From the IMG/VR virus record IMGVR_UViG_3300031993_000015: a stretch of DNA of 64,000 nucleotides; one strand, given 5' to 3'. Positions 1-64,000 of this stretch are shown in pieces. How positions within the stretch are numbered: the first letter of the stretch is position 1; each line of letters begins with the position of its first letter. A program made the translations under genes and the position numbers. The notes under the pieces were generated by a model, which did not search any database, was not told the origin of the DNA, and saw nothing but the letters and a program-made list of their open reading frames with translations. Origin of the DNA: a virus (taxonomy: Duplodnaviria > Caudoviricetes).

Positions 1-3000
1 GAGACGTCTGCTTATGCAGCAAACGCGGAGACATTTGCGGCTCCTACGAGTTGGACGCAAGGCGGGCAGACAAAGACATACCTGGATTATTTTGATAACG
101 CTCTGGTGAATGTCGCCAATCTGTATGTGAATCGTGGTGGCGTTGCTTACAACGGTTTTGATGGGCTTGCTGCGGCCGCATCTGCCAGGGCAGACAGTGA
201 TGTGAACGTGAGCCATTATGCAGGCTACACGGTCGATACAACGGCGACATCCGGCGGTTCCGGTGTTGCAGGTGATGCGGGTCGCCCGGCGTATGTCGGC
301 ACGTTTACACCAATGTTCCGCGCAGACTGGGCAGTCGAGCGCAGAGACATGCTGGAGGAGCTGCGATATGTGCATACAACAGGAGCCATATCTGATTTGA
401 CATATACAGGAAAAGACTTGTCTATTGGTGTTACTAACAGAGTGATATATAAAGGAGACGATAAGTTTGACAGATACCCAGCTATAGATGCACCGAGGGT
501 TCCGTATCATGATCATGTTTACGTAGGATGGAAGAGCGGAACACAGCTTGTATATACTGATGACGATTCTCCGAGTGTAGGCTCGAACATATATGATTCA
601 TCGTACCACACGTATACGCGAGATAAGGCAGACGACAATGTAGGAAACGACAGATATGCTTGGAGTAACACAAACGAGACACCTCCAGTTGTATATACGG
701 ATACGCCATATAATCTTGGAGAGGATAGATCCTCTGAAACTCGTCTTCCAAATGACTCTTTTGGTGGAATAGTTATAGAGTGCGGTCCTCTTGATATGAC
801 TTGTGAGTATCGTGCTCTTTCCTTTAGCTCCGGTGGCGTAATTGAACAAGACTTTATAAGAGACCCAGCCAGAGACAATACCAGTATACCTCGTTATTGC
901 TGGTCTTCCGGAACATCCAGGATCTGGGTAGGCTATGAGAACAATCTTGATCCGGGTGATGCCATTTACAAGTCTGTCACAGGAAATTCAGCAGGCTATG
1001 TCTATCAGTTGTATAGATTACCTTCGGACGATGTGTTTAACAGATATCCAGAAGGCGATTCAGACCATTATTATGCCTGGTCTTCCGGTACGACCTTTTT
1101 ATGGGCCTATGACAACTATGTAGACTACGATTTATATCATAGTCCAGGCGGCACCAGTATGGGTATAATAAGGACTTTGGATGCCCAGTATTTGACAGCG
1201 TTTACAGTGATAAGTTATGTTGCCGGTGAGTACAGTCATGATTATAAATTCGAAAGTATAGAAGAAATAATAACCGTTGGCGGAGTTAATTATAATAGAG
1301 ACGCCTCTAAGGATTCTACCGATGGCTATGCGTGGGTCAGCGGTGTGAACACTGTATATACGACGGTGCAACGTGTGTGGACCGGGAATTACACAGTTGG
1401 GGGCGCTGCGATAACAGGTACTACAGTGAATGTGATGCCTTTGTCGGAATCTATGCAGATAGCCGGAGATGCCAGTCATGCTGCTCCTTTCACGGATCGA
1501 CCTGTTGATAATTACTGCAGTGTAATAGAAAGGGAGCTGTGGGGGCTGTATGAACATGCCACATCAATAAGGACAATCACGCCAGACGCATGGCTTAGAG
1601 CACCTGCTGCTGATGCTACTACAGGCACAGCCAAATTACCCGCCACAGGCTCTGTTACTATTACAGATTTCTCCCAAGGCGGATCATCTATTGATTTAAT
1701 TACTTGTCCTTACTATCTATTGGCGGACTGTCATACAAAGGAAGACGATACAGACTATCCTTATGAAGTTCGTGTAATGGCAGGTCATGTCATATCATCT
1801 GACACAGCAAACGGACTAATACAGTCGTTGGATATGCACGGAGAATCTATTGGTGGAAAAACGCTTACTGTCAGTATATATTTAGGCATGCCGCACATAC
1901 TGCGTAATATGCCATTCGTCAGCTCATATCTGAACGAAACATCAATAAAGACATCGGCTGTTGTTACATATGGGGCAGCAGATGTAGCGGCTATGCAGGC
2001 AGGTGGAGGCACTCTTATAGTGCTATCAGGAGGAACAGTCACGCTGACAAACTGCTCAATCAATAGAGCTATAGTCGAGCCTACAGGGAGTCTTGTGTTA
2101 GGGACAGACGATGCGCGTGTCAGTGACTGTTGTATTTTGACAGGCATAAAGAACAATGCTCCTATAAGTGGAGCTATTGTAAGCGCCTATACAGAAAATC
2201 TTAACGCCGATAAAGTGTCATCCAGTTATATTGATTTTGATCTTGTTCGTACATATCAAACATCGAATACACTTGTAACAGCCGATGTGCAGTATACGAA
2301 CGGCCAAAGGCCGCCAAGGTCCAGTGTTATAGTGCAATCCGGTGCGACTTGTACGGTACAAGGCATGAACTGGGATAGTTGCTTTTTCCTTGTAAGCAGT
2401 GGCTGCTCTCTCATTGTAACAGAAGATTCTATATTAAGCGGCGTGACGCTATTGCCAGGAGCGCAGGCAACGATCTCCTCCAGCTATATAAAAAGTGCCT
2501 GCATACATAGCGGCGCTATTTGTCACGCATCAGGTGAGTGGTCTGAATCTGAAGGCAGTGCCCATTTAACTGCAATCACGTCATTATGTGTTTTATCAGG
2601 CGGAAAAGTTACACTCAATGAGTATGCTGACTATGGAGGGTATATCGAAGGTTTGTCTCTTGTTGATTATTGTTCCTTCGATACGGGGGCGGTTATGCAG
2701 TTGTACTCAGCTGGTACTCTGGTCAGCAAACCTATTGATTTATACGACTATAAACAGGCAAGGACCAGACCTACACGATCCATAGTTTGCACATTCTTCA
2801 ATCATAATTTGTCAGCCAACAATACGGCGCTTGTGGCAGGTTGGAATGTGATAACAGTGACAGTACCGGCAGGTGCTACATCTGTGTCTCTTGCAACAGG
2901 CAATGGGAACGCAGCGGATATTCCCCCTGTTAGAGAAATTTTGTTTACAGGTGTCGTAGGTGACGAGTTTCGAGGTAATTGGGATGCTGGTACGACACAG

Positions 3001-3102
3001 TGGGCAGGCTTCGTTATCGGCACGATAAAGGTAGATGGGCTTGATCTAACTGATAAGTATCCCCAGTTCACCTACCGCAAGTTCGGTGACGACCACAAGT
3101 GA
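1..3102 (+). CDS. Large fibre/adhesin-like repeat protein, 5'-truncated by the window edge
   Basis: Frame 1 is open from base 1 (ETSAYAANAETF...) into the listed ORF. It has five [FY]xR...D...[YF]xWxSG repeats (about 466-1365) and AIDA-like VxSGxxxxV repeats (about 2010-2630), and is Ser/Thr/Tyr/Gly-rich. Confidence 0.5.
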   Translation, partial: ETSAYAANAETFAAPTSWTQGGQTKTYLDYFDNALVNVANLYVNRGGVAYNGFDGLAAAASARADSDVNVSHYAGYTVDTTATSGGSGVAGDAGRPAYVGTFTPMFRADWAVERRDMLEELRYVHTTGAISDLTYTGKDLSIGVTNRVIYKGDDKFDRYPAIDAPRVPYHDHVYVGWKSGTQLVYTDDDSPSVGSNIYDSSYHTYTRDKADDNVGNDRYAWSNTNETPPVVYTDTPYNLGEDRSSETRLPNDSFGGIVIECGPLDMTCEYRALSFSSGGVIEQDFIRDPARDNTSIPRYCWSSGTSRIWVGYENNLDPGDAIYKSVTGNSAGYVYQLYRLPSDDVFNRYPEGDSDHYYAWSSGTTFLWAYDNYVDYDLYHSPGGTSMGIIRTLDAQYLTAFTVISYVAGEYSHDYKFESIEEIITVGGVNYNRDASKDSTDGYAWVSGVNTVYTTVQRVWTGNYTVGGAAITGTTVNVMPLSESMQIAGDASHAAPFTDRPVDNYCSVIERELWGLYEHATSIRTITPDAWLRAPAADATTGTAKLPATGSVTITDFSQGGSSIDLITCPYYLLADCHTKEDDTDYPYEVRVMAGHVISSDTANGLIQSLDMHGESIGGKTLTVSIYLGMPHILRNMPFVSSYLNETSIKTSAVVTYGAADVAAMQAGGGTLIVLSGGTVTLTNCSINRAIVEPTGSLVLGTDDARVSDCCILTGIKNNAPISGAIVSAYTENLNADKVSSSYIDFDLVRTYQTSNTLVTADVQYTNGQRPPRSSVIVQSGATCTVQGMNWDSCFFLVSSGCSLIVTEDSILSGVTLLPGAQATISSSYIKSACIHSGAICHASGEWSESEGSAHLTAITSLCVLSGGKVTLNEYADYGGYIEGLSLVDYCSFDTGAVMQLYSAGTLVSKPIDLYDYKQARTRPTRSIVCTFFNHNLSANNTALVAGWNVITVTVPAGATSVSLATGNGNAADIPPVREILFTGVVGDEFRGNWDAGTTQWAGFVIGTIKVDGLDLTDKYPQFTYRKFGDDHK

Positions 3103-3147
3103 CGCCTGACCCTCCTGCTCTTATAACTAGAACCCACGGAAGAACCA

Positions 3148-4449
3148 ATGCCAGACTTCGCTCCAGGAATCCCAAACAAGCTCAACAAAGGCCGCCTCAT
3201 GGACCTGCCCACCGATGTGCTGCTCACGCTCGTGCGCCAGCACCACCAGGCACGCAGGGCCGGCGACCACACAGACATGCGGATCGGCAACGAATCCGGG
3301 CTCTTTTCATGGGCGCTCCCGAAACACATGCCGGAGCAGCCAGGTCAGTACAGGCTCGCTGTTCCCACCAGTCTGCACAGGTATGCCTACAAGGACTTCG
3401 AGGGCACCATCCCGGAGGGCAAGTACGGTGCCGGCACTGTGACCAAGACCGAGGAGTCTCCTGTCATTCTTCTCAAGAACACGCCCAGCTACATCGAGTT
3501 TACCAGGGGCACCAGCAAGGACTCCAACGTATACCGCATGGTGCGCACAGGCAAAGGCAACTGGCTGATGTCCATCAAGGAACCCGGCCAGCCTGAGCCA
3601 GTAACCCAGTACCAGAAGGAGCACCTAAAGTCGGTTCCCATTGAGGACGCGCAGAAGCTCATAGACCAGGGCGCTACAGTGGTGCCCAAAGTGGACGGCG
3701 CAGGCGCTATAGCGTATCTTGGCAGACACGGCATCAATGTCTATGGTATACGGCCGGACAAGTCTGGGCTCAAGCCGGACTACACGGCGCACATCGGCGG
3801 TCTGTCCCAGGTGCAGGTACCGGAGGACCTGCAGGGCCAGCTCATCAGGGGCGAGCTCTATGGCATGAGGAACGGCCGCGTGATTCCAGCCAACGAACTG
3901 TCGGGTTATCTCAACAGCACGCTCCAGAACGCCATCCAGAAGCGCCAGCGCGGGCTCCGGCTCATGGTTGCGGCCCTGGCCATGAATAAGGGCAGGGACG
4001 ATTACGGGGCGCCCATGCAGGACATCGTGCGCAGACTCCACAGTCCTTCTTTTACAGTCCTGCCGAGCGCCAAGGGTTCCAGAGCCAAGCGCATGCTGAA
4101 GAACATCATGGAAGGCCGTGATCCGTACACCGGAGAGGGCGTCGTGCTGCATCTGCCTGGGAAGCGCCCCATCAAGAGCAAGATCCGGCCGGACTATGAC
4201 GTGGTCGTCCAGGACGTGTTCCAAGCTGATACCAAGGCCGCGCCGAGAGCAGGTGGCTTCACCTACAGCCTGCCTGGATCTGACAAAGTGGTCGGCCGCG
4301 TGGGAACAGGCTTCGATCACCGGATGTTGCGCGACATGCTGGAACACCCGGAAGCCTACCGTGGCCGGACGGCTCGTATCCAGGCGCAGGAACAGTACCC
4401 GACGGGTGCATACAGAGCACCCAGCTTTATTGCAATGAAGGAAGACTGA
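3148..4449 (+). CDS. ligD: LigD-type 3'-phosphoesterase domain fused to ATP-dependent DNA ligase (no polymerase domain)
   Basis: PE motifs QHHQARRAGDHTDMRI, SWALPK, RLAV...H, FEGTIPEGKYGAGTV. Ligase motifs KVDG, IRGELY, EGVVL, KSKIR, VGRVGTGF, YRAPSF. Confidence 0.85.
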   Translation: MPDFAPGIPNKLNKGRLMDLPTDVLLTLVRQHHQARRAGDHTDMRIGNESGLFSWALPKHMPEQPGQYRLAVPTSLHRYAYKDFEGTIPEGKYGAGTVTKTEESPVILLKNTPSYIEFTRGTSKDSNVYRMVRTGKGNWLMSIKEPGQPEPVTQYQKEHLKSVPIEDAQKLIDQGATVVPKVDGAGAIAYLGRHGINVYGIRPDKSGLKPDYTAHIGGLSQVQVPEDLQGQLIRGELYGMRNGRVIPANELSGYLNSTLQNAIQKRQRGLRLMVAALAMNKGRDDYGAPMQDIVRRLHSPSFTVLPSAKGSRAKRMLKNIMEGRDPYTGEGVVLHLPGKRPIKSKIRPDYDVVVQDVFQADTKAAPRAGGFTYSLPGSDKVVGRVGTGFDHRMLRDMLEHPEAYRGRTARIQAQEQYPTGAYRAPSFIAMKED

Positions 4450-5663
4450 TGGCTAAGCACAACCTCTATACATATGTTCCCAAGAAGAACACACTGAAGA
4501 CGGACGGCCTCTACGGTCCAATCGGTGACTCTGAGGAGAACCTGGCCAGGCGTTACGGCTACAGGGCTGGCTCCAAGGACAAGCTGGACATCCTGAACTG
4601 GCTGGAATCCACAGCGCCCGGTCGCTCCAGAGTCATCAGTGTTCTGACTGAGCCAATACCTGCGGATGTTTCGGAGAACATGCGTGCCTTCCGTAATTCC
4701 AGTGTGCAGGTCACGTTGCCGCCGTACACAGAGTTGCTGGACGCTGGGGTTATCGAGCGGCCGATCTATAGGAGCAACGTGCATGGTCCTGGTCTGATCC
4801 CTGCGAAGCGGATTTCTTACAGGAAGCTCCAGTGGAAGAGGCCGAACAACACGCCGCTGGTGTTCAAGGGCATTCGGCATTACATGCTGCCTACAGTGGA
4901 CGGACATATTCCGCCGGAATATCTGCTGGCGATTGCTGTGATGAGCCAGGAGGACGGCATGCAGAAGGATGCCTCCATGTCTCCTGACGAGCGCAGGTTG
5001 CGGCGCCTTGCCCGGCCGTTCTATCCAGCTGTTGGACGCCGTTCTTGGGAGCATGTCAACCAGGTGAAGCAGAACGCCGAGATGATGACCCAGGGCCTGG
5101 AGCACCGGCCGCTGACCCTGCAGGAGAAGGCCGCCATCTATTTCCACGACTGCGCCATCCGTCAGCGCGGTACAGGCAAGGAGCACGGCAAGTATGGCCG
5201 GGAGACGGCCATTCCGCTTTTGCTGTCTACCGGTATCTTCAACGACAAGCAGCTGAAAGAGATCGGGCAGGCCATTCTGGAGCACGACACACTGAATGCC
5301 ACCGGGAAGAAGTTCTCCAATAGAACAGGCGAGGTGCTGGCATCTGGTGACGCGAATACGCCGGACCTGCCGTGGCTGTTGAACAAGTTCTACAACTGGC
5401 AGCTCCAGAACAATCCGGACAAGGACACGTGGCCGGCGGATATCTACGAGACGGCCATCGAGGAGTTCGGCAACAAGTCCACGGAGAAATTCCCTGCGCT
5501 GTACAACAAGTTCCACGGGGACCGTGTCCAGAAGCTGCGTGACCAGATCGACAGCATGTCCCAGGATGATATGTGGAACATGGTGCAGAAGTACCGCCGT
5601 AAGCACCACCTGAGCGAGTTGGATGAGCGGCTGGGCAAGCCACCGATGTTCCAGCCGGTGTAA
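4449..5663 (+). CDS. Two-domain protein: possible Tpt1/KptA-like ART-fold N-domain plus HD-domain phosphohydrolase
   Basis: HD pattern EH...FHD...EH...EH...GD in the C-terminal half. N-terminal half has LYTYVPKKNTLKTDGL ... DGHIPPEYL. Linker MQKDAS. Confidence 0.6.
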   Translation: MAKHNLYTYVPKKNTLKTDGLYGPIGDSEENLARRYGYRAGSKDKLDILNWLESTAPGRSRVISVLTEPIPADVSENMRAFRNSSVQVTLPPYTELLDAGVIERPIYRSNVHGPGLIPAKRISYRKLQWKRPNNTPLVFKGIRHYMLPTVDGHIPPEYLLAIAVMSQEDGMQKDASMSPDERRLRRLARPFYPAVGRRSWEHVNQVKQNAEMMTQGLEHRPLTLQEKAAIYFHDCAIRQRGTGKEHGKYGRETAIPLLLSTGIFNDKQLKEIGQAILEHDTLNATGKKFSNRTGEVLASGDANTPDLPWLLNKFYNWQLQNNPDKDTWPADIYETAIEEFGNKSTEKFPALYNKFHGDRVQKLRDQIDSMSQDDMWNMVQKYRRKHHLSELDERLGKPPMFQPV

Positions 5664-5758
5664 GGGTTAATTTCTGTTTCTGCAGTTTTGTTGCAGATTT
5701 ACGAGTTAACCCTGCTCGTACTGCAAACTTTGCGCCGGTTGCCGCAAAGTTCTCAGTA

Positions 5759-5783
5759 GATTTTCAACCTGAAGTTCAAAATC
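5759..5783. repeat. Dispersed 23-bp palindrome, copy 1 (intergenic)
   Basis: GATTTTCAACCTGAAGTTCAAAATC. Confidence 0.8.
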
Positions 5784-5873
5784 CGGTTCCCACATTTTCA
5801 TAGGGACTTTTGGGGCACTTACGCCATTTTTCTGAGGCACTTTTGTAAGTGCCTATTTTTGTGTAGTTTAGGG

Positions 5874-5908
5874 CTTAAAATAGGGGGAAAATGCGGCATA
5901 GTAAGATG
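5874..5908 (+). promoter_or_regulatory. Phage promoter-like motif, copy 1
   Basis: CTTAA-N16-GGCATA-N5-ATG. Confidence 0.65.
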
Positions 5909-5948
5909 TCCCTGTATTTCGTAAACCCAACTGCAAAGGAGGTGTCAC

Positions 5949-6125
5949 ATGACACGAAAAGAGTACTTACAGGAAAAGCTGGCGCGTGTCGAGCGCGACA
6001 TCGAAGCAGTGAACTCCAATCCAAATCGCGGTTTCCGCGATGACGAGAGTCTCTGCTACGAGGCCGCTGCTATTCAGAAGGAGATCGACGAGCTTGAAAA
6101 GCAGGAGGCGCAGGATGAAAACTAA
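5949..6125 (+). CDS. Small coiled-coil hypothetical protein (58 aa, below the ORF-track cutoff)
   Basis: AAGGAGGTG RBS; MTRKEYLQEKLARVERDIE... Confidence 0.7.
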   Translation: MTRKEYLQEKLARVERDIEAVNSNPNRGFRDDESLCYEAAAIQKEIDELEKQEAQDEN

Positions 6126-6390
6126 GTTCTGTGTGTACTGCCGTGCATTGCCGCCGTCTTGTGACTGGAGAAAGCCGCTCTGCCAGTGTGACAAGAAACT
6201 CATTGATGATCCTGATTGCGATGATTGCAAGGAGTTTCTGGCTTTAGACCCGGATCAGTGCAAAGGCTGCTCTCATTACAGCCCAGACGGCGTAACTAAT
6301 GGTCGTTGGGGGAAGTGCTCAGAAAAGGGCACGGTGCTGTACGGAGCAGATTGCCCTAAGTACGATCCGAAACAGGAGCAGGCCGACTGA
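6115..6390 (+). CDS. Cys-rich, probably metal-binding small protein
   Basis: GGAGG RBS; CVYC, CQC, CDDC, CKGC. Confidence 0.65.
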   Translation: MKTKFCVYCRALPPSCDWRKPLCQCDKKLIDDPDCDDCKEFLALDPDQCKGCSHYSPDGVTNGRWGKCSEKGTVLYGADCPKYDPKQEQAD

Positions 6391-6412
6391 GGTCTCGTTC
6401 CAAAGACAAACA

Positions 6413-6449
6413 GGGCCCGATGTAGTGGAGAAACATCGGGCTCTTTTTT
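6413..6449 (+). terminator. Rho-independent terminator
   Basis: GCCCGATGT/ACATCGGGC stem followed by a T6 tract. Confidence 0.75.
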
Positions 6450-6461
6450 AGCCTGTTTGAG

Positions 6462-6497
6462 CTTAATTATAGGGTTTTTTAGGGCAGTATATAATGA
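6462..6497 (+). promoter_or_regulatory. Phage promoter-like motif, copy 2
   Basis: CTTAA-N16-GGCAGT-N5-ATGA. Confidence 0.7.
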
Positions 6498-6499
6498 CG

Positions 6500-6750
6500 T
6501 AAAAACCAATTACGTTGACTACCATCCAGGGTGAAAATCCCCTTGCAGGCCGGGCTGTGTGGCGAACGGTGCCCTTAGCATTGACGGATGGATTGGTCGC
6601 CGGGGTTCGGTAATGACCCGTGAGTCTGGGACGCTCACAAAGCCGATTTGCTGCCAGGTTCTGGGGAGAGTGCCCTATACCAGACACTTGGCAGCGCTTG
6701 TTGATTTCCTGTTCATGTTCACCAATAATAACCATCCCAGAAGGGATAGA
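6500..6750 (+). ncRNA. Candidate structured RNA or long structured 5' leader
   Basis: Nested stems ACCAAT/ATTGGT, CCATCC/GGATGG, GGG-TGAAAAT-CCC, GTGAG/CTCAC, GCTGCCA/TGGCAGC, TCTGG/CCAGA between the promoter and the ATG at 6764. Confidence 0.4.
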
Positions 6751-6763
6751 AAGGATCGTAATC

Positions 6764-7294
6764 ATGAACATCAGCAACATCCTCACCACCGCCCTCAAGA
6801 CCCTCAATGAGATCGCACCGGGTTTCGACCCGTTGAAAGATCATCGTGCCGGTGACACGGTCAAGGGTTCGAGCCGCTTTAACGACACGATCAAAGACAT
6901 CAATGATGTCATCGTGTTGGCTGAGCACGCAGATTTCTATGCGATGCAGCCTGGCTTCGGCGGTGCCGTCTGCTTGATCTTCCAGGCAGCTGGCGTGGTT
7001 GGTGTCGCGACAACTGTTGAAACCATCGAAGATGAAGATTATGAATTGCGTCTTCATCATGGTTGCCTGCAGCCCTTCGGGGATGTGCAGGAGGTTCGTC
7101 GAGATGCCAAACTCTTCAGCATCGTGCTGACGCCTGAGAAGACAGCGAACGGAATCGAGTATGCGCTCGCAAGCGCATATCCCGGTCGTCCTGACGAACC
7201 GCCCAAAGATGAGGACCGCGAGGGACTCTCTGAGGGTCAGCGTCTCAGTGCTGCCGAAGTGAAGCGGCGCGGCTTGCGTCCGAAACAGGCATAA
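6764..7294 (+). CDS. Hypothetical protein
   Basis: GAAAGGA RBS; MNISNILTTALK... Confidence 0.75.
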   Translation: MNISNILTTALKTLNEIAPGFDPLKDHRAGDTVKGSSRFNDTIKDINDVIVLAEHADFYAMQPGFGGAVCLIFQAAGVVGVATTVETIEDEDYELRLHHGCLQPFGDVQEVRRDAKLFSIVLTPEKTANGIEYALASAYPGRPDEPPKDEDREGLSEGQRLSAAEVKRRGLRPKQA

Positions 7295-7383
7295 GTCTGT
7301 TCGGCGTAGGCATGCCCATCCGGGGCAAAGAAAACACAGTACAAACTGAAAGGAGGAATCCCTGTGTTTTCTTTTAGTCTGTA

Positions 7384-7419
7384 CTTAATCTGCCCATGTG
7401 CGGGGGCATAATAGCCTGG
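7384..7419 (+). promoter_or_regulatory. Phage promoter-like motif, copy 3
   Basis: CTTAA-N16-GGCATA-N5-CTGG, directly after TTTTCTTTTAG. Confidence 0.6.
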
Positions 7420-7515
7420 CAACGATTATTTACTTATAGCTAACTTGAAATTTTTTAGGCTGTAGTTGTCTATTTTCAGCCTTCTGCGCAGCGCCCGTTT
7501 TGGCCTCGTTTTGAG

Positions 7516-7551
7516 CTTAATTTTGAGGCTTTTGCAGGCAGTATAAAATGA
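7516..7551 (+). promoter_or_regulatory. Phage promoter-like motif, copy 4
   Basis: CTTAA-N16-GGCAGT-N5-ATGA. Confidence 0.7.
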
Positions 7552-7611
7552 GGTTGAATCTTATCCACAACACAAACCGGAGCACAGCTCCAGAAAGGTA
7601 TCATCATCATC

Positions 7612-7920
7612 ATGAAGATTCACAAGCTCACCATCCGCAAAGACTGGCTCGCTGGAACCGTCACCGCTGCAATCTACAAGGACCACCTTGTGATTGTCAA
7701 CAAGCTCGCGTCCCGTGAAGACGAACAGTTCCTCGACAAGGAGCTCGCCAAAGAGTTCGCTGACGCGGATACCGTCATCAGCACGGGCGCCAAGGGCCTC
7801 GTGATCGACTTCGGCGGAAAGATCTACGATCTGCCCGACGAGAGCGACACGGAGGATGCCGACAGCAGCGATGACAGCGACGACGCCGAAGACGAAACCG
7901 ATAACAACAGCAATGACTGA
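7612..7920 (+). CDS. Small protein with highly acidic C-terminal tail
   Basis: GAAAGG RBS; C-ending codon bias; DESDTEDADSSDDSDD tail. Confidence 0.75.
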   Translation: MKIHKLTIRKDWLAGTVTAAIYKDHLVIVNKLASREDEQFLDKELAKEFADADTVISTGAKGLVIDFGGKIYDLPDESDTEDADSSDDSDDAEDETDNNSND

Positions 7921-7930
7921 GAGGTGACAC

Positions 7931-8320
7931 ATGAGACAAATCGTGTTAACACCTGCCGGCCGTTCCGTTGTGAAGGCTTCGATCTTCGTCGCCATCTTTG
8001 CGTTCGTCGTCGGAGTCATGACGGTGATGCTGATGGATGACAACGGGTGGGGTTTCGTCCCTGCCGCGTTGGCGTCTGTCGGCATCATCGTCGCAAGTAC
8101 GCTGGCTCTCCTGGCCGGCGTGTTCGCAACTTGCTGGGCAGCGGTGACGCTGAAGGAGCGATACGACAACTGGTATATGCGCAAGGGCTTCAAGAAAGAC
8201 CTTGAGAAGCTCGCCAGGAAAGGACTCATCAACCCGAAGCATGCGAAGGTTGGCACGTCCGGTCGTAAAACCACAACAAAGAAAACCACCAAGCGGACAA
8301 GCAAGAAGTCCGCGAAGTGA
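7931..8320 (+). CDS. Membrane protein (2 TM) with basic C-terminal tail
   Basis: GAGGTG RBS; two hydrophobic segments; KTTTKKTTKRTSKK. Confidence 0.75.
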   Translation: MRQIVLTPAGRSVVKASIFVAIFAFVVGVMTVMLMDDNGWGFVPAALASVGIIVASTLALLAGVFATCWAAVTLKERYDNWYMRKGFKKDLEKLARKGLINPKHAKVGTSGRKTTTKKTTKRTSKKSAK

Positions 8321-8323
8321 CTT

Positions 8324-8357
8324 GCGTGGGGCCGTAATGGCCCCCGCGTTTTCTTTT
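8324..8357 (+). terminator. Rho-independent terminator
   Basis: GCGTGGGGCC/GGCCCCCGC hairpin followed by TTTTCTTTT. Confidence 0.75.
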
Positions 8358-8366
8358 ACAATCCAC

Positions 8367-8403
8367 CTGAAATCACCCATGTGTTGCGGGCATAATCATA
8401 TGA
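8367..8403 (+). promoter_or_regulatory. Phage promoter-like motif, copy 5
   Basis: CTGAA-N17-GGCATA-N5-ATGA. Confidence 0.6.
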
Positions 8404-8477
8404 GAGCTCTTACGCTGCAACCAGTGCATTCGGCACTGACCAGCAACAAGCGTACCTAACCTATAGGAGGCACGATT

Positions 8478-10046
8478 ATGAGCATCACAAAAGAAGACAT
8501 CGGGGAACTCCGGAACGCCCTGATCAGTCTCAACGGGGTCGTCCTGCGGCTACTGGACAAGCTGCCCGGCGACCATGAACCCACTCACAACAAGCGAGAC
8601 TTCCGCGAGGAACTGGACAGGCTGTTCCACAGCTCCTCGACGGGCAGCATGGGCATCGCTGACAGCAAAGCGCCAGAGCCGCTGCATGGCTCTGCGTTCG
8701 TCGAGAATCTGCAGAGGAAGTCAGACAACCTGGATGCTCTCCGCGAAGCCAAGCAGAGTCGCATGGTGCGTACACTCATCACCAGCGACACGCCTGGCTG
8801 CGAATGGTCCGGCAACAAGAACCAGGTCCGTATCTACGGTCCCATCAAGGACGGCATCCTGGAAGGTGACGAGTTCATCGTCACGGAGTCCGGCAGTCTC
8901 AGCGACTGCATAATCAAGACGGGCGGCAGTGTCCACAACGCCAGCATCACTAACTGCCAGCTGGCTATGGGCAGTGTCACGGTGCACGGCTCCAAGGCTG
9001 TCATGTCGGACTGCTGCATCAACTCCGGCGGCAAGCTGCAGATCTGGTCCAGCGGCGCGTCGGCCGTGCACACTACGGTCTATGGCGGTGGCTACTTCAG
9101 TATCGCACATGGAGCCAGCGCTGACTTCGTGGATATCAAGGGCGGCGGCAGTGTCTGCGTCTCGGATACCGGCTGTCTTACCAGTGCCGTTGTGTCTTCC
9201 GGCGGCAACCTGTTTGTTACCAGTGCAGGCAAGCCAGTCCAGCATATCAACGTACTCAAGTATGGCAATGCGCATGTCGGCGACTGTACGGTCGGTGCCA
9301 TGAACGGCTACGGAGTTGGCAACAAGCTGACAGTCGGCTCCGGCGCCACAGTGTGTCACATGACATGCAACGACGGCGATGTTCGTGTGCTGGGTAAAGT
9401 ACAGAACTGCAACCTGCAGAACGCTGATCTGGAATTATTACGGGACGCGCATGTCTACTCGGCGCTGGCCGACAGCGGCGCACGGATCGACATAGGCTGG
9501 CATGCCAGTTCCTGGCGCTGCAGCGTGCGCACCGGCGCGAAGATCTACATTGGTACATCAGGTTCGCTGACCGAGCTGGCTGCCACAGACGCGAACACGT
9601 CTGTCTATGTGTCCTCCGGTGGGTACATAAATGGCGGCCGCATTGGCGAGAAAGCAACCTGTGTCAATGATGGGCACATCAACTCCATTGATGTTTCCGG
9701 TTACGGGACCAAGATGTCAGTTACGTCCGGCGGCACGGTCAACATCACCAGGGTCTACCAGAGCGGCTTCGTGGAGGTACAGGGAGGCGCTGGCATGAAC
9801 GCCATCGACGTTTTCGACGGAGACATCGTGGTTCACTCTGGCGGCAGCGTCGCGGAGGTCACACTTCGTGAGGGCTGGCTTCATGTGATGTCCGGCGCCG
9901 TGGTCAACAAGTGCATCCAGAGCGGCGGCACCATCATTGTCAGCTCCGATGGGATTTGCAAGGTGGAAAATCGCGGCAGCGGCTCCATCGAGACACTCAG
10001 GGGCGGCTACAGCTATGTCATGCACACAAAGGAGAACGACGAATGA
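8478..10046 (+). CDS. AIDA-like repeat (beta-helix) protein
   Basis: Repeated V/IxSGG turns (INSGG, VYGGG, VSSGG, VTSGG, VHSGG, IQSGG); no signal peptide or beta-barrel seen. Confidence 0.7.
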   Translation: MSITKEDIGELRNALISLNGVVLRLLDKLPGDHEPTHNKRDFREELDRLFHSSSTGSMGIADSKAPEPLHGSAFVENLQRKSDNLDALREAKQSRMVRTLITSDTPGCEWSGNKNQVRIYGPIKDGILEGDEFIVTESGSLSDCIIKTGGSVHNASITNCQLAMGSVTVHGSKAVMSDCCINSGGKLQIWSSGASAVHTTVYGGGYFSIAHGASADFVDIKGGGSVCVSDTGCLTSAVVSSGGNLFVTSAGKPVQHINVLKYGNAHVGDCTVGAMNGYGVGNKLTVGSGATVCHMTCNDGDVRVLGKVQNCNLQNADLELLRDAHVYSALADSGARIDIGWHASSWRCSVRTGAKIYIGTSGSLTELAATDANTSVYVSSGGYINGGRIGEKATCVNDGHINSIDVSGYGTKMSVTSGGTVNITRVYQSGFVEVQGGAGMNAIDVFDGDIVVHSGGSVAEVTLREGWLHVMSGAVVNKCIQSGGTIIVSSDGICKVENRGSGSIETLRGGYSYVMHTKENDE

Positions 10047-11428
10047 AACTTACAGCTGATACTCTGAGAGAATGCATTGAGCTCAAGAGTTGCACCAACG
10101 AAGAACTGGCGAAGCTTCAGAATGTCTTCGATGAACTCAGCAAAGGCATCAATGACATCCTGGACGAACGTACTGGATGGGACGAGATCCTGAACGACAA
10201 GCCGCATGAACCTCCCAAGATGGAACACATCTGGAATGCAGAGCCCAAAGGGAGACAACTCGATGAGCACATCTGTGGTTGCCTCAAACGGCCTGGTTTT
10301 GCTGTCTATGAGCTTCGTGAAGGATACAGCAACTGGACCATTCAGCGTCCCGCCTGGACTACAATGCATCCTGAATTTATGAGCACGCGGAATGGCATCA
10401 TGATTTCCTGCTGTGACATCAAGGATGCTACACTCGTGCTCTCCAAGTCCTACAACTTTGCAGACTCCTGTTCTGTTTGCAGTGCTGGCAGATTGGTCGT
10501 TGGTGGCAGCGCTAAGGCGAACAACACGGTTGTGCACAGCGCTGGTGATCTCCTTGTCAAGCAGGGAGGTTACGCATACGGCACGGAAGTCATGAGCGGC
10601 GGTACGCTTGAACTCAACAGCGGAGGCACTGCGAGCGGCACTGATGTCAGACGTGGTGCGCTTATGCGCGTTATTCGTAACAGCGGTGGCTGTGCATACG
10701 ATACACAGTTGACGGGTAATATGCATGTTACTGATGCCACAGTCTCTGGTGTTACTATGAGCGAAGCCCGTCTGTATGTCAACAGTGGCGCTCATGTTGA
10801 CAACGTCTGGGCCGGTTCAGACGGCTATCTGTCTATAAGCGCAGGTGTCGCATGCAACGTTGTTCTGGATCACTGCGGTGCAAAGTGTGCTGTCTGGAGT
10901 GGCGGTCGTCTGATCAACACAAGCGTTGGCCCTGACTGCAGTGTGACGGTCTACGTAAGTGGCTATGTGAACAACATAGTTATCTCCAGTGGTGCGAGCG
11001 TACACGTTCTGAATGGCGGCATTGTGAATGATGCTCGTGTTCTCCCTGGCGGGATTCTCAATGTGGACTCTGGTGGTTCCGTTCTGTCCAATGGAAAGCC
11101 TTTGAAAGGCATCTATGGATACGACTCGGAAGGCAGGAGCGTTGATCATACTTCTGATGAGTGCAAGGATGTTCACGTCTACAACATTTCCTGTGGCTGT
11201 CTCCAGGTACATAACAGTGAATCCCTGATAATTTCCAGTGGTGGCTGTGTGTATGATACGCAGATATATACAGATGGATCTGCATTCGTACATGCCGGTG
11301 GTACTCTTATACGTCCTACAGTGTTCAGTGGCGGCGCTGTTTATGTATATTCCGGTGGTGTTGTAAAACATCCCAACATAGTTGCAGGAGGCCGTATCAT
11401 CGTAAATGAAGGCGGCATTGTAAAATGA
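10043..11428 (+). CDS. AIDA-like repeat (beta-helix) protein, paralog of the upstream gene
   Basis: AAGGAG RBS and ATGA overlap; VMSGG, LNSGG, VWSGG, ISSGA, VDSGG, VFSGG, VYSGG. Confidence 0.7.
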   Translation: MKLTADTLRECIELKSCTNEELAKLQNVFDELSKGINDILDERTGWDEILNDKPHEPPKMEHIWNAEPKGRQLDEHICGCLKRPGFAVYELREGYSNWTIQRPAWTTMHPEFMSTRNGIMISCCDIKDATLVLSKSYNFADSCSVCSAGRLVVGGSAKANNTVVHSAGDLLVKQGGYAYGTEVMSGGTLELNSGGTASGTDVRRGALMRVIRNSGGCAYDTQLTGNMHVTDATVSGVTMSEARLYVNSGAHVDNVWAGSDGYLSISAGVACNVVLDHCGAKCAVWSGGRLINTSVGPDCSVTVYVSGYVNNIVISSGASVHVLNGGIVNDARVLPGGILNVDSGGSVLSNGKPLKGIYGYDSEGRSVDHTSDECKDVHVYNISCGCLQVHNSESLIISSGGCVYDTQIYTDGSAFVHAGGTLIRPTVFSGGAVYVYSGGVVKHPNIVAGGRIIVNEGGIVK

Positions 11429-11433
11429 ACCTT

Positions 11434-11468
11434 GCGAGGGCTCCGAAAGGGGCTCTCGCTTTTCTTTT
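11434..11468 (+). terminator. Rho-independent terminator
   Basis: GCGAGGGCTCC-GAAA-GGGGCTCTCGC followed by TTTTCTTTT. Confidence 0.8.
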
Positions 11469-11476
11469 AGAATGGC

Positions 11477-11512
11477 CTTAATTTGAGCTGGTTTTCGGGC
11501 ATACTAAGATGA
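11477..11512 (+). promoter_or_regulatory. Phage promoter-like motif, copy 6
   Basis: CTTAA-N16-GGCATA-N5-ATGA. Confidence 0.7.
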
Positions 11513-11602
11513 AGCGGTTATCGCATAGGACCGACTTCTGCGGGCTGCTGTGTCACGGTGATACAGGGCTGAAGAAACCTCCAAAAAGAAAGGAGATAAA
11601 CT

Positions 11603-12037
11603 ATGAAAGTTATCACTACTTACCAGTTCGATTTCATGTTTGATTTTGACAAGAACTTTGTTTTTCTCGAAGACATCGCTACGGCTATTCAGAATGATGC
11701 CAGCTTGAAGAGGGCTGTTGAAATCTACAACATGGACGGAAAACCGGAAGAGCATTTTTCGTGGTTCCCTGTCAGGTATACGGCTGCAGAGCGCAAAGCA
11801 GCCAAAGATAACGATATAGAACTTCCGGCATGGATTCCTCTCTATTATGAGGAAAATTCCTATGACGATAAGTGGTCTGATATCGACTTCTTCCAAGGGA
11901 ATGTTCGGGTTGCTCTTCATTGGCCATTCGGTGATAACATCAGTTATCGCGTCACGGGGCAAGATAACTGGTGCCATGAGGCCTGGAGTGAATGCCAGGC
12001 CTTGTGGAACGAGCGCCAGAAAAAGAAAATGGCCTGA
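11603..12037 (+). CDS. Hypothetical protein
   Basis: AAAGGAG RBS; single-gene cassette between a promoter and a terminator. Confidence 0.75.
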   Translation: MKVITTYQFDFMFDFDKNFVFLEDIATAIQNDASLKRAVEIYNMDGKPEEHFSWFPVRYTAAERKAAKDNDIELPAWIPLYYEENSYDDKWSDIDFFQGNVRVALHWPFGDNISYRVTGQDNWCHEAWSECQALWNERQKKKMA

Positions 12038-12045
12038 AAAGATTT

Positions 12046-12081
12046 GACTGGAAGCCCTCCGGGCAACCAGTCTTTTCTTTT
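12046..12081 (+). terminator. Rho-independent terminator
   Basis: GACTGG..GCCC/GGGC..CCAGTC followed by TTTTCTTTT. Confidence 0.7.
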
Positions 12082-12089
12082 AGAATGTA

Positions 12090-12126
12090 CTTGAATACGC
12101 GCATAAATGAGGGCATAATCTACTGA
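12090..12126 (+). promoter_or_regulatory. Phage promoter-like motif, copy 7
   Basis: CTTGA-N17-GGCATA-N5-CTGA. Confidence 0.6.
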
Positions 12127-12212
12127 GGGACTATATAACCAACCGACTGGAGCAGCGAATGGGTCGCTGTCTCTGATAGTCACCAACGGTTCCTCAGAAA
12201 GGATGGCCTCTA

Positions 12213-12551
12213 ATGGAGGAAATCACAAAGTATAAAAGACCGAGAAACGAGGTAATGGCGCAGGCTCTTAGCGTCATGCTGAAAGTGCAGGAACTCCTGC
12301 AGTCGCACATCAGGTGGTTCGAGTCCATGCGGCCCGATCAGCCTGTGGCCGGCGCACTCGTCAACCTGTCCAAGCAGATCCGCGCTGCGGACGAAGAGAA
12401 AGACCCGGAGCACTCCATCATCGGAGGCTCGTTCTATTTCTTCGTGACGCGGAAGTGCCCGCACACGGCGCAGTCCGCGAGCCTCGCCCTGGCTGAGAAG
12501 TTGTTCGACGTGAACTGCGGTATCGAGCAGCTCAAGTCCCAGCTGATCTGA
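12213..12551 (+). CDS. Hypothetical protein
   Basis: ORF with RBS; first gene of a tightly packed operon. Confidence 0.65.
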   Translation: MEEITKYKRPRNEVMAQALSVMLKVQELLQSHIRWFESMRPDQPVAGALVNLSKQIRAADEEKDPEHSIIGGSFYFFVTRKCPHTAQSASLALAEKLFDVNCGIEQLKSQLI

Positions 12552-12558
12552 GGTGCCT

Positions 12559-12933
12559 ATGAAAGAAGAAACAAGACAGGCACTGTCGGATCTCAGCCGG
12601 CAGGTTGAGAAGCTCCAGAACACGATGATCGTCATGATGCGCTTCATGCGAGTGCTATACGATCACACGAGGGCCGACATCTATCTCACCAGTGACAATG
12701 TGCACGACAAGATGTTCGGTGATGTCTGCGACACTGACTGCAAGTACGCGGACAAGGCGTTCCTGGAATGGCTCAGGCATGAGGCTGTGTATGACATCGA
12801 CAGCGACGTCGTGCGCCCCTTCCTGACTATCGACCAGGAGCTCTACGGTCTTGACGGCGACAAGACCAAAGACTACAAGGACACCGTGTACAAAGACGGT
12901 GCATTCATCGCCGATCTCATGAACTTTAACTGA
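12559..12933 (+). CDS. Hypothetical protein
   Basis: GAGGTG RBS; codon bias. Confidence 0.7.
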   Translation: MKEETRQALSDLSRQVEKLQNTMIVMMRFMRVLYDHTRADIYLTSDNVHDKMFGDVCDTDCKYADKAFLEWLRHEAVYDIDSDVVRPFLTIDQELYGLDGDKTKDYKDTVYKDGAFIADLMNFN

Positions 12934-12944
12934 AGGAAATCAAA

Positions 12945-13370
12945 ATGGACGACAACAAGAAAATCAATATCAACCCCGCCATGCGCGAACAGCTGGACGC
13001 CGCGAAGAAACTGCTCGACTCTGACCCTGAACTGAATGAAGCCTTCGAGCTCTTCAAGTTCAAACAGGATATCTCCATCATCTTAGAGCGCTGCGTGAAG
13101 TATCAGGACATCATCGTCGCGCTGAACAAGGTGGACGCCCTGAAGACGCACCCGCAGGTCATGGTCGAGTACGCGAACAAGGGCGAGGAAGCCAACGCAG
13201 AGTTCCACAAGCGTGTCGAAGAAGCGCACGACAGCGGTGTTCTCGACGACAAGCACTACGAAGAACTGAACACGATGTATCGGGTGTTCCAGCTCGGTAT
13301 CATGCTTATCAAGCTGTTCGACAACAAGAAGGAGTCTGACGATGGATCTGAAGACGAAAATCAGAACTGA
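12945..13370 (+). CDS. Hypothetical helical protein
   Basis: AAGGA RBS; codon bias. Confidence 0.7.
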   Translation: MDDNKKININPAMREQLDAAKKLLDSDPELNEAFELFKFKQDISIILERCVKYQDIIVALNKVDALKTHPQVMVEYANKGEEANAEFHKRVEEAHDSGVLDDKHYEELNTMYRVFQLGIMLIKLFDNKKESDDGSEDENQN

Positions 13371-13665
13371 GCTGGAGAAGGCTCACTGCGCCGCCCTGAA
13401 AACGGGCGGCACGGTGGATTCCGCCGCAGCCGACGTCATCGCGGCCGGCTGCATCTTCAAGCATGTCACCGGTGCGGACTTCAGCAAGTCCATCCAGTGG
13501 ACGCGCAACAACGACAACGCCGTCACCGGCGGCGTGCTGTATATCAAGGGCATCAAGATATGCATTGGCGGGTCCAGCAAAAAGACAATCACAAGGGAGC
13601 TGGCTTTCCACGTGCACAAGCTGCTGCCCTATTTCATCGGAGAGGAGCTTGTGGCAAATGGCTAA
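13342..13665 (+). CDS. Hypothetical protein
   Basis: AAGGAG RBS; overlaps neighbours. Confidence 0.65.
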   Translation: MDLKTKIRTELEKAHCAALKTGGTVDSAAADVIAAGCIFKHVTGADFSKSIQWTRNNDNAVTGGVLYIKGIKICIGGSSKKTITRELAFHVHKLLPYFIGEELVANG

Positions 13666-14176
13666 CTGCTGCGACATTTCGGTTCATATCGTGATCCCGG
13701 ACAAGGAACAGGCGAAGGCCTGCTACCAGTGGCTGGAAGACGCCCGCATGGAAGCTGACAAGAAAGGCGAAGGCTTCCAGCTTGGAAACGCCAAGCAGTG
13801 GGTGTTCGACAGCGACGTTGAAATCGACAGCAACGACGTATCCATCTACGGGTGGATCAAGTGGGGCTGGGATGACAACGTCCCGGAGGACTTCGTGAAG
13901 ACCATGCTGGACAAAGGCTGGAACATTGCGGAAGTCAACTGCGAGTTCCACGAGCAGTCCAACCTGTATCATGGTGAGTGGAGCTACGACGGCGGCACGG
14001 GTGTGCTGGAGATCCGCGTTCTGAAGAGTGCATACGTGGACAAGTTCTACGAGGGGCTCACAGAAAAGGACCTCGATGCTGATGACCACTACGACAAACT
14101 GATGGCATACATCGAAGCTGCGCCCGATGACCAGTTCGAAATCTGGACAACACAACTCAAGGAGGTGTCTGAGTGA
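13658..14176 (+). CDS. Possible DUF1281/Api92-like ferredoxin-fold protein
   Basis: MANCCDISVHI start, ...IKWGW..., EFHEQSNLYHGEWSY pattern. Confidence 0.4.
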   Translation: MANCCDISVHIVIPDKEQAKACYQWLEDARMEADKKGEGFQLGNAKQWVFDSDVEIDSNDVSIYGWIKWGWDDNVPEDFVKTMLDKGWNIAEVNCEFHEQSNLYHGEWSYDGGTGVLEIRVLKSAYVDKFYEGLTEKDLDADDHYDKLMAYIEAAPDDQFEIWTTQLKEVSE

Positions 14177-14871
14177 AAGACTATGATGCGACACTCATGG
14201 AAGCGCTGCGTGTTAGCACTGTCAACAACGACATCTGTACGATGTCTATTATGGACAATGAGAAGCACATCCAGAAGCTCGTCACTATCCTGGATAAGCT
14301 GGACAGCTTTGTCAAAGCTCCATGCGTACTGGACGCGATCTATGCCGAGATGCGTGGTCGGCGTTATCAAATCGAACTCAACATGCGTGCTATGCGCGAC
14401 CAGCTGGCGGATAGCTACGAGAATGGCGCTATGACGGATGAGAGCTATGCCGCCTGGACCAAGTGGCTGGACATCGTGCAGCGTGATTATCTTCATGTGG
14501 ATCGTGCGAAGTGCAGGTTCAAGAATGGTGACAGATGTCTGGTGGCAGACGCGACCGGCGTGGTCAAGGCAACGATTGTCGGGCTCCCGGATGAGTTCGA
14601 TGAGACAACGTATTTCGTGAAATACGACAGCAATCACGCCAAGAGCAACAATGTCATCGTCATCGAGGAGCGCATAGAAGACAGCCAGCTGTTCCGTGAA
14701 ACAGAAACGGATGAAGCACTCAATAAGGCACAAGAACTGAACGCAGTGGAGTTGCACATCAGTGAATGCGCCGAAAGGGCAGCACAGAACAATCGCTTCT
14801 TCTACCAGGGGCGACAGCGTGCGCTGCAGAAGCAGCAGGAAACACTCAACAAATTGGAGAAACAACAATGA
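14173..14871 (+). CDS. SH3/KOW-like paralog with N-terminal extension
   Basis: FKNGDRCLV...LFRETETDEAL plus coiled coil. Confidence 0.55.
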   Translation: MKDYDATLMEALRVSTVNNDICTMSIMDNEKHIQKLVTILDKLDSFVKAPCVLDAIYAEMRGRRYQIELNMRAMRDQLADSYENGAMTDESYAAWTKWLDIVQRDYLHVDRAKCRFKNGDRCLVADATGVVKATIVGLPDEFDETTYFVKYDSNHAKSNNVIVIEERIEDSQLFRETETDEALNKAQELNAVELHISECAERAAQNNRFFYQGRQRALQKQQETLNKLEKQQ

Positions 14872-15227
14872 ACGGAACTGACAAATACGTCGTTTTCCCG
14901 CCTGAAAACAATTCCATGCCGTTCCAGTGCGGTGAGAAGGTCTGGTTCGCCAGCCTTGTGTACGAGAGACCTATCCTGGTCGAGATCGTGGACATTGGTG
15001 TGGACACTGATACGCCTGGTAATGCCTACCTGGTCTTCAAACTGAACGACACACAGGGCACCTTCGTGGACCAGGACGTCACGGAGGATTGGCTGTTCCG
15101 GTCGAAGGACATGGCCTGGGGTATGCTCATCCAGCACGAGCAGAAGAAGGTCGATGCGCTGCGCGACGAGATCATGAAGATCGAGTGCAAGATCGCCGAC
15201 TTCCGCAACCAGCAGGCGGAGATCTGA
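14868..15227 (+). CDS. SH3/KOW-like paralog plus coiled coil
   Basis: FQCGEKVWF...LFRSKDMAW. Confidence 0.6.
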   Translation: MNGTDKYVVFPPENNSMPFQCGEKVWFASLVYERPILVEIVDIGVDTDTPGNAYLVFKLNDTQGTFVDQDVTEDWLFRSKDMAWGMLIQHEQKKVDALRDEIMKIECKIADFRNQQAEI

Positions 15228-15228
15228 C

Positions 15229-15576
15229 ATGGGCAACACGCCAAAACAGAACCATCTGTATCTTGCATTTGCGCTTCGTAGATTAGCCAGGGAACTCGAT
15301 GCACTTCATGTCGAGTTCCTTGTGTCGCCTATCAGCGGTATCAGTATCAATCATCAGACGTCCTGGAATCCTGTCAGCATTCATGAGTTTGATGAATCTG
15401 AGGAAGATGGTAGCGTCTGGCACCATATAGATGGTGATCAGTTGAGAACTGCAGCCGCTGTGATACAGCAGAAGGCAGAATTTATGGGACCTGACATGCA
15501 GGAGCCTATCAACCCGCTTGACCAGGATGTTGACGACGATCTTGGTCGTTTCAGTCAGGAGGACAAAAATGAGTAA
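15229..15576 (+). CDS. Hypothetical protein
   Basis: GGAG RBS; packed operon. Confidence 0.6.
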   Translation: MGNTPKQNHLYLAFALRRLARELDALHVEFLVSPISGISINHQTSWNPVSIHEFDESEEDGSVWHHIDGDQLRTAAAVIQQKAEFMGPDMQEPINPLDQDVDDDLGRFSQEDKNE

Positions 15577-15919
15577 GTTGAAACTCAAACCAGGCGATGT
15601 CGTCTGGGTAGTCGAGTCGAGTACACGCATCCGGCGTGCTACTGTTATCAAGCCCAGGAATGGCGAGCGCATGTATGGGTTCGACTACCTGTTCCAGTTT
15701 GATGACAGCACGAACCCTGAACTGTACTCGGACGACGCCACCAATGTCTACAAGAGTCCGGCGAGGGCCTGGAACTCTCTGATCCGTAACGCGGATGCCA
15801 GAGTGCGCAAAGCGCGTTACGCATGGGAGGATGCTCGTGCTTTCCGGTATAGGCTGCAGTGCGCCAAGAAGGATGCGCTGGAAGCAGAAAGGAGACGCGT
15901 CCATGAGCACCAGGCGTAA
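15569..15919 (+). CDS. SH3/KOW-like paralog plus coiled coil
   Basis: LKPGDVVWV...VYKSPARAW. Confidence 0.6.
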   Translation: MSKLKLKPGDVVWVVESSTRIRRATVIKPRNGERMYGFDYLFQFDDSTNPELYSDDATNVYKSPARAWNSLIRNADARVRKARYAWEDARAFRYRLQCAKKDALEAERRRVHEHQA

Positions 15920-16271
15920 ACCCCTGCAGGTCGGTCAGCACCTCTACAAGACGGCATACTGGAAGGTTGTCCACATCGAAGTGGTCGCTTATCACAGTAC
16001 CTGGCGTGGGCGTTACTACGATGTCAAGTATGATAACGGCTATGTCTCAACCTGGACCAAGATCGACAGGGAAGTCTGGTTGGACAATCCGGTGGCTGCC
16101 TGGAAGAAGCTGGTCGAGGATAATGAACGGTCGATCAGATGGTACAAGGAGTGCATCCGTGATATCCGGAAAGACATGCCCAAGTACAGGCGGGCGCTGG
16201 CTCGTGCCGAACGCCTGCAGGCCGCCGGCAAGGTCATGCACGACATCAAGGAAAGGAAGCCCAAGAAATGA
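15903..16271 (+). CDS. SH3/KOW-like paralog plus coiled coil
   Basis: LQVGQHLY...WLDNPVAAW. Confidence 0.55.
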   Translation: MSTRRKPLQVGQHLYKTAYWKVVHIEVVAYHSTWRGRYYDVKYDNGYVSTWTKIDREVWLDNPVAAWKKLVEDNERSIRWYKECIRDIRKDMPKYRRALARAERLQAAGKVMHDIKERKPKK

Positions 16272-16474
16272 CACTTGATGACCTGCTGGGAAACCCAGCC
16301 TACGTCGGGTTATCCGAGAAGGAGAAGCTGGTTCACACCATCAACCGGCTGATCGACAAAATCATGCACGGCAAGTATGTCGGGCGCAACATGGACCACG
16401 AACGTGCGCTTCTGGACGAGGCGCACGAACGGGTCCGCAAATTGGAGAACAACAATGAAACTCAAACCAGGTGA
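16268..16474 (+). CDS. Small hypothetical protein
   Basis: ATGA overlap; helical. Confidence 0.55.
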   Translation: MTLDDLLGNPAYVGLSEKEKLVHTINRLIDKIMHGKYVGRNMDHERALLDEAHERVRKLENNNETQTR

Positions 16475-17063
16475 CGAGCGGTGGCTCGTTGTCGAGTACT
16501 TCGACGGAGACGGTAACGTTTATCCTGTGAAGATCACATCGGACGCCTGTGATGCGGATGGTAACAAATACGGCATACAGTCTTTGCGCAGTGATGTCAG
16601 TCTGCGCGACACGGCGGCCGAGAGCGATCTCTACATCTCGGAGCTGGAAGCATACCAGAGTCTTGTGGCTCGCATGGAGAACAATGCTGAGACATTCATG
16701 GAACACCGTCGCAGGCTGCTGCGCAATCATATACCGGCTGCACGCAAGAGGCTCGAACAGCTGATGTCCGAAAAGGTAGGACAAATGCCGAAGTTCCCAC
16801 GAATCGGAGACACTGTATATCTCATACGTTGGAACATGTGCAGGTCTGCCGAAGTCATCAGCTTGTTCTATCAGGATGGCAAGTTACGTTGCAAACTTCG
16901 TGTCACTTACGGCTATGGAAGCACGGATTTCGAAGATGCCGAAACTGTGTATCCGACTAAGCGTCAGTGCATTAACACTCTGATACGGAAGCTCCGTAAG
17001 ACAAACAAGGACTACATCGACAACCTCAAGAAACAACTGGAGGAAGACAAAAATGGCAAATGA
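16455..17063 (+). CDS. Tandem SH3/KOW-like paralog (two units)
   Basis: LKPGDERWL...LYISELEAY and PRIGDTVYL...VYPTKRQCI. Confidence 0.6.
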   Translation: MKLKPGDERWLVVEYFDGDGNVYPVKITSDACDADGNKYGIQSLRSDVSLRDTAAESDLYISELEAYQSLVARMENNAETFMEHRRRLLRNHIPAARKRLEQLMSEKVGQMPKFPRIGDTVYLIRWNMCRSAEVISLFYQDGKLRCKLRVTYGYGSTDFEDAETVYPTKRQCINTLIRKLRKTNKDYIDNLKKQLEEDKNGK

Positions 17064-17433
17064 AGCCAATGCCTATGGGAACCGTGAGGAGCACTGGGAC
17101 GGCTACAAGATTGGCGACCATGCCTGGTTCGTTCCTGACTGCACCGGTACGGTTGCGTTCGGCGTCGTGACCGAAGTGCGCCTGCAGCTGGCGCCCGGCG
17201 GTCATTGTGTTGTGCCGTATCAGTATGAGTTTACTTTCGATGATCCCGAAGTAGGCGAGCGTACGTGCAATGTGGAGGCCGGTCATGTCTTCGACACAGA
17301 GGTGGAAGCCGTTCGTTGCGCGGAAGCCCTGTGCTTCGACGAAGAACGTGACTACGCCAAGTTGACACATGATCTGCACGAGACACGTGTTGAACTGTCA
17401 ATCCGCAGGGAAGAACTGGAGGAAGCGAAATGA
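17053..17433 (+). CDS. SH3/KOW-like paralog plus coiled coil
   Basis: YKIGDHAWF...VFDTEVEAV. Confidence 0.6.
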   Translation: MANEANAYGNREEHWDGYKIGDHAWFVPDCTGTVAFGVVTEVRLQLAPGGHCVVPYQYEFTFDDPEVGERTCNVEAGHVFDTEVEAVRCAEALCFDEERDYAKLTHDLHETRVELSIRREELEEAK

Positions 17434-17711
17434 GTGTCGTTATTCTTAGCGACGGTCGCTTGTTCGACGATCACAAGCAGTTGATGATTTCTTGTCCGAA
17501 GGCACCAAACTCCTACTGCTGTGTGGATTGTGCTTTGTGTGCGCTGGATACAGACAAACCGGAAGACAACAGGCTTGTGTTTCTGTGCGGTTGTCGTCCA
17601 GGGTTCAGGCTTTTGTCAGAGCCTTACAAACCGCCTGTCGATCTGCAGCGTGAGCAGGGTATCATCCAGGATGACCAGAAAGGAGCTGACAATGAAGTTC
17701 CAGAAGGGTGA
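17430..17711 (+). CDS. Cys-rich small protein
   Basis: CP, CCVDCALC, CGC. Confidence 0.6.
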   Translation: MSVVILSDGRLFDDHKQLMISCPKAPNSYCCVDCALCALDTDKPEDNRLVFLCGCRPGFRLLSEPYKPPVDLQREQGIIQDDQKGADNEVPEG

Positions 17712-17994
17712 CATCGTCTATCTCGTTGACATCGAGACACTGGAAGAGAATCCGAGTCTCGATTCAGACACGTATCCTGTGATCTGGCGCGGTAAGGTCA
17801 CGGACATTGACGAGAACGGAAACATGCACGTCGATCTGGAGCCCAACGGGTTGTCTCCTGCAGTCGGTGTCGAAGGTACGAACATAGAGGATCTCTTCTA
17901 CAGAACACCGGAGGAGGCTGTGTGCGAGTTCTTGTCGGACATGCGCCAAAAGCTCGAAGAACAAATCAAGGAACTGAGAGGAGGCTCCAAATGA
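17692..17994 (+). CDS. SH3/KOW-like paralog plus coiled coil
   Basis: FQKGDIVYL...FYRTPEEAV. Confidence 0.65.
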   Translation: MKFQKGDIVYLVDIETLEENPSLDSDTYPVIWRGKVTDIDENGNMHVDLEPNGLSPAVGVEGTNIEDLFYRTPEEAVCEFLSDMRQKLEEQIKELRGGSK

Positions 17995-18410
17995 GCAACT
18001 ATCTCGAACCTGGCCAGAAAGTCTGGTTCTGGTATCTGCGCTATAACAAGAACGACGTGCTTGAGATCACTGTGATGCATGGCACGGTTCTGCAGTCAAT
18101 CGAAAGCGTGTGGGGCAAGGATGCCTATGCTATCATTCCGGACGGTGCAGAGGACACAAGCCCGTGCAATGTAAATATCCTGCGTTCCCATATTGCTGAG
18201 ACCAAGCAGGGCGTCTACGAGAGCCTTGTACACGGCCTTGATGATTTGATCTGGGACCTGGAGAAGAACATGGATAGCAAGGTCGATGACCTGCGGGACC
18301 AGATCCGGAAGGTCAGCGCAAAGCTCAAGCAGGCAACTGCAGCCTATGCACACAATCGAGATCTGCTGGAAGGTCTCAGAAAGGAACAAAATGGCAACCA
18401 GGACAAGTAA
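17991..18410 (+). CDS. SH3/KOW-like paralog plus coiled coil
   Basis: LEPGQKVWF...IAETKQGVY. Confidence 0.6.
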   Translation: MSNYLEPGQKVWFWYLRYNKNDVLEITVMHGTVLQSIESVWGKDAYAIIPDGAEDTSPCNVNILRSHIAETKQGVYESLVHGLDDLIWDLEKNMDSKVDDLRDQIRKVSAKLKQATAAYAHNRDLLEGLRKEQNGNQDK

Positions 18411-18792
18411 GCCGAAGGAATCGGTTCCACGCTGGTACAATCTGATGAAGATTCATGAGAGACTGGCATCGTCTGAGAAACCAAAGATCAAGAAGGGCGA
18501 TACCGTTTACTGGATCAACACGGAGTGCGGCGACTGGTGGAACAAGCACTATGAGACCAATCCTGTACTGTTTCGCGGCACTGTCAAGACGAAACACAGG
18601 GACGGCATGGTGCTCGTTGTCTGGGAACCCAATGAGTGGACAGACGACGAGAACTGCAGCGAAATTCCAATGTCCCCAACGGATCTGTACAAGGATCCTA
18701 TGAAGTGCATCCAGGACTGGCTTCAGGAGAACCGTAAGGAGCTTGAAACACAGCTGCAGATCATACAGGAGGCAGTCGATGAAAACGGTTAA
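18391..18792 (+). CDS. SH3/KOW-like paralog plus coiled coil
   Basis: IKKGDTVYW...LYKDPMKCI. Confidence 0.6.
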   Translation: MATRTSKPKESVPRWYNLMKIHERLASSEKPKIKKGDTVYWINTECGDWWNKHYETNPVLFRGTVKTKHRDGMVLVVWEPNEWTDDENCSEIPMSPTDLYKDPMKCIQDWLQENRKELETQLQIIQEAVDENG

Positions 18793-19999
18793 AGGTGCTT
18801 ATGGCGAGGCACTTATCTACACAGATCTGGTAGACGACAAGAGCATTGACCAGGTCAAGCTCCTGATGGACCAGCCGTTCGTCAAGGGTCAGCAGGTTCG
18901 TATGATGCCGGATATTCACGCGGGTGTCGGCTGTACGATAGGAACCACCATGACCGTAAACGACAAGATCTGTCCAAACCTCGTCGGCGTCGATATCGGG
19001 TGCGGGATGCTGGCCGCGAACATCGGCAAGGTCGATGTTGATTTCGATAAGTTCGACAAAGCGGTTCGCGCCCTGATTCCCAGCGGTATGAATATCCGCA
19101 GTTGGGTGTCACCGGACATGTTCAAGTACATGGAGATGCTGCGCATCGACACATCGCTCTGGTGCAGTGACAGCATTGATGTGGATCGCGCCGAGCTGTC
19201 CATGGGAACACTTGGAGGTGGCAACCACTTCATCGAGCTCAACCGTGCGCAGAGCAACGATGCTGTATGGCTGGTCATACATACCGGCTCCCGGCACCTG
19301 GGTCTGGAAGTGGCGAATTACTATCAGAAGCTCGCCATAAAGGAACTCAAGGGATGTAAGTGGTCCAGTTCGGCAATCATCGAAGAACTGAAGCGCCAGG
19401 GCAGGCAGCGCGAGATACAGGCGACTCTGCAGAAGATGAAAGCGGAGGCGTGCAATATCCCAGATGCGCTGTGCTACCTGGAGCACGAGTCTTTCCAGCA
19501 CTATATGCATGATATCGAGATTGTGCAGAACTATGCAGAGTTCAATCGCGATTGCATCATGTACACACTGTGCGCCGCAATGGGTTGGAAGCCGCGCTTC
19601 TCGTTCCATACCAAGCACAATTACGTGAGTATGCGCAGACGCATTCTGCGCAAAGGAGCCGTGTCCGCTGAGCGGGGTGATATGCTTGTCATTCCTATGA
19701 ACATGCGAGATGGCAGCCTGTTGTGCCAAGGAAAGAGCAACCCGGACTGGAACTACTCGGCGCCGCATGGCGCAGGTCGCATCATGTCCCGTGCCCAGGC
19801 CAGGAACAACATCGACTTGGGGGACTACGCACGGACGATGGAGGATGCAGGCATCTGGACTTCTTCGGTCAATCTTGGCACACTCGATGAAGCGCCCCAG
19901 GCTTACAAGCCCATGGAGAGCATCGTCGAGAATATCCAGGATACTGTGAAGGTTCTGGATATCCTGAAACCGATCTACAACTTCAAAGCATCGGAGTGA
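18779..19999 (+). CDS. rtcB: RtcB RNA ligase (3'-phosphate/5'-OH)
   Basis: MPDIHAG, VGVDIGCG, GTLGGGNHFIE, IHTGSR, HNY, RKGA, SAPHGAGR, DEAPQAYK. Confidence 0.95.
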   Translation: MKTVKGAYGEALIYTDLVDDKSIDQVKLLMDQPFVKGQQVRMMPDIHAGVGCTIGTTMTVNDKICPNLVGVDIGCGMLAANIGKVDVDFDKFDKAVRALIPSGMNIRSWVSPDMFKYMEMLRIDTSLWCSDSIDVDRAELSMGTLGGGNHFIELNRAQSNDAVWLVIHTGSRHLGLEVANYYQKLAIKELKGCKWSSSAIIEELKRQGRQREIQATLQKMKAEACNIPDALCYLEHESFQHYMHDIEIVQNYAEFNRDCIMYTLCAAMGWKPRFSFHTKHNYVSMRRRILRKGAVSAERGDMLVIPMNMRDGSLLCQGKSNPDWNYSAPHGAGRIMSRAQARNNIDLGDYARTMEDAGIWTSSVNLGTLDEAPQAYKPMESIVENIQDTVKVLDILKPIYNFKASE

Positions 20000-20006
20000 T
20001 GCATGG

Positions 20007-20040
20007 GAGCTCCTGGCCGTAAGGCCGGGGGCTTCTTTTT
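20007..20040 (+). terminator. Terminator between convergent rtcB and HTH genes
   Basis: AGCTCCTGGCC-GTAA-GGCCGGGGGCT followed by a T tract. Confidence 0.75.
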
Positions 20041-20320
20041 ACACTTTAGGTGGACCGAACTGGATCAGGCGCTCGATGTCTTTCTTATCGTAGAACCTGT
20101 TGGCGTGGCTGATCTTGATTTCCCGGATCCATCCCTTGTTCACATACCGGCGCAGCGTCGGCCGGCTGCATCCCAGCATCCGAAGTGCCGCAAGGGGTCT
20201 CACTGTCTCGCATTCTCTGATATCGAAAACGACATCCAGGATCGCCTTGGATTCTGCCTTGGTCACTGTCTTGTCCCATGCGAGAACCCTGCAGATGACC
20301 CATTTGGTGATATTCTTCAT
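20039..20320 (-). CDS. MerR/excisionase-like helix-turn-helix protein
   Basis: AALRMLGCSRPTLRRYVNKGWI...RFYDKKDIERL; AGGAGG RBS; the only convincing minus-strand gene. Confidence 0.75.
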   Translation of the reverse strand: MKNITKWVICRVLAWDKTVTKAESKAILDVVFDIRECETVRPLAALRMLGCSRPTLRRYVNKGWIREIKISHANRFYDKKDIERLIQFGPPKV

Positions 20321-20663
20321 AGAGCACCTCCTTATAGTAAGGAAGAGCGGTCACACAATGGCGCAAGGCTCCGGGGAAGTTCCCATAGCTCTCACCCGGC
20401 AGCGGAAAACCATGCCTCTCCCACCAGTGATGTGCGTCTGCAGGGCCGGTCACTGGTCTTCCCAAGAATCCGGATTCTCCAAACGGATTCAGCCCCAGGC
20501 CTGGATGCCTCCAACTGGGGCTCTTTTGTTATTCCTCGTAGAACAAGCGGATCAGTTCCTGATAGAACTCGACGGTACCCTGTACGTATGTCTCAATCAT
20601 AGGAGCCTCCTTGGTATCTGATGTACTGTAAGCAAGAAACACCATAACAAAGAGGACATTCCC

Positions 20664-21242
20664 ATGAAACATACCGACTTCTTCAACATGATAGTCCAGG
20701 AAAGCGGCGTCATCAAGACAGACGACGAAGGCAACAGCGTTTGCACATCCTGTCACGGCACAGGCAAGCACTACGAAGCATCTGTCCAGCATCATAAGAA
20801 TTGCGCCTTCATGAAGGCTGTCAATCAGCTCACGAAACTGATGCCCGACAAAAATGAACTTCAAGTTGAAAATTCGATCACGGTCGGCATGATGCTCCCG
20901 TATCTGTCCGAGATGTGCCCGGAAGAGATCGAGAAAGCCAAGGATCTGGCCGACTGCATGCAGGCCGCCGAGAACCCGGCGCAGCGTGCCCATGTCGCCG
21001 ATTTGGTCACGTCCTGGTGCCGGTCTGTGAAGCAGGGAATCCTGGCGGCTGTCATCCAGAGTGGATTACCGGACAGCAAGGCGCTTCTGACGTTCCGCAA
21101 CTATCTGATCTTCGAGAAGAGCAACACCAACGAGTCTCTGCGGATCGCCCTGGCGCTGTTGTCGCTGAACAAAAACATCGAGGCGCTCCTGCCGACGTTT
21201 TATAAGCTGCTGACAGGCAAGTACCCGAATTACAAGCGCTGA
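20664..21242 (+). CDS. Hypothetical protein (CTSC...HHKNC possible Zn site)
   Basis: GAGGA RBS; codon bias. Confidence 0.7.
   Translation: MKHTDFFNMIVQESGVIKTDDEGNSVCTSCHGTGKHYEASVQHHKNCAFMKAVNQLTKLMPDKNELQVENSITVGMMLPYLSEMCPEEIEKAKDLADCMQAAENPAQRAHVADLVTSWCRSVKQGILAAVIQSGLPDSKALLTFRNYLIFEKSNTNESLRIALALLSLNKNIEALLPTFYKLLTGKYPNYKR
20851..20875. repeat. Dispersed 23-bp palindrome, copy 2 (intragenic, left arm degenerate)
   Basis: AAAATGAACTTCAAGTTGAAAATTC. Confidence 0.7.
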
Positions 21243-21278
21243 CGCTGGTCCTTCTATAAGATTATATAGGAGACAGTC

Positions 21279-23162
21279 ATGGCTTATTACGATCTTTCAG
21301 GTGGCGCACCCTTCGGCGGAAGGATGAACCCCTTCCGTACATACAGCAACTACATATACCCCAAGAACATAGACCAGGTTCTCATCTGGGCCGAGTGGTT
21401 CTGGGAGCGCAACGCCAAGTACCGCACCTGCATCCAGAAGTGCATCAGCTACTTCGTATCCGGCATCAATGTGATCCAGATGGACAAGAAGGAAGCTGCC
21501 GATTCGCAGGCTGTCGAGTCCCTGCATGACATGCTGGTTGACGAATACGACCTGTTGAATCTCATCAATACGGTCGGTGTGGAACTGGCTGCGATGGGCA
21601 ACGTATTTGTCTCCTGTGAACGCCCGATCAGCCGTTGGCTGCTGTGCCCTGAGTGCGACTGGATGATGGCGCTGCGGCAGCTGACCAGGGGCGTCGAGTT
21701 CGAGTGGGACGGAAAGCAGTTCACGGGAACCTGCCCGAAGTGCGGTCGCAAGGTCGTCTACAACATCCACGACGATCCGACCACGGACGAATACGGCCGC
21801 AAGGTCCGGTTCATCTTCCGTGCTCCGCAGGACATGTTCGTCCAGTACAACCGCCTGACCGACTCTTTCCAGTACTTCTACAAGATTCCGGATGATATCA
21901 AGAACGCCATCAAGCGCGGTGAGATGGCTTATCTGCTGAATACCCCGAAGGCGTTCCTGGATGCCGTGCATCAGGATGGCCTGGTCAAGTTCCCGGAGGA
22001 CATGTTCTTCGCGGCGCGTACCAGAACGCTGACCCCGCTGGACGAACGGTACAAGGGCTGGGGCGTTCCGCTGTTTATGACCAGCTTCGACAATTTCATC
22101 CGGCTGCAGCATCTCGACAAATTCAATGAGGCCGTCACGATGGACTACATCGCGCCGGTCCGTATCATCAGTCCCAGACCGCAGAACATTGCGGCGTCCG
22201 CACACGATCCCAACAGGCTGCCCATCGGCGGCGGTCAGTTCATGTCCTTTATCCAGAACGGCATTCGTCGTGTCAAGGACAACCCGACGACCTGGCTGGT
22301 CAGCCCGACGCCTGTCGAGTACCAACTGATCGGTGGCGAAGCCAAAGAGCTGACACCCGTGGACCTGATGGAATGGTATGTGACCCAGATCCTGTCCGAT
22401 ATGGGGATCCCGCAGGAGTTCCGCCAGACGACTTTCCAGGTCGTTGCGCCGTCTATGGGCATGCGCATGTTCGAGCGCCAGTGGCGGCCGAACACGAAGC
22501 CGATGGATGCGTTCACGCGGTGGGCCGGCGAGAAGATCTGCGACTACGAGAAGTTCGCCAACATGCGTGTCACGCTGGATGTCACCAGCTTCGTCGAAGA
22601 CGACATGAACAAGCAGATGCTGTTCCAGCTGATGACCGGCGGCCAGATCTCCAAGACGAACGTTCTGAAGACACTCGGTGTGGACTTCGAGGAAGATCTC
22701 AAGATGCGCATCAACGAGATGAAGAAAGAGCGCGAGCAGTTCACCAAGGAAGACAAGGCACAGCAGGACCAGGAGATGGTCGGCTCGGTGTTCCCGCCGC
22801 AGGGTATCGCCGGCGTTATGCAGGCGCAGGGTGTCATGGATGCCCAGATGGCTGCGCTGCAGCCACAACAGCCACAGCAGCCCGGAGCCCCGATGGGTCC
22901 TGGCGCACCGGCTGCACCTGCGCCGGTTCCGGCCAGCGACACGGAAGGTGGCGGACAGCCGCTGGGCAGTGTCTGGGAACAGGGTGCGCAGGAAGCGCAG
23001 AGACTCTACAACGCGCCGCCTAACGTCCGCCGTCAGGAACTGGTCAACATGAAGGCGACCAATCCTGAACTGCATGCGGCTGTCACACAGCAGCTCCAGA
23101 ACATGCGCCAGCAGGTCGCTTCGGATGCCGTGGCCCAGTCCCAGATGCCACAGCCGCAGTGA
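21279..23162 (+). CDS. Probable portal protein with Zn-ribbon insertion and Q/P-rich tail
   Basis: Size and position at the head of the structural block; GNVFVS and GWGVP...EAVTMDYIAPVRII segments; CPEC...CPKC insert. Confidence 0.55.
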   Translation: MAYYDLSGGAPFGGRMNPFRTYSNYIYPKNIDQVLIWAEWFWERNAKYRTCIQKCISYFVSGINVIQMDKKEAADSQAVESLHDMLVDEYDLLNLINTVGVELAAMGNVFVSCERPISRWLLCPECDWMMALRQLTRGVEFEWDGKQFTGTCPKCGRKVVYNIHDDPTTDEYGRKVRFIFRAPQDMFVQYNRLTDSFQYFYKIPDDIKNAIKRGEMAYLLNTPKAFLDAVHQDGLVKFPEDMFFAARTRTLTPLDERYKGWGVPLFMTSFDNFIRLQHLDKFNEAVTMDYIAPVRIISPRPQNIAASAHDPNRLPIGGGQFMSFIQNGIRRVKDNPTTWLVSPTPVEYQLIGGEAKELTPVDLMEWYVTQILSDMGIPQEFRQTTFQVVAPSMGMRMFERQWRPNTKPMDAFTRWAGEKICDYEKFANMRVTLDVTSFVEDDMNKQMLFQLMTGGQISKTNVLKTLGVDFEEDLKMRINEMKKEREQFTKEDKAQQDQEMVGSVFPPQGIAGVMQAQGVMDAQMAALQPQQPQQPGAPMGPGAPAAPAPVPASDTEGGGQPLGSVWEQGAQEAQRLYNAPPNVRRQELVNMKATNPELHAAVTQQLQNMRQQVASDAVAQSQMPQPQ

Positions 23163-23170
23163 GGTCTGCC

Positions 23171-25306
23171 ATGACACTGAATGAACTCATCAAGCTCGCC
23201 AACGCCAATCAGGTCCAGCCGATTCAGCCACAACAGCCCCAGCAGCCGCAGCCTCCGAAACCGACAGCTGCGGCTCAGCCATATAACGCGCAGCAGGGTC
23301 AGCCTACTCCGCAGAAGAACGGTTACGGGTACACACGCAGTACATATACTATTCCGCAACAGTATGCCCAGCATCAGAACGCGGACGGCTCGCTCACGAA
23401 GTTCAATCAGCAGGAATACAACGACTGGCAGAATAACGTCAAGAATTGGGAAGCACAGCGCAAGGCTGATCTGGAAGCCCAGGGTATCCAGCTGACGGAT
23501 CAGAACAAGCATCTGTGGAATCATGCGGCGGCTTGGAACTATATCAATCAGAAACGTACCGATGCGCAGGATACCGGTCGTCATTGGTGGAAACCCTGGA
23601 CATGGTTCCAGGATGCTCCGGAGCAGTTCAGGCAGGCAACCAACAACTGGGATCCTGTGGAGATGGAAGCTGCGAAGGCCAGCAGTCAGGGCTATCAGAT
23701 TGGTACGCAGCAGGATATTATGCTGAACCGTGCTGAGCATGCGAAGGTAGCAGATCATTATATCAATAGCCTTGCAAATAAGTTTGTTCTTGGTGATTAT
23801 AAAAATCAAGCCAATAAGGAGTTTGCAAATAGTCTTGTTGATATGGGCGTGGATCCACATGATGCTATAGATACTGTTTTCAAAAGCAATGCCGAAGTCA
23901 TGTTCCAGGATAACACACCTGGTAATGAAAACAGCTGGCGTAATATTCTGCTGCGGGAAGGTGTCGGTCTCGGCGAAGCGTTTTATGGTGCGGATGCGCC
24001 ACAGACATATCTGCTTATGAAGGGTATGGGGCAAATTCCATATGTTGGCAAACACCCATTAGCAGCTACGATAGGTCTCGGTGCTGGTATTCCGTTTGGT
24101 TCCCGTATGGTACAAGCCTATATGACAAACGGGAATCCGCAGGCCGGTCTTTTCTTAGGCATGAACAGTAATAGAGAATACGAGAATCTGTATAGAGACT
24201 GGTACGGTGATGATGCTGCAAATGCGACATTCCAGCTTGGCATGCTACAGAATCAGAACGGAGAATATACAAATGCCTGGGATGTAGAGCACGGCGGTAA
24301 TAATCCTGCAAACTATGCGGAATATACATCATGGGCGGCTGGCAAAGGCTACAGCGGAGATCAGCTCCAGGATCCAGCTGTCATGAAGCAGTGGGTGCAG
24401 CGTTCCATAGACCAGGGAACGCCTGTAGCTGCTATCATGGAAACACCTATGTTCCAGAATCTGACTCCTACTGACAAGGCGCAGTTTGCGGTTGACATGC
24501 TGAAGAACCGTGTGCTTGGTGATACGGGTATGTTCAAGCTGTTGAAACAGAAGTACTGGGATAATATGTCCGAGGCAGAGATGCTCGCGGATGCTATGCG
24601 TAATGACAAGTCCGGTGTTATAGCAGATACCATTGGTGAGTTCTTTGCTATGAACGACACAGCTACTGTTCTCAAGTTCATTGAGATGAACGCTGGTGAT
24701 GGTACTGGTGGATCGGTGGCAGACACGAGTAACCTGTTCAAAGCCTTCCAGGATGGCATGGTTCAGAATCTGAAGAACAACCCAGATCAGACGGGTGCCA
24801 TGATGCAGGGTCTTCTGAATCTTCAGGCAGCGAAGAGTGAAGCAGGTGGTGCAACGCTTGCAAATGACTCACAGGGTGTTGCAGCCATAAAGAAAGCGTT
24901 TACACAGGCGCTTGCAGATCCTGATTTTGTAAACGAGATGTCAGATGACAAATTACTGGAACTTGCTGAACTTTTTGCAAATAACGGTAGCGCTGCTGGT
25001 GGTATGGATATGCTGGGAGATGAATGGGTTGAGCTTGCGAACACAGCCGAAACCAATATCCGAAATAGAGTCAGCGAAGCCTTCTTCAACAATCCACTCA
25101 AGAACGGCCCGAAGATTGCCGGTCTCTGGTTGGCATCCAAAGGTTTCGGCGGGATGGGACAGTTCGCCAGCAACCCGTGGATCTTCTACAGCGTTGCGCT
25201 GTCTTTGCTTCTCGGCGGTGCGCTTATGCTGACCAGTGGCATCGACGAAGATGACGAGGAAGAGGATGACTACCACAGGGCTCTTAAAGACAATCCCTGG
25301 TCATGA
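23171..25306 (+). CDS. Putative internal virion/ejection protein with C-terminal TM segment
   Basis: MTLNELIKLA leader; QP-rich N-terminus; WIFYSVALSLLLGGALML. Confidence 0.5.
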   Translation: MTLNELIKLANANQVQPIQPQQPQQPQPPKPTAAAQPYNAQQGQPTPQKNGYGYTRSTYTIPQQYAQHQNADGSLTKFNQQEYNDWQNNVKNWEAQRKADLEAQGIQLTDQNKHLWNHAAAWNYINQKRTDAQDTGRHWWKPWTWFQDAPEQFRQATNNWDPVEMEAAKASSQGYQIGTQQDIMLNRAEHAKVADHYINSLANKFVLGDYKNQANKEFANSLVDMGVDPHDAIDTVFKSNAEVMFQDNTPGNENSWRNILLREGVGLGEAFYGADAPQTYLLMKGMGQIPYVGKHPLAATIGLGAGIPFGSRMVQAYMTNGNPQAGLFLGMNSNREYENLYRDWYGDDAANATFQLGMLQNQNGEYTNAWDVEHGGNNPANYAEYTSWAAGKGYSGDQLQDPAVMKQWVQRSIDQGTPVAAIMETPMFQNLTPTDKAQFAVDMLKNRVLGDTGMFKLLKQKYWDNMSEAEMLADAMRNDKSGVIADTIGEFFAMNDTATVLKFIEMNAGDGTGGSVADTSNLFKAFQDGMVQNLKNNPDQTGAMMQGLLNLQAAKSEAGGATLANDSQGVAAIKKAFTQALADPDFVNEMSDDKLLELAELFANNGSAAGGMDMLGDEWVELANTAETNIRNRVSEAFFNNPLKNGPKIAGLWLASKGFGGMGQFASNPWIFYSVALSLLLGGALMLTSGIDEDDEEEDDYHRALKDNPWS

Positions 25307-25337
25307 CGCGGAACCTTTTATACATGAGGTATAAATA

Positions 25338-26186
25338 ATGGCACATAATCCGATTTCGACAGGACTTCAGAGATACAAGGCAGTGACCCTCAACCCGATT
25401 GGCCACTCTGCCCTTATGGGCACGACCGCGTTTGGTCTTGGTGCTCTCGGTTGGAATCGCGCCACGGAAACAGCGCGTTCCCTGCTTCGTACTCCGATCC
25501 ATTACATGACAGGCATATCGTACGAGGACTTCGACAAGGAAGTCGATGACATCAAGAAAGACAAGAAGATGAGATACATCATACCAGGCTCTGTCGGGCT
25601 CGGCGTGCTTGGTCTCAGTCTTGCTTTTTGTCACAGACCGAATGAAGAATGGGGCGGTCTTCTTCGCTGGAACGCCAAGCCGAATGGCAAGATGGAGTCC
25701 CACGACATGGGTGGCGGCTACGGATACGTGATGCCCGGCTCCCAGAACCTGACCAAGACAGCATCTGCCATGAACAAGCTGGCGAGCGACATCTTCAATT
25801 ACAGCGGCTATGTTCCGCCTTTCGATTTCAGCCAGCAGGTCAATGTCCCGTACGCCAAACAGGAGTTCTTCTCGAATGATCCGTTCCTGAAGAACGATCC
25901 GTATGCGATGAACTTCGGCAAAGCCATTCTTACCAGTGCTCAGATGCAGAACGGCGCGGCTAATGTACCAATGGGAACCATTTACGACACAGCCGTGGAC
26001 AAGTTCAAGACTAAATTCAGCCTTGGCGGTGTCGTCGGCGTAGCTGCGAAGACGATGTTCGCCAACACTGCAGCGAGACTGTTCACGACTGCTCTCGGAG
26101 CCGTAACAGGTCTGTCCAAGGAGAACCAGGACAGGATCGTTGAAGCCGGAACCTGGGCCGGTGCCATCAAGTCAATTATCAGTTGA
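25338..26186 (+). CDS. Putative virion membrane-associated protein (glycine-rich TM segments)
   Basis: GTTAFGLGALG, GSVGLGVLGLSL; LTKTAS and MNKLAS motifs. Confidence 0.5.
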   Translation: MAHNPISTGLQRYKAVTLNPIGHSALMGTTAFGLGALGWNRATETARSLLRTPIHYMTGISYEDFDKEVDDIKKDKKMRYIIPGSVGLGVLGLSLAFCHRPNEEWGGLLRWNAKPNGKMESHDMGGGYGYVMPGSQNLTKTASAMNKLASDIFNYSGYVPPFDFSQQVNVPYAKQEFFSNDPFLKNDPYAMNFGKAILTSAQMQNGAANVPMGTIYDTAVDKFKTKFSLGGVVGVAAKTMFANTAARLFTTALGAVTGLSKENQDRIVEAGTWAGAIKSIIS

Positions 26187-26195
26187 GGAGACGAT

Positions 26196-26540
26196 ATGAA
26201 CATACAAACAGTACGAGATTCGATGGTCAAGCGGGCTGCTATTCCTGGCGTTACTTATGTCGGGAAGCTACTTGGCAGTATGTTTGCTACGGGTTCCGAT
26301 GCAGTTACAAACGGTGCTTTGTATCTGCTCGGTGCTGCTGCAGCATCCGGTATAGGTATCGGCGCCTTTGGTGCGCACATCACGTCCCACGGAAAACAGG
26401 ACGAGGATACGGTAAAGAAAGAGTACGAGAACGAGCGTCTGAAAGCGGATGTCGGCTATGTTGCCAGCCGTCTGGAGGACGAATACAACCGTTCCAAGAC
26501 CGCAACCAAACCGAAAGCCGCGAGAGTCCTGAATGTCTGA
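26196..26540 (+). CDS. Putative virion protein (leader plus glycine zipper)
   Basis: MNIQTVRDSMVKRAA; GAAAASGIGIGAFG. Confidence 0.55.
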   Translation: MNIQTVRDSMVKRAAIPGVTYVGKLLGSMFATGSDAVTNGALYLLGAAAASGIGIGAFGAHITSHGKQDEDTVKKEYENERLKADVGYVASRLEDEYNRSKTATKPKAARVLNV

Positions 26541-26994
26541 TACCGTTGATGAACCTATCTGCATAAGCGCAGCCGGTGCGCGACTGCTCACAGAGGATGA
26601 CCTGCCGGGTCGTGAGAAAGAAGACGACGGCAGCATCAAGCTGAGCAACAGCGACGCGCTCTGGTCCTATAGGGAAGAACACAAGATCCAGAATGTGCAG
26701 GTTAAGCAGTCCGATTGCAACCTGCCCATCGCGGATGATGAGACGCTGGCGAAGGCATTCCGGCTGAGTACCGTGCCACACTCCGAGATGTTCTGGCTCT
26801 CACCGGAGGACACGGAAGCACTGGAAAAGTACAACCAGATCATTCAGGCTGCCTATGACGGAAAAGTTATCATAGTAGACGAACAGAAACAATATGATCA
26901 GAGCAAGGGCAAGTTCATGGTGTGGCTCCGTTACGACGAGGTCGGCTGGGAACTCCATCCGCGCTTTGAGTTTATACGAGAGGAGCGAAAATGA
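26533..26994 (+). CDS. Hypothetical protein in the structural region
   Basis: Packed operon; codon bias. Confidence 0.65.
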   Translation: MSDTVDEPICISAAGARLLTEDDLPGREKEDDGSIKLSNSDALWSYREEHKIQNVQVKQSDCNLPIADDETLAKAFRLSTVPHSEMFWLSPEDTEALEKYNQIIQAAYDGKVIIVDEQKQYDQSKGKFMVWLRYDEVGWELHPRFEFIREERK

Positions 26995-28034
26995 GCAATC
27001 CAGCTGCAGCATGGGGCGATAGCCGCCAGGGCTCATGGTTCAACACGTTCAACCCGCTCTCGCAGGTCTTTCATCAGACTGACAGGATTCCTGCGTGGTG
27101 GGTCAACAATATGTTTCCGCATACGAAGGGCGGCCAGCGTGCTGCCCATCTGACTTTCAAGGCGGGCGCCGATGCTCTGATGGCCGCCGGCCTGATTGCG
27201 CTGTGGCGCGGGATGTCCCATGTGAATCGTATGTCGGAACTCGCCAAGAGCGATAATCCGGCGAACGGCATGAAATCTCAACTGTCCACAACGTTTGCAG
27301 GATCTCTTGATCCAGAGAAGCAGACGAAGGAGGCATCGGCGGATGCTCCGAATACACTGGGCCAGCCTGCCATTTTCTCAGCAGCTAATGCACTTAGCAC
27401 AGCTCTTCCTATCGGAGCTGTGCTTCTGGCTACCAGCCTTGCTTATAAGGCGACTGATGACTATCTGGACAGCAAGCGGAACAAGGCGCTGGATGCCGCT
27501 ATCGGCAGCAAGGAGAACATTCTGAAGCGCCTTATCAAGACACGTTCCAGACTTGCCAAGGGAAATGCCTCTGATTCCGAGGTTCGCAGAGCGCTCGGTG
27601 GTATGACCAATGAGGATCTGTATGTGAAGCAGGCGGCTCTTGGTAAGCAGGCTGATGGTTTTGTCAGTGGCGCCAAGGATACGATGCGCGGTACAGTTGG
27701 CGGATTCGCTGCTCTGAGCTGTTTGGTTCTGGGTGCCGCTGCGGTCGGTTCCTACTATTACTTCAGCAAGGCGGATGAGAATAACATCCGGTATCGTGCC
27801 ATGAAGAAGGGCCTCAAGGAGTATTCCCGTATGAAGTCTGGATTCACGCCGGTCGCGATCATTCCGACAAAGTCCCGCAAGTTCTTCGCAGACATCGACG
27901 AAGAAACTCCACAGCGCAAGAAGAAAGAAGTTGCGGCGGCACCTGCGCAGGTCACAGCTCCTGTCGAGAGCGTCCGTACGGAACAGCCTGTTCTGACTGA
28001 GACATACAACAAGCCAATTTCACTTACACTGTAA
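26991..28034 (+). CDS. Putative virion protein, three hydrophobic segments separated by K-x-A motifs
   Basis: TKEAS, VKQAALGKQAD; three TM-like helices. Confidence 0.55.
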   Translation: MSNPAAAWGDSRQGSWFNTFNPLSQVFHQTDRIPAWWVNNMFPHTKGGQRAAHLTFKAGADALMAAGLIALWRGMSHVNRMSELAKSDNPANGMKSQLSTTFAGSLDPEKQTKEASADAPNTLGQPAIFSAANALSTALPIGAVLLATSLAYKATDDYLDSKRNKALDAAIGSKENILKRLIKTRSRLAKGNASDSEVRRALGGMTNEDLYVKQAALGKQADGFVSGAKDTMRGTVGGFAALSCLVLGAAAVGSYYYFSKADENNIRYRAMKKGLKEYSRMKSGFTPVAIIPTKSRKFFADIDEETPQRKKKEVAAAPAQVTAPVESVRTEQPVLTETYNKPISLTL

Positions 28035-28052
28035 ATATAGGAGTTACAACTC

Positions 28053-29747
28053 ATGAATCTCAATCGCATTCACAAGAGCATGCTCAAGCGGGCAGACTTT
28101 CTCGATGAGCTGAAATATTATGCCAAAGGTCTTGGCATGTTGAGCAGCGATGACGTCGCTGATGCTTACAAGAACTCAATCGACAATCTCAGTACTGGCA
28201 TGGCGAATGCGTATACTGGGACTCGTGACGCAATCAACAATGGTGCGCAGGCCGTCGCCAATACATACAACGGCGCTGTCGATAACCTGGCGACTGGTAT
28301 GGCGAATGCCTACACGGGAACTCGCGATGCTGTGAACCGTGCTGGCCAGGCTATCGCTGACACTTACAATGGCGCGGTTGATAACCTGTCCACTGGCATG
28401 GCGAACGCATACATCGGCGGCCGTGATGCGATTAACCGTGGAGCCCAGGCTGTCGGCGATGCATACAACGGAGCCGTGGACAACCTTTCCACCGGAATGG
28501 CGAATGCCTATCTTGGCGGCCGCGACATGGTCAACCAGGCTGGTCAGGCCATCAACAACGGAATCAATGCCGCCAAGCAGACAGGTCAACAGATCGCTGA
28601 TGAAGCCAAGTATTATGGCAAAGGTCTTGGCATGATGGATGCCAATGACATGACGGCGGGTATCAACCAGTTCTACAACGCGGCCAGCGATGCGGCTGCT
28701 CCCGCAATCAACGCCGGACAGCAGGCTGTTCAGGCTGGTCGTACTGCCGTCGGAAACGCCAGAGATGCCGCCGGTCAGGCGATCAATCGTGGCGCACAGG
28801 CTGTGAACAATACCTACAACAGCATGATGAACAGAGGTCAGCAGCTCTGGGATTCCGCGAAGCAGAAAGGTCAGCAGATCGCTGATGATCTGCGATACAC
28901 CGGCCAGGGCCTCGCGATGGATGCCCAGGATACCTGGAATGATATGAAGCGCACTGGTCAGGATGTCCGCAGAATGGCTGGAAACGAAGCCAGAGCGGCG
29001 GGCCAGGCCATCAACAATGGTGTGCAGGCTGTGAATAACGGCATGCAGGCTGTGAACAATGGTATCCAGGCTGGTGTCAATGCCGGTGTCAACGCCGGTC
29101 GTGCTGCTGGCCAGGCTGTCCAGAACGGTGTCCAGGCTGCAGGTAACGCCGTCGGCAACGCCTACGACAAGGCTTCCGACTGGATGTCCGGCGCCATGTA
29201 CGGCAACACCTACCGCAACGCGATGAACTCCATGCAGGATGCGCAGAACGCTCGTGTCAATCCGAGCTACGCTGACAACCCGGCCATCCGCCGTCGCGCC
29301 TCTGACGAAAACGTCCGTCAGATGCAGCAGTACATGCAGCCGCAGATCGCGGCCGAGAACAACGATCAGGCGATGCAGCAGTGGGCGCAGGGCATGCAGC
29401 AGATGCAGCGCAACGGCGTCCAGGGTGCCAACCAGTACTCTGCGAACCCGGCTCCCGCTATGGGACGTCTCGGCGGCGCCGGACAGTACATGCAGCAGCG
29501 CCAGAACGCCAACACGAACCTCGGTGGCGCCGGCCAGTACTTCGCCAACCGCGCTCAGGGCATGCGCCGCGACAACGCCAGACAGGGCATGCAGCAGTTC
29601 TGGGGCGGCATGAACCGCCAGATGCAGAACCTGCGCACTCCGCAGCCCGGCGCCAACACGACCGGCAGCTACATGCCTCCGCGCATGGCCAATAACAACA
29701 TGCAGCAGCGCATGAGAAACTTCCAGAACAGCATGCGCCAGTTCTGA
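28053..29747 (+). CDS. Putative internal head protein with amphipathic repeats and Q/N/M-rich tail
   Basis: MNLNRIHKSMLKRAD leader; four 33-aa repeats. Confidence 0.6.
   Translation: MNLNRIHKSMLKRADFLDELKYYAKGLGMLSSDDVADAYKNSIDNLSTGMANAYTGTRDAINNGAQAVANTYNGAVDNLATGMANAYTGTRDAVNRAGQAIADTYNGAVDNLSTGMANAYIGGRDAINRGAQAVGDAYNGAVDNLSTGMANAYLGGRDMVNQAGQAINNGINAAKQTGQQIADEAKYYGKGLGMMDANDMTAGINQFYNAASDAAAPAINAGQQAVQAGRTAVGNARDAAGQAINRGAQAVNNTYNSMMNRGQQLWDSAKQKGQQIADDLRYTGQGLAMDAQDTWNDMKRTGQDVRRMAGNEARAAGQAINNGVQAVNNGMQAVNNGIQAGVNAGVNAGRAAGQAVQNGVQAAGNAVGNAYDKASDWMSGAMYGNTYRNAMNSMQDAQNARVNPSYADNPAIRRRASDENVRQMQQYMQPQIAAENNDQAMQQWAQGMQQMQRNGVQGANQYSANPAPAMGRLGGAGQYMQQRQNANTNLGGAGQYFANRAQGMRRDNARQGMQQFWGGMNRQMQNLRTPQPGANTTGSYMPPRMANNNMQQRMRNFQNSMRQF
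28167..28562 (+). repeat. Four 99-bp coding tandem repeats
   Basis: YNGAVDNLSTGMANAYxGxRDAINRxxQAxxxx, four copies. Confidence 0.9.
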
Positions 29748-29759
29748 TTGGAGGTTCCT

Positions 29760-29867
29760 ATGAATCTTCCAGTCGTTTATACACACATGTCTGTGGTCTC
29801 CAAGGAGATCCCGGACAAGGTCATAAAATCCAAAGTGCGCAACTTCAACGATATTGCGCCAGAGTAA
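29760..29867 (+). CDS. Small ORF (35 aa)
   Basis: GGAGG RBS; MNLPVVYTHMSVVSKEIP... Confidence 0.45.
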   Translation: MNLPVVYTHMSVVSKEIPDKVIKSKVRNFNDIAPE

Positions 29868-29878
29868 GGAGACTCAAG

Positions 29879-30817
29879 ATGAATATCGAACGAATTAAAA
29901 ATTCGATGCTCAAGACAGCTGCAGCTCATGTCAGCATTTCGTATCCCTGGGTTATCCATAGTGATGGTCGTGTCGAGGGGTATGGACAGGCCCCTACCAT
30001 AACGACAACTGGAATGCCTGACATATCCAATGGTTTTGGTGGTAACACCCAGGACAGTGGAAAATACGATTACGAAGGCAACTACCAATTGCAACGGGCA
30101 GCAGAAGCGGCGGATCGTGCAAGACAGCTGGAACTTTATGGTCCAGCCGACAACATGTCCAAGTACAATGAGATATACAATTCCGCAGTTCCAATGGAGA
30201 AAGCACGTCAGATCAATCAGATCAACGAGATGTCTCTGCAAAATCCCGTTGCAGCTGCTTACAATAAACAGCAGTCATCCAGTATGCTGTCGCCACGACA
30301 GCGTGCTTATAATAACGGTGCGAGGGTTTTGAATACTCTCGGAAGTATGATGGACAGAGGTCTCAATCGTATCGGCGAAATGTACGATGCCAATCTGACC
30401 AGAGCTAAAGAAGCGCAAGGTCTTACACCTGCTCAGATCCATGGACCGTCAGCAGCCGAATATCAAAAGGGTCACGAGATCTACGGCCCAAATGATACTA
30501 CGGGCTTCATGACACCGGTACGCAACTCACCGCTGTGGGAGAAGACACCACAGGACTACGCAAGAGATGCTGAAATGGCCAAGCGCAACAAGAAATGGGA
30601 TGCCCAGAGTAAGAAACGCAGAGCTATTTGGGATGCGCAATCAAGGGCTCGTCAGTTCAAGAGAAACCAAGAACGCTTCGGTAGTTACCTGGATGATGCA
30701 CGCAATGCATGGTCGCCCGAAGAACGTGATCGCGCTTTGATGAAGGCACGTCTCCTGCCCCCAAGAGATGCATCTGATGAGTTTACGCAGCATGTTTGGT
30801 TCCCTGGAGAAATTTGA
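29879..30817 (+). CDS. Putative internal head protein
   Basis: MNIERIKNSMLKTAAA leader. Confidence 0.55.
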   Translation: MNIERIKNSMLKTAAAHVSISYPWVIHSDGRVEGYGQAPTITTTGMPDISNGFGGNTQDSGKYDYEGNYQLQRAAEAADRARQLELYGPADNMSKYNEIYNSAVPMEKARQINQINEMSLQNPVAAAYNKQQSSSMLSPRQRAYNNGARVLNTLGSMMDRGLNRIGEMYDANLTRAKEAQGLTPAQIHGPSAAEYQKGHEIYGPNDTTGFMTPVRNSPLWEKTPQDYARDAEMAKRNKKWDAQSKKRRAIWDAQSRARQFKRNQERFGSYLDDARNAWSPEERDRALMKARLLPPRDASDEFTQHVWFPGEI

Positions 30818-31539
30818 TGCCAGACACCACCGGTACACTCAACAATCTCGTCAGGGCTCAGCAGAAGTTCATCGCGAACGTTCTGGATGAGAAGCCCACA
30901 CAGATCTACAGGCTGGACGATTACAAGCAGATCAGGAATGCGCTGTTCGACAACGTGAAGAACGCTGTGCAGAAGCGCTTCCCTCTGTTCAATGATCGCT
31001 ACACCTTGGCTGTTGAGGACATCGACTATGATGACCCTGACGAGATCGACATCACGAAGCAGAAACAGTGCATCCTGGAAGGCAAGTCCTGCGACCGTCG
31101 CCTTCGCGGATCCTGGGTGCTTCGTGATGCAGCGACTGACAAGGTCGTGAGTAAGACCAAGCGCATGACTCTGATGCGCGTGCCCTACATGACAGACCGT
31201 GGAACTTTTATCCGCAATGGCCACGAGTACGCCTTCACGAATATCATGCGCCTGGAACCCGGTGTGTACACGAAGAAGCGCGACGACGAGATCTCCGCAC
31301 AGTTCAACGTGCAGAAAGGGACCGGCGCTGGCTTCAATATGTTCCTGACACCGGAAACAGGCATCTTCAAGATCAAACGAGGAACTACCAGCTGTCCTGC
31401 TTACACGGTATTCAAAGACCTCGGTGTGACCGACGACCAGATGCAGGAAGCCTGGGGACAGGAACTGTTTGAGAAGAACAAGAAGGCAGGCACGGACGAG
31501 AAAGCTCGTCAGGCTGCCTCCAAGATCTACAACATGTGA
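30817..31539 (+). CDS. rpoB: RNA polymerase beta subunit, N-terminal fragment
   Basis: VPYMTDRGTFIRNGHEY...MRLEPGVY corresponds to RpoB IPLMTxxGTFIINGxER...RSPGVY. Confidence 0.85.
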   Translation: MPDTTGTLNNLVRAQQKFIANVLDEKPTQIYRLDDYKQIRNALFDNVKNAVQKRFPLFNDRYTLAVEDIDYDDPDEIDITKQKQCILEGKSCDRRLRGSWVLRDAATDKVVSKTKRMTLMRVPYMTDRGTFIRNGHEYAFTNIMRLEPGVYTKKRDDEISAQFNVQKGTGAGFNMFLTPETGIFKIKRGTTSCPAYTVFKDLGVTDDQMQEAWGQELFEKNKKAGTDEKARQAASKIYNM

Positions 31540-31546
31540 GAACATC

Positions 31547-32179
31547 ATGCAGACATACGCAGAGTTCAGAAAGACAGCACAGACTGTGACGGACGTGTGG
31601 ACGCCTGGTATGATGACGCCTCAAGAGGCTGCTGATTACCACAAGTCTGTGCAGGAAGCCAACAAGATCAGCGACGCATACACATACACTGTTCCAGACG
31701 ATTCAGATTTCGATGACGGCGGTCCGACCTATTTCGATTTGAAGAGACAGGAAATGGAAGATGCGCGTGCTGCTCGTTTTGGCGAAGAACACAGGTTTGC
31801 AGAAGATGCATCGGACATACTGTCTGATGATGGTCCTGGCGAGTTCGGTGAAGATCTCGGAGCACCTGCTGAGCCGCCATCTGTTCCCAAGACACCGATT
31901 CCGCCTAAGCCGCCGACGGTGCAGACCAGGACTACGCCGAATGTGTTTGTAGCCACGAATACAGGTGCTGATCTGAATAAGATGTATCAGAATGCAACGA
32001 ATCCTGTGAATCCGACAGGTCGCAGGAATGTCGCGGGCTCCACTACATATAAGCCAGCGCCGTCTTCATTCAAGCAGCCGACGCAGGCAGATGCGGAGCC
32101 GAAAACGCCAATGAAGAAATTCCAGTCATACCAGGAGTTTCGCACCAAGAATGGCTTGTACGCGAAAATCACCGCATGA
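31547..32179 (+). CDS. Putative internal head protein (CTS-like leader)
   Basis: MQTYAEFRKTA leader; P/T-rich; C-terminal SYQEF. Confidence 0.55.
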   Translation: MQTYAEFRKTAQTVTDVWTPGMMTPQEAADYHKSVQEANKISDAYTYTVPDDSDFDDGGPTYFDLKRQEMEDARAARFGEEHRFAEDASDILSDDGPGEFGEDLGAPAEPPSVPKTPIPPKPPTVQTRTTPNVFVATNTGADLNKMYQNATNPVNPTGRRNVAGSTTYKPAPSSFKQPTQADAEPKTPMKKFQSYQEFRTKNGLYAKITA

Positions 32180-32277
32180 CGCACCCACTAATGTAACGAA
32201 GGACAACATCCTTTCCAAATAGAAACCAACAAAAGCTATCTCGATAGCAACCAAACATAACACAGAGGAGTCTTACA

Positions 32278-32844
32278 ATGACTTACAACGAAGCAGTCGC
32301 TCGTGCTCGCATGGCCTATGGCCAGATCAAAACCGCTGGCAGTTACGATGCAAACGGAAACTATCAGCTGTCCGAACTCGACAAGACCGACGTCCGTCGC
32401 AAACAGTCCGAGATCGAACACGGTTCTCCGAAGACCGTTCCGCACTCCACGCCGGCTGAAAAAGCAGAACGCGCTATGGCGGTGAATGAGGCTTCCCTCA
32501 ACAACCCGACTGGCGTCACCAATCAGAGCTTCCCCGGCGGCATCGAAGATGCCTACGAGGCTCTCGCTGCTGACAGACGCAGCAATGCGCTTGCCGGTAC
32601 TGGTATCGGTGCTCTCGCCGGTCTCGGCGTTGGCGCTGGTGCCTACGGACTGATGGGTCTGTTCCCGTCCCTCCGCAAGCGTCGTCTTCTCCGCGCCCTC
32701 ATCGCTCTCAGCGCCGGTGGTGCTGCCGGTACCGCCGCTGGTATCGCGACGGCCAGAGGTCTCAACAGTGGCAAGATTCAGGGTGCCTACGCTGACTATT
32801 CCGGTCGCCTCGGCAACGCGCTCAACGCACTCAAGGGTGCCTGA
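32278..32844 (+). CDS. Putative virion glycine-zipper protein
   Basis: MTYNEAV...IKTAG; AGTGIGALAGLGVGAGAYG; AGGAAGTAAGIA. Confidence 0.55.
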   Translation: MTYNEAVARARMAYGQIKTAGSYDANGNYQLSELDKTDVRRKQSEIEHGSPKTVPHSTPAEKAERAMAVNEASLNNPTGVTNQSFPGGIEDAYEALAADRRSNALAGTGIGALAGLGVGAGAYGLMGLFPSLRKRRLLRALIALSAGGAAGTAAGIATARGLNSGKIQGAYADYSGRLGNALNALKGA

Positions 32845-32912
32845 TTTCTGTCAAACATCGCAGGGAGTGTCTCCACACGGGGACCCTCCCTGTATTCTTA
32901 AAGAGGTGACAA

Positions 32913-33911
32913 ATGAACTCTCTTGAACTTCTTGCAGTCGTTGCCGCCCAGGGCATGGTCAAGACTGCTGCCCCTCTTCCCGGACGCTTCCTCGCCGGCG
33001 GCAAGTCGGCGGATGAACAGCTGACCGAAGATCTCATGAACGACTACTGGGCTCGTATGCGTGCTGGCGATGCCAATGCGCAGGCTCCCGCCGACGAGGA
33101 CACCAGCGTTGGTCGCTTCGGCCGTTCCGCTGCCGATACAGGCGTTGACCTGGCCACGATGGCCGGTGCCTACGGCGGCTGGAGAGGCGGTTCTCGTCTC
33201 GGCGACGCTATCGCAAATCGCGTCGGCGGCCGTATCACTGGTCTGGCTGACCGCGCTGGCGCTGCTATCCAGGATCGTCTTGGACGCGCTGGTACGAATC
33301 TCGAAATCGGTGCCGGTCGTGTTACCAGAGGCCTGACCAATGGCGCTGAAAGACTGGCTGGCAATCTCGAAAATGCCGGTCGCAATGTCGGTCGTCGCGC
33401 CGGCCGTGCTGCTGGTACTGTGAAGGGCAACCTCCGCGCTCTGCCTTACAAGGCTCCGCGCCTTACATCGCGCATCGGCAATGGTCTCAGACTTCCTGCC
33501 GAAGGACTCGCTCAGTTCCCGACTTTGCGCAACCGCGTCTATCCCGGACAGCTCGGAAATCCGACTGCTGTTGATGCAGTCAAGGGCTACGGCAAGCGTC
33601 TGGCTCAGGGTACCAAGGGCAACATGGCTGCTCGTGGTGCTGCTCGCGGTGCTCGTGCTGGTGCTGCTGCCGGTCGTGGCGTCACTCGTGGTGCCGGTGC
33701 TCTCGCCAATGGTGCGAACACTGCTGCCAATGCGATCTCCAGAGGCAGTGCTGCCGCTGGTCGTGGTGTTGGTCGTGGTCTGTCTGCTGCCGGTCGCGGT
33801 GCGGTCAGGGCTATCAAACCCGCTATGGGTGGTGCCGGTGCTGTTGCACTTGGTACACTGTCCAATCTGGCTGCCAACTACGCAGCGGATCGTATCTTCG
33901 GTCAGGGCTGA
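32913..33911 (+). CDS. Putative virion protein, Gly/Ala/Arg-rich amphipathic repeats
   Basis: GMVKTAA; AGRGVxRG repeats. Confidence 0.55.
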   Translation: MNSLELLAVVAAQGMVKTAAPLPGRFLAGGKSADEQLTEDLMNDYWARMRAGDANAQAPADEDTSVGRFGRSAADTGVDLATMAGAYGGWRGGSRLGDAIANRVGGRITGLADRAGAAIQDRLGRAGTNLEIGAGRVTRGLTNGAERLAGNLENAGRNVGRRAGRAAGTVKGNLRALPYKAPRLTSRIGNGLRLPAEGLAQFPTLRNRVYPGQLGNPTAVDAVKGYGKRLAQGTKGNMAARGAARGARAGAAAGRGVTRGAGALANGANTAANAISRGSAAAGRGVGRGLSAAGRGAVRAIKPAMGGAGAVALGTLSNLAANYAADRIFGQG

Positions 33912-33916
33912 CGCAG

Positions 33917-33939
33917 ATTTTCAACTTCAAGTTGAAAAT
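33917..33939. repeat. Dispersed 23-bp palindrome, copy 3 (perfect, intergenic)
   Basis: ATTTTCAACTT-C-AAGTTGAAAAT. Confidence 0.85.
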
Positions 33940-33941
33940 TC

Positions 33942-33973
33942 AGAGGACTCCTCATTGGGGTCCTCTTTCTTTT
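33942..33973 (+). terminator. Rho-independent terminator upstream of the large RNAP gene
   Basis: AGAGGACTCC/GGGGTCCTCT followed by TTCTTTT. Confidence 0.7.
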
Positions 33974-34016
33974 ATAGTAGAATGATACGCGGAGACTACA
34001 TAAGAGGAGAATAACT

Positions 34017-37000
34017 ATGCCTGATGCACCTGTTTCACCGATACAAGCTGCCGGTACTGCCATGACCAATATCCGGCTCACACCGGAAAAACCGCTCAAG
34101 ACCGCAGCTGACTGGGTGCGCGATATGCGCATGTCACCCAGTGTGAACAAGACCACAACAGGTGTGGACACTGCTCAGGTGAACGGCGAGTTGATGCTCG
34201 CTACCTCAAAGCGTCTACTCGGTATTTCCAGGGGCAAGCAGGAACCAGACCCGAAGGACTCCCTGGAGTTTCAGCGGTTCTATGGCCCAGCCGAGTACTT
34301 TGCAGAACACGTGCTTCGTGACGGCAACAAACTGGGGCGCAACATCCTGTGGAAAGCAACAAACGTTGGCAACCTGGATTTCATGCCAGTCAATGCGCTG
34401 GACAAGCACATCAGTGACGTCTACTACGACAGCAAGCTCGCCCAGATGATCGACGGTTCCTCTCCACTGGAAACAGTTGATGCCTCCTACAAGACCACCC
34501 GTATCGGTGAAGGCGGCGTTGGAGACCTTGATTCAGCTCCTGACGAGATGCGCACAGTGCAGCCATCCTTCCTCGGTTTTGTAGATCCGGTCCGCAGTCC
34601 GGAGAGCTTCCGCGTCGGGTTGGATGTCTATATGACTAAGAATGTTATGAAGGGATCCGACGGAAAACTGTACCAGAAATTCATCAATGCACATACAGGC
34701 AAGGAAGAGCTGGTCGATTCCGAGACCATCGCGAAATCTGTTGTGACAACGCCTGAGATGATGCACTCCAAGACCAAATCGGTGTTCGCTATGGGCGGCC
34801 CGACTGGCGTCCGCATCGTTCCTCGCAAGGACGTTGACTACTACCTGCCCAGAGCAGATGAAGCCTACAGCATGTCTTCCAACATGGTGACGATGCCGTC
34901 TGCAGTCATCGGCATGCGACTCCTGATGGGTTGTCTGCATCCGGACACGAACGTACTGGTTGCGGATGATCACAACATGATCTCCATGAAGCCGGCCAAG
35001 TATCTGACCGCGCACAACCAACGCATCCCAGGCATGACCAGCGAGTTCAAGACCGCCTGCTACGATATGCAGAATACAATCGCCAAGCTGACACCGAAGC
35101 CGCGCTGGTTCAAGAAGATTGTCACAAAGTCCGGCCGAGTCCTCGTCACCAGTTATGACCATCGCTGGCCCGTTCTCATCAACGGCAAAATGACTCTGGT
35201 CCAGGCACGTGACTTGAAACCTGGCGATACTATCCTGCGCTCTGCTTTCCGCGATGTACCGAATCGGCGCACGTTCCTGAACAAACATCTCATCACGAAG
35301 GATGTTGCCTTCTTCCTGGGACTCCTCTGTAGATCCGCCAAGAGCAACAAGCGTGGGTCTGTCACGTTCCGCTACAAGTGTGGTGCTGACGTCAGGATTC
35401 GTGATGCCATTCATTATGTTTGGGGTGACTGCAAGCCGGTTATCCGGCAGTATAAGAAAGACGGGTTCTACTGCATGACTGTGCGCTGCGAAGCGCTTTG
35501 GCAGTTTGTCGAAGACCACATCGGTTTCACAGACAGCACCCGTGACATCCCATCCGAGATTCTCAGCACTTACGCAGAGATCGTTGCCGAGTTCCTGAAC
35601 GGGTACACTTGCGATGACACTATGATGGGTACAGACAGCAACGAGGACATCTGGATTTTGTTCATTCCGAACATGAAGGTGCGCGACGAGCTGTCCTTCC
35701 TGTTCGCCCGTATTGGTACTGACACGCTGTACCGCGATGCTCCTGGTGCAGATCCCAATCATGTCGAGATTGCACTGAAGATCAGCGACACTTCCAGGCT
35801 CTGGAACGACATGTACAAAGACACCATCAAGTACGTCTGGGAAGGCCCGCGCTGTCCTATCATGGTTGACATCGACATCAACGACAACATGTATGCAGTC
35901 GCCAACGGCATCGTGACGCACAATTCCAAGTACCCGCTGCAGGCCATTTCGCTGGAACACAGAGAGGCGCCGCTTGTGCGTACTCTTGACGAGGCCTCCG
36001 GCAAGGACATGTCAACACTGGTCGGCAAGTTCCTGGGAGCCAGGTTTGCACCACAGGGTGGCGTCGTCACGGCAGTCCGCAAGGATCGCATCGACGTCAT
36101 CTGGGACGACGGCAGCAAGGGTGCGGTTCCTCTGTATGTGAATTTCCCGATGAACGCCAAGGGCTTCATCAACAATACACCGGTCATCAAAGCCGGTATG
36201 CCATTCAAGAAAGGCGACATCCTGGCCAGTTCCAACTACACGGACAAGGACGGAACGGCTGCTCTTGGTATCAACCTGAAGTCCGGCTGGATCAGCTGGA
36301 AGGGCGGCACTTATGAAGACGCTGTTGTCATCAGCGAGGAAGCCGCCAAGAAGCTGACCAGCACGACCATGTATAACACATCGGTCGATCTGGATAAGAC
36401 CATAAGCCTGGGCAAGAAGAACTACATCACCTGGAAGCCTGCCGAGTACACAAAGGAGCAGATGGAACAGCTGGACGACAACGGTATAGTTCGACCTGGC
36501 ACTGTACTGCACAAGGGCGACCCGATGATTCTGGCTGTCCGTACATCGGAACCCAGTCCAGGTACGATGGGTAAGCGCATCCTGACAGATCTGTCCGAGA
36601 CGTGGGATCATGACCATGAAGGCATCGTGACAGATGTTGTCAAGACGCGCAAGGGTGTCAAGGTCTTTACGACTGTGACTGCTCCGGCGGAAGTCGGCGA
36701 CAAGATTGCCGGTCTGCACGGCAACAAGGGCACGATTGCTCAGATTCTGCCAAAGGAACAGATGCCGCAGACCAAGCAGGGTACCCCGCTTGATATCTGT
36801 TTCAGTCCTTTGGGAGTTACCAGCCGCAACAATACGGCGCAGCTCTATGAGGCGCTGCTCGGCAAGGTTGCGAAGAAGACCGGACAGATTCAGACTTTGC
36901 CGGCGTTCTTTGAAGGCGACTTGCATGACTATGTCGAAGGCAAGCTGAAAGAAGCGCATGTACATGCTGACGATGACCTGGTAGATCCGGAGACAGGTCG

Positions 37001-38741
37001 TGAGATCCCCGGTGTTCTTACAGGGTTCACCTATGTACACAAGCTGAAACACCTGGCGGAATCCAAGCTGTCCGCTCGTGGTACCGGCGAGTACTCTGCT
37101 GATGAAACACCCAGTGGCGGCGGTCGCACAGGCAGCAAGCGCTTTGGTTCCCTGGAAACATCGGCACTCGTTGGGCACCAGGCATTTGAGACGCTCAAGG
37201 ACGCAAAGATTCTCCGTGGTCAGTCCAACGCAGACTTCTGGCGGTCTATCAGAACAGGCTCCATTCCGACAATGCCCGGTGAGCCGCTGGTCCACAAGAA
37301 GTTCTTTGCGCACCTCATCGGCTCTGGTGTGAACGTCCGCAAGACCCAGAAGGGCATCAGCACATTTGCGCTTTCCAATGACGATGTGAATGAACTGACC
37401 GGACCCAGAGAGCTCCGTTCCAGAGATACGTATGAAGCCAAGAACTTCCGTCCAATCGACGGTGGTCTGTTCGGCCAGGACGTGTTCGGCATCAACGGTG
37501 ACAAGTGGGGCTACATCAAGCTCGACGAGCCGGTTCCGAATCCGGTCATGGAAGAGCCGCTTGCCAGACTGCTCCGTATGCCTGACAAGACTTTCACAGG
37601 AGTTGCAACCGGAAAGATTGAATACAACGGTATTCGTGGTCCTCTGCAGCTCCGCGATGCGCTTGCGAATATTGATCTGAACAAGGAAGCCAAGAACGCG
37701 CTGATCGAACTGAAGAACGCACCGACCAGCAAGAAGGATGCGATGCTGAAGCGGTATGTCGCCATCGAGCGCATGCGCCGTGCAGGTGTGAGTCCTGATA
37801 AGTACATGCTGGACAAAATTCCGGTGTTGCCTCCGCAGTTCCGTCCAATCACGTCGCACAACGGTCTGACGATGGTGGCTGACAGCAATTATCTGTATGC
37901 GCAGCTTCTGGATGCCAGAGATGACGTGCGAGAGGCCCGCGAGTTACCGGAAGAGTTCCAGCAGCAGGCTCGTGAACGTCTGTACAAGGACTGGAAGGAA
38001 CTGACCGGTCTGTATGAACCAGAAAACAAAGCCTTCAAGGCTAAACATATACAAGGGCTCCTGAAATGGGCGCTTGGCGACAGCCCGAAATTCAGCGCCG
38101 CGCAGCGAAAGGTTATCAGTTCTACTGTAGACACCGTAGGCCGTGGCGTCATTACACCGAACCCAAGACTGAAACTCAACGAAGTCGGTATTCCGGAAGA
38201 AATGGCATTCGGCATCTTCTCTCCGTTGATTGAGCGCGGTCTGGTCCAGCGTGGCTACACTCCTGTGGAAGCCATCAAGCAGGTGCATGACAAGTCTCGT
38301 CAGGCCAGGGAGCTGCTGACAGAAGTCATGAAGACACACCCTGTCATCATGAATCGTGCGCCTACGCTGCACAAGCTGAGTGTCATGGCGTTCAATCCTG
38401 TTCTTGTGACAGGTCATGCGCTTCAGATCAACCCATCCATTGTGGTGCCCTTCGGTGCAGACTTCGACGGCGACACTGTGAATATTCATGCGCCAATGTC
38501 TGACAATGCCCGTGAAGAGGCCAGACGCAGGATGTTCCCGGAGCGCAACCTGATCGCCATGAAGAACCGCCAGATAGCGTACAAGCCTGAGAAGGAATAC
38601 CTGCAGGGTATCTACACCGCGAGCCGTATTAACGACAAGTCCACGATACGCCCCCTCTTAGTTAAGGATCTGGCTGAGGCTCGTGAGGCGTATCGCAAAG
38701 GGCTCATCAACATAGACGATCCCATTGACATGCAGAGCTAA
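34017..38741 (+). CDS. rpoBC: RNA polymerase fusion: beta (middle and C-terminal) plus beta-prime (N-terminal through the catalytic site), intein-containing
   Basis: Beta motifs DPVRSPES..VG, YEDAVVISE, GDKIAGLHGNKG, SPLGVTSR, KLKH, KRFGSLE. Beta-prime motifs GGLFGQDVFG, IPVLPPQFRP, GRGVI, NRAPTLH, GADFDGD. Confidence 0.92.
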   Translation: MPDAPVSPIQAAGTAMTNIRLTPEKPLKTAADWVRDMRMSPSVNKTTTGVDTAQVNGELMLATSKRLLGISRGKQEPDPKDSLEFQRFYGPAEYFAEHVLRDGNKLGRNILWKATNVGNLDFMPVNALDKHISDVYYDSKLAQMIDGSSPLETVDASYKTTRIGEGGVGDLDSAPDEMRTVQPSFLGFVDPVRSPESFRVGLDVYMTKNVMKGSDGKLYQKFINAHTGKEELVDSETIAKSVVTTPEMMHSKTKSVFAMGGPTGVRIVPRKDVDYYLPRADEAYSMSSNMVTMPSAVIGMRLLMGCLHPDTNVLVADDHNMISMKPAKYLTAHNQRIPGMTSEFKTACYDMQNTIAKLTPKPRWFKKIVTKSGRVLVTSYDHRWPVLINGKMTLVQARDLKPGDTILRSAFRDVPNRRTFLNKHLITKDVAFFLGLLCRSAKSNKRGSVTFRYKCGADVRIRDAIHYVWGDCKPVIRQYKKDGFYCMTVRCEALWQFVEDHIGFTDSTRDIPSEILSTYAEIVAEFLNGYTCDDTMMGTDSNEDIWILFIPNMKVRDELSFLFARIGTDTLYRDAPGADPNHVEIALKISDTSRLWNDMYKDTIKYVWEGPRCPIMVDIDINDNMYAVANGIVTHNSKYPLQAISLEHREAPLVRTLDEASGKDMSTLVGKFLGARFAPQGGVVTAVRKDRIDVIWDDGSKGAVPLYVNFPMNAKGFINNTPVIKAGMPFKKGDILASSNYTDKDGTAALGINLKSGWISWKGGTYEDAVVISEEAAKKLTSTTMYNTSVDLDKTISLGKKNYITWKPAEYTKEQMEQLDDNGIVRPGTVLHKGDPMILAVRTSEPSPGTMGKRILTDLSETWDHDHEGIVTDVVKTRKGVKVFTTVTAPAEVGDKIAGLHGNKGTIAQILPKEQMPQTKQGTPLDICFSPLGVTSRNNTAQLYEALLGKVAKKTGQIQTLPAFFEGDLHDYVEGKLKEAHVHADDDLVDPETGREIPGVLTGFTYVHKLKHLAESKLSARGTGEYSADETPSGGGRTGSKRFGSLETSALVGHQAFETLKDAKILRGQSNADFWRSIRTGSIPTMPGEPLVHKKFFAHLIGSGVNVRKTQKGISTFALSNDDVNELTGPRELRSRDTYEAKNFRPIDGGLFGQDVFGINGDKWGYIKLDEPVPNPVMEEPLARLLRMPDKTFTGVATGKIEYNGIRGPLQLRDALANIDLNKEAKNALIELKNAPTSKKDAMLKRYVAIERMRRAGVSPDKYMLDKIPVLPPQFRPITSHNGLTMVADSNYLYAQLLDARDDVREARELPEEFQQQARERLYKDWKELTGLYEPENKAFKAKHIQGLLKWALGDSPKFSAAQRKVISSTVDTVGRGVITPNPRLKLNEVGIPEEMAFGIFSPLIERGLVQRGYTPVEAIKQVHDKSRQARELLTEVMKTHPVIMNRAPTLHKLSVMAFNPVLVTGHALQINPSIVVPFGADFDGDTVNIHAPMSDNAREEARRRMFPERNLIAMKNRQIAYKPEKEYLQGIYTASRINDKSTIRPLLVKDLAEAREAYRKGLINIDDPIDMQS
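34932..35924 (+). mobile_element. Intein (331 aa) with degenerate LAGLIDADG-like domain
   Basis: Starts CLHPDTNV; block B VTSYDHRW; ends ANGIVTHN followed by Ser. Removal restores RLLMG-SKYPLQA (RpoB RALMGSNMQRQA). Confidence 0.9.
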
Positions 38742-38777
38742 GGTAAGACAAATACCAGATTATACAAGGAGGCATAA

Positions 38778-39737
38778 ATGCCATACATTCCCTACAATCA
38801 GTTCATGCGCAAAAGCGCAGTCGCCGTTCTCACTCCGGAAGCCATGCAGGCAGCTATGCAGCCACCTCCGCAGGACCCTGGTATGATGGGCGGTCAGCCT
38901 CCGATGGATCCTTCCATGCAGGGCGGCATGATGCCTCCCGGCGGTGCGCCTCCGATGGACCCGTCCATGATGGGTGGTGCTCCCATGCCTCCGCAGGGTG
39001 CCCCGATGGATCCTTCTATGATGGGTGGGCAGCCTCCTATGGATCCCTCGATGATGGGCGGCGCTCCGGCCGGCGGTCTCCCGCCTGAAGCCATGCAGGA
39101 CCCAATGTTCATCCAGTTCCTGGCAGAGGCTATGGGCATCATGCTCGACCAGACGTCCGGCCAGTTCTTCGACCAGTCCGGCCAGCCGGTTCCTCCCGAT
39201 GTTCTGATGCAGGCATATCAATCCTACATGCAGGCCATGCAGCAGATGCAGTCCGGCGGCATGCCGATGGATCCCACCATGATGGGCGGACAGCCTCCGA
39301 TGGATCCGGCGGCAATGGGTGGTGCTCCTATGGATCCCGCCATGATGGGCGGGGCTCCTGAAGAACAACCGATGGATCCCATGATGCAGGAACTGGCCAG
39401 TCTGATGACGAACGTTGTCGGCGATGAAGTTGTCACACCGCTGAAGCAGGCCATCGAAAACATCGGCAAGCAGATGAACGACCTGAAAGAGCTCATCAAG
39501 ACCATGCGTGATGAAATGGACGTGGTCCGCGACCAAGTCGATTCTCAGGCGCATACCGATGACAAGCGCAAGCAGGAAGACAAAGACGAAGAACAGAACC
39601 TGCGCGACGAACTGGCCGCTGAACTCCAGCCGACAGTTCCGCAGGAACCTGAAGTAAAGACAGCGGCGGCTCAGCCGGCACAGCCCGCAGAGCAGTGGCG
39701 TCCTGTCAATATCATGGATGTCCTTGGGAGGAAATAA
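38778..39737 (+). CDS. Putative internal head protein with PMDPxMMGG repeats and coiled coil
   Basis: YNQFMRKSA leader; about 8 PMDP(S/T/A)MM-like units; VKTAA. Confidence 0.6.
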   Translation: MPYIPYNQFMRKSAVAVLTPEAMQAAMQPPPQDPGMMGGQPPMDPSMQGGMMPPGGAPPMDPSMMGGAPMPPQGAPMDPSMMGGQPPMDPSMMGGAPAGGLPPEAMQDPMFIQFLAEAMGIMLDQTSGQFFDQSGQPVPPDVLMQAYQSYMQAMQQMQSGGMPMDPTMMGGQPPMDPAAMGGAPMDPAMMGGAPEEQPMDPMMQELASLMTNVVGDEVVTPLKQAIENIGKQMNDLKELIKTMRDEMDVVRDQVDSQAHTDDKRKQEDKDEEQNLRDELAAELQPTVPQEPEVKTAAAQPAQPAEQWRPVNIMDVLGRK

Positions 39738-39740
39738 CCC

Positions 39741-40553
39741 ATGCAAACCTACACTGAGTTCCTTATGGTGAAGAAGGCTGGCGACGAAGACGACAGCTAT
39801 CTGGCGAGTCTTGCGACACGCAAAGAAAACGGCGATGAGAAGGTGCAGGAAGCACTCAGCACAATGGCTCCTGGTGAGTTTGGCTGGGGTCTGCTCGGTG
39901 CCGGGCTTGGTGCAGGTGGCGGTTATCTTGTATCCCGCTGGCTGCGTCGTAACGGTACGAAGCGCCAGCGTGCTATGGACATGATCCTTGGTGCGCTTCT
40001 TGGCGGTGGTGGCACGATGCTTCTTATGAACACACTTCCAGGCAGTCATGGTCTTACTCAGGCGGAAATGCTCAGAGCTCGTAAACTGTACGAGAAAGAG
40101 AATCCTGGCAATAAAGACAGGGCTATGGACGATAACGGGAAGGTACCCACACCACCGGAAGAGGTCGCGGCACAACATGCACGTGAGGCAGCTGGCACAC
40201 TGATTGGTGGTTGGCTCGGTAACAAGCTGTTACCAGCTGATACGATGCTTGCCAATGTCAGACTGAAACGTGTTGCAAATAAACTTGGTGTGCCAAAGAG
40301 TGATTTTGCTGCATGGCGTAATTCCGGAACAGACGCAAAGGGACGCGGTACACAGGCACCATATATGGTGAACGGGAAAGCGGTTCCAGGCGGTCAGGAT
40401 ATTCTAAGAACCGACACTACAGCTCGTAATCTGAAGGGTGCTGGGACAGCAGCAAACTGGGTTCTCGGTGGTATCGGCGGTAACATCGTGGCTCGTAAAT
40501 ACGGTGATGACATCGGCAAGGTCTTGTCGAATTTCCTGTTCCCCGCGAAATAA
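39741..40553 (+). CDS. Putative virion glycine-zipper protein (CTS-like leader)
   Basis: MQTYTEFLMVKKAG; GLLGAGLGAGGG; GALLGGGG; GGIGG. Confidence 0.55.
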   Translation: MQTYTEFLMVKKAGDEDDSYLASLATRKENGDEKVQEALSTMAPGEFGWGLLGAGLGAGGGYLVSRWLRRNGTKRQRAMDMILGALLGGGGTMLLMNTLPGSHGLTQAEMLRARKLYEKENPGNKDRAMDDNGKVPTPPEEVAAQHAREAAGTLIGGWLGNKLLPADTMLANVRLKRVANKLGVPKSDFAAWRNSGTDAKGRGTQAPYMVNGKAVPGGQDILRTDTTARNLKGAGTAANWVLGGIGGNIVARKYGDDIGKVLSNFLFPAK

Positions 40554-40562
40554 GGATTGCTC

Positions 40563-42410
40563 ATGCGGACTACGCTTGGCAGAGAACTGATCCGGTCGAA
40601 ATTACCGGAGAAATTCAAAGGTTGGGCTGACAAGGTTCTTGACAAGAAGAACCTCACAGAGCTCATGACACAGATGGCCCTGGATGACCCTGACGGATAC
40701 GTCGATGTTCTCCAGGACCTGAACAATCTGGGTCAGACCGTCGTGTCCCTGTATGGCAGGAACACGGCTCTTCCTTTCGAGGACATCAAGATTTCGAAGG
40801 GTGTCAAGAGCCTGAACAGACAGCTGCATGAAGTCATTGACAAGGTTCTCAATGACGACCATCTGACCGAGAAGCAGAAGGAAGCCAAGATCACCGACCT
40901 CTGCTACAAGTACACCAAGAAGGTCGAGGACGCTGTCTTTGCAGACAATGACCGGCGCTCCACAGCGTTCGCTTCCCAGATCAATTCAGGTTCCCGTGGC
41001 AATAAGACTCAGCTGATGCAGATGCAGTTCGGCAACATGGGCATGAAAGATGCCCTGAACCGTGACATGCCCTATATGATGATCGACCCCTACGCAATCG
41101 GCGCATCACCGATGGGCTACTGGGTGTCTGCTTCATCTGGCCGCAAAGGTTACTACGACGTCCAGATGGCGACCGGCCAGTCCGGTTATCTGGGCAAGCG
41201 TGTGACTGCCGCAACACATGACACAGTCATCAGCGAAGATGACTGCGGTACCACTGACACTGGTATTCCGTTCCCTGCGAACAGCGAGAAGAACATCGGT
41301 GCAGTCCTGCTCCGTCCTTGGCATAAGTATCCGGCCGGCACAATCGTGACCGGCAAGATGGTTGGCGAGGCTGACGAAGGCGAGGAGATGGTTCTCCGCA
41401 GCCCGATCACATGTAAGAGCAGACATGGTATCTGTGCCAAGTGCAGCGGTCTTGGTGAGAATGGTAAGTTCCCCGGCATTGGTGAGTTCGTTCCTATGAA
41501 CGCAGCTCGTTCCTTTGTAGAAGTTATGACACAAAGTTCGGTCGGCAGCAAACATAAAGGGGGTGTCGGCGGCCGCAAAGTCGTTGATCCTGAAGGAGAA
41601 GACCAGCCCACCGGGTTCCGCGCTGCAGAGCGCATGTTCACTGTTCCGAAGAACTTCCCTGGGGGCGCTGTTCTGACACCTGTTGATGGCACCGTTACGA
41701 ACATCCAGGCAGCTCCGCAGGGTGGCAGCTACATCACTGTTGGTGGTTCCACGGTTTATTCTTCACCGGCCCGCACAATCAAGGTCAAGGTCGGTGACAA
41801 AGTGTATGCCGGCGACGTGCTGACCAATGGCGTACCGAATCCTGCTGACATTGTCGGCTACAAGGGTCTCGGTGAAGGCCGCCGGTATTTCACCAACAAA
41901 CTGAACACGGTTCTTAAGGATCTCGGCTGGGGTACGGACAGACGCAACATCGAGTCGTTCTCCAGAGCGTTCCTGAATAAGGTCGAAATTACAGACCCGG
42001 ATGGGTTCGGCAACTACCTACCAGGCGACATCGTTGACTACAGTGCGGTGGCTGCAGATTGGGAGCCTCGCGAGAACTCCATCACAACCAAGGCTGACAA
42101 GGCGCTGAACATGTACCTTGAAAAGCCTGTATTGTACTACAGCGTTGGAACTCGGATTACGCCCGAAGTGGCGAGCACGCTGAAGAAGTACAAATTCGAC
42201 GACGTGACGGTCTCCGATAAGGAGCCGCCATTCTCGGCGAAGTTCCTGCGTCCTACCGAGGCGCTGCAGCACAGCCAGTACTGGTTGCCCCGTATGGCGG
42301 GCGAACGGCTGCGCGACAGCCTTTTCGACGCAGCACGTCAGGGAATCACTGATCCCTATGACTCACCAAGTTATGTAGACAAAATAGTGGCACAGCCATT
42401 CAAACCATAA
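40563..42410 (+). CDS. rpoC: RNA polymerase beta-prime subunit, C-terminal fragment
   Basis: TTLGR, SGSRGN, GRKG..D....T..SGYL.KR (bridge helix), EDDCGT, RSPITC....GICAKC, trigger loop TQ.....KH.GG. Confidence 0.9.
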   Translation: MRTTLGRELIRSKLPEKFKGWADKVLDKKNLTELMTQMALDDPDGYVDVLQDLNNLGQTVVSLYGRNTALPFEDIKISKGVKSLNRQLHEVIDKVLNDDHLTEKQKEAKITDLCYKYTKKVEDAVFADNDRRSTAFASQINSGSRGNKTQLMQMQFGNMGMKDALNRDMPYMMIDPYAIGASPMGYWVSASSGRKGYYDVQMATGQSGYLGKRVTAATHDTVISEDDCGTTDTGIPFPANSEKNIGAVLLRPWHKYPAGTIVTGKMVGEADEGEEMVLRSPITCKSRHGICAKCSGLGENGKFPGIGEFVPMNAARSFVEVMTQSSVGSKHKGGVGGRKVVDPEGEDQPTGFRAAERMFTVPKNFPGGAVLTPVDGTVTNIQAAPQGGSYITVGGSTVYSSPARTIKVKVGDKVYAGDVLTNGVPNPADIVGYKGLGEGRRYFTNKLNTVLKDLGWGTDRRNIESFSRAFLNKVEITDPDGFGNYLPGDIVDYSAVAADWEPRENSITTKADKALNMYLEKPVLYYSVGTRITPEVASTLKKYKFDDVTVSDKEPPFSAKFLRPTEALQHSQYWLPRMAGERLRDSLFDAARQGITDPYDSPSYVDKIVAQPFKP

Positions 42411-42420
42411 GAGGTACAGC

Positions 42421-44613
42421 ATGAAGAGTTTGATCGTTCGCAACGGTCTGATGACCAAGAACGCCGGAGACGAGGGTCCTTCCTTCGAGCAGCAGTTCGG
42501 CATTCTCACCAATTCCATGATTGCCGAGAAGCTGCCGAGCATGGACAACATGAAGCTCGCTTTCCAGCTCATCGAGAAGTCCGACGACGATACCAAGGCG
42601 TGTGGCGCTGCTGTGTATATGATCGGCAACTCTGTCGTGTTCGTGCCGTCCTTCTTCAAGGCAAACAAGATCCAGACCGGTGACATGATGTTCGTCGCCC
42701 AGACGCAGCAGTTCCTGCCTCTGTCCGACGCATGGGTTGCGTGGCTGCGCGACAAAGACCTCTCGGATCCCGGACAGCTCGTACCTCGCGACTCCGTGGA
42801 TGATAACAGTTCTGCGAAGGCTACCACGATTCGTTCCATCGCTGACCCGATCACCAAGACGGCGGCTATGGAGCTGCCAGAAGTGAAGATGGCTCCTATC
42901 TTCCTGCGCGGTCTGCTGTACCTCGATCCTGACATGCAGAAGACGGCCTCCGACTGCGGCAGTGTTCTGAATGTTGCTCTGCACATGGGAAAGGGCGTGG
43001 CCGAGTCCATGCTGGACAATCTCATCAAGAACGCCAACTTCATGAACTCCACGCTGACGTTCTACAGCACGGACGCTGTGAACAACTTTGCCAAGGAAGC
43101 GGCTGCCATCGAAGAGCGTGAGAACACGCCGACTGTGGAACTCATCCTGCCTTTGACCAAGGAAGCCAAGACGCTCAACGCCCAGGAACTGAAGGCGCTC
43201 CATAAGGACGGCTTCTTCATCCGCAAGGTTGCCAACGTTTCTCTCGGCAAGGCTCCTGATGTGGTCCGTCAGAAGAACGTTGAAGGCATGTTCCGTACCC
43301 TGAACGCTCCCGGCAAGGCCGGACTCCTGACTATGAACGGCAACGTGACCAAGCACAAAGTCTTGGCGCTTGTCGATACCAGAGACGGCTACGATTGCTG
43401 CTGTGGCTGGGAACGTGGCGGGCATTGGGAAGCGCCGGCCGAGAACTACAAGCGGCCGCGCCAGATGATCGTCATCACCGATGGCGAGTACACGGAACTT
43501 CCGCATGATGTCATGCATAATGCCCAGGACTTCGAAGAATGGAAGCCTGAAATGGCGGAAGGAATCGGCAAGGTCATCACCAATGGCAATTTCAAGAATG
43601 TCGAGTGGCATGACATCGTTCTGGTTCCAAGTTCCGGCTGTGCATACAAGATTCCGGATCGCTGCTGCCACGAATCCAGCATCTACAGTGTTGCTGCTGA
43701 AGACTCCGGCCTGAAGGCCCCGATCATCAGCGAGGCATCTGTCGTCGTTCCGTTCGGCAGCCGCCTTATCAAGCAGAAAGGCTACAGCGAGTTCAACCAC
43801 CCGGTCTCTGTAGATGAGGTCGCCAAGAAGGAAGAAAAGAAGAGTCCGGATTCCACGACCCAGTCTCCGTATGTGACAATGGTCACGTTCGAGGTGTTCA
43901 TGGGCGAGTACCTCAAGAAGAACTACCGCAAGGCGCGTGTCTACAACAACGGTTCCGACTACGTGATCTCCGGCGACGGTGCTTCCAGTGAGCCTGTTTC
44001 CCTGAAAGAAGCCGCGCTGCACCTGGTGAAGGAATACGACATTGAGCCGGCGGTTGCCAAGATCATGCTCAAGGAAGCCAGCAACGGCGCGACTTACATG
44101 AGCCCAAAGAGCCAGACCTACTTCATCGAGAAGAAGGCCGAGGCGTTCGAGGGCGAATACAGCAACCCGGATGCCGACATCGCTTCCAACACATTCCTCA
44201 ATCAGCCTCCGCAGCTTCGACAGATGGAGATGCCGACGATCCTGGAGGATCCGGCCAATCTGGAGAAGGCTGTCGAAACGGCCGCCCAAAACGGCATCAA
44301 GGAAGTGTTCGACATCACGGCGCTCAAGATTCTTGCTCGCCAGAACCATTTCTTCGACGAGATCCACGACGATATCCCAGGCTTCATGAAGACCATCGAC
44401 AGCCTGTGCCGCAAGCTGTTCCAGTTCTACTGGCACACTGACAAGATGGAAGAGAAGTATGGTACAGTGAAAATGAAATCACTCGAAGACAGTCTCAAGT
44501 GCACACTTGACAGTCTGTCCGATCTGACCATCTTCTTCAAGCTCCGTACCGTGGACGGCACGCAGTCCACCGGTGACGTCACAGGCGAACTGATGACTGG
44601 TCAGATGCTCTAA
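42421..44613 (+). CDS. Large hypothetical head-associated protein with many K-x-A motifs
   Basis: TKNAG, TKTAA, QKTAS, AKEAA, RKVAN, LKEAA, EKKAE. Confidence 0.55.
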   Translation: MKSLIVRNGLMTKNAGDEGPSFEQQFGILTNSMIAEKLPSMDNMKLAFQLIEKSDDDTKACGAAVYMIGNSVVFVPSFFKANKIQTGDMMFVAQTQQFLPLSDAWVAWLRDKDLSDPGQLVPRDSVDDNSSAKATTIRSIADPITKTAAMELPEVKMAPIFLRGLLYLDPDMQKTASDCGSVLNVALHMGKGVAESMLDNLIKNANFMNSTLTFYSTDAVNNFAKEAAAIEERENTPTVELILPLTKEAKTLNAQELKALHKDGFFIRKVANVSLGKAPDVVRQKNVEGMFRTLNAPGKAGLLTMNGNVTKHKVLALVDTRDGYDCCCGWERGGHWEAPAENYKRPRQMIVITDGEYTELPHDVMHNAQDFEEWKPEMAEGIGKVITNGNFKNVEWHDIVLVPSSGCAYKIPDRCCHESSIYSVAAEDSGLKAPIISEASVVVPFGSRLIKQKGYSEFNHPVSVDEVAKKEEKKSPDSTTQSPYVTMVTFEVFMGEYLKKNYRKARVYNNGSDYVISGDGASSEPVSLKEAALHLVKEYDIEPAVAKIMLKEASNGATYMSPKSQTYFIEKKAEAFEGEYSNPDADIASNTFLNQPPQLRQMEMPTILEDPANLEKAVETAAQNGIKEVFDITALKILARQNHFFDEIHDDIPGFMKTIDSLCRKLFQFYWHTDKMEEKYGTVKMKSLEDSLKCTLDSLSDLTIFFKLRTVDGTQSTGDVTGELMTGQML

Positions 44614-44625
44614 CCAGGAGTTTGT

Positions 44626-45534
44626 ATGAGCCAGGAATCCGACGTCGAGATTCTGGAAGGGCCGGTCGTTCCGGCAGAAAAGACTCCCTCCAACACAAGG
44701 GAGTTTTTTCTTAGACCTCCGGATTGGCGGTACCAGGCAGCCGTGAAATATCTGAACGACGAGCTGCATGGTATCACGCCAACTATCCCGACGGACATTC
44801 ATGTCCAGTACGCCGTGCGGGTGTTGCGGGCTTTCAATCAGCCTGCTACACGTATCTATATGGATGTGCTCTGCCCGGATGCCGTTGAGACAATCACGCT
44901 GGGTGTCATCATGAAGCACTCGGCGATTACGGCAGACATCGAGAGCTGTATCATCAGCGGCAGTACAACGGAAGAGCTGGAACTGGACGGGTTCTACATC
45001 AGGCCGGTCGTGTTCGACCTGTACGCCAAACTGTTCTGCGACCTGTCGGGGATCACGGCTGTTCATGCCTGGATCCACGACTTTCTTTTAGAGCCCGAAC
45101 GCCATAGCGAGAACACGACGCTCCTGAAAGCACGGCTGATGGCGTACTACGGTGGCAAGAACATGGGCGGTACGGCTGCTGTAACAGGGTTCATAGACAG
45201 CGAGACCCAGCAGCTCATGAAACAGATCACGGCGACGGAACAGCAGAAGCGCATTTTTGAGTACGTCGTGAGGGCTACCGACATGAGAGCCGAGGACTAT
45301 GTCGCGGTCATGGAAGGAGCCGTTAAAAGTATGACGGAAAAAGACTTTCAGGAGAAGATGCGCGACCGCGAGGAGGCTGGATCCAGTTCACTTGAGGAAC
45401 TTGCCGGCCATCTTGAGGAGGGCATCAGAGCATATAGCCAGAAAGAACTGGAGGCGGTCAACGCTTCCGGTCTTGACTTTGTCAACCAATATACTCCCGT
45501 AATCATCCGAAAGGAACAGGACGATGGAAAATAA
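44626..45534 (+). CDS. Hypothetical protein
   Basis: AGGAG RBS; packed operon. Confidence 0.7.
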   Translation: MSQESDVEILEGPVVPAEKTPSNTREFFLRPPDWRYQAAVKYLNDELHGITPTIPTDIHVQYAVRVLRAFNQPATRIYMDVLCPDAVETITLGVIMKHSAITADIESCIISGSTTEELELDGFYIRPVVFDLYAKLFCDLSGITAVHAWIHDFLLEPERHSENTTLLKARLMAYYGGKNMGGTAAVTGFIDSETQQLMKQITATEQQKRIFEYVVRATDMRAEDYVAVMEGAVKSMTEKDFQEKMRDREEAGSSSLEELAGHLEEGIRAYSQKELEAVNASGLDFVNQYTPVIIRKEQDDGK

Positions 45535-47296
45535 GATATCTTCTTCCGATGAGCGCAAGCTGACGAACGCCATCGAAAGCGCTGCCATTCTGGCAAGCAA
45601 TGACGCATCCCGTGACAGGAACCAGCTCCTTGCGGATGAACTCAAGAAAGAGGGCGTGGATTCCCGTTTCGCAAAAGTGGCGTCCTGTGCTTTCAACAAG
45701 CGCGTCACTGTGCTGACCTTCAAGAAAACAGCCGACGAACATAAAGCAGATCCTTTCGAGCTGACGGATGGTGACAAAGTCCTGGAACTGATGACCGGTG
45801 AATCGCTGGAAAAGGCTGCGGCACTCACAGCGGCCGATTTCGAGATCACCGTTACCGGCGCTCCTATGCAGAAGGCGGCATCCGCCGAGGCTCCTGCCCG
45901 TGCCTGCTTTGAGGACACTGTGGACTACGACCGGCTGGTCAAGCACGTCGAGAATGTCATGACCAAGAACGCGGCCGCCATCTACGAGGTTCTTCAGAAG
46001 CAGCGCGATGTCGAATCCGTCGCCGAGTCTCTGAAGCAGGAACTGGCCGATCACTTTATCAAGGATGCCAGTGCTTCCTATGCGTTCTCCAGTCTGATCA
46101 ATCACTACGGCGACCGCTTCCAGAATGCCATCCAGGACAAGCTGCCTGAGCATACGGATTGGACAAAGACTGCGGCAGACGCAATTCTGTTCAATGATCC
46201 GGTCTTTGACAAGGCTGCCAAGATGATCGAGATGCACGAAGCCAATGAGAACCTGAAGGCGGTGCTCGACAAGTATGGCGAAGGTCTCACGGAGTTCTGC
46301 AAGTCGGCAGCCATGCTTGGAGATTTCATCCAGAAGGCAGAGTCCGGTTTCGTCAAGACAGCGGCACCCGGTATCGGTGACATCGTCATTGAAGGTGCAA
46401 AGGAACTTGCTCCGCTTCCACATGCTGCTGCCAGTTCCGCACTGGGTGCTGCAGATAATCTTATCAGCGGTGTTGGTAACACGGCTGGCAACGCTTTCTC
46501 CAATGCGTACGCTCTGTACCAGGCTGGTAACGCGGCACACATGGCTCCGAATGAAATTCTTGATGCGGACTTCCTTACGAAGGATCGCTACAGAGACCGT
46601 CTCCTGGGCTGGTCCGACATGACAGCAGATCCCCAGTTTGCCATGTATCCTGCAGAGCAGGTGTTCCTCGCCACACAGAAGGCGATGGACATGGACACCA
46701 CGCTGGAACGTCCGGACAAGCGCGAAGTGCTTCGCTCTTATGTGGCACAGCTCCTGGCGCAGAACAATCGTATGTCCACGGCTGATATTGCGGCTCTTGC
46801 CCAGACTCTCCGTGGTCTGTCCTCTGCCGATGAACACGGTGCCCAGCAGCTTGCAGTCAAGTCTGTCAAGGGCATGGATGAGACCCGCGCTCCTGAGATG
46901 CCGAATCTCAAGCCGGTCATCGAAGGCAAGCGCGATATCAAGGGTGAGGAACGTGCGAATGCTGCCTATGATGCAATCGGCGGCATGCGTGAAGAGTTCG
47001 AGAAGAACGTGGACAAGGCCAAAGAGTCTGAATCCAAGCAGCGTGACAACGTGCAGAAAGCACAGGAATCCGCTCAGCGTGCAGAGTCCGACAAGGCGAA
47101 GAACCGTATCGCGGCACAGAACGCCCGCAACAAATTCCTCACTGATGTCGCCGGCCTCCAGATCGGTGGTTACAACAGAGCCACAGGTCAGATCACATAC
47201 AGGACATCTGCTGGTGCTCGTATTGGACAGGACGTTGTTGACAACATCCTTTCCAATGCCGAAAAGGCCGGCCTCGTTCCTGCACTTCAGGCGTAA
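45524..47296 (+). CDS. Helical head-associated protein with many K-x-A motifs
   Basis: KKTAD, EKAAA, QKAAS, TKTAA, CKSAA, VKTAA. Confidence 0.55.
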   Translation: MENKISSSDERKLTNAIESAAILASNDASRDRNQLLADELKKEGVDSRFAKVASCAFNKRVTVLTFKKTADEHKADPFELTDGDKVLELMTGESLEKAAALTAADFEITVTGAPMQKAASAEAPARACFEDTVDYDRLVKHVENVMTKNAAAIYEVLQKQRDVESVAESLKQELADHFIKDASASYAFSSLINHYGDRFQNAIQDKLPEHTDWTKTAADAILFNDPVFDKAAKMIEMHEANENLKAVLDKYGEGLTEFCKSAAMLGDFIQKAESGFVKTAAPGIGDIVIEGAKELAPLPHAAASSALGAADNLISGVGNTAGNAFSNAYALYQAGNAAHMAPNEILDADFLTKDRYRDRLLGWSDMTADPQFAMYPAEQVFLATQKAMDMDTTLERPDKREVLRSYVAQLLAQNNRMSTADIAALAQTLRGLSSADEHGAQQLAVKSVKGMDETRAPEMPNLKPVIEGKRDIKGEERANAAYDAIGGMREEFEKNVDKAKESESKQRDNVQKAQESAQRAESDKAKNRIAAQNARNKFLTDVAGLQIGGYNRATGQITYRTSAGARIGQDVVDNILSNAEKAGLVPALQA

Positions 47297-47308
47297 GGAG
47301 TCTGCCCT

Positions 47309-48766
47309 ATGATGAAGAAAAGTTTCCTCCCTGAGTCCTTCAACTTCGATGTCCAGCCGGTAGAGATCATCGGCCTGGGCTCCAAAGGGCTTGACAAGAC
47401 GGCGATGGTGAAACGCGCCAGCGCGTTCGATGATGTCATCGACAAACTGGAGAAGAAAGCCAACCGCACGTATCTGCATGTCATCACGACCGGTGCATAT
47501 GAGCAGTACGGCCCGAACATGAACGGTGATGGCTGGAACGGTGAGTCCTTTGAACTCAAGTTCCCGCACCCGGAGAACATGTCGAAGAAAGCGATGGTTC
47601 TCGACGGCGGCCTGTCCAAGTATCACGATGATACATACATGAAGGACGGCGCTGTGTACCAGGAGCACCAGACTAAGACTGCCGGCGTGGATCCGTCCGG
47701 CGAAGTGGTCGCTGCCAGGTACAATCCGATGATGAAACGCGGCGAACTCATTATTGCCGTGGATACTGAGAAATGGGCGCCCAGGCTCCAGAAGAAAGCC
47801 AAGGGCGAGAACATCTATCTCAGCATCGGCGCATCTGTTCCTCACGACATTTGTACCATTTGCGGACGCCAGGCCAAGACAGCCAGTGAGCACTGCAGTC
47901 ACTTCAAGATGCACCGTGGCGAAGTCTATGACTGCGGCGTTCGCTCCTGCGTGATGAACGACCGGCCGGATTTCTATGACATCTCTGGTGTGAATGTGCC
48001 GGCCGACAAGATCGCGTTCGTTCTACAGGAAGTCGGTCACGGCGATAAGCTGACCAAGACCAGCTCCTTGCACGACATCATGCAGCAAGCGACACAGACA
48101 GTCGGTGTCCGTCCTCCGATGGTGCTCACGAAGGCTGCCATGATCCTGGGCAAGCTGGCCCGCATGGAGAAGCAGATCGAGGGTATCGTCGAGGGCGACA
48201 AGAAGCCTGATAAGGACGCTTTTGAACACGAAGATGACGCAGAGAAAGATTTTGAACTTGAAGTTCAAAATTATCCTGCCGATGAGGTGATCGACGGTGC
48301 GAACCGCAAGGGCATCCTGCTGACTCCAGGCATGCTGTTCCGTTTGCTTGGCAAGGAATGCTCTGATCCGGATAACGCGCTGAAGGACTGTGACGACGAA
48401 TCCTGTGGCGATCTGTCATGCATGATGCGTGAGCTGGAGGATGATGAGGATGTCAATGATGAGCTGCTGGACGGTTCTTTCGACCAGCATCCGCCTGTGG
48501 ATCTGAACCTCGACAGCATTCTGGAGAAGTTCGTTCCGATGTTCGGGATGACGGACCCCGCTGTCAATACACGGGTTATCCACATCACAATCGTCGGCGC
48601 TCCGAAACACGGTACTGTAGACAAGAAGGCGTCTCTGAATAAGTTCGCACAGGAAGCCCTGCGCAGGACCTATGCCAGATACCTCATCAGTTTTGCTGCT
48701 CAGAACAACGACAGCACCTGCATGAACGCCCTCATGAAAATAGCTGGAATCGGGAAACGCGGCTGA
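47309..48766 (+). CDS. Prohead (capsid maturation) protease with Zn-finger insert
   Basis: NMNGDGW, VYQEH, LSIGASVPHDICTICG..CSH, FYDISGVNVPADKIA; located upstream of scaffold and capsid genes. Confidence 0.72.
   Translation: MMKKSFLPESFNFDVQPVEIIGLGSKGLDKTAMVKRASAFDDVIDKLEKKANRTYLHVITTGAYEQYGPNMNGDGWNGESFELKFPHPENMSKKAMVLDGGLSKYHDDTYMKDGAVYQEHQTKTAGVDPSGEVVAARYNPMMKRGELIIAVDTEKWAPRLQKKAKGENIYLSIGASVPHDICTICGRQAKTASEHCSHFKMHRGEVYDCGVRSCVMNDRPDFYDISGVNVPADKIAFVLQEVGHGDKLTKTSSLHDIMQQATQTVGVRPPMVLTKAAMILGKLARMEKQIEGIVEGDKKPDKDAFEHEDDAEKDFELEVQNYPADEVIDGANRKGILLTPGMLFRLLGKECSDPDNALKDCDDESCGDLSCMMRELEDDEDVNDELLDGSFDQHPPVDLNLDSILEKFVPMFGMTDPAVNTRVIHITIVGAPKHGTVDKKASLNKFAQEALRRTYARYLISFAAQNNDSTCMNALMKIAGIGKRG
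48249..48271. repeat. Dispersed 23-bp palindrome, copy 4 (perfect, intragenic)
   Basis: ATTTTGAACTT-G-AAGTTCAAAAT. Confidence 0.85.
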
Positions 48767-48831
48767 TTACTTGCCGTGTTTTCATTTGATAGAACACCAA
48801 ACCCTGGATTACAACATAAAGGAATCCACTT

Positions 48832-49977
48832 ATGAGCAATCAACTCCAGACCAAGGCGAACCGCGTTGCCGAACTGCTCGCGCAGTACGGTCTCAACAAG
48901 GAAGCCAAACAGACTATCACGCACACCAATCTCCTGGCTCAGAACAATCTCGGTCGCGAGATGACCAATGAGATCCACGAGAACGAAGAAGGCGTCCAGG
49001 CCGATACCGAAGCGGCGGAGAACAAACCCACCGCCAAGATCGACGCCATCCCGAACGCCCAGAACCTGAACACCTCTGCGGAGCAGGCCCTCGCCAACAC
49101 CGGCAGCACAGTCGAGACCCAGGAATCCGACGGCTCCAGCGCCGAAATGCCTGCTGAACAGGCCAAGAGCGCTGCGGCCTTTGCCCAGGTCCTCAAGCAG
49201 ATTCAGGACAAGAAGGCTGCTGCGAAGAAGGAAGAAGATTCCTTCATCACAGCTACTGAAGTGTTCGCCAAGTGGGCGTCTCTCGGACCGCGCTCCACGC
49301 AGGCTGACATCGACGCCGCGACTGCTTCTCTCCAGAAGCTCGCCTCTGTCAACCCGGCCTTCACCGCGACTCGTGACAACATCATCGCCATGAAGAAGTA
49401 CGCGGAAGCGGAAGAACTCGCCGAAGCTGCTGACATCGCTCCCGAAGACGCCGCTGCGGCTCTCGACGCCGCTGTCGAAGCGAATCCGGAAATGGATGCC
49501 GAGATCCTCGACGAAGCCAACGGCGAAGCGGTTGCCGATCTGGCGGATGCTGAACAGGAAGTCGGCGAACTTACCGACGGCGCCCAGATGCTCGCTGACG
49601 GCGCTTCCCAGATCCTCGACGCCGATGTCACTCCCGACGACATCGCCGACGCTCTCGATACCGTCACCGAAATGGCTGACGAAATGGGCGTCGATCCCAT
49701 CGAACTCATCCAGGCTGCTGCTGAAGAAATCCAGCAGGGCGAAGAGCCCACTGAAGAAGACATGGCGAACGCCGAAGAACTCGTTGCGTTTGCTGAAGAG
49801 CAGGGCATGACCCCGGATGAACTCATTCAGGAAATCGCAGCTTCCATCGAAGCTGATGAAATGGGCGGAGAAGAGCCCGAAGCCACGGAAGAACCGATTG
49901 AGAAGGCAGCTTCGCTGCAGAAACAGTCGCACAGTCCCCGTGTGGCCTACGTGCTCGAACAGCTCAAGAACGCTTGA
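48832..49977 (+). CDS. Probable scaffolding/core protein
   Basis: Very acidic, Ala/Glu-rich, strong codon bias, multiple K-x-A motifs, between protease and capsid genes. Confidence 0.6.
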   Translation: MSNQLQTKANRVAELLAQYGLNKEAKQTITHTNLLAQNNLGREMTNEIHENEEGVQADTEAAENKPTAKIDAIPNAQNLNTSAEQALANTGSTVETQESDGSSAEMPAEQAKSAAAFAQVLKQIQDKKAAAKKEEDSFITATEVFAKWASLGPRSTQADIDAATASLQKLASVNPAFTATRDNIIAMKKYAEAEELAEAADIAPEDAAAALDAAVEANPEMDAEILDEANGEAVADLADAEQEVGELTDGAQMLADGASQILDADVTPDDIADALDTVTEMADEMGVDPIELIQAAAEEIQQGEEPTEEDMANAEELVAFAEEQGMTPDELIQEIAASIEADEMGGEEPEATEEPIEKAASLQKQSHSPRVAYVLEQLKNA

Positions 49978-49989
49978 GGAGACCCGCAC

Positions 49990-50427
49990 ATGGCAGAACA
50001 GGCAATGGAAAAGCTCGCATCTGAGCTGATTGAGCGCCTGGCCGCCGTGGAGACTGAGAACAAATCTCTGCGCAAGGCCAACGAAGATCTTCGCGCCCTG
50101 ACGCAGCAGATGTCCACAGTCAAGCAGGCTTCCCAGGAAATCAAGCAGGTCGATGAGGACCTGCTTGACTCCACCTGCAAGAACCTCGTGAAGAGCGGCG
50201 CTCTCCGTGAGGACCAGGTGGAACAGGCGAAAGCGATCTTCAAGACAGACATGAATGCCGGCCTGACTGTCATTCAAAGTCTTCTTGACGAGCACGCTCA
50301 AGTAAAGACTGCTGCGGAACAGGCTTCCCTCGCGGGTGGCACTGTCGTCCACATCAGTCAGAACACACAGCGCAGCCCGGAAGATGAGTGCATCGACCGC
50401 ATGCGCAAAACACTCGGCCTTCATTAA
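49990..50427 (+). CDS. Small coiled-coil scaffold-like protein
   Basis: MEKLAS, VKQAS, VKTAA. Confidence 0.55.
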   Translation: MAEQAMEKLASELIERLAAVETENKSLRKANEDLRALTQQMSTVKQASQEIKQVDEDLLDSTCKNLVKSGALREDQVEQAKAIFKTDMNAGLTVIQSLLDEHAQVKTAAEQASLAGGTVVHISQNTQRSPEDECIDRMRKTLGLH

Positions 50428-50448
50428 ACCTACATAGGAGTTACAACA

Positions 50449-51090
50449 ATGGCTGGCTTCACACGCACCAACTTCGATCAGCAGATCAACCACGCTGCTG
50501 TTCTGGCGCACGGAGCACACCCGAAGTATCGCGTCGAACACGACGGCGAACTCGATGCCTCCACGCCTGAGAAGAAACTCGCGAACTCCGCTATCAAGCA
50601 GGGTTCGGTGGTTCACCTGGATTCGACCACTGGCAAGTACAACATCGGCCTCGCCGCTGCTTCCAGCATCAACTTCCCGGTGCCCTTCATCTCCCTCAAG
50701 AACGCTTTCGATCCCGATGTGACCACCGGCGTCGAAGGTGACACCCAGACCGTCCAGATCTACGGTTCCACCAACACCTTCACTTTCCCGAACCCCCGTC
50801 GCTCCACGTTCAGCGCCGTCGGCGGCAAGATCACGGCCATTCCGTGCACCGCCGGCTACGAAATCGAAACGACCGAGTTTGTCGAAGGCACCTATGCGAT
50901 CAACGACGCGCTCACCGCTGCCAGCTCCACTGACATCGGCAAGCTCAAAGTCGCGACCGCCGTGCCGTTCAAGGCGTCCGGTTCCGTGCCGATCCTCGGC
51001 TTCGTCTCCCGCGTTCCTTACACGAACGACGCTTATCTCCAGAAGCGCATCGGGTTCTGGACCAACTTCATCCCGGCTGTCGGGGCCTAA
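50449..51090 (+). CDS. Probable head decoration/cement protein
   Basis: Beta-rich, strong codon bias, immediately upstream of the capsid gene. Confidence 0.5.
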   Translation: MAGFTRTNFDQQINHAAVLAHGAHPKYRVEHDGELDASTPEKKLANSAIKQGSVVHLDSTTGKYNIGLAAASSINFPVPFISLKNAFDPDVTTGVEGDTQTVQIYGSTNTFTFPNPRRSTFSAVGGKITAIPCTAGYEIETTEFVEGTYAINDALTAASSTDIGKLKVATAVPFKASGSVPILGFVSRVPYTNDAYLQKRIGFWTNFIPAVGA

Positions 51091-51108
51091 TCCAAGGAGG
51101 ACTTCACT

Positions 51109-52068
51109 ATGGCTTGGGATCAAATCAAAGTTGCTTCCGTTTCTGAAGACATCCGCGCAAAGTTCGCCACCGGCGACAAGGACATGTGCAAGCAGGGCAC
51201 ACTCGCTGCCAACGACTACTTCCGCACAGAAATCCGCTCCAACGGCATCCGTCGTCAGATCACTCCGCCTGTCCAGGTCACGAAGGACATGTTCGACCCG
51301 TCCGAGACCTCCGACATTCCGATCATCTACGCCGAGGTCGCTCCTCGCTCGTCCGGCGCCTACATGGTCTCCTTCGAGACTGGCCCGAAGAACGAGAACA
51401 TCTACGGCAACAAGATCCGCATCGAACTCAACCGCATCATGACCAAGAAGTACAGCATCGACAAGATCCGTCTCGATGCCTACAAGATGCCGCTGCTTGA
51501 GATCCTCGAAGACCTGCTCCTCAAAGACATCATGGATGTCGAGGACAACGTCACCATCGGTCTCGACAAGGACATCTGCGGTCCTCTGAACACGGTCAAC
51601 CCCTGGATGGGCTGCCGTCGCTATGTCACCTGCGGTGGCATCAGCCGCGAAGCTCTCGTGCACCTCAAGAAGGGCATGCCTGTGGCTCCTGGTCATCTCA
51701 TGACCAAGAAGTTCCTTATGAACGACCTCACCTACTTCGATCTCGGCGCTCTCGACCGTACCGAAGTCGGCGGCGACATGGCGCAGGAAATGTTCGTCAA
51801 CGGCGTCACCACCTCCAAGATCCAGGGCATCGACACGGTCGTCACCATCAAGACCGACCTCATCCCGACCAAGGAAGTGTTCATCTACACCGATCCGATG
51901 TACTACGGCGGCTTCTACGTCTACAACGACGTCACGATGGTCGTCGATGAAGTCGATGACATCTGGATGACCTTCTTCGCCCATGAGTGCGTCGGCGCCT
52001 CCGTGGCCAACAGCCCCGGCGTTGCCCGTGCATCCCTCACCGGCACCCTCGTCGATTGGGAAGGCTAA
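51109..52068 (+). CDS. Major capsid protein (HK97-like)
   Basis: 319 aa, very strong codon bias, AAGGAGG RBS, followed by a terminator; EIRSNGIRRQITPP, FAHECVGASVAN; IKVAS leader. Confidence 0.7.
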   Translation: MAWDQIKVASVSEDIRAKFATGDKDMCKQGTLAANDYFRTEIRSNGIRRQITPPVQVTKDMFDPSETSDIPIIYAEVAPRSSGAYMVSFETGPKNENIYGNKIRIELNRIMTKKYSIDKIRLDAYKMPLLEILEDLLLKDIMDVEDNVTIGLDKDICGPLNTVNPWMGCRRYVTCGGISREALVHLKKGMPVAPGHLMTKKFLMNDLTYFDLGALDRTEVGGDMAQEMFVNGVTTSKIQGIDTVVTIKTDLIPTKEVFIYTDPMYYGGFYVYNDVTMVVDEVDDIWMTFFAHECVGASVANSPGVARASLTGTLVDWEG

Positions 52069-52096
52069 TCCCTCTCACCAGTCCGCGACTGATTCT

Positions 52097-52125
52097 GGCT
52101 CCCTCTTCACGGAGGGGGCCTTTTT
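52097..52125 (+). terminator. Rho-independent terminator after the capsid gene
   Basis: GGCTCCCTCT-TCAC-GGAGGGGGCC followed by T5. Confidence 0.8.
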
Positions 52126-52173
52126 CATTGTATAGTAAGGATGTACAACCATCCTAACTGAAAGGAATTTAAT

Positions 52174-52977
52174 ATGACACCAATCGCAACCATTATCCAC
52201 AACCTTCTGAACAACAGCCGCATGGTGAACTGGACTGCCGAAAAGCAGACCTGGCTCGAAGCCAACGGCACAGCCGAAGTCCCATACGAAATCTGGTCTG
52301 CAGCCAACAAGGTGCAGCGCGAATCCATCAAGGCGGAAGTCACGAGCGGCTATGTCACACTGGAACTCCGCGTCATGAAACCCAATGGCTGCCAGGAAAT
52401 CATCCCATTCAGCCCAGTCGGCGATCTCAGCGTCGCGCCTGTCCAGACCACCCAGATCGTGCAGGCGAAAGTCGAGGAAGCGCCCAAGAAGGACGAGGCG
52501 CAGGAGAAGAACTACAAGGTTCTCGGCAATCATGTGGTCGTCGCCAACAGCAAGGGCATGGACGAGCTCTCCGGCAAATTCGGCATGAAGTCCCAGATCG
52601 TTGACCAGCCCGGCGTCGTCGAAGTCGGTGAAGACATGAAGGACGTTGTCAAATGGAGCGACGGCATGATTGAGGAAAAAGGCGGTCGCGGCTTCAACAA
52701 GAAGGCTGAGGCTGAAGAGCAGGAAGAAGCTCCTGCAGAGGAACCAGCCGAAGAGACTGCCGAGGAATCTGCTGAAGAGCAGGAAGAGGAAAAGACCGAA
52801 GAGGCAGTCGAGAAGGAAGTCAACGAGTTGCTTTCCGCTAAGAAATATGAAGAGGCACTTGAAGTTTTGACTGATTGGTTCGGCAAGAATCAGGTCACGT
52901 TCAAGGCGGCCGCTCTGCGTTACACCAAAACCTTCGAGGCAGTCGTCAAGAAGTTCAAACTCAGCAAGAAGGACTGA
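52174..52977 (+). CDS. Hypothetical protein with acidic linker
   Basis: AAAGGA RBS; EEAPAEEPAEE tract. Confidence 0.7.
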   Translation: MTPIATIIHNLLNNSRMVNWTAEKQTWLEANGTAEVPYEIWSAANKVQRESIKAEVTSGYVTLELRVMKPNGCQEIIPFSPVGDLSVAPVQTTQIVQAKVEEAPKKDEAQEKNYKVLGNHVVVANSKGMDELSGKFGMKSQIVDQPGVVEVGEDMKDVVKWSDGMIEEKGGRGFNKKAEAEEQEEAPAEEPAEETAEESAEEQEEEKTEEAVEKEVNELLSAKKYEEALEVLTDWFGKNQVTFKAAALRYTKTFEAVVKKFKLSKKD

Positions 52978-52980
52978 CAA

Positions 52981-53313
52981 ATGGCATCTTCCCTTTTCTA
53001 TGATCTGTACGGGCGCCTGCGCGGGGGACAGACGAGCAATCCTGTCGATGCGCCGATGCCGTATCAGATCAAATGCGTCACCAGCACGGAAGCCAGTACC
53101 GGCTACAAGACCGTGACGCGTTATACTCGTTTCAACGGAGACAACCAGCACAAGATCGGTATGTGGCGTGAGATCACAGTCTTCGACAACCAGGGCAACA
53201 TCACGGACTTCAAGCATGAGTTCACTGTGGACCTCTGGGCAAATGTCGAGGAAGAGACTGTGCGCTGGGTCCCGATCAACGAGTGCTGGGATTTCCCGGT
53301 CCAGAAGGATTGA
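52981..53313 (+). CDS. Hypothetical structural-region protein
   Basis: AAGGA RBS; packed operon. Confidence 0.65.
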   Translation: MASSLFYDLYGRLRGGQTSNPVDAPMPYQIKCVTSTEASTGYKTVTRYTRFNGDNQHKIGMWREITVFDNQGNITDFKHEFTVDLWANVEEETVRWVPINECWDFPVQKD

Positions 53314-53331
53314 AGCACAGGAGCGTGACAC

Positions 53332-53922
53332 ATGGACACTGTGAAAACACCATACATCATACAGCAGGGCAGGGTTCTGGCTCGTAGACCTGAAAAGGAC
53401 TATGAGACAACAGGCGCCAGTGAAGCCATCACGATTGCTTCTGTCAACGCGAATCTCACCTGCACACTCAATACAACCGCTCCATTTGTCGGCGTTGTAG
53501 ACAGCAACGGTATTCTCTGGCAACTGCCCAATCGTTGTGTCCAGTATGGTGAGTCCAGTGTCACGCTCAATCTCTCTGAAATCTACGAAACCAAACGCAT
53601 GATCTCCGTACCTGCTACGACAACAATCGCTCTGCAGGGCGGTGGATCCATGACATTCTCCCGCTACAAGGAATCCGATTCAGCCAGGGGCTTTGCCTGG
53701 AGAAACGGAACAGCCGCGATCTTCACAGATACGCTGGTTCCTGTAGCGGGTACCACTTTCTATACAGACCCACAGATGTCTGTCAGTGGCGGGACAACGA
53801 CAGCCTATGCAGCGCCGACAGCATCTGCATATCCAGGCGGCTGGAAAGCATTGTTCAGTGTTGTGCCAAAGCAGATCGCCTATGAGGTCATCAAGACTGG
53901 AACCTATGGTGAGAACCGCTAA
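53332..53922 (+). CDS. Hypothetical beta-rich protein carrying one copy of the fibre repeat
   Basis: FSRYKESDSARGFAWRNGTAAIFTD. Confidence 0.6.
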   Translation: MDTVKTPYIIQQGRVLARRPEKDYETTGASEAITIASVNANLTCTLNTTAPFVGVVDSNGILWQLPNRCVQYGESSVTLNLSEIYETKRMISVPATTTIALQGGGSMTFSRYKESDSARGFAWRNGTAAIFTDTLVPVAGTTFYTDPQMSVSGGTTTAYAAPTASAYPGGWKALFSVVPKQIAYEVIKTGTYGENR

Positions 53923-53948
53923 ACATATAACAGAGGACACATCCTATA

Positions 53949-54335
53949 ATGAACAATCTGACACTTGAAGAGATTGAAGCGCTGAGAGTAGCGCTTGCTC
54001 AGCCGCAGACATCCAATGCTGCAATCCTGATCTTTACAGGCATCATAGCCCTTTCAGGCTTCTTGTTTGTGATGTGGTGGATTCTCAGCATGAAACTGAA
54101 ACCAGTTGAAAAGCTGGAAACACAGATGTCCGAATTGACCAGCACTGTGAACGAGATGAAGAGCAACATGTGGTCAGAGTCTTCGCTCAACAACCTCGTC
54201 CAGCTCAAGCTCTTCCAGTATATCCAGACGCATGAGCAGAACTGCCCCTGCCGTAAGGCTCTCACCAACAAGGCAACGGCTCCTGCTCCATCTATCAACC
54301 CCAGTGTCACAAGCAACAACATCCCGATTCCGTGA
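53949..54335 (+). CDS. Single-TM plus coiled-coil protein (holin-like?)
   Basis: AAILIFTGIIALSGFLFVMWWIL followed by heptads. Confidence 0.4.
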   Translation: MNNLTLEEIEALRVALAQPQTSNAAILIFTGIIALSGFLFVMWWILSMKLKPVEKLETQMSELTSTVNEMKSNMWSESSLNNLVQLKLFQYIQTHEQNCPCRKALTNKATAPAPSINPSVTSNNIPIP

Positions 54336-54345
54336 GGTCTGAACT

Positions 54346-55251
54346 ATGGCCGACATCTGCTTGACTGAAAACATAGGCGGCCAGGGCGGTATTGCCGGCG
54401 GCGGTGGTAACGAGGGTCAGTCCTCCATCGTCAGCAACGGCATCGGCGCGAACTCCTACGGCTACCCGGTCCTGGAAACAGTGACCGGGGTTACGCATAC
54501 CTTCACAGTCCAGCTGACGAAGGACTATACCGGCGCGATTCCGCTGGACATGACAGGCATCACCAAGGTCGTGTTCGAAGCACGGCCTACGATGAACTCG
54601 TCTGCACGGAAGATACAGAAAGAGTGTACTTTCGATGCAGACGGAAAGGTCACGCTGGAGCTCGGACCGGATGAGGTGAACCACAATAATGGCGTCTGGT
54701 ACGGCGAGTTCAAGCTCTACGATGAGAACGATGTGTTGCGACACGACCACCGTGCCTACCTGTGTATCAGGAAGGGCATGGACGGCAGCAACGACAGCGA
54801 CCCGAACACGATCACCGCGATGGACGTTCGTCTGGCTATCATGGATGTGTCCCCGGAAGCCAACGTCCTGCTCGATGACCTGGAGTTCTCCGATGTCCAG
54901 ATCTACGCTGCCGTTCAGCGTTGCATTGACGAGTGGGAAGAGAAACCGCCAACGCTGCAGACGCACTTCAACTCCAAGAACTTCCCATTCCGCGAACATC
55001 TCATCAAGGGTGTCGTTGGCTATCTCATGCAGCAGATCGCCTATAAGTACACTCGCAACCGCATGCAGTATAATGCAGCTGGTCTTACTCTGGACACCAA
55101 TGACAAGGGACCGCAGTATGCAGCCCTTGCACAGGCTGCCAGAGGCGAGTGGATCCACTTTGTCGATATGAAGAAAGCTGAACTGAACATGGGCGAGTGC
55201 TATGGCGTGATCGACATTCCGCAGTTCGGCGGGCTCACCACCTGGTGGTAA
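54346..55251 (+). CDS. Probable head-tail adaptor/neck protein
   Basis: Ig-like N-terminal half, helical C-terminal half (DVRLAIMD...EFSDVQI...); gene order. Confidence 0.45.
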   Translation: MADICLTENIGGQGGIAGGGGNEGQSSIVSNGIGANSYGYPVLETVTGVTHTFTVQLTKDYTGAIPLDMTGITKVVFEARPTMNSSARKIQKECTFDADGKVTLELGPDEVNHNNGVWYGEFKLYDENDVLRHDHRAYLCIRKGMDGSNDSDPNTITAMDVRLAIMDVSPEANVLLDDLEFSDVQIYAAVQRCIDEWEEKPPTLQTHFNSKNFPFREHLIKGVVGYLMQQIAYKYTRNRMQYNAAGLTLDTNDKGPQYAALAQAARGEWIHFVDMKKAELNMGECYGVIDIPQFGGLTTWW

Positions 55252-55252
55252 C

Positions 55253-56170
55253 ATGGCCGACAGCATCTTCACATCCTTTGTCTGTTCCATCCTGCCGAAC
55301 AATCACAGGCAGCTGTCCTGGAACGTACTTGCGGGGCTGACTTTTCCTGAGAATTTTCAACTTGAAGTTCAAAATTCCAGAGCAGGAGGTCCCTGGGAAG
55401 TACTTGCCCCGGATGTGAAGGATGTCTGTATCTGGGAAGACCCCAGGCTGCGTAACTACAACAAGTACATGAACGAGCATTACAGGCTGCGTCTGTATGT
55501 ACCAGGTGAGCAGGAAGGCGACGAGCCCCTGCAGGAGTACTTCTCGCCGATTGTTGCGGCCGGAACCACTGAGGCATGGCCGTTCAGCGCGGAAGCCAAG
55601 AACGTCGTGACACAGGTCGAGAAGCAGATCGAGATTTCCGGATGCACAGGTGTGCTGCTTAAAAAGAAGCACTGGGGTGTCCGTTGCCCAGACTGTACCG
55701 ACTTCGACAACCAGAACACTGTGAATGAGCACTGCCCGCGTTGTCTGGGAACCGGCTACGATGGTGGGTATTACCAGGGCATCAGTCTGTCAGTTCTGAA
55801 GGATACTCCGCAGACTGGTGAAGAGCAGAGTTTCGATGCCATTGAAGGTCACGAGACAATCACCGGCAAGTGCGTAGCGTTCCCCTGGATTCGCTACGGA
55901 GATGTCTGGGTCGAGGATGGCACGAACAAGCGCTTCTTTGTCCACAAGGTTACACCGGCATCCGTATACAAGCAGACTGTGCTGGTATATGCTTTCCAGA
56001 TGCGCCGTATAGAGTACACCGACATCATGTATGAGGTTCCTGCAGACGAGAAGGTCGAGATAAAAGACCTGTATCAGTCTGCGCAGGTCGCATATACACC
56101 GGAACTCGAAAAGACGCTGGAAGATCAGGCGATGTCTGACTGGCAGAAAGCATTGGAGGAACAGCTGTGA
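55253..56170 (+). CDS. Probable neck/head-closure protein with Zn finger
   Basis: CPDC...CPRCLGTGYDGGY; gene order. Confidence 0.5.
   Translation: MADSIFTSFVCSILPNNHRQLSWNVLAGLTFPENFQLEVQNSRAGGPWEVLAPDVKDVCIWEDPRLRNYNKYMNEHYRLRLYVPGEQEGDEPLQEYFSPIVAAGTTEAWPFSAEAKNVVTQVEKQIEISGCTGVLLKKKHWGVRCPDCTDFDNQNTVNEHCPRCLGTGYDGGYYQGISLSVLKDTPQTGEEQSFDAIEGHETITGKCVAFPWIRYGDVWVEDGTNKRFFVHKVTPASVYKQTVLVYAFQMRRIEYTDIMYEVPADEKVEIKDLYQSAQVAYTPELEKTLEDQAMSDWQKALEEQL
55353..55375. repeat. Dispersed 23-bp palindrome, copy 5 (intragenic)
   Basis: ATTTTCAACTT-G-AAGTTCAAAAT. Confidence 0.85.
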
Positions 56171-56841
56171 GCACCATCACGACAGACTACACAAAAGACG
56201 GCAACGAAGACACCATGCAGCGTGGCGGTCTGTCTGCGTATAGGCTCATGCACTGGCTCTGCAATATTCTGCAGAACTTCTTTGCAGACCCGATCAATAT
56301 CAAAGACGAACGTCTGAAGAACCTGCTCTGGCGTCAGGACAAAAAGGATGAGACCAAGCTGTTCGCCAAATTCGACATTGGTACAGCCTATGCACAGAAC
56401 ACGACTAAGGCGAACACAACGCCAATGATCGTGGTTTTTGTTGGAGATACGACACATGACAACAGTAGTGTGAACCGGGCCGGCGGCGGAGCGATTGCGC
56501 TGAATGGTGCCCGCCCGATGTATCAGGGCCGTTGTACCAAGCTCATCCCTCTGAACATCAGCATCACGACAGAAAGCTATGATGGTACGTTGTTGCTGGC
56601 TGGGCTTATTGAGGATTTTCTCACAGTCAATGAACTGCAGCTTTTGGAAGACTGTCGGATGATAAACAGCTTCAAAGTCATCAGCGTGACAGCTCCGAAG
56701 AAAACAGATGACCAGAACGCCGCCAAGGAAACCTACCAGTCGTTCATCCAGATACAGACAGCAGGTTGCATTTCCTGGACCACTGACACGCAGGGTCCGG
56801 TGTTCCGTGGTATTCGTTCCAGCGTAGGAATTTCACAATGA
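56167..56841 (+). CDS. Probable tail terminator/completion protein
   Basis: Size and position between neck and sheath genes. Confidence 0.45.
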   Translation: MSTITTDYTKDGNEDTMQRGGLSAYRLMHWLCNILQNFFADPINIKDERLKNLLWRQDKKDETKLFAKFDIGTAYAQNTTKANTTPMIVVFVGDTTHDNSSVNRAGGGAIALNGARPMYQGRCTKLIPLNISITTESYDGTLLLAGLIEDFLTVNELQLLEDCRMINSFKVISVTAPKKTDDQNAAKETYQSFIQIQTAGCISWTTDTQGPVFRGIRSSVGISQ

Positions 56842-56934
56842 TTAACGTTTTTCTTCTTATAAGAACCACAATCACAGCCGAAGAAGAGCTGACACTTCGG
56901 TTGTTAAACAATGTCAGCGGATCGGATATATCCT

Positions 56935-58743
56935 ATGGCTATTAAAAACTTCAATTTCCCTGGCGTTACACTCACGCAGGAGTTCGTGGCTTCCAACGTC
57001 GGAAACCAGACCGTCCTGAGTGTGGCGTGCATCGGCCGGCCTTATTATCTGCACAGGGCAGATGTCGCATCCGAGGCCGCTGTCACCTCTGTCACCATCA
57101 GTACGGCTGGTTCTGCTTCGACCAACTACGCACTGCCTGGTGTTGTCACTGAAGTCCCTGTGGACGGCGGCACTCCGTTCGTTCCGGCTATCGACACTGA
57201 ATATCGCAAGATCTTCGTGCAGGACGGCCTGTTCGCACATGCGGCGATCTCCAGTCTGTCTCAGGCTGTCGCGGCCAGCGCCAGTACTGCGACGGTGGAC
57301 TGCAAAAAGAACGTGAAGAGCGGCCTTGGTCAGACTGCTGATACAGTGTTCGGTTCCCGTGAGGCGCAGCTGGGTGACAGCGTCACGATCACCGGCACGT
57401 CCATCAGCGGTATCGCAAAAGTGCGCAGCATTTCGAAGTCTGCCACGACCGGCGGCTACGGTACGGTCGAACTGGATCTCACCGGCGCGACAATCGGTGC
57501 TTCAGGCGGCACGATCACAGCCCTCAACTTCCTGGTGGAAGCTGACACCTACCTGGTCGATTCTTCGGGCGATACCTCGGTCAACATCTCTGGAACTACT
57601 ACTTTCAACGTGAAGGCCGGTGCTGGTGCTCGTGTTGTGGACAACCAGTTCGGTCTGCTCCAGGCTGGTACCTACACAATGGCTGTTGAGTACAGACAGC
57701 CGAACGGTCTGTTCAAGGGCAAGCTCGGTCAGGTTTACAACGCTGACGCCGTGGATGAAATCCTTGGCGGCGCCTGTCTCGCGAACCCGCTGGCTCTGGC
57801 TGTCAAGCTGGCTTGCCTTGCGGCTCCCGACACGCTGGTGTATTTCACCACGCCGACTACGACCAAGGACACTGTCGATGGTTTCCGTGAGGCTCTTGAC
57901 TTCCTCAGCAAGTACGAAGAGATCTACAGCATTGTTCCCATCATTACGGACCTTGACGCGGGTGTCACCTACAACGCCATCATCGCGGCGCTGCTCAATG
58001 ATGTCATCACAGTGTCCGAAGACGAGGAAAGCAAGATCAGACGTGCGCTCTGGTACGGCATCGGAAATGTCTGGGACAATACGATGGACACGAACCAGAA
58101 GAAGATCAACGCGGTCATCGCATCTCGTCAAGAGATTCCGAACTCCTACAAGGCGCAGGCAGTCTGGGCTGATAGCGCAGCTTACAACGGCGAAACGATT
58201 CCGAACAGCATCCTGGCTGCGGCTCCCGCCGGTATGCGCTCCTATCAGCCGTGCCACCGCCCGCTGTCCAACATGCCATACAGCTTCCTCACTGCGAAGG
58301 AGCCGAACGGCTTCACGAAGAGCCAGCTGAAACAGCTCGGTTCTGAAGGTATCTGGATCATCGCCAACAACTCCGACGAGATTCCGATCAACATGAAGCA
58401 GGTCACAACGGCCGTCGCCAACGACCTGAACCAGGACGAGGAATCCATCGTCGCCAACGTTGACGAGATCTGCCTGAGCCTCTGCCACATCGGTGAAGAC
58501 AGCGTCGGCTGCTCCAACATCAACGACACCATGATCCTGGCTCTGTCGGATGACATCTCCATCCTGATGGACAGCAAGACCATCAACCAGACCGGCAGTG
58601 CCTACATCGGTGCTCAGCTGCTCTCCTGGTCGCTGGACAACATCTATCAGGATCCGATTCACAAGGACCGCATCTATGCAGTCATCTCCTGTGAACCGCC
58701 GAAGCCCTTCAACGAGTTCAAGATTACCCTTCGGGTTATTTAA
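56935..58743 (+). CDS. Tail sheath protein
   Basis: N-terminal FPGVTLTQEF; C-terminal EESIVANVD...DRIYAVISCEPPKPFNEFKITL. Confidence 0.72.
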   Translation: MAIKNFNFPGVTLTQEFVASNVGNQTVLSVACIGRPYYLHRADVASEAAVTSVTISTAGSASTNYALPGVVTEVPVDGGTPFVPAIDTEYRKIFVQDGLFAHAAISSLSQAVAASASTATVDCKKNVKSGLGQTADTVFGSREAQLGDSVTITGTSISGIAKVRSISKSATTGGYGTVELDLTGATIGASGGTITALNFLVEADTYLVDSSGDTSVNISGTTTFNVKAGAGARVVDNQFGLLQAGTYTMAVEYRQPNGLFKGKLGQVYNADAVDEILGGACLANPLALAVKLACLAAPDTLVYFTTPTTTKDTVDGFREALDFLSKYEEIYSIVPIITDLDAGVTYNAIIAALLNDVITVSEDEESKIRRALWYGIGNVWDNTMDTNQKKINAVIASRQEIPNSYKAQAVWADSAAYNGETIPNSILAAAPAGMRSYQPCHRPLSNMPYSFLTAKEPNGFTKSQLKQLGSEGIWIIANNSDEIPINMKQVTTAVANDLNQDEESIVANVDEICLSLCHIGEDSVGCSNINDTMILALSDDISILMDSKTINQTGSAYIGAQLLSWSLDNIYQDPIHKDRIYAVISCEPPKPFNEFKITLRVI

Positions 58744-58756
58744 GGAGGACTGAACC

Positions 58757-59275
58757 ATGTCTGACAAGATTTCTATTTTCAATTCGCCCAATACAACGAC
58801 CGAGACCTGGACACTCCAGGGCGCGGTTGTCCTGTGGGGCACACATAACAGCGCAACCTCTGCGATCCCGATGCTCATGAATCAGGTCCAGTTCAGCTAC
58901 GCTGTTCCCACCACGACTTTCACACCGCTGAACGCGAATGCAAAGGGCGGCGTTTCCCGTGTCATCATCAAGGGCACGCCGGAAGGCACGCTCACTGTGC
59001 AGTCCATCATCAGCCCGGATGTCACGGACCTCAAGAACTTCTTCAAGAACGTCACGAAGCCGTGCAAGCTGGCGAACGACCAGATCCTGCTCACCATTCG
59101 CCCGTTCGGCACACTGGAATGTACCAACACCAGTGTCAATGTCGCACGCAAGCTCACATTCTACCTGCATGATCTCGATATGCGGCAGATGGACTTCAAC
59201 ATCAGCCAGCAGAACAACATCGCTATCGTGCAGATGCCTCTCCAGTTCAACTTCACGAACCTTGAGATGGAATAA
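58757..59275 (+). CDS. Tail tube protein
   Basis: 172 aa, beta-rich, follows sheath; QVQFSY...GTPEGTLTV; followed by a terminator. Confidence 0.6.
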   Translation: MSDKISIFNSPNTTTETWTLQGAVVLWGTHNSATSAIPMLMNQVQFSYAVPTTTFTPLNANAKGGVSRVIIKGTPEGTLTVQSIISPDVTDLKNFFKNVTKPCKLANDQILLTIRPFGTLECTNTSVNVARKLTFYLHDLDMRQMDFNISQQNNIAIVQMPLQFNFTNLEME

Positions 59276-59302
59276 GCGCGAGCAATCACGTTGGCATACG
59301 TA

Positions 59303-59338
59303 TCCCGCCTGTAGAGTAATCCGCAGGCGGGACTTTTT
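59303..59338 (+). terminator. Rho-independent terminator
   Basis: TCCCGCCTG/CAGGCGGGA followed by T5. Confidence 0.75.
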
Positions 59339-59351
59339 GTAAGGAGGCATC

Positions 59352-61856
59352 ATGCGCTCAGACGGCGAACTCATTCTCGGTACAATCATTGTGTCAGCTC
59401 CGGAATACGGGCTGGCAATCGTCTGCACATCCGGCGGTACCCGTGTTGTGAAGGAGAAACTGCTGGCCTTCCTGCCATATAGCGATGCACGATGTGGTGC
59501 TCTGCTGCAGCAGCACATTCAGGACGGCAGCACAGTCATCTGCATGCGCAGCATCCAGTACCCGTACATGGCATACATCCTGACCGCTGTGAATGACGTC
59601 GGCTCTGATATGACAGACACACAGGCCGGCCGTGTGTTCTACAACACGAACGGGTTTACCACGGCGGACACCAATGTGTTCGATGCTGTGATCGACTCCA
59701 TGAAGAACTCCTTCGGTTCCCGCTTCAAGAACCATTCAAACAGCACGGACATGGATGTGCTGCCCGGTGATGTGGATATCGTGAATAACGGTGGGCCGGC
59801 CGGCATCCACGTCGGCAAATACCTGACCCAGATAAAGGGCTCTCCCCTGGCGTTCATCGACGTCGCCGCACTCTCCGACCAGATCAGACTGGTGGCCTCC
59901 AAGGTATCCACGCATACGCCAACCACGTTCCAGCAGACCAGCGATGAAGTCTCCGTGGACGACATGGCGGTCGATGCCGCAGAAGCGTTTGGTCTGGAGT
60001 CCGGATTTGGTGTTCTCAAGCAGGAGTATCAGGTCGAGAACAAAACAGTTCCGCTGTTCCGTATGCAGCACGTTCGCGGTCCTGCAGTGGACGGCGAGGA
60101 GCACACGATCAGCAACTTCCCTGAAGGCGAACAGATTCACACAGACCGCACAGAGCCGAACGTTCTGTCCAGGACACGGGAATCGCTGTCCGGCGAACTT
60201 TGCGATGCGTCCACGCTGTGCTACAGCAGTGTGAAGTCTCCGGCCATCGTGTCAATTCTGCAGTACGGCTATTTCCTGGTGAACAAGGATAAGGACGAGA
60301 AGGCTGCGAAAATCCTGGAGCTCCTGTCCCAATACCAGTACGAAGAACCGGAGGAAGAGGAGAAGGAAGTTCCGAAGCACACACTGAACCAGGAGATCAT
60401 GGATGCGGCTATCAATGGCATCGTTGACAAGCTCCTGTCCGGTGACTACATCGAGACACTGAAACAGCGTCTCGCTGCGGCCGGCCTGTATGTCGCAGAG
60501 AACCCGCTTTCCCTGCGCTTTGACAAGCACACGAAGACAGGCCCGACCACGAAGCCGTATTACGACCTGCCAAAGTCCTTGCAACTCACAGACCCAGTTA
60601 CTGGCAAGATTCATACATACTACGACTCCACGTCCTTCATTACCCAGCAGCCGGATGGTTCTATTTTGCTCTGCGATGGCTATGGCAGTGAGATTCGTAT
60701 GTCACAGGGCAACATCATTATCAGCCCTGCGCTGGATGTTATCTTGCGTCCAGGCCGCGATATGAGCGCGATGGTGTCCAGACACCTGTCTCTGAACGCA
60801 CAGGAATACGTCACAGTCAACAGCACCAGGAACATCTACATCAGAGCCACTGGAAACATGCAGCTGGCTGCAGCGACGTCTGTGGACAAAGACGGAAAGC
60901 CAAACGGCAAAGGAAAACTCACGCTTGAGTGCAACGACACGTCCAACTCGGAGAAGACCGGTATCATCATCAAGAGCCTCGGTAATGCTTCCTTCACAGG
61001 ACACAATCTGTACATAGGTATCAACAAGGGCAACAGTGAAGCAAAGGGTCGTGTTGAGAAGACAGATAACCCTGGTACAATCATACTGGATTCCGGTGAA
61101 GGCGGCGCGATTATCGAGCGCAGTTCACGACATCTGTCTGATACTCAGATGTTCACTGTCGTGACCTCCGGCGAAGTCAACACAGCGTTCACAGTTGGTG
61201 GCAACATCATCGGTCTCTACGCACAGCAGGTGGTTGCGCCTGTGGACCTCAATATGTCAGTCCTGGACGGGGCACAGAAGGTCACTGTGGTCCGTAACGG
61301 CGAGCTCCGTGTGCTGACAATCAGCACGTCCTCTACACCTGACCTTGTCATCAAGGGCAACATCGCAGCGTCTGGTCATGTCAAGATCGGTGGCAACATG
61401 CTGGTACTGCAGTCTGTGATTTCCAGAGGCAGCTACTATGTGAACAGCAGCCAGATCGTGGACAAGAAAGAGACGTTCGAGTCGATGGACATGCCGAGTA
61501 CGAAGACGAATCCCAATCTGGAGAACAGCACCGGCTCATCCGCTATGTACAGCCTGCGCACCACCCTGTATCAGGATGCGTATGTTGGCGGCAACAGCTT
61601 CCTGTTCCCGACCTATTACGGCTTCGGCAAAGACATCGTCATTCCCGGTATGGTCTGGCAGGAAGCCACAAGAGCCATCGTGAAGGACGTCTCCACAGTT
61701 GCCTGGAAAGAAGTACCGGTCATCAGTCTGGATGGCAAGAAAACGACAGCATGTTACCCAGGATGGAACGCCTGGGAATCTGGTCATATCACCAAGTCCG
61801 GTTACGAGCAGGACGATCTGCAGACCGGCTACATAACCAATACAGAAAAGGATTGA
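59352..61856 (+). CDS. Baseplate spike/hub-like protein (gp5/VgrG-like)
   Basis: SFITQQPDGSILLCDGYGSEIRMSQGNIII and further alternating beta-strand repeats. Confidence 0.5.
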   Translation: MRSDGELILGTIIVSAPEYGLAIVCTSGGTRVVKEKLLAFLPYSDARCGALLQQHIQDGSTVICMRSIQYPYMAYILTAVNDVGSDMTDTQAGRVFYNTNGFTTADTNVFDAVIDSMKNSFGSRFKNHSNSTDMDVLPGDVDIVNNGGPAGIHVGKYLTQIKGSPLAFIDVAALSDQIRLVASKVSTHTPTTFQQTSDEVSVDDMAVDAAEAFGLESGFGVLKQEYQVENKTVPLFRMQHVRGPAVDGEEHTISNFPEGEQIHTDRTEPNVLSRTRESLSGELCDASTLCYSSVKSPAIVSILQYGYFLVNKDKDEKAAKILELLSQYQYEEPEEEEKEVPKHTLNQEIMDAAINGIVDKLLSGDYIETLKQRLAAAGLYVAENPLSLRFDKHTKTGPTTKPYYDLPKSLQLTDPVTGKIHTYYDSTSFITQQPDGSILLCDGYGSEIRMSQGNIIISPALDVILRPGRDMSAMVSRHLSLNAQEYVTVNSTRNIYIRATGNMQLAAATSVDKDGKPNGKGKLTLECNDTSNSEKTGIIIKSLGNASFTGHNLYIGINKGNSEAKGRVEKTDNPGTIILDSGEGGAIIERSSRHLSDTQMFTVVTSGEVNTAFTVGGNIIGLYAQQVVAPVDLNMSVLDGAQKVTVVRNGELRVLTISTSSTPDLVIKGNIAASGHVKIGGNMLVLQSVISRGSYYVNSSQIVDKKETFESMDMPSTKTNPNLENSTGSSAMYSLRTTLYQDAYVGGNSFLFPTYYGFGKDIVIPGMVWQEATRAIVKDVSTVAWKEVPVISLDGKKTTACYPGWNAWESGHITKSGYEQDDLQTGYITNTEKD

Positions 61857-61860
61857 TACC

Positions 61861-62457
61861 ATGCCCGACGAAGAGAAGAAATACATTTGTCCATGCTGCG
61901 GCCAGGAAACGCCAAGTCAGCCTGTCAAGGTAGATGGCAAGGTCGTGGATGACTATCTGGCCAGCATCATGACCGGTGAACCGTTCAATCACACCTTCCC
62001 GCTCTACGACGGCAAGCTGAAGATCACAATTAAGGCGGCATCGCGTGAAGAAGGGCTGAAATTGTATGATTTCGTGCTACTGGTTGAGCCGTTCGCGGCC
62101 GACTCTTCACAGCTCCGTGACCTGATCGGAATCGTGAACTCCTACTGCATGGTCAGCAAGATCATCGTGAAGCACGACAAGGAAGAGAGCGTCTACATGC
62201 CGTCCAAGTATGTCATCGAGGAGTGCTACAAGCTCGTAGAGACCTATGGGAAGGCTGACATGCGTGATGACGAGAACAAGACCAAGTTCCTGCAGGACGT
62301 GCAGGCAGCCTACACCAGGCTGTCCAGCCATGATGTTCTGTCATCCACGCCGCCGGCGATCATGAACAGGGTCATCAACGAGTTCAAGAAGTTGGAGACG
62401 ACTCTTCTGGAGGCTGGGTTCGACGAAAATTTTTGGCAGGGTATCGCGCTTGCCTGA
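61861..62457 (+). CDS. Tail assembly chaperone (G-like)
   Basis: Upstream of the tape measure gene; slippery A AAT TTT near the 3' end. Confidence 0.6.
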   Translation: MPDEEKKYICPCCGQETPSQPVKVDGKVVDDYLASIMTGEPFNHTFPLYDGKLKITIKAASREEGLKLYDFVLLVEPFAADSSQLRDLIGIVNSYCMVSKIIVKHDKEESVYMPSKYVIEECYKLVETYGKADMRDDENKTKFLQDVQAAYTRLSSHDVLSSTPPAIMNRVINEFKKLETTLLEAGFDENFWQGIALA

Positions 62458-62813
62458 TGCTCTGCCTGCCGGAGTTCGATACCTACCACACGCTTGAACA
62501 GTACGCCAGAGACCCTGAGAACAGTCGCACCAACCTGGCGCTGCGTGTCCTGAAGCGCCGCGCCACGCTGCAGCTGCAGTGGCGCATCGTGTGCTGCCGT
62601 CTGGCGAGTCCGAGAAATATCGACAAGTTGGAGGATATCCAATATGGACGCTCCGAAGCACAGACTGAAGATAAGAAGCCTGCACCTAAACTATTCGATC
62701 CGAACAACATGACGAACGAGCAGATTATGGATGTCTATCAGCAGGCTGTAGCCTCAGTTGGGTGGACCATTGACCCGGAGGCTTTAGCAAAGGCTCAACA
62801 GCAAGGCGGATAA
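62427..62813 (+). CDS. -1 frameshift extension of the tail assembly chaperone (GT-like)
   Basis: -1 frame is open from heptamer 62427-62433 to 62813. Confidence 0.6.
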   Translation, partial: KFLAGYRACLMLCLPEFDTYHTLEQYARDPENSRTNLALRVLKRRATLQLQWRIVCCRLASPRNIDKLEDIQYGRSEAQTEDKKPAPKLFDPNNMTNEQIMDVYQQAVASVGWTIDPEALAKAQQQGG

Positions 62814-62816
62814 CAC

Positions 62817-64000
62817 ATGGGACCCTCGAATACAACTCTTAATTCGCTGTTACAAATGCTTCCAGCCCAGGCACTTGGACTGGATGCAAACTCACCTGTG
62901 GGGCAGCAGGCCAGCCAGATGCTGGTCCAGATGCTGAAGAACTACATCATCGAGCCCATGACAGGTATCAGTTCCACGGATCCTCTGTGGAATGCTACGC
63001 TGTACAGCAACATGACGAACTTCGGCATTACGATGCAGAACATGAATACCGCTGCCAATGTGCAGGGTATGAGCAACATGCTGCAGATGCAGGCATCAGC
63101 GCGTTACCAGTTCTTTGAGGGTCTGAACAGAACAGCTTTCTCCAGGGATGCTTTTGATAAGATGTCTTTGGAGCAGCGCGGTGGCTGGACCAACTACGAT
63201 GCGTTCATAGAGCACAAGACTCAGGGCATGATGGACAACAAGCTGATGTCCATGCTCATGATGAACGGTATCTGGGACCCGACCGGCAAAATGATGGCTT
63301 CCTACAACTTGAAGGAGGCTTCTTCGAACATCGCACGTACCTCCATGTGGCGTGGCGAGAAGAACTGGGCGGATAAGGCTGATGCCGTCGGCCAGATGTT
63401 CCTGAACGATAAGTACGAGCTGGACTACAACAAGCTCGATTACGGCGGTATGTCTCTGAATGAGACCACGGCTCTGGTTGCGGCGCTGACTGAGAACCTG
63501 AACTTTGCACCAGGCGGTGGACCGGACGGTATCAAACAGGCCACAGAGAAGCTACGCGAACGTGTCAAGGATATGACAAACGCGATGGCGCCTCTGAAGG
63601 ACCTGTTCGGTGACGACGTCCCGAAGATGATCCGGTTCCTGGAGGATCTGTCCGGCCGTGATCTGCGGCAACTTGACAGCAGTACGGTGGCAAAGCTGTC
63701 CAGGAACACAATGAACGACATCATGACTGGTGCTTACACAGCGGCTCAGATACAGGACATGACAACAAAGCTGGAGGCAGGTATGTCACAGATGAATGTC
63801 CCGTATCAGATCGCCGGTGGTGCTGGTGCGTTGGCTGGTCAGATTCTGGCGGCTACCAACTACGGCTTTACACCGTCCATGATGACGAAGAGCCAGTATG
63901 AGCGTGCTGTCACAGATAGATCTGTGCGCCAGGCTGCATCTCCGTACGCCAACAATATGAACCTTGCCTATGCTGTCTGGCAGAGTAGACAGGGTACCAA
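62817..64000 (+). CDS. Tape measure protein, 3'-truncated by the window edge
   Basis: ATG 62817 frame reads open toward the window end (MGPSNTTLNSLLQ...); helical and M/A/Q-rich; follows the chaperone pair; absent from the ORF track because it has no stop. Confidence 0.6.
   Translation, partial: MGPSNTTLNSLLQMLPAQALGLDANSPVGQQASQMLVQMLKNYIIEPMTGISSTDPLWNATLYSNMTNFGITMQNMNTAANVQGMSNMLQMQASARYQFFEGLNRTAFSRDAFDKMSLEQRGGWTNYDAFIEHKTQGMMDNKLMSMLMMNGIWDPTGKMMASYNLKEASSNIARTSMWRGEKNWADKADAVGQMFLNDKYELDYNKLDYGGMSLNETTALVAALTENLNFAPGGGPDGIKQATEKLRERVKDMTNAMAPLKDLFGDDVPKMIRFLEDLSGRDLRQLDSSTVAKLSRNTMNDIMTGAYTAAQIQDMTTKLEAGMSQMNVPYQIAGGAGALAGQILAATNYGFTPSMMTKSQYERAVTDRSVRQAASPYANNMNLAYAVWQSRQGT

What the first reader, a model, noticed from the sequence alone, without database searches (positions are those of the whole stretch)
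5759..55375. 23-bp AT-rich palindrome dispersed every 7-15 kb, including inside core genes
Seen: ATTTT(C/G)AACTT(C/G)AAGTT(C/G)AAAAT at about 5760, 20852, 33917, 48249 and 55353, with gaps of about 15.1, 13.1, 14.3 and 7.1 kb. Two copies are perfect 11-1-11 inverted repeats. Two are intergenic and three are in coding sequence (ORF 20664, protease, neck), where they use A/T-ending codons unlike their surroundings. Variation falls mostly at three S positions spaced 6 bp apart. Inference: DNA-level binding sites for a dimeric protein. Their position is not tied to promoters, which fits a parS/matS-like organising, segregation, ejection or packaging signal better than an operator. It does not match canonical parS (TGTTTCACGTGAAACA).
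Basis: partly seen in the sequence, partly recalled or inferred. Interest (0 to 1): 0.82.

Follow-up and report, generated by a model that had tools for sequence, protein, structure and literature searches.

The report
Evenly spaced palindromic docking sites in phage
A 178-kb uncultured phage and its relatives keep about 14 copies of one 23-base mirror-symmetric DNA word at unusually regular intervals, even inside genes; the copies are most likely docking sites for an unidentified paired DNA-binding protein, a kind of element seen in other phages but never explained.

Summary
The whole 178-kb phage genome holds 15, and the motif supplies its most over-represented 11-mers.

- Four related uncultured phages carry their own versions, with invariant frame ATTTT-nn-AC-N5-GT-nn-AAAAT. 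Several sit at orthologous places inside the same genes.
- Selection acts on the DNA. The motif codons are rare (P about 1e-5 given the peptide). In one gene the peptide changes (PSS to PGG) to follow the lineage's motif.
- It is not a hairpin: no compensating changes, weak folds, and perfect palindromes are in the minority.
- It has no polarity, so it is not a one-way promoter.
- Spacing is more even than random in four genomes (CV 0.35-0.46, P 0.0002-0.006).
- No ParA, ParB, integrase or topoisomerase II domain was found, so membership of parS or prophage stoperator systems is not supported.

Best reading: docking sites for a co-evolving two-fold symmetric phage protein that divides the chromosome into domains of about 13 kb. 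A global roadblock regulator is nearly as likely. The binder is unknown.

This scan has noted similar arrays in other phages (for example e1-1940433, e1-5813736). The published analogue is the unexplained 17-bp dyad repeat of Cluster O mycobacteriophages.

The parts
5760..5782 (.). Palindrome copy ATTTTCAACCTGAAGTTCAAAAT, intergenic
   Evidence: 1 mismatch. It lies 96 nt after the stop of ORF 4449-5663 and before the region of small gene cassettes.
20851..20873 (.). Palindrome copy AAAATGAACTTCAAGTTGAAAAT inside ORF 20664-21242 (codons about 63-70, KNELQVEN)
   Evidence: A lineage-specific palindrome sits at the same codons in G001, G005 and G002 (the last only 22% aa identity) and in loci L055-L062. 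V-E of VEN are among the few invariant columns of the protein family.
33917..33939 (.). Perfect palindrome copy, 5 nt after the stop of ORF 32913-33911
   Evidence: The order palindrome, terminator hairpin, TATAGTAG is kept in G001 (82946) and G002 (6016).
33942..33966 (+). Terminator-like hairpin plus T-run directly after the palindrome
   Evidence: genome coordinates 107206-107230 in window orientation; sequence.
33973..33980 (+). TATAGTAG box, a separate candidate promoter upstream of the RNAP gene at 34017
   Evidence: TATAGTAR occurs 8 times on the + strand and 0 on the - strand in the genome. It is conserved before the RNAP gene in L011.
48249..48271 (.). Perfect palindrome copy inside ORF 47309-48766 (residues 314-321, DFELEVQN)
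   Evidence: Orthologous copies in G001 (101648), G005 (63274) and G008 (53045), each in that lineage's version.
55353..55375 (.). Palindrome copy inside ORF 55253-56170 (residues 34-41, NFQLEVQN)
   Evidence: Orthologous copies in G001 (108830) and G005 (76573). Absent at this place in G004, which lacks the motif family.
20039..20320 (-). Small HTH_17/MerR_1 protein, the only Pfam-recognisable sequence-specific DNA binder besides the sigma factor; weak candidate reader
   Evidence: Syntenic minus-strand orthologues in G001, G005, L057, L058, L060 and L062, and present in G008. AlphaFold model pLDDT 86.5; best fold matches are BldC, Pukovnik Xis and MerR winged helices.
20664..21242 (+). ORF of unknown function (CxxC...H...C motif) that carries a site in its own coding sequence
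   Evidence: Found in G000, G001, G005 and G002; not found in G004 or G008 by tblastn. No Pfam or PHROG family.

Best explanation
Shown: a 23-bp two-fold symmetric double-stranded DNA word (25 bp with a purine before and a pyrimidine after) occurs 15 times in this 178-kb phage genome. It is kept by selection on the DNA itself, also inside genes. In related phages it is replaced by lineage-specific versions, partly at orthologous places. It is spaced more evenly than chance allows. Inferred: each copy is the docking site of a phage-encoded protein that binds as a symmetric pair, one subunit per half-site ATTTT-n-n-AC with half-site centres about 11 bp apart, and that evolves together with its sites. 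Inferred with less certainty: the array works at the scale of the whole chromosome. Bound proteins act as regularly spaced anchor or boundary points that divide the one-directionally transcribed genome into domains of about 13 kb. This could serve compaction, bridging or insulation of replicating DNA ahead of packaging. It works like matS-MatP or baculovirus hr-IE1 arrays rather than like a classical promoter-linked operator.
For: Real and non-random. DNA-level selection: the motif codons have probability about 1e-5 given the peptide. At genome site 33211 the frame differs, and the peptide changes from QFSTPSSIS to KLSTPGGIS in G001, following the motif change. Co-evolution: G000 has ATTTTSAAC-TTSAA-GTTSAAAAT, G001 ATTTTCYAC-YYSRR-GTRGAAAAT, G002 and G005 ATTTT(C/A)TAC-N5-GTA(G/T)AAAAT, and G008 ATTTTATCC-TTGGA-GTACAAAAT. 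Changes are mirrored at positions 7 and 17. Double-stranded rather than hairpin: positions 6 and 18 are complementary in only 4 of 15 sites, variant half-sites are never compensated, G-T and A-C mispairs are equal (19 v 17), and mean RNA MFE is -2.3 kcal/mol. No polarity: 20 left-arm against 17 right-arm deviations over four genomes. In G008 the asymmetric form occurs in both orientations between + strand genes. Even spacing: CV 0.46 (P 0.003) in G000, 0.37 (0.0003) in G001, 0.35 (0.0002) in G005 and 0.43 (0.006) in G008. Independence from gene context: copies lie in CDS, at junctions and in gaps. A 6-kb stretch that an earlier, unchecked first-reader note describes as holding many promoter-terminator units has a copy only at its edge. 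No flanking conservation at a fixed distance.
Against: No binder is identified. Only 12 Pfam families hit 129 small proteins, and the one HTH candidate has a Xis/BldC-like fold. No ParB, ParA, topoisomerase II or Toprim domain is present. Even spacing could follow from regular operon sizes. The genomes share orthologous sites, so their spacing tests are not independent. Enrichment at gene boundaries and next to terminators fits a role in transcription equally well. No protein-DNA, looping or packaging data exist for any member of this clade.
Confidence: 0.38

Rival explanations
1. Operators of a global transcription regulator that acts as a roadblock or insulator, like stoperators. A symmetric repressor bound at about 14 sites stops or delays elongating RNA polymerase at domain borders or at the 5' ends of late genes, giving temporal control in a genome where all genes point one way.
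For: Sites are enriched at gene boundaries (29 of 49 within 200 nt of a start against 35% at random, P 5e-4). About 16 of 49 start 0-6 nt after a stop codon. At least 13 abut a terminator hairpin, before or after it. Four of five in-CDS sites in G000 lie in the first 200 nt of the gene. Lineage-specific consensus is what stoperators show (PMC6550527). This is the most common role of palindromic sites (own knowledge).
Against: No integrase or partition genes, so there is no prophage to silence. Far fewer sites than transcription units. No fixed relation to the TATAGTAR boxes or to any flanking motif. Roadblocks inside essential structural genes would need to be lifted. Boundary enrichment can be explained by tolerance alone. 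Even spacing is not predicted.
Confidence: 0.3
2. Multiple replication origins or helicase-loading sites. A symmetric initiator loads two helicases head to head at AT-rich palindromes spread evenly to shorten replication time, as at papillomavirus, SV40 or herpesvirus origin palindromes and baculovirus hr regions (own knowledge).
For: Two-fold symmetry without polarity. Outer A/T arms tolerate A-T swaps, as expected for easily melted DNA. Even spacing. Independence from gene context.
Against: No GC- or AT-skew switch at the sites in five genomes (a weak test). No flanking AT-rich unwinding region or iterons. Fourteen origins are without precedent in phages.
Confidence: 0.1
3. Promoters of the phage's virion-packaged multisubunit RNA polymerase, which in jumbo phages recognise phage-specific AT-rich motifs (PMC7598289).
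For: AT-rich, highly conserved, differs from phage to phage, and is the most over-represented word in the genome. The phage encodes a multisubunit RNAP. The distant cultured relative Arash packs RNAP subunits and sigma in the virion (PMC10585845).
Against: The element is symmetric, with arms equally conserved. In G008 its asymmetric form points both ways among + strand genes. Several copies sit directly upstream of terminators or deep inside genes. A separate strand-specific box, TATAGTAR (8:0), exists.
Confidence: 0.07
4. Recognition sites of a site-specific nicking or cutting enzyme, comparable to localized nicks of T5 or phiKMV-like phages or to packaging cuts (own knowledge).
For: Dispersed, lineage-specific sites of about 20 bp at intervals of several kb. 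A small protein with a PD-(D/E)xK-like motif, seen by eye only, is shared by the motif-bearing genomes and was not found in G004.
Against: Known nick sites are asymmetric and on one strand. A symmetric site would be cut on both strands. Pfam does not support the nuclease call. The assemblies run through the sites.
Confidence: 0.05
5. RNA or single-strand DNA hairpin: a terminator, a processing site, or a REP-like 3' stabiliser.
For: Palindromic; often in 3' untranslated positions next to terminators.
Against: No compensatory changes. Positions 6 and 18 are complementary in only 4 of 15 sites. Mean MFE is -2.3 kcal/mol, with several sites at 0. The alternating CGC/GCG pattern that breaks the dyad is preferred (9 of 15 against 25% expected, P 0.004). 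No Rfam match.
Confidence: 0.03
6. parS-type centromere of a plasmid prophage, like the dispersed centromere sites of phage N15 (own knowledge).
For: Dispersed palindromes, some inside late genes.
Against: No ParB_N, ParA (AAA_31), tyrosine or serine recombinase in the genome or its relatives. The nearest cultured relative is lytic (PMC10585845). The 'provirus' label of G001 is doubtful, because its ends join colinearly with G000.
Confidence: 0.03

Closest known systems
17-bp dyad repeats of Cluster O mycobacteriophages (5'-TGTTCGGNNNCCGAACA, 34 copies in Corndog; PMC4351075)
   Same: Dispersed dyad-symmetric repeat with a variable centre. About one third lie inside coding regions and many near gene 5' ends. 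The phages are not evidently temperate and have no integrase or parAB. The authors predict a dimeric binder acting in something other than transcription initiation. The function is unknown.
   Different: Here the word is longer (23 v 17 bp) and AT-rich in a 54% GC genome. It is about six times sparser (one per 12 kb v one per 2 kb), evenly spaced, and shown to change in step between lineages at orthologous in-gene places. The host and phage groups are unrelated.
Stoperators of Cluster A mycobacteriophages (L5 gp71-type repressors; PMC9283540, PMC6550527)
   Same: Many copies of one short site spread over the genome, mostly at gene junctions. The protein acts away from promoters.
   Different: Stoperators are 13-bp, asymmetric, oriented with transcription, read by a monomer, and serve prophage silencing. 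Here the sites are symmetric and without polarity, and the phages show no lysogeny genes.
matS-MatP, parS-ParB and OB-KorB arrays of bacteria and plasmids (own knowledge)
   Same: Palindromic sites of 13-16 bp, often inside genes, dispersed over tens to hundreds of kb. They are read by dimers that bridge or organise DNA.
   Different: No ParB-family domain is present; MatP was not tested. Those sites cluster in one chromosomal region rather than tiling the genome evenly. The sequence is unrelated.
Baculovirus homologous regions (hr) bound by IE1 dimers (own knowledge, not checked in a paper here)
   Same: Imperfect AT-rich palindromes of about 28-30 bp, distributed around a large viral genome. 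They are read by a viral dimer and act at a distance, as enhancers and possibly origins.
   Different: hrs are clusters of repeated units in a eukaryotic virus. Here the sites are single, and there is no sequence or protein relationship.
AT-rich early promoters of virion RNAPs of jumbo phages (PMC7598289)
   Same: A phage-specific, highly conserved AT-rich motif that is easy to find by word counting, in a phage with a multisubunit RNAP.
   Different: Those motifs are about 10 nt, directional and upstream of early operons. This one is 23 bp, symmetric, and found in late genes and upstream of terminators.

Membership tests
parS/ParB(-ParA) centromere | A ParB-family (ParB_N) reader encoded nearby or in the replicon | tested here: not met
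   PF02195 gives no match in the six-frame search of the whole 178-kb genome; controls were positive.
parS/ParB(-ParA) centromere | A partition ATPase (ParA/Soj type) | tested here: not met
   PF13614 gives no match at E <= 0.01.
parS/ParB(-ParA) centromere | 16-bp palindrome related to TGTTNCACGTGAAACA with abutting half-sites | tested here: not met
   Here the half-sites (ATTTTnnAC) are separated by 5 bp. Only a loose half-site likeness appears in G001 (TTTCCAC).
Cluster A stoperators | Asymmetric site oriented with the direction of transcription | tested here: not met
   The arms are equally conserved (20 v 17 deviations). The asymmetric form in G008 occurs in both orientations among + strand genes.
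Cluster A stoperators | Temperate phage with an immunity repressor (and integrase or parABS) | tested here: not met
   No tyrosine or serine recombinase and no ParA or ParB. A repressor as such could not be tested.
Cluster A stoperators | Many dispersed copies whose consensus co-varies between lineages | tested here: met
   15, 13, 14 and 10 copies in four genomes (7 more in the 52-kb fragment G002), with lineage-specific consensus.
Dispersed dyad repeats of unknown function (Cluster O type) | Short inverted repeat with a variable centre, tens of copies across the genome, in both intergenic and coding DNA | tested here: met
   compared with the description in PMC4351075. The copy number per kb is lower here.
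Dispersed dyad repeats of unknown function (Cluster O type) | Sequence or phage relatedness to Cluster O | tested here: not met
   The motif is unrelated (TGTTCGG arms v ATTTTnnAC). The nearest cultured relatives by RNAP are Salmonella phage Arash and Vibrio phages at 30% aa identity.
Phage RNAP promoter | Directional element at a fixed offset upstream of transcription units, co-oriented with genes | tested here: not met
   Symmetric; no flanking conservation; both orientations in G008; copies directly upstream of terminators and inside genes. Transcript 5' ends could not be tested.
RNA hairpin / intrinsic terminator / REP-like element | Base pairing kept by compensatory change; stable fold | tested here: not met
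   no Rfam family in the window.
Type II topoisomerase strong sites (phage-encoded enzyme) | Phage encodes a GyrA/ParC-type or Toprim-containing enzyme | tested here: not met
   PF00521 and PF01751 give no match in the genome. Host gyrase was not testable.

The most novel reading that the evidence does not exclude
The evenly spaced symmetric sites are the fixed points of a chromosome-scale machine in virion-RNAP phages: anchor, loop or origin sites that set a physical unit of about 13 kb for replication, compaction or packaging. The same principle would be realised with a different element in the distant cultured relative Arash, whose five near-identical 210-bp repeats sit 36 kb apart almost exactly (CV 0.07). 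Orientation arcs of the asymmetric versions in G008 and G005 hint that the array may even carry genome-wide polarity.
Probability: 0.25. Interest if true: 0.8.

Novelty: new variant of a known kind. Interest (0 to 1): 0.58.

Why it matters
Dispersed dyad repeats have been reported in phages (Cluster O) and noted repeatedly in this scan, but nobody knows what reads them or why.

This clade offers an unusually clean case:
- few sites;
- strong DNA-level selection that overrides codon use, and in one case protein sequence;
- lineage-specific versions that allow specificity-swap tests;
- statistically even spacing, which points to a function measured in physical distance along the chromosome rather than per gene.

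If the reader protein were found, it would define either a new type of global phage regulator or a new way of organising a large viral chromosome. The site versions would also give a simple marker for lineages within this uncultured phage group.

Tried and rejected
1. Exact G000 motif elsewhere: absent from the relatives; only six single chance hits in IMG/VR.
2. The generalised frame ATTTT-nn-AC-N5-GT-nn-AAAAT over IMG/VR is swamped by chance single hits, but it led to relative G008.
3. Hairpin reading: rejected.
4. Left-right asymmetry seen in G000 alone (7 v 2 arm deviations) disappears over four genomes, so I dropped my initial promoter idea.
5. Flanking conserved boxes at a fixed distance: none.
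6. Link to TATAGTAR boxes: only one conserved junction.
7. ParA/ParB, integrases, topoisomerase II and Toprim: none.
8. Origin test by skew switch: negative, but weak.
9. Mosaic breakpoints between G000 and G001 or G005 are not enriched at sites.
10. My own terminator finder was too strict to quantify terminator adjacency (one search failed); the adjacency statement rests on reading the flanks.
11. Binder search:
   - Pfam over 129 small proteins gives only sigma and one HTH_17 protein.
   - Genes present in motif-bearing genomes but not G004 give a long, uninformative list.
   - The HTH recognition helix is identical in G001 and L062 although their ORF20664 sites differ at position 17.
   - The HTH fold is Xis/BldC-like.
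12. Loose likenesses to CodY, DnaA, LexA/Cheo, FNR, phi29 p4 and Rok sites were considered from memory. None fits in spacing or consensus.
13. Arash and Vibrio phage D69 have no ATTTT-N13-AAAAT.
14. Logan contigs could not be scanned whole.

Full report
**The observation**

The pattern ATTTTSAACTTSAAGTTSAAAAT, with up to three mismatches, matches five times in the window: at 5760, 20851, 33917, 48249 and 55353. Dinucleotide-preserving shuffles gave no match at all. Outside the 23 bases the flanks do not align.

The window is the minus strand of a 178,489-bp virus record (53.6% GC) that CheckV rates complete. Read in the window's orientation, nearly all genes are on the + strand (165 of 180 in my codon-usage gene calls). 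Genome-wide there are 15 copies at up to four mismatches, and words of the motif are the most frequent 11-mers of the genome. A purine before and a pyrimidine after extend the dyad to 25 bp.

**Relatives**

The exact motif is absent from IMG/VR except for six single chance hits. It is also absent from the four relatives found through the RNAP protein. But aligning the flanks of each site with the closest relative shows a different palindrome at the same places. That relative is G001, with 82% aa identity in the RNAP.

Motif versions by genome:

| Genome | Size | Sites | Version |
|---|---|---|---|
| G000 | 178 kb | 15 | ATTTTSAAC-TTSAA-GTTSAAAAT |
| G001 | 164 kb | 13 | ATTTTCYAC-YYSRR-GTRGAAAAT |
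| G002 | 52-kb fragment | 7 | ATTTTCTAC-TNNNA-GTAGAAAAT |
| G005 | 176 kb | 14 | ATTTT(A/C)TAC-N5-GTA(T/G)AAAAT |
| G008 | 176 kb | 10 | ATTTTATCC-TTGGA-GTACAAAAT (asymmetric; some 22 bp) |
| G004 | 192 kb | 0 | none (RNAP 58% aa; reads through in-frame TAG) |

The invariant frame is ATTTT-nn-AC-N5-GT-nn-AAAAT. Position 7 and its mirror 17 change together between lineages: A/T, Y/R, T/A.

**The level of selection**

The in-gene copies at window 20851, 48249 and 55353, and at genome position 145095, share one frame and read F-x-L-x-V-x-N. I therefore tested whether a peptide, and not the DNA, is what is conserved. Three results say it is the DNA.

- The codons used are rare in this genome. Given the peptide, the chance of the motif codons is about 1e-5 per site.
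- The copy at genome position 33211 lies in another frame. There the peptide changes from PSS to PGG in G001, exactly as the DNA motif changes from AAGTTCAA to AGGTGGAA.
- In the ORF 20664 family the site persists in an orthologue with only 22% aa identity. V-E of 'VEN' (the right arm GTnGAAAAT) are among the few invariant columns of the protein family. Six further lineages each show their own version at those codons.

**The physical form**

A hairpin or cruciform is unlikely.

- Positions 6 and 18 are complementary in only 4 of 15 G000 sites.
- Variant half-sites are never compensated in the other arm.
- G-T and A-C mispairs are equally frequent, so neither strand is favoured.
- The 25-nt RNA folds average -2.3 kcal/mol, and several are zero.
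- G000 prefers the alternating pattern C-G-C or G-C-G at its three S positions (9 of 15 against 25% expected, P 0.004). This pattern breaks the perfect dyad.
- G005 and G008 likewise mostly pair two unlike half-sites.

This looks like selection against a stable stem while keeping two acceptable half-sites. The outer arms tolerate A-T swaps (AAATT, AATTT, AATAT) but no G or C. The half-site centres lie about 11 bp apart. Both features are typical of a dimer on double-stranded DNA; that is inference.

**Polarity**

In G000 alone the right arm looked better kept, which first suggested a promoter to me. Over four genomes the deviations are 20 left against 17 right. The asymmetric G008 version lies in both orientations between + strand genes. 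There is no conserved box at a fixed distance.

A separate, strictly + strand box, TATAGTAR (8:0), exists. It meets the palindrome at only one conserved junction (palindrome, terminator, TATAGTAG) before the RNAP gene. The element is therefore not a one-way promoter or terminator. This differs from the AT-rich directional early promoters of jumbo-phage virion RNAPs (PMC7598289).

**Placement**

Sites are enriched at gene boundaries.

- 29 of 49 lie within 200 nt of a start codon, against 35% at random (P 5e-4).
- About 16 of 49 begin 0-6 nt after a stop codon.
- Reading the flanks, at least eight sit 1-5 nt upstream of a terminator-like hairpin and about five directly after one.
- Four of five in-gene copies in G000 lie in the first 200 nt of the gene.

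This fits a role in transcription. It also fits the simple idea that a 23-bp constraint is best tolerated between genes, in linkers and near termini.

The spacing is more even than random placement.

| Genome or element | CV of gaps | P |
|---|---|---|
| G000 | 0.46 | 0.003 |
| G001 | 0.37 | 0.0003 |
| G005 | 0.35 | 0.0002 |
| G008 | 0.43 | 0.006 |

. No gap exceeds 28 kb in any of them. These genomes share several orthologous sites, so the four tests are not independent.

**What it is not a member of**

The genome and its relatives have no ParB_N, ParA-type ATPase, tyrosine recombinase or serine recombinase. The genome also has no GyrA/ParC-type or Toprim domain. G001's 'provirus' label is doubtful, because its two ends join colinearly with G000. 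The nearest cultured relatives by RNAP (30% aa) are the lytic Salmonella phage Arash and some Vibrio phages. Arash packs RNAP subunits and a sigma factor in its virion and shows no lysogeny genes (PMC10585845). So parS-type partition and prophage silencing by stoperators fail their defining features, although the array may still work like them. GC and AT skew do not switch at the sites, which is weak evidence against origins. Rfam finds nothing in the window.

**The reader protein**

Pfam recognises very little in this phage: 12 families among 129 small proteins. The only sequence-specific DNA binders it finds are the sigma factor and the small HTH_17/MerR_1 protein at window 20039-20320 on the minus strand. 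That gene is kept on the minus strand next to the ORF 20664 orthologue in G001, G005 and four metagenomic loci. It is also present in G008, and I found no convincing copy in G004.

- Its recognition helix is identical in G001 and L062, although their ORF 20664 sites differ at position 17.
- Its model (pLDDT 86.5) is closest to BldC and to mycobacteriophage Pukovnik Xis. From my own knowledge, these proteins bind direct repeats head to tail.

It remains a candidate only if its N-terminal helical hairpin makes a symmetric dimer. ORF 20664 itself carries a site in its own gene but is not found in G008. The binder is therefore unknown.

**Explanation**

That these are docking sites of a co-evolving symmetric protein I hold at about 0.85. 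For what the array does, two readings are close.

- I rank first, at 0.38, a chromosome-scale role as evenly spaced anchor or boundary points. Spacing is the one property that a per-gene regulator does not predict. The sites also ignore gene context and transcription direction, and they are far fewer than the transcription units.
- Second, at 0.30, is a global roadblock regulator of the stoperator type.
- Origins, RNAP promoters, nick sites, hairpins and centromeres follow with small shares.

**Comparison and novelty**

The closest published thing is the 17-bp dyad repeat of Cluster O mycobacteriophages. It has more than 30 copies, one third of them in genes. The phages are not temperate, a dimeric binder is predicted, and the function is unknown (PMC4351075). 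Stoperators share the dispersal and the co-evolution but are asymmetric, oriented and read by a monomer (PMC9283540, PMC6550527).

Earlier notes of this scan describe similar arrays in other phages. These include a palindrome of 21-23 bp about every 14 kb in a 176-kb gut phage, and 23 evenly spaced 23-bp sites in a 194-kb phage. I did not test those. The finding is thus a new variant of a known but unexplained kind. What this case adds is deep positional conservation inside genes, mirrored lineage switches, avoidance of perfect dyads, and quantified even spacing.

**Seen in passing**

Arash has five near-identical repeats of about 210 bp. Each is an AT-rich core between inverted CAAACGTTGTAACC, and they are spaced 33.8-39.7 kb apart around the genome (CV 0.07, P about 1e-4).

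Noticed in passing
Salmonella phage Arash OQ632216.1, about 26.6, 66.4, 100.1, 138.5 and 173.3 kb (loci L187, L189, L191, L192, L194): Five near-identical repeats of about 210 bp, each an AT-rich core flanked by inverted CAAACGTTGTAACC. They are spaced 33.8-39.7 kb apart around the 180.8-kb genome (CV 0.07, P about 1e-4). The Arash paper's main text has no mention of genomic repeats under the terms searched. They could be origins, strong promoters or another kind of evenly spaced genome element.
   Followed up: partly
G004 = IMGVR_UViG_3300045988_176357 (loci L024-L033): Orthologues of the window's genes at 47309-48766 and 55253-56170 contain several in-frame TAG codons, so this relative probably reads TAG as an amino acid. 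It lacks the palindrome family.
   Followed up: no
G004, for example 2261, 9200, 130203, 159809, 191787: About 12 copies of a repeat of about 250 nt (AAGAAAGTGAATTGC ... ATAGTCAGTGC) with internal hairpins. This may be a repeated structured RNA or a mobile element.
   Followed up: no
G008 = IMGVR_UViG_3300028048_000051 (L175-L183); G005 = IMGVR_UViG_3300045988_174965 (L039-L047): In G008 the asymmetric motif version points one way at 152-27 kb and the other way at 30-132 kb, forming two contiguous arcs (P about 0.07), although genes are + strand throughout. In G005 the base at position 6 on the + strand is A at eight contiguous sites and C at six contiguous sites (P about 0.005). G000 shows no such arcs. 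This may be a genome-scale polarity or may be chance.
   Followed up: partly
window 33973 and seven other + strand places in the genome: TATAGTAR occurs 8 times on the + strand and never on the - strand in G000 (7:1 in G001). This fits a separate promoter class, probably for the phage sigma factor or RNAP.
   Followed up: partly
L055:384 and L056:452 (ENA contigs; ORF 20664 orthologue at 91% aa identity): A close relative already has a hybrid site, AAAGTATACTCCAGGTTGAAAAT. It differs at seven positions from the G000 copy, a larger share than in the flanking bases shown, so the motif may evolve fast.
   Followed up: no
window 48700-51984, - strand, against + strand ORFs 48832-52068: A 1094-aa minus-strand ORF scores as coding in my codon model and overlaps four + strand ORFs. 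GC skew dips here. Neither side has a Pfam or PHROG match, so the true coding strand is unresolved.
   Followed up: no
L051:9739-12399 (-) and L052:2741-3649 (-), outside the window: An 886-aa protein with three glycosyltransferase family 8 stretches, and a patatin-like phospholipase. Both lie next to palindrome sites.
   Followed up: no
G001 (L015-L023), for example 12474, 33326, 56530: A second over-represented palindrome, ATCCTGCAGGAT, occurs about eight times (three exact copies, five with one mismatch), mostly inside genes.
   Followed up: no

Follow-up and report, generated by a model that had tools for sequence, protein, structure and literature searches.

Many head-module proteins of an uncultured phage with a genome of 178 kb begin with a short peptide that terminates in Lys-x-Ala (K-x-A), and the same tripeptide recurs inside the neighbouring protease and scaffold genes. 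The question raised by this locus, which we followed in a window of 64,000 nucleotides (the whole stretch of DNA analysed, to which all coordinates refer), is whether these leaders are an address that brings unrelated proteins into the head and is then removed. The best overall explanation, which we regard as probable though well short of certain, is that K-x-A is the recognition motif of the prohead protease encoded at 47309, that the leaders load cargo, that the enzyme cuts after Ala, and that the cargo and the RNA polymerase are ejected together.

Head-module genes and their leaders

Genes are named by the first coordinate given below, with functions as predicted and the putative cut marked by an arrow.

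21279..23162, + strand: portal protein, first in the head module, without a K-x-A leader; its match in Arash, gp204, carries a portal annotation (23% identity)
23171..25306, + strand: 711-aa head protein, leader MTLNELIKLA↓N
26196..26540, + strand: 114-aa protein, class-1 leader MNIQTVRDSMVKRA↓A
26991..28034, + strand: 347-aa head protein, leaderless in this genome
28053..29747, + strand: 564-aa variable cargo protein, class-1 leader MNLNRIHKSMLKRA↓D
29879..30817, + strand: 312-aa variable cargo protein, class-1 leader MNIERIKNSMLKTA↓A
30796..31539, + strand: RNA polymerase beta N-terminal fragment, a separate gene, leaderless
31547..32179, + strand: 210-aa variable cargo protein, class-2 leader MQTYAEFRKTA↓Q
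32278..32844, + strand: 188-aa cargo protein, leader MTYNEAV...GQIKTA↓G
32913..33911, + strand: 332-aa cargo protein, GMVKTA↓A at residues 17-19, K-S-A at 31
34017..38741, + strand: RNA polymerase beta/beta-prime N-terminal fusion, 1574 aa, PLKTA↓A at residues 28-30
38778..39737, + strand: 319-aa Gly/Pro/Met-rich head protein, leader MPYIPYNQFMRKSA↓V
39741..40553, + strand: 270-aa protein, class-2 leader MQTYTEFLMVKKA↓G
40557..42410, + strand: RNA polymerase beta-prime C-terminal subunit, leaderless
42421..44613, + strand: 730-aa putative substrate with multiple sites, GLMTKNA↓G at residue 13, 11 further internal K-x-A
45524..47296, + strand: 590-aa putative substrate, 10 K-x-A in the N-terminal half (residues 51-280)
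47309..48766, + strand: prohead protease, 15 K-x-A sites
48832..49977, + strand: scaffold-like protein, 381 aa, 9 K-x-A sites
49990..50427, + strand: 145-aa helical protein, MEKLA↓S at residues 8-10, two more K-x-A-[S/A]
51109..52068, + strand: major capsid protein, QIKVA↓S at residues 7-9; assigned by PHROG (major head protein, 4.9e-9)

Every N-terminus quoted in the original prediction was recovered at its gene on the + strand. The leader genes start with ATG behind a GGAG/GAGG-type Shine-Dalgarno sequence, with the exception of 31547, which starts 8 nt past the stop of 30796 behind a weak Shine-Dalgarno sequence, and of 23171, where GAGG stands at -10. The three class-1 leaders originally listed hold, but the list was incomplete, as a fourth (MNVRTVQHSMLKCA) lies shortly before the window begins, at -1392 to -319 in window coordinates. 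The statement that tail and early genes lack such leaders is broadly right, apart from a K-x-A-S-rich protein past the tail genes, about 25 kb beyond the window end, and a single leader match at 78245, outside the window, that is probably due to chance. For the leaderless first gene, 21279, an atlas feature and structure leads indicate portal families; Pfam and PHROG searches gave no match.

The leaders recur in the related genomes (G001-G005) on both conserved and variable genes. Orthologues of 23171 keep an N-terminal K-x-A on differing leaders (MTLGTLIKLA, MNYRHLYKTA, MNYRVLYKKA, MDYMKFRSLYKEA), those of 26196 have it in all five genomes, and 38778 retains it in five of five relatives, ahead of a conserved VAVLTPEAMQAA. 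The genes at the position of 39741 start MTYTESYIKKTA, MNYIEVQKMRKEA, MADMNKTA and MEVSRNMKILAKLA, and the G001 counterpart of 32278 carries MTYQEALKKRA on a partly related protein. Among the relatives neither 28053 (only weak matches, of an apolipoprotein-like helical-repeat kind) nor 32913 has an orthologue, and the variable cargo genes of every relative bear like leader types.

All leaders terminate in K-x-A, the motif for which the protease and scaffold show enrichment and conservation. Four class-1 and two class-2 leaders stand on proteins that have no BLAST similarity to one another, and the residues common to the class-1 members are encoded by different synonymous codons; judged from their sequences, the leaders on unrelated proteins are selected at the peptide level. 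They tag about 15 head and internal proteins, the only RNA polymerase of the phage probably among them.

In the capsid targeting sequence of phage T4, MKTYQEFIAE, residues 4 and 7 serve targeting and residues 8 and 10 processing (PMC9026906). Both phages place short tags, of 10-19 residues in T4 and 8-20 here, at the N-termini of internal proteins that are unrelated and evolve fast (IPI-III and Alt in T4, where the prohead protease gp21 removes the tag), and in both the tag terminates in the motif cut by a protease of the gp21 fold. Our class-2 leaders have M-x-T-Y-x-E-F in common with the T4 sequence, and hence both targeting residues: Tyr4 and Phe7 are present in MQTYAEFRKTA and MQTYTEFLMVKKA, and class-2-type leaders of relatives read MTYAEFEKQA and MTYHEFKKQA. 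At least two leader classes occur here, unlike in T4, and class 1 is without the T4-type Tyr4/Phe7. That the leaders act as a targeting address is suggested by their occurrence on unrelated proteins and by the Tyr4 and Phe7 kept in class 2.

The cut peptides might instead be mere disposable propeptides, holding proteins inactive or serving as spacers, with the cargo entering through its mature domains or by co-assembly. Some leaders are only five residues long (MNK[T/E/Q]A in relatives, MPKSA on the Arash polymerase) and hence too short for targeting, 26991 is leaderless here while its relatives have a leader, and phage SPN3US packages most of its head proteins, apparently including polymerase subunits, uncleaved (PMC10052503). 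A peptide of this kind would not be expected to hold 7-9 of 14 positions constant in the four class-1 proteins, which are unrelated, well past the P5-P1 cleavage determinants, to keep the T4 targeting residues in class 2, or to be acquired in like form by the variable cargo of every relative, and we consider this alternative unlikely, if still worth serious attention. An address that is subsequently cut off remains our preferred reading of the leaders.

The excess of K-x-A in head proteins

The K-x-A pattern exceeds chance by far, and the enrichment proposed for head over other reading frames was borne out. Of the 23 proteins of the head module, 12 have K-x-A within their first 20 residues, whereas only 9 of the 148 encoded elsewhere do (Fisher p = 2.5e-7); shuffling gives 2.5 +/- 1.5 for the head module and a maximum of 8 among 1000 shuffles. 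The head modules of the relatives agree (58 of 116 ORFs, 20.9 +/- 4.1 expected). Internal sites are likewise in excess in the protease (15 observed, 3.1 expected, z 7.4), the scaffold (9 against 3.5) and 42421 (12 against 4.8), as had been claimed, while 45524, also on the original list, is enriched only for the extended K-x-A-[S/A] (8 against 1.6); the remainder of the genome has 180 where 175 are expected.

When all 400 gapped residue pairs were ranked in a set of presumed substrates (the protease, the scaffold and 42421/45524/49990), K-x-A came first (49 observed, 20 expected; z 7.6 in the motif statistics), followed by L/M/F-x-K. It also ranks first in each of G001-G004 separately (z 6.2-7.5), and in 150 protease homologues it is again the top pair (1536 observed, 513 expected). 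By the same motif statistics, neither the T4-type [LI]xE (z -0.4) nor the phiKZ-type [SAG]xE (z 1.8) is enriched in the presumed substrates.

Conservation falls on the same residues. The Lys and Ala of the motif are each 77% conserved, against 43-57% for other Lys and Ala residues, P2 and the flanks (p about 5e-7); the figure is 48% when other Lys and Ala are taken with the middle residue. In the scaffold, both are invariant at six sites across five genomes while the middle residue varies; seven sites of 42421 are kept in four of four relatives, those of 49990 in three of three, and the QIKVA↓S site of the capsid protein in three of four. Near residue 28 of the capsid protein, G001-G004 and Arash have a second K-x-A, at a place where our phage has K-Q-G. 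The extended motif is hydrophobic-x-K-x-A followed by Ser or Ala (also Gly in a fuller reading), and the N-terminal half of 45524 looks, from its ten sites, like a long propeptide cleaved at many places.

It is conceivable that K-x-A is never cut and is instead a motif by which head-core proteins bind or keep their structure, for instance for contact with shell, portal or DNA, or a feature of Lys/Ala-rich helices. The substrates indeed consist of helices with much Lys, Ala and Glu, KA dipeptides are mildly enriched (z 2.9), and cleavage at K-x-A is itself a prediction from sequence. Yet the control patterns AxK, RxA, KxS and KxxA are unenriched in the substrate set (z -1.2, -0.6, -1.0 and 0.8, respectively), K-x-A goes beyond composition-matched shuffles, its short distance from the N-terminus is constant among unrelated proteins, nowhere is it denser than in the protease and scaffold, which parallels T4, phiKZ and SPN3US, and the preference for Ser or Ala at P1' and a hydrophobic residue at P5 looks like protease subsites; we think such a role very improbable. 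A recognition motif for a protease accounts better for these features.

The protease and the probable position of the cut

K-x-A is very likely, on sequence grounds, the cut site of the phage's own T4-type head protease, 47309, which is followed by scaffold 48832 and capsid gene 51109. Judged by its AlphaFold2 model (pLDDT 87), 47309, a putative serine protease, has the T4 gp21/herpesvirus assemblin fold: residues 1-230 form the gp21/assemblin-fold domain, which a disordered linker joins to a helical domain at the C-terminus. The model aligns with T4 gp21 (5jbl_A) at VIA-align Z 11.5 and an rmsd of 3.2 A over 149 of 165 residues, and the next-ranked viral proteases are those of varicella-zoster virus (Z 6.3) and cytomegalovirus (4.6), with that of Kaposi's sarcoma herpesvirus at 2.6; Foldseek gave a probability of 0.94-0.95 yet an E of 0.17. 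Sequence comparison gave no Pfam match at E <= 0.01, a weak PHROG 'head maturation protease' match (E 0.004), and no match in PDB sequence and profile searches. The candidate catalytic residues, proposed from sequence, are H120, S172 and D224, which like D74 are invariant in 75 homologues and which stand in the same order as H77/S153/D178 of SPN3US gp245. Homologues in metagenomes form 2327 clusters, and the family as a whole keeps an N-terminal site, hydrophobic-x-K-x-A-[A/S]. Many of the K-x-A of 47309 fall within the folded domain and may never be cut.

As in T4, the scaffold and the protease appear to be multi-site substrates themselves. Differences from T4 are that 47309 has no sequence-level match to gp21, that it has a Cys/His cluster and, at the C-terminus, a helical domain of 250 residues, and that the processing end is K-x-A rather than I-A-E, with L/I-x-E unenriched. 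The herpesvirus proteases, whose fold the model shares, cleave by the rule (V/L/I)-x-A↓S. Ala at P1 and Ser at P1' are found here too, whereas P3 is Lys instead of hydrophobic, [VLI]xA is unenriched in the substrate set (z -1.5), and the genome is that of a phage. We infer Lys as P3 and Ala as P1, with the cut after Ala, by analogy with the P3/P1 positions of T4 L/I-x-E and the Ala↓Ser of herpesviruses. The equal conservation of Lys and Ala fits a P3/P1 pair of gp21-family enzymes, and the N-terminus of the leaderless 26991 aligns directly behind the MNK[T/E/Q]A that opens the proteins of relatives, which supports a cut immediately after Ala.

Capsid maturation of the HK97 type cuts after Lys (K↓S), and that precedent, with a cut position here assigned by analogy, might suggest a cut after Lys or a host protease in place of 47309, which we find scarcely credible given that the Ala two residues on is as conserved as the Lys, that 26991 aligns behind the Ala, and that K-x-A co-varies with the 47309 family across 150 homologues. 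In the closest cultured relatives, Salmonella phage Arash and Vibrio phages D69, D148 and D181, homologues of the protease (26-28% identity), the polymerase (about 30%), the portal and the capsid protein are encoded in an order that matches ours. No gapped pair is more enriched than K-x-A in Arash gp218-224, and LVKEA↓G is found in the Arash capsid protein. We found no processing or leader code reported for these four phages in the literature; the Arash paper mentions neither protease nor cleavage (PMC10585845).

RNA polymerase as possible cargo and the proposed pathway

The split beta/beta-prime genes 30796, 34017 and 40557 lie inside the head module and are the genome's only RNA polymerase set. 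Pfam identifies Rpb2_6 (8.8e-56) and Rpb1_2 (6.2e-27) in 34017, whose Arash homologue is Gp206, and Rpb1_5 (3.8e-15) in 40557, a homologue of Arash Gp216, and 30796 matches residues 29-204 of Arash Gp206, with 62-86% identity in relatives. That the polymerase travels as leader-bearing cargo, a seeming difference from T4, was the weakest of the original claims. In its favour, Gp206 was the most abundant protein and Gp216 among the most abundant in virion mass spectrometry of Arash (PMC10585845), although 116 proteins were listed for that preparation, so that contamination is likely. Against it, the K-T-A of 34017 is kept in only three of five relatives (K-T-V in G003, shifted in G005), and its N-terminus resembles neither leader class. 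Cleavage itself, ejection of the cargo and entry of the polymerase into the head by its own K-T-A N-terminus are steps that we infer.

The phages phiKZ, 201phi2-1 and SPN3US, with their proteases gp175, gp268 and gp245, are comparable in having a large head with many internal or ejection proteins, a virion RNA polymerase, packaged in those phages, whose split beta/beta-prime genes lie among those for the head, long propeptides with several redundant cut sites (compare 45524 and 42421), and a self-processing protease. They differ in that their enzymes all cut after Glu (S/A-x-E or A-x-E) and in having two polymerase sets where our phage has one; short leaders are rare in them (two of nine substrates in SPN3US), and most head proteins stay uncleaved. 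BLAST-level similarity of 47309 to these three proteases was not found.

We propose that, late in infection, a scaffold made of 48832, 49990 and the N-terminal halves of both 45524 and 42421 would assemble with the protease and the internal cargo on portal 21279, and that capsid protein 51109 would enclose them. The cargo leaders (8-20 residues) would act as the capsid targeting sequence does in T4, an aromatic or hydrophobic i/i+3 pair anchoring the cargo on the core (Tyr4/Phe7 in class 2, Ile3/Val6/Met10 in class 1). Cutting after Ala, the protease would then free the cargo, break up the scaffold and itself, and shorten the capsid protein by 9 residues (by about 29 in relatives). The fragments would exit the head as DNA enters, and the mature cargo and the only RNA polymerase would remain to reach the next cell with the DNA.

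Of the T4-like address-plus-cleavage scheme originally put forward, the cleavage code is strongly supported by enrichment, by selective conservation of Lys and Ala in five relatives, Arash and 150 protease homologues, and by the gp21 fold of the adjacent protease, and the address half is our interpretation of the leaders. No description of a K-x-A cutting rule was found in the searchable phage literature, but to call this a new system was an overstatement, as the principle is that of T4, phiKZ and SPN3US with a changed protease specificity. The phage would thus use a known loading-and-trimming mechanism, and what may be novel is the specificity, with Lys at P3 and Ala at P1.

The Lys-x-Ala motif in the head module

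The tripeptide Lys-x-Ala (K-x-A), proposed as the cut motif of the prohead protease, is concentrated among the products of the head genes, which are all on the + strand and are named here by start coordinate:

21279, + strand: portal
30796-31539, + strand: separate RNA polymerase beta N-terminal fragment
34017-38741, + strand: RNA polymerase beta and beta-prime N-terminal part, fused
40557-42410, + strand: RNA polymerase beta-prime C-terminal part
47309, + strand: protease
48832, + strand: scaffold-like protein
51109-52068, + strand: major capsid protein

All N-termini quoted in the original prediction were found in place, each with a credible ribosome-binding site upstream, and the predicted enrichment was recovered: K-x-A falls within residues 1-20 of 12 of 23 head-module proteins as against 9 of 148 elsewhere (Fisher p = 2.5e-7), where per-protein shuffling expects 2.5 ± 1.5 in the head module. 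Five uncultured relatives (G001-G005), compared through their head modules, carry the motif within residues 1-30 in 58 of 116 head-module ORFs (20.9 ± 4.1 expected). Internal sites exceed expectation in the protease (15 versus 3.1), the scaffold (9 versus 3.5) and 42421 (12 versus 4.8), and in 45524 for K-x-A-[S/A] only (8 versus 1.6); the remaining genome is at expectation (180 versus 175).

An unbiased scan of all 400 residue pairs with one position between them ranked K-x-A first among the presumed protease substrates (47309, 48832, 42421, 45524 and 49990) both in this phage and in all four of G001-G004 (z 6.2-7.5), as well as in gp218-224 of the cultured Salmonella phage Arash and across the 150 best protease homologues (1536 observed versus 513 expected). 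The second rank went to L/M/F-x-K, which points to a hydrophobic P5, and Ser or Ala is favoured after the Ala. Chance or composition as the source of the motif is rejected on the shuffles and the control motifs, other phage and herpesvirus motifs being flat (T4 [LI]xE, z -0.4; phiKZ [SAG]xE, 1.8; herpes-like [VLI]xA, -1.5), as are related patterns (AxK, z -1.2; RxA, -0.6; KxS, -1.0; KxxA, 0.8). N-terminal composition linked to expression is likewise ruled out, since tail genes are late and presumably well expressed, yet the motif was not seen in them.

The window is the reverse complement of 41226-105225 in a 178,489-bp IMG/VR viral genome rated 100% complete, from whose file it differs by one base (window:8903). 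Capsid proteins of the relatives are 87, 64, 61 and 42% identical to 51109, the fifth relative being a fragment. The nearest cultured phages are Arash and Vibrio phages D69, D148 and D181 (polymerase about 30% identity, protease 26-28%). None of 50,697 phage records matched the head region by megablast. In PHROG and Pfam scans the cargo proteins yielded at most weak apolipoprotein-like repeats for 28053 and nothing for 23171, 25338, 26196, 26533, 26991, 29879, 31547, 32278, 32913, 39741, 44626, 49990 and 50449; an Atlas search with 42421 returned no usable match. In G004 (IMGVR_UViG_3300045988_176357) TAG is a sense codon, with 29 in-frame TAG codons in the portal gene; ORFs of this genome collapse under table 11 and open when TAG is read through, and the K-x-A enrichment persists (z 6.2). 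A 1094-aa antisense ORF at 48700-51984 (- strand) was not accepted as a gene: the four sense genes opposite it (GC3 0.67-0.81) share one frame and lack TTA, CTA and TCA codons. Further long stop-free antisense ORFs lie opposite head genes at 21297-23177, 42400-44436 and 45503-47914, and these long frames are codon-bias shadows, not genes.

Outside the window and past the tail genes, a 310-aa protein (P0151; window coordinates 89260-90192, L022:1035-1967, - strand) contains six K-x-A-S sites where chance predicts 0.36, P5 being hydrophobic in most of them. This protein is probably a further protease substrate or a scaffold-like protein encoded apart from the head module.

Probable position of the cut and the protease fold

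Alignment of five substrates with orthologues gave 77% conservation for each of the two motif residues, K and A, as against 43-57% for the middle residue, for flanking positions and for every K and A elsewhere (p ~5e-7 versus motif K/A). Six sites in the scaffold have invariant K and A around a variable middle residue (e.g. E/E/S/K/V or W/I/F/L/V), and the N-terminal K-x-A is kept in orthologues of 23171, 26196, 38778, 39741, 42421, 47309, 48832, 49990 and 51109 despite changing leader sequence. Enzymes of the gp21 family recognise P3 and P1, as L/I-x-E, S/A-x-E or A-x-E (sources including PMC10052503). This mode of recognition, the equal conservation of K and A, and the alignment of 26991, which is leaderless here and whose N-terminus aligns directly after the MNK[T/E/Q]A of three relatives, together suggest that cleavage would fall after the Ala. 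We consider it very likely that K-x-A is a genuine maturation cut site. At about residues 27-29 the capsid protein 51109 reads K-Q-G, a position filled in G001-G004 and in Arash by K-x-A plus a G or T. Either P1 accepts Gly, or this phage trims just 9 residues, after the K-V-A at 7-9.

Comparison of 47309 with known protease families gave no sequence-level match, and for both the protease and the portal, searching the PDB by sequence and by profile brought up chance matches only. Foldseek of the AlphaFold2 model (pLDDT 87) against the PDB gave nothing at E <= 0.001, T4 gp21 appearing with high probability but at E 0.17. The fold was settled by a VIA-align search, in which the model matched T4 gp21 (Z 11.5, rmsd 3.2 Å, 149/165 residues) ahead of the herpesvirus proteases. 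D74, H120, S172 and D224 are invariant in the family, which also has a nearly invariant CxxC...CxH cluster. Since no protease family matches in sequence, our claim is limited to a modelled gp21 fold with invariant residues. The family spans 2327 metagenome clusters (50% identity) and is almost wholly uncultured.

In G001, G002, G004 and G005, the genes for protease and RNA polymerase are 140-1060 residues longer than here (protease 884/626/642 aa versus 485; polymerase 2074/2457/2633/1965 aa versus 1574), and many protease homologues have about 860 aa, some 400 more than 47309. This extra length probably comes from inteins or homing elements.

Leaders and their cargo

Class-1 leaders share the consensus M-N-[ILV]-x-x-[IV]-x-x-S-M-[LV]-K-x-A. 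Within the window they are carried by 26196, 28053 and 29879, and a fourth such gene lies a short way upstream of it. Comparison of the proteins behind these leaders with one another found no similarity, and the shared leader residues are encoded by differing synonymous codons, which argues for selection on the peptide rather than a DNA repeat. The fourth protein (357 aa; window coordinates -1392 to -319, L021:320-1393, - strand; leader MNVRTVQHSMLKCA↓A, the arrow marking the inferred cut) is encoded outside the window, at a distance of 24 kb upstream from the head module. Neighbouring genes encode an approximately 1100-aa protein (start -239) and a LigD 3'-phosphoesterase domain protein (3148-4449), a homologue of which lies inside the head module of G004; this locus may be a second cargo cluster.

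The class-2 leaders here are MQTYAEFRKTA and MQTYTEFLMVKKA, with MTYAEFEKQA, MTYHEFKKQA and others in relatives. The T4 capsid targeting sequence is MKTYQEFIAE (PMC8442874), in which residues 4 and 7 serve targeting and residues 8 and 10 processing (PMC9026906). Tyr4 and Phe7 are exactly kept in the class-2 leaders here, whereas T4 has I-A-E at the place of K-x-A. Scoring by a position-weight matrix of the relatives' leaders is too noisy for single proteins, although the top 8 scores all fall on head-module genes. No orthologues of the genes between 28053 and 33911 were found in the relatives, which carry other leader-bearing genes at the same position, a variability that resembles the hypervariable internal-protein loci of T-even phages. 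We lean slightly towards the view that the leaders also target proteins to the head.

The genome encodes a single RNA polymerase set, in three pieces with leader-bearing cargo genes in between; the beta N-terminal fragment and the beta/beta-prime-N fusion, separate here, are joined in Arash as one protein, Gp206. The polymerase N-terminus is unlike either leader class. Its K-T-A at residues 28-30 is present in G001, G002 and G004, is K-T-V in G003 and is shifted in G005. Gp206 and Gp216 are among the most abundant proteins in an Arash virion preparation, although with 116 proteins listed this is weak evidence for a packaged polymerase (PMC10585845). As the only set, encoded among head genes and with Arash counterparts that were abundant in that preparation, the polymerase is plausibly packaged in the head.

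Relation to T4-type head maturation

The best reading is capsid loading and proteolytic maturation of the T4/phiKZ type, in a distant, widespread and mostly uncultured clade, with the cutting rule hydrophobic-x-K-x-A↓S/A. The K-x-A observation behind the predicted address-plus-cleavage system is upheld by enrichment and conservation, but the proposed system would not be new in kind, being of T4/phiKZ type with a different cutting rule. The mechanism as a whole, cut site, targeting leaders and remaining steps together, we judge moderately probable. A search of the phage literature for a Lys/Ala prohead-protease motif or Arash-type polymerase work found nothing, and the cutting rule is undescribed in the literature searched.

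To our knowledge, the characterised gp21-family phage proteases (T4, phiKZ, 201phi2-1 and SPN3US) all cut after Glu. Herpesvirus assemblin cuts an Ala-Ser bond. One might speculate, though we think it rather unlikely, that the address half of the T4 targeting sequence (M-x-T-Y-x-E-F; Tyr4, Phe7) is an ancient, portable capsid-loading tag common to T4-like phages and the present clade, which is very distant from them and metagenome-wide; that the gp21-fold protease switched P1 from Glu to Ala and P3 to Lys, giving the Ala-Ser bond of herpesviruses; and that tag-and-cut also loads the only multisubunit RNA polymerase, so that a sub-jumbo phage could do without host polymerase right from the first minute.

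As a cutting rule, Lys-x-Ala would be a new specificity linking phage enzymes with the Ala-Ser rule of assemblin, and the leader could be a tool to load foreign proteins into Arash-like phage heads. Because the protease family is large and almost uncultured, the motif would predict mature N-termini, scaffolds and injected cargo across the clade from sequence, and the variable genes with leaders supply candidates for injected effectors, which may be anti-defence proteins.

Follow-up and report, generated by a model that had tools for sequence, protein, structure and literature searches.

A fused, cut and intein-bearing bacterial-type RNA polymerase encoded by three genes of a rumen-type phage

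Three genes of a 178-kb rumen-type phage genome encode the core of a bacterial-type RNA polymerase (RNAP): one for an N-terminal fragment of beta (chain 1), one in which the rest of beta, interrupted by an intein, is fused to the N-terminal half of beta-prime (chain 2), and one for the C-terminal fragment of beta-prime (chain 3). We found no published description of a three-gene, intein-bearing, fused phage RNAP. All three genes lie within the window, i.e. the whole stretch of 64,000 nucleotides that was analysed (Table 1), at the places where the first-pass annotation had reported a split beta, a beta/beta-prime fusion and a split beta-prime. The three-gene partition is real and not an artefact, and it is common among uncultured phages. 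Judged from its sequence, the enzyme appears to be a slimmed bacterial-type two-barrel RNAP without alpha or omega. A model combining a three-chain core, intein splicing, a covalent tether, use of phage sigma factors and loading into the capsid is favoured, and we consider it likely as a whole.

Table 1. Features of the RNAP gene region (positions are those of the window).
Feature	Position	Strand	Remarks
Beta N-terminal fragment gene (chain 1), 240 aa	30817..31539	+	corresponds to about E. coli beta 1-250
Intervening gene, 210 aa	31547..32179	+	starts MQTYAEFRKTA; leader-bearing; no family match
Intervening gene, 188 aa	32278..32844	+	leader ends IKTA; Gly/Ala-rich hydrophobic segment; partial match only, in relative L008
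Intervening gene, 332 aa	32913..33911	+	leader ends VKTA; Gly/Ala/Arg-rich; source of the local GC rise
Terminator-like hairpin	33942..33976	+	10-bp stem, then T run; just 5' of the fused gene; AGGAG ribosome-binding site after the hairpin
Fused gene (chain 2), 1574-aa precursor	34017..38741	+	rest of beta, then beta-prime up to the DFDGD catalytic loop, no stop between
N-extein, residues 1-305	34017..34931	+	RLLMG motif at its C-terminal end
Intein, 331 aa, residues 306-636	34932..35924	+	starts CLHPDT, ends THN; next residue Ser
C-extein, beta part, residues 637-1107	35925..37337	+	beta catalytic barrel with GDKIAGLHGNKG; runs to GSGVNV, the beta C-terminus
About 6 linker residues and beta-prime N half, to residue 1574	37338..38741	+	ends near E. 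coli beta-prime 550
Intervening gene, 319 aa	38778..39737	+	leader ends RKSA; Pro/Gly/Met-rich; conserved in relatives L008, L010 and L011
Intervening gene, 270 aa	39741..40553	+	starts MQTYTEFLMVKKA
Beta-prime C-terminal fragment gene (chain 3)	40563..42410 (ATG, 615 aa) or from 40557 (TTG, 617 aa)	+	corresponds to about E. coli beta-prime 570 to the end

Results

Three collinear chains make up the RNAP core

The ATG of the chain 1 gene overlaps the stop codon of the gene upstream. Its product matched solved bacterial beta subunits (residues ~99-225, best E = 3.6e-6), covered positions 107-214 of the profile of PHROG 24349, and matched residues 29-204 of gp206 of the cultured Salmonella phage Arash (E = 5e-22). 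In chain 2, residues 61-203 of the N-extein matched E. coli beta 426-572, and the Pfam families RNA_pol_Rpb2_6 (residues 716-1028, E = 9e-56) and Rpb1_1/Rpb1_2 (residues 1246-1504, E = 6e-27) were found in the same frame. The C-terminus of beta and the N-terminus of beta-prime thus share one open frame, and a single polypeptide contains both catalytic barrels, as the first-pass annotation had proposed; all the motifs on which it had drawn (KRFGSLE, GSGVNV, ALSNDDV, GGLFG and GADFDGD) are present in the 1574-aa chain. The segment carrying the lysines of the beta barrel (GDK...HGNKG, here GDKIAGLHGNKG) is conserved across the family, and D1482, D1484 and D1486 of the DFDGD motif (residues 1482-1486; DNA 38460-38474) are invariant. 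A four-Cys zinc site was not found in the beta-prime N half of chain 2.

Chain 3, which likely starts at the ATG at 40563, six bases past AAGGA, matched Pfam Rpb1_5 (E = 4e-15) and aligned to Arash gp216 (E = 3e-68) and, from about residue 570 on, to beta-prime of solved enzymes; it covers the part of beta-prime with the bridge helix and the trigger loop. Taken together, the three chains align collinearly onto Arash gp206, a single protein of 1525 aa, and gp216, with only residues 306-636 of chain 2 left unmatched, and would be expected to fit together as the uncut protein of relatives does.

The partition is conserved among relatives

The same three pieces were present in at least nine other assemblies, and the same layout was seen in relatives L008-L011 and L019-L021. 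An independent Logan contig carries a beta-N gene of 241 aa (88% identical), a fused gene of 1573 aa and a beta-prime C gene of 616 aa. Many independent assemblies, 58-92% identical, keep both the cut points and the lengths (240/241, 1572-1574 and 616/617 aa). Because the layout recurs in these relatives and in the Logan contig, the splits are not assembly errors, a possibility that the first-pass annotation had raised. More broadly, an origin of the splits in assembly or sequencing errors or in decaying pseudogenes can practically be dismissed, given this recurrence, the open frames and the conservation of catalytic and splicing residues.

Other relatives are less divided. In L025 the codons that correspond to the last of chain 2 and the first of chain 3 stand next to each other in one frame, and fully fused single chains occur in the distant relatives L023, L025, L026, L028, L035 and L037. 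The junction between beta and beta-prime was found in at least 150 metagenomic protein clusters (50% identity), some of them complete single chains of ~2000 aa; in the best 150 cluster representatives, all 448 positions of the junction profile were spanned.

Chain 2 contains an intein with a probably inactive endonuclease

The chain of 1574 aa described by the first-pass annotation is present as an open frame, but the intein within it had been overlooked, so that this length is that of a precursor and, with 331 residues removed, mature chain 2 should measure ~1243 aa. The insertion site is the conserved beta motif RxLMG/SKxPxQA, and the homologues of Arash, Vibrio phage D69 and relative L022 have no insert at this same site. 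Five orthologues with 32-64% identity all retain Cys1, an S/T-x-x-H block (S74...H77) and the terminal H330-N331 with Ser as the next residue, and these conserved residues suggest that the intein splices. While the single intein sequence gave no real match against the PDB, a profile of the five orthologues and a fold search did succeed: the profile matched inteins only (PI-PkoII, E = 1.8e-5; gp41-1, E = 4e-4), and the AF2 model (pLDDT 70) matched endonuclease-bearing VMA inteins in Foldseek (E = 4e-14).

In canonical LAGLIDADG homing endonucleases, the motif occurs twice and its last residue is each time a catalytic acid. The intein carries a LAGLIDADG-type endonuclease domain in which, judged by eye against the canonical motif, the first motif reads LGLLCRS, with Arg/Ala-Ser in place of the catalytic acid in all five orthologues, and the second retains its Asp. 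Since the first motif lacks the acid throughout, the endonuclease is probably dead and the intein fixed.

The RNAP genes are interleaved with leader-bearing genes of the head module

The RNAP genes sit between the portal gene (21279-23162) and the major capsid gene (51109-52068). An N-terminal K-x-A leader is present in 13 of the 21 genes of this block, against 24.5% expected (p = 3e-4). It is shared by all five intervening ORFs and also by the unrelated gap genes of relatives, which fits the proposal of the first-pass annotation that head cargo genes are interleaved with the RNAP pieces. The five intervening proteins are of low complexity; Pfam and PHROGs searches with them and with 10 neighbouring genes yielded nothing useful, and no nuclease or other family was recognised in the five. 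Rfam found no family in the window, and hence no known intron, and Sigma-70-type promoter and terminator patterns were not enriched there.

The gap between the genes of chains 1 and 2 ranges from 1.6 to 5.8 kb and differs in content in every relative, and in Vibrio phages D181 and D148 the stretch that matches the fused gene is annotated with a homing endonuclease. Both observations would suit an alternative in which the intervening genes are mobile selfish DNA (free-standing homing endonucleases, for example) that splits the polymerase gene and is not virion cargo. We consider this improbable in view of the low-complexity products, the absence of any nuclease family from the five ORFs of the window, and the leader common to all five and to the unrelated gap genes of relatives; a role as cargo is preferred.

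Homologues of the enzyme are abundant in virions of a cultured relative

Cultured relatives are Salmonella phage Arash (gp206/gp216; OQ632216) and Vibrio phages D69, D181 and D148. In the Arash paper, purified virions gave 3516 spectra for gp206 and 1210 for gp216, gp206 having the most spectra of any virion protein, above the major capsid protein (PMC10585845). The same source lists 116 virion proteins, including ribonucleotide reductase and ligases, and its authors concede that abundant proteins may have been carried over (PMC10585845). With so many cytoplasmic enzymes in the proteome, abundance in the preparation is no proof of packaging. The claim of the first-pass annotation that the enzyme is virion-packaged thus gains from the abundance of the Arash homologues and is weakened by an identity of ~30% and by the warning of carry-over; by analogy with Arash, we infer that the RNAP of this phage is packaged.

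Alternatively, the RNAP could be a genuine enzyme that acts inside the cell on middle or late genes and is not packaged, the early genes being read by host RNAP redirected by the phage sigma factors. The cytoplasmic enzymes in the Arash proteome would agree with this, as would the absence of the K-x-A leader from chains 1 and 3, and sigma-like factors could also serve the host core enzyme. Chain 2 has a K-T-A, which may belong to the fold and be no signal, since the uncut L022 protein has it at the equivalent internal position. The lead of gp206 over the major capsid protein in Arash virions, the location of the genes inside the head module among leader-bearing genes, and the presence of a single RNAP set in the whole 178-kb genome argue against an unpackaged enzyme, which we regard as rather unlikely; packaging is the reading we retain.

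Sigma-like genes are encoded elsewhere in the genome

No alpha, omega or sigma gene is recognisable in the window, in agreement with the first-pass annotation. Profiles for alpha (PF01000, PF01193) and omega (PF01192) had no match in the whole 178-kb genome, whereas the controls matched in 14 of 14 genomes, very divergent forms being able to escape such a search. Two sigma-like genes lie elsewhere in the genome, outside the window; one gene with Sigma70_r2 was detected, and each of the two sigma genes of Arash (gp10 and gp196) has a homologue in this genome. These genes and the cultured relatives had been overlooked in the first pass. The only match in a scan of genome contigs was a 4-kb contig assigned to a Spirochaetia MAG (yak omasum), which is too weak for a host call.

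Discussion

In the mechanism that we propose, chain 1 would supply the first part of beta. Chain 2 would be made as the precursor, out of whose RxLMG/SKxPxQA motif the intein would splice itself, leaving the rest of beta, ~6 residues, and beta-prime to just past the DFDGD metal loop; with the beta and beta-prime parts joined in this way, the two catalytic barrels are tethered. Chain 3 would contribute the bridge helix and the trigger loop. In bacteria, the alpha dimer is the scaffold on which RNAP assembles. The covalent tether from beta to beta-prime may replace it in this role, an idea that reportedly has a basis in tethering experiments in E. coli. Promoters would be chosen by the two phage sigma-like proteins, and the enzyme may be loaded into the capsid along with the leader-bearing products of the intervening genes and enter the cell with the DNA.

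More tentatively, and with some doubt on our part, the fused enzymes could represent a large separate lineage of alpha-free phage RNAPs that spans ~2000-aa single chains, Arash-type and three-gene forms, is capsid-borne and frees ~180-kb phages from dependence on host RNAP right from the first minute. The additional cut would then fall at a linker with a K-T-A like that of capsid-protease leaders, and gene fission would have copied a former protein cut.

Together, these data indicate that a bacterial-type RNAP can be re-partitioned, with both barrels in one chain, neither alpha nor omega, and an intein in a conserved beta motif. Metagenomes from gut, rumen and the environment show the fused family to be very large, and since some of its members can be grown in culture (Arash, Vibrio phage D69), assembly of an RNAP without alpha and delivery by a phage of its own polymerase are directly testable. 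Annotation pipelines label such genes "beta" or "hypothetical", overlook inteins, and can mistranslate relatives with recoded TAG.

Comparison with known systems

The intein resembles PI-SceI, PI-PfuI, PI-PkoII and the Tli and Pho VMA inteins in its Hint fold with an inserted LAGLIDADG domain, in Cys1 and in the final His-Asn followed by Ser. It shares with class 1 homing-endonuclease inteins the insertion at a strongly conserved motif in an essential enzyme; it differs from them in its host protein, a phage RNAP beta, and in the first LAGLIDADG motif without the acid.

The first-pass annotation had placed the beta-prime cut near the cyanobacterial rpoC1/rpoC2 split. However, residues 193-524 of a 625-aa cyanobacterial gamma chain align with query residues 576-903, which puts the end of chain 2 near gamma residue 560, about 65 residues before the cyanobacterial cut. 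In the rpoBC genes of Helicobacter and Wolbachia, beta likewise runs directly from its C-terminus into the N-terminus of beta-prime. These are whole subunits that work with alpha and omega, whereas in the phage the first 240 residues of beta are encoded by another gene and the beta-prime part of the fusion stops after the catalytic loop.

The phage had also been thought related to the mReC lineage, which comprises uncultured tailed phages whose beta and beta-prime can be recognised by HMMs (Weinheimer and Aylward 2020, PMC7481178). Being tailed and having a beta and a beta-prime that Pfam recognises, it does fall under that name in a loose sense, and its layout might be a local rearrangement of mReC genes. 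However, the mReC filter required beta and beta-prime as two proteins of 800 aa or more, the latter with NADxDGD, and the mReC rows examined list two different full-length proteins, each of at least 899 aa, often with two sets on a contig; no fusion, split or intein is reported there (PMC7481178). Here the chain is fused and cut, falls outside this filter and has GADFDGD in place of NADxDGD; ten taxon ids of fused-type contigs had no matching contig in the mReC supplement tables, and the junction is spanned by all of the best 150 cluster representatives. Beta-prime of Rhizobium phage RHph_Y65, tried as a possible stand-in for mReC, found nothing among viral contigs. Membership of mReC is therefore unlikely, and kinship with that lineage is not supported.

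The jumbo phages of the phiKZ/AR9 type likewise have a cut-up RNAP without alpha, in which the cut of beta-prime follows the catalytic barrel, and a virion form of RNAP is known among them (PMC7598289, PMC7824862). Their enzymes consist of four or five separate chains with no beta/beta-prime fusion, come in two paralogous sets and are accompanied by no sigma; the present phage, in contrast, has one set, a fusion and sigma-like genes.

Closest are Arash and Vibrio phages D69, D181 and D148, in which beta is fused in frame to the N half of beta-prime and the C part of beta-prime is a separate gene, with the genes beside the portal gene in the structural module of a ~180 kb genome that has sigma-like genes. 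The Arash paper annotates gp206 and gp216 simply as beta and beta-prime and, in the passages searched, makes no mention of a fusion (PMC10585845). Compared with the chains of the window, the Arash proteins are ~30% identical, have an uncut beta (gp206 includes the first 230 residues) and lack the intein.

A fused RNA polymerase in three pieces

The first-pass annotation had proposed a three-piece RNA polymerase (RNAP) with a beta/beta-prime fusion, which is borne out by Pfam domains and by alignments to gp206 and gp216, the RNAP proteins of the cultured Salmonella phage Arash (OQ632216). One 1574-aa frame, that of chain 2, contains Rpb2_6, the catalytic domain of beta, at residues 716-1028 as well as domains 1 and 2 of beta-prime at residues 1246-1504; beta-prime domain 5 lies in the gene for chain 3. 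Chain 1 (240 aa) had no Pfam match; it aligned to gp206 residues 29-204 (E 5e-22) and to bacterial beta subunits of solved structure in their N-terminal region, its residues 113-214 corresponding to E. coli beta 118-225. Chain 2 aligned to gp206 in two blocks (21-291 with 231-512, and ~636-1512 with ~515-1464), and chain 3 to gp216 end to end over its full length. Residues 61-203 of chain 2 correspond to E. coli beta 426-572, its end to approximately beta-prime 550, and the start of chain 3 to approximately beta-prime 570. The joint measures about six residues, flanked by GSGVNV and ISTFALS. Read by eye, chain 2 lacks the zinc site that four Cys residues form in bacterial beta-prime.

Chain 2 residues 141-168 were aligned by eye to E. 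coli rifampicin cluster I. Since the positions corresponding to His526 and Ser531 carry Ala and Thr, the phage RNAP may be insensitive to rifampicin. Ahead of the fused gene lies a terminator-like hairpin, directly preceded by an AT-rich palindrome (TTTTCAACTT/AAGTTGAAAA).

Coordinates of the features (window positions unless marked as genome positions)
Feature	Position	Strand	Remark
Portal	21279-23162		common to Arash
Chain 1 (beta N-terminal fragment)	30817-31539		RNAP gene, common to Arash
Palindrome	33916-33940
Chain 2 (beta fused to beta-prime N half)	34017-38741		RNAP gene, common to Arash
Region aligned to rifampicin cluster I	34437-34520		in chain 2
Intein	34932-35924		chain 2 residues 306-636
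Chain 3 (beta-prime C fragment)	40557-42410		RNAP gene, common to Arash
Structural protein	47309-48766		common to Arash
Major capsid protein	51109-52068		common to Arash
Few tail-side genes			common to Arash
RNA ligase			common to Arash
Sigma70_r2 protein	genome 134640-135614	+	like Arash gp196; outside the window
Sigma-like gene	genome 35723-36532	-	homologue of Arash gp10; ~4.7 kb past the window end, same strand as the window

Recurrence of the splits and of the fusion

That the splits are assembly artefacts is ruled out by four IMG/VR relatives (58-82% identity), in which the fused gene is preceded, at a distance of 1.6-5.8 kb, by a separate beta-N gene and followed by beta-prime C, and by an independent Logan assembly, where the gene order of the window recurs with lengths of 241, 1573 and 616 aa; its beta-N is 88% identical to that of the window and stops at the same residue. 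Searching proteins with the junction as query gave 868 matches at E <= 1e-10. Identity was 62% or more in all of the best 120; these carried both Rpb2_6 and Rpb1_2, ranged from 879 to 2755 aa, frequently contained intein, LAGLIDADG or Hint domains, and in no case had an informative name. An exhaustive junction-profile search gave 2600 cluster representatives at E <= 1e-30, of which the best 150 covered the entire junction, except a few incomplete at the protein start.

Among 26 IMG/VR loci with the junction, four grades of layout were discerned. In the first (L023, L024, whose beta end lies off the contig, L025, L026, L028, L029, L035 and L037; 27-36% identity), the whole beta::beta-prime forms one frame of ~2000 aa that runs from beta-prime N into C without a stop, consistent with the many representatives of ~2000-2100 aa in the junction-profile search. 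The second is the Arash type, with whole beta fused to beta-prime N and beta-prime C separate; in the third, L022 (40% identity), beta is uncut and carries a different intein. The clade of the window forms the fourth, and only here were the beta-N cut and an intein at residue 306 found.

Inteins and other inserts

Neither Arash nor Vibrio D69 has anything matching chain 2 residues 306-636. This 331-aa insert interrupts a conserved beta motif, whose form in the phage is RLLMG / SKYPLQA; it begins with CLHPDT and ends with THN, followed by Ser. Across five orthologous inserts (32-64% identical), Cys1 and the terminal HN are retained together with the SGRxLITSxxHxW block, and the profile built from these inserts matched only inteins in the PDB. 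An AlphaFold2 model (pLDDT 70, pTM 0.73) matched the endonuclease-bearing VMA inteins, PI-PfuI, PI-PkoII, PI-SceI and I-DmoI (best E 4e-14). Because the acidic residue of the first LAGLIDADG motif is missing in all five and every member of the clade carries the insert, we read it as a fixed intein, predicted to be splicing-competent and no longer mobile.

Relatives carry additional in-frame inserts after chain 2 residues 193, 897, 937, 1039 and 1485, the first four with intein-like ends, and, evidenced by blast only, near chain 3 residue 331; judged by eye, every one of these sites falls within a conserved RNAP motif or next to one. An in-frame insert of 0.5 to 1.7 kb divides the catalytic ADFDG/D loop in L008 (14453-15952), and at the same site in L011, L019 and L020. 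The ends of this insert are not those of a typical intein (N-C or S-C at the start, W or Q before D-T at the end), and failure to splice would leave an enzyme without its metal site.

TAG is a sense codon in three relatives, L011/L021 (IMGVR_UViG_3300045988_176357), L020 (IMGVR_UViG_3300028048_000092) and L043 (JAGCGL010000102.1), with 64 in-frame TAGs in the L011 fused gene. It looks to be read as Glu rather than Gln, because the residue that unrecoded relatives have at TAG positions is mainly Glu (93 E, 38 D, 10 Q) and GAA plus GAG fall from ~28 to 7 in L011 while Gln codons stay level. Two tRNA-Met genes, and no CUA tRNA, were all that was seen in the 192-kb record.

Interleaved genes and virion packaging

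The five ORFs between the RNAP genes encode low-complexity proteins with no family match in Pfam or PHROGs. Each of the five starts with a short leader whose last residues are K-x-A (e.g. MQTYAEFRKTA, MQTYTEFLMVKKA), and the otherwise unrelated genes in these gaps in relatives start with the same kind of leader. K-x-A occurs within the first 32 residues in 13 of 21 genes of the portal-to-capsid block, including that of the major capsid protein (expected 24.5%; binomial p 3e-4). Many genes in 23171-52068 open with an M-x-T-Y-x-E-F-like leader ending in K-x-A. The leader resembles the T4 capsid-targeting sequence of internal proteins, MKTYQEFIAE. It may be a prohead-protease cleavage code, and the leaders and the T4-like resemblance lend support to the earlier suggestion of head cargo as a hypothesis. 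K-T-A is found at chain 2 residues 28-30 and in neither chain 1 nor chain 3. In L022, whose beta is uncut, LLDKTAAT (~4700-4800) stands at the internal position equivalent to this K-T-A, where the clade of the window splits into two genes; this raises the idea that a protease site predated the split.

Gp206 gave 3516 spectra in Arash, the most of any protein, and gp216 gave 1210, in a list of 116 proteins for which the authors concede possible carry-over (PMC10585845). Direct packaging evidence comes from Arash alone; the RNAP of the window's phage is somewhat likely to be packaged in the virion too.

Genome setting and comparison with known phage RNAPs

The window is positions 41226-105225, reverse strand, of a 178,489-bp IMG/VR record rated complete by CheckV; the terminase large subunit gene lies elsewhere in the genome. 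The phage is only distantly related to cultured phages, the genes in common with Arash (180.8 kb) being 23-32% identical. The sole match in a search of prokaryote genomes was a 4-kb contig from a yak-omasum MAG. Beta and beta-prime each occur as a single set in the genome. No alpha, omega or sigma had been recognised in the window, in agreement with the lack of Pfam matches to alpha or omega genome-wide and with the location of both sigma-like genes outside it. Arash gp10 was detected in virions with 100% sequence coverage (PMC10585845).

No paper describing a phage enzyme with beta fused to beta-prime, or inteins in such an enzyme, came up in literature searches. Multisubunit-RNAP-encoding Caudovirales (mReC; Weinheimer and Aylward 2020) were selected as contigs encoding beta and beta-prime as separate proteins, with a minimum length of 800 aa and with NADxDGD (PMC7481178); the rows read from the mReC table each name two different proteins, and two sets per contig are common. 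Among the taxon ids of fused-type contigs that were looked up in the mReC supplements, none had a matching contig. As far as those rows indicate, beta and beta-prime are thus separate in mReC, whereas here beta is fused to beta-prime N. A jumbo-phage review covers only the phiKZ-type RNAP, which is split and unfused; the RNAP of the window, in contrast, combines splits with a beta::beta-prime fusion.
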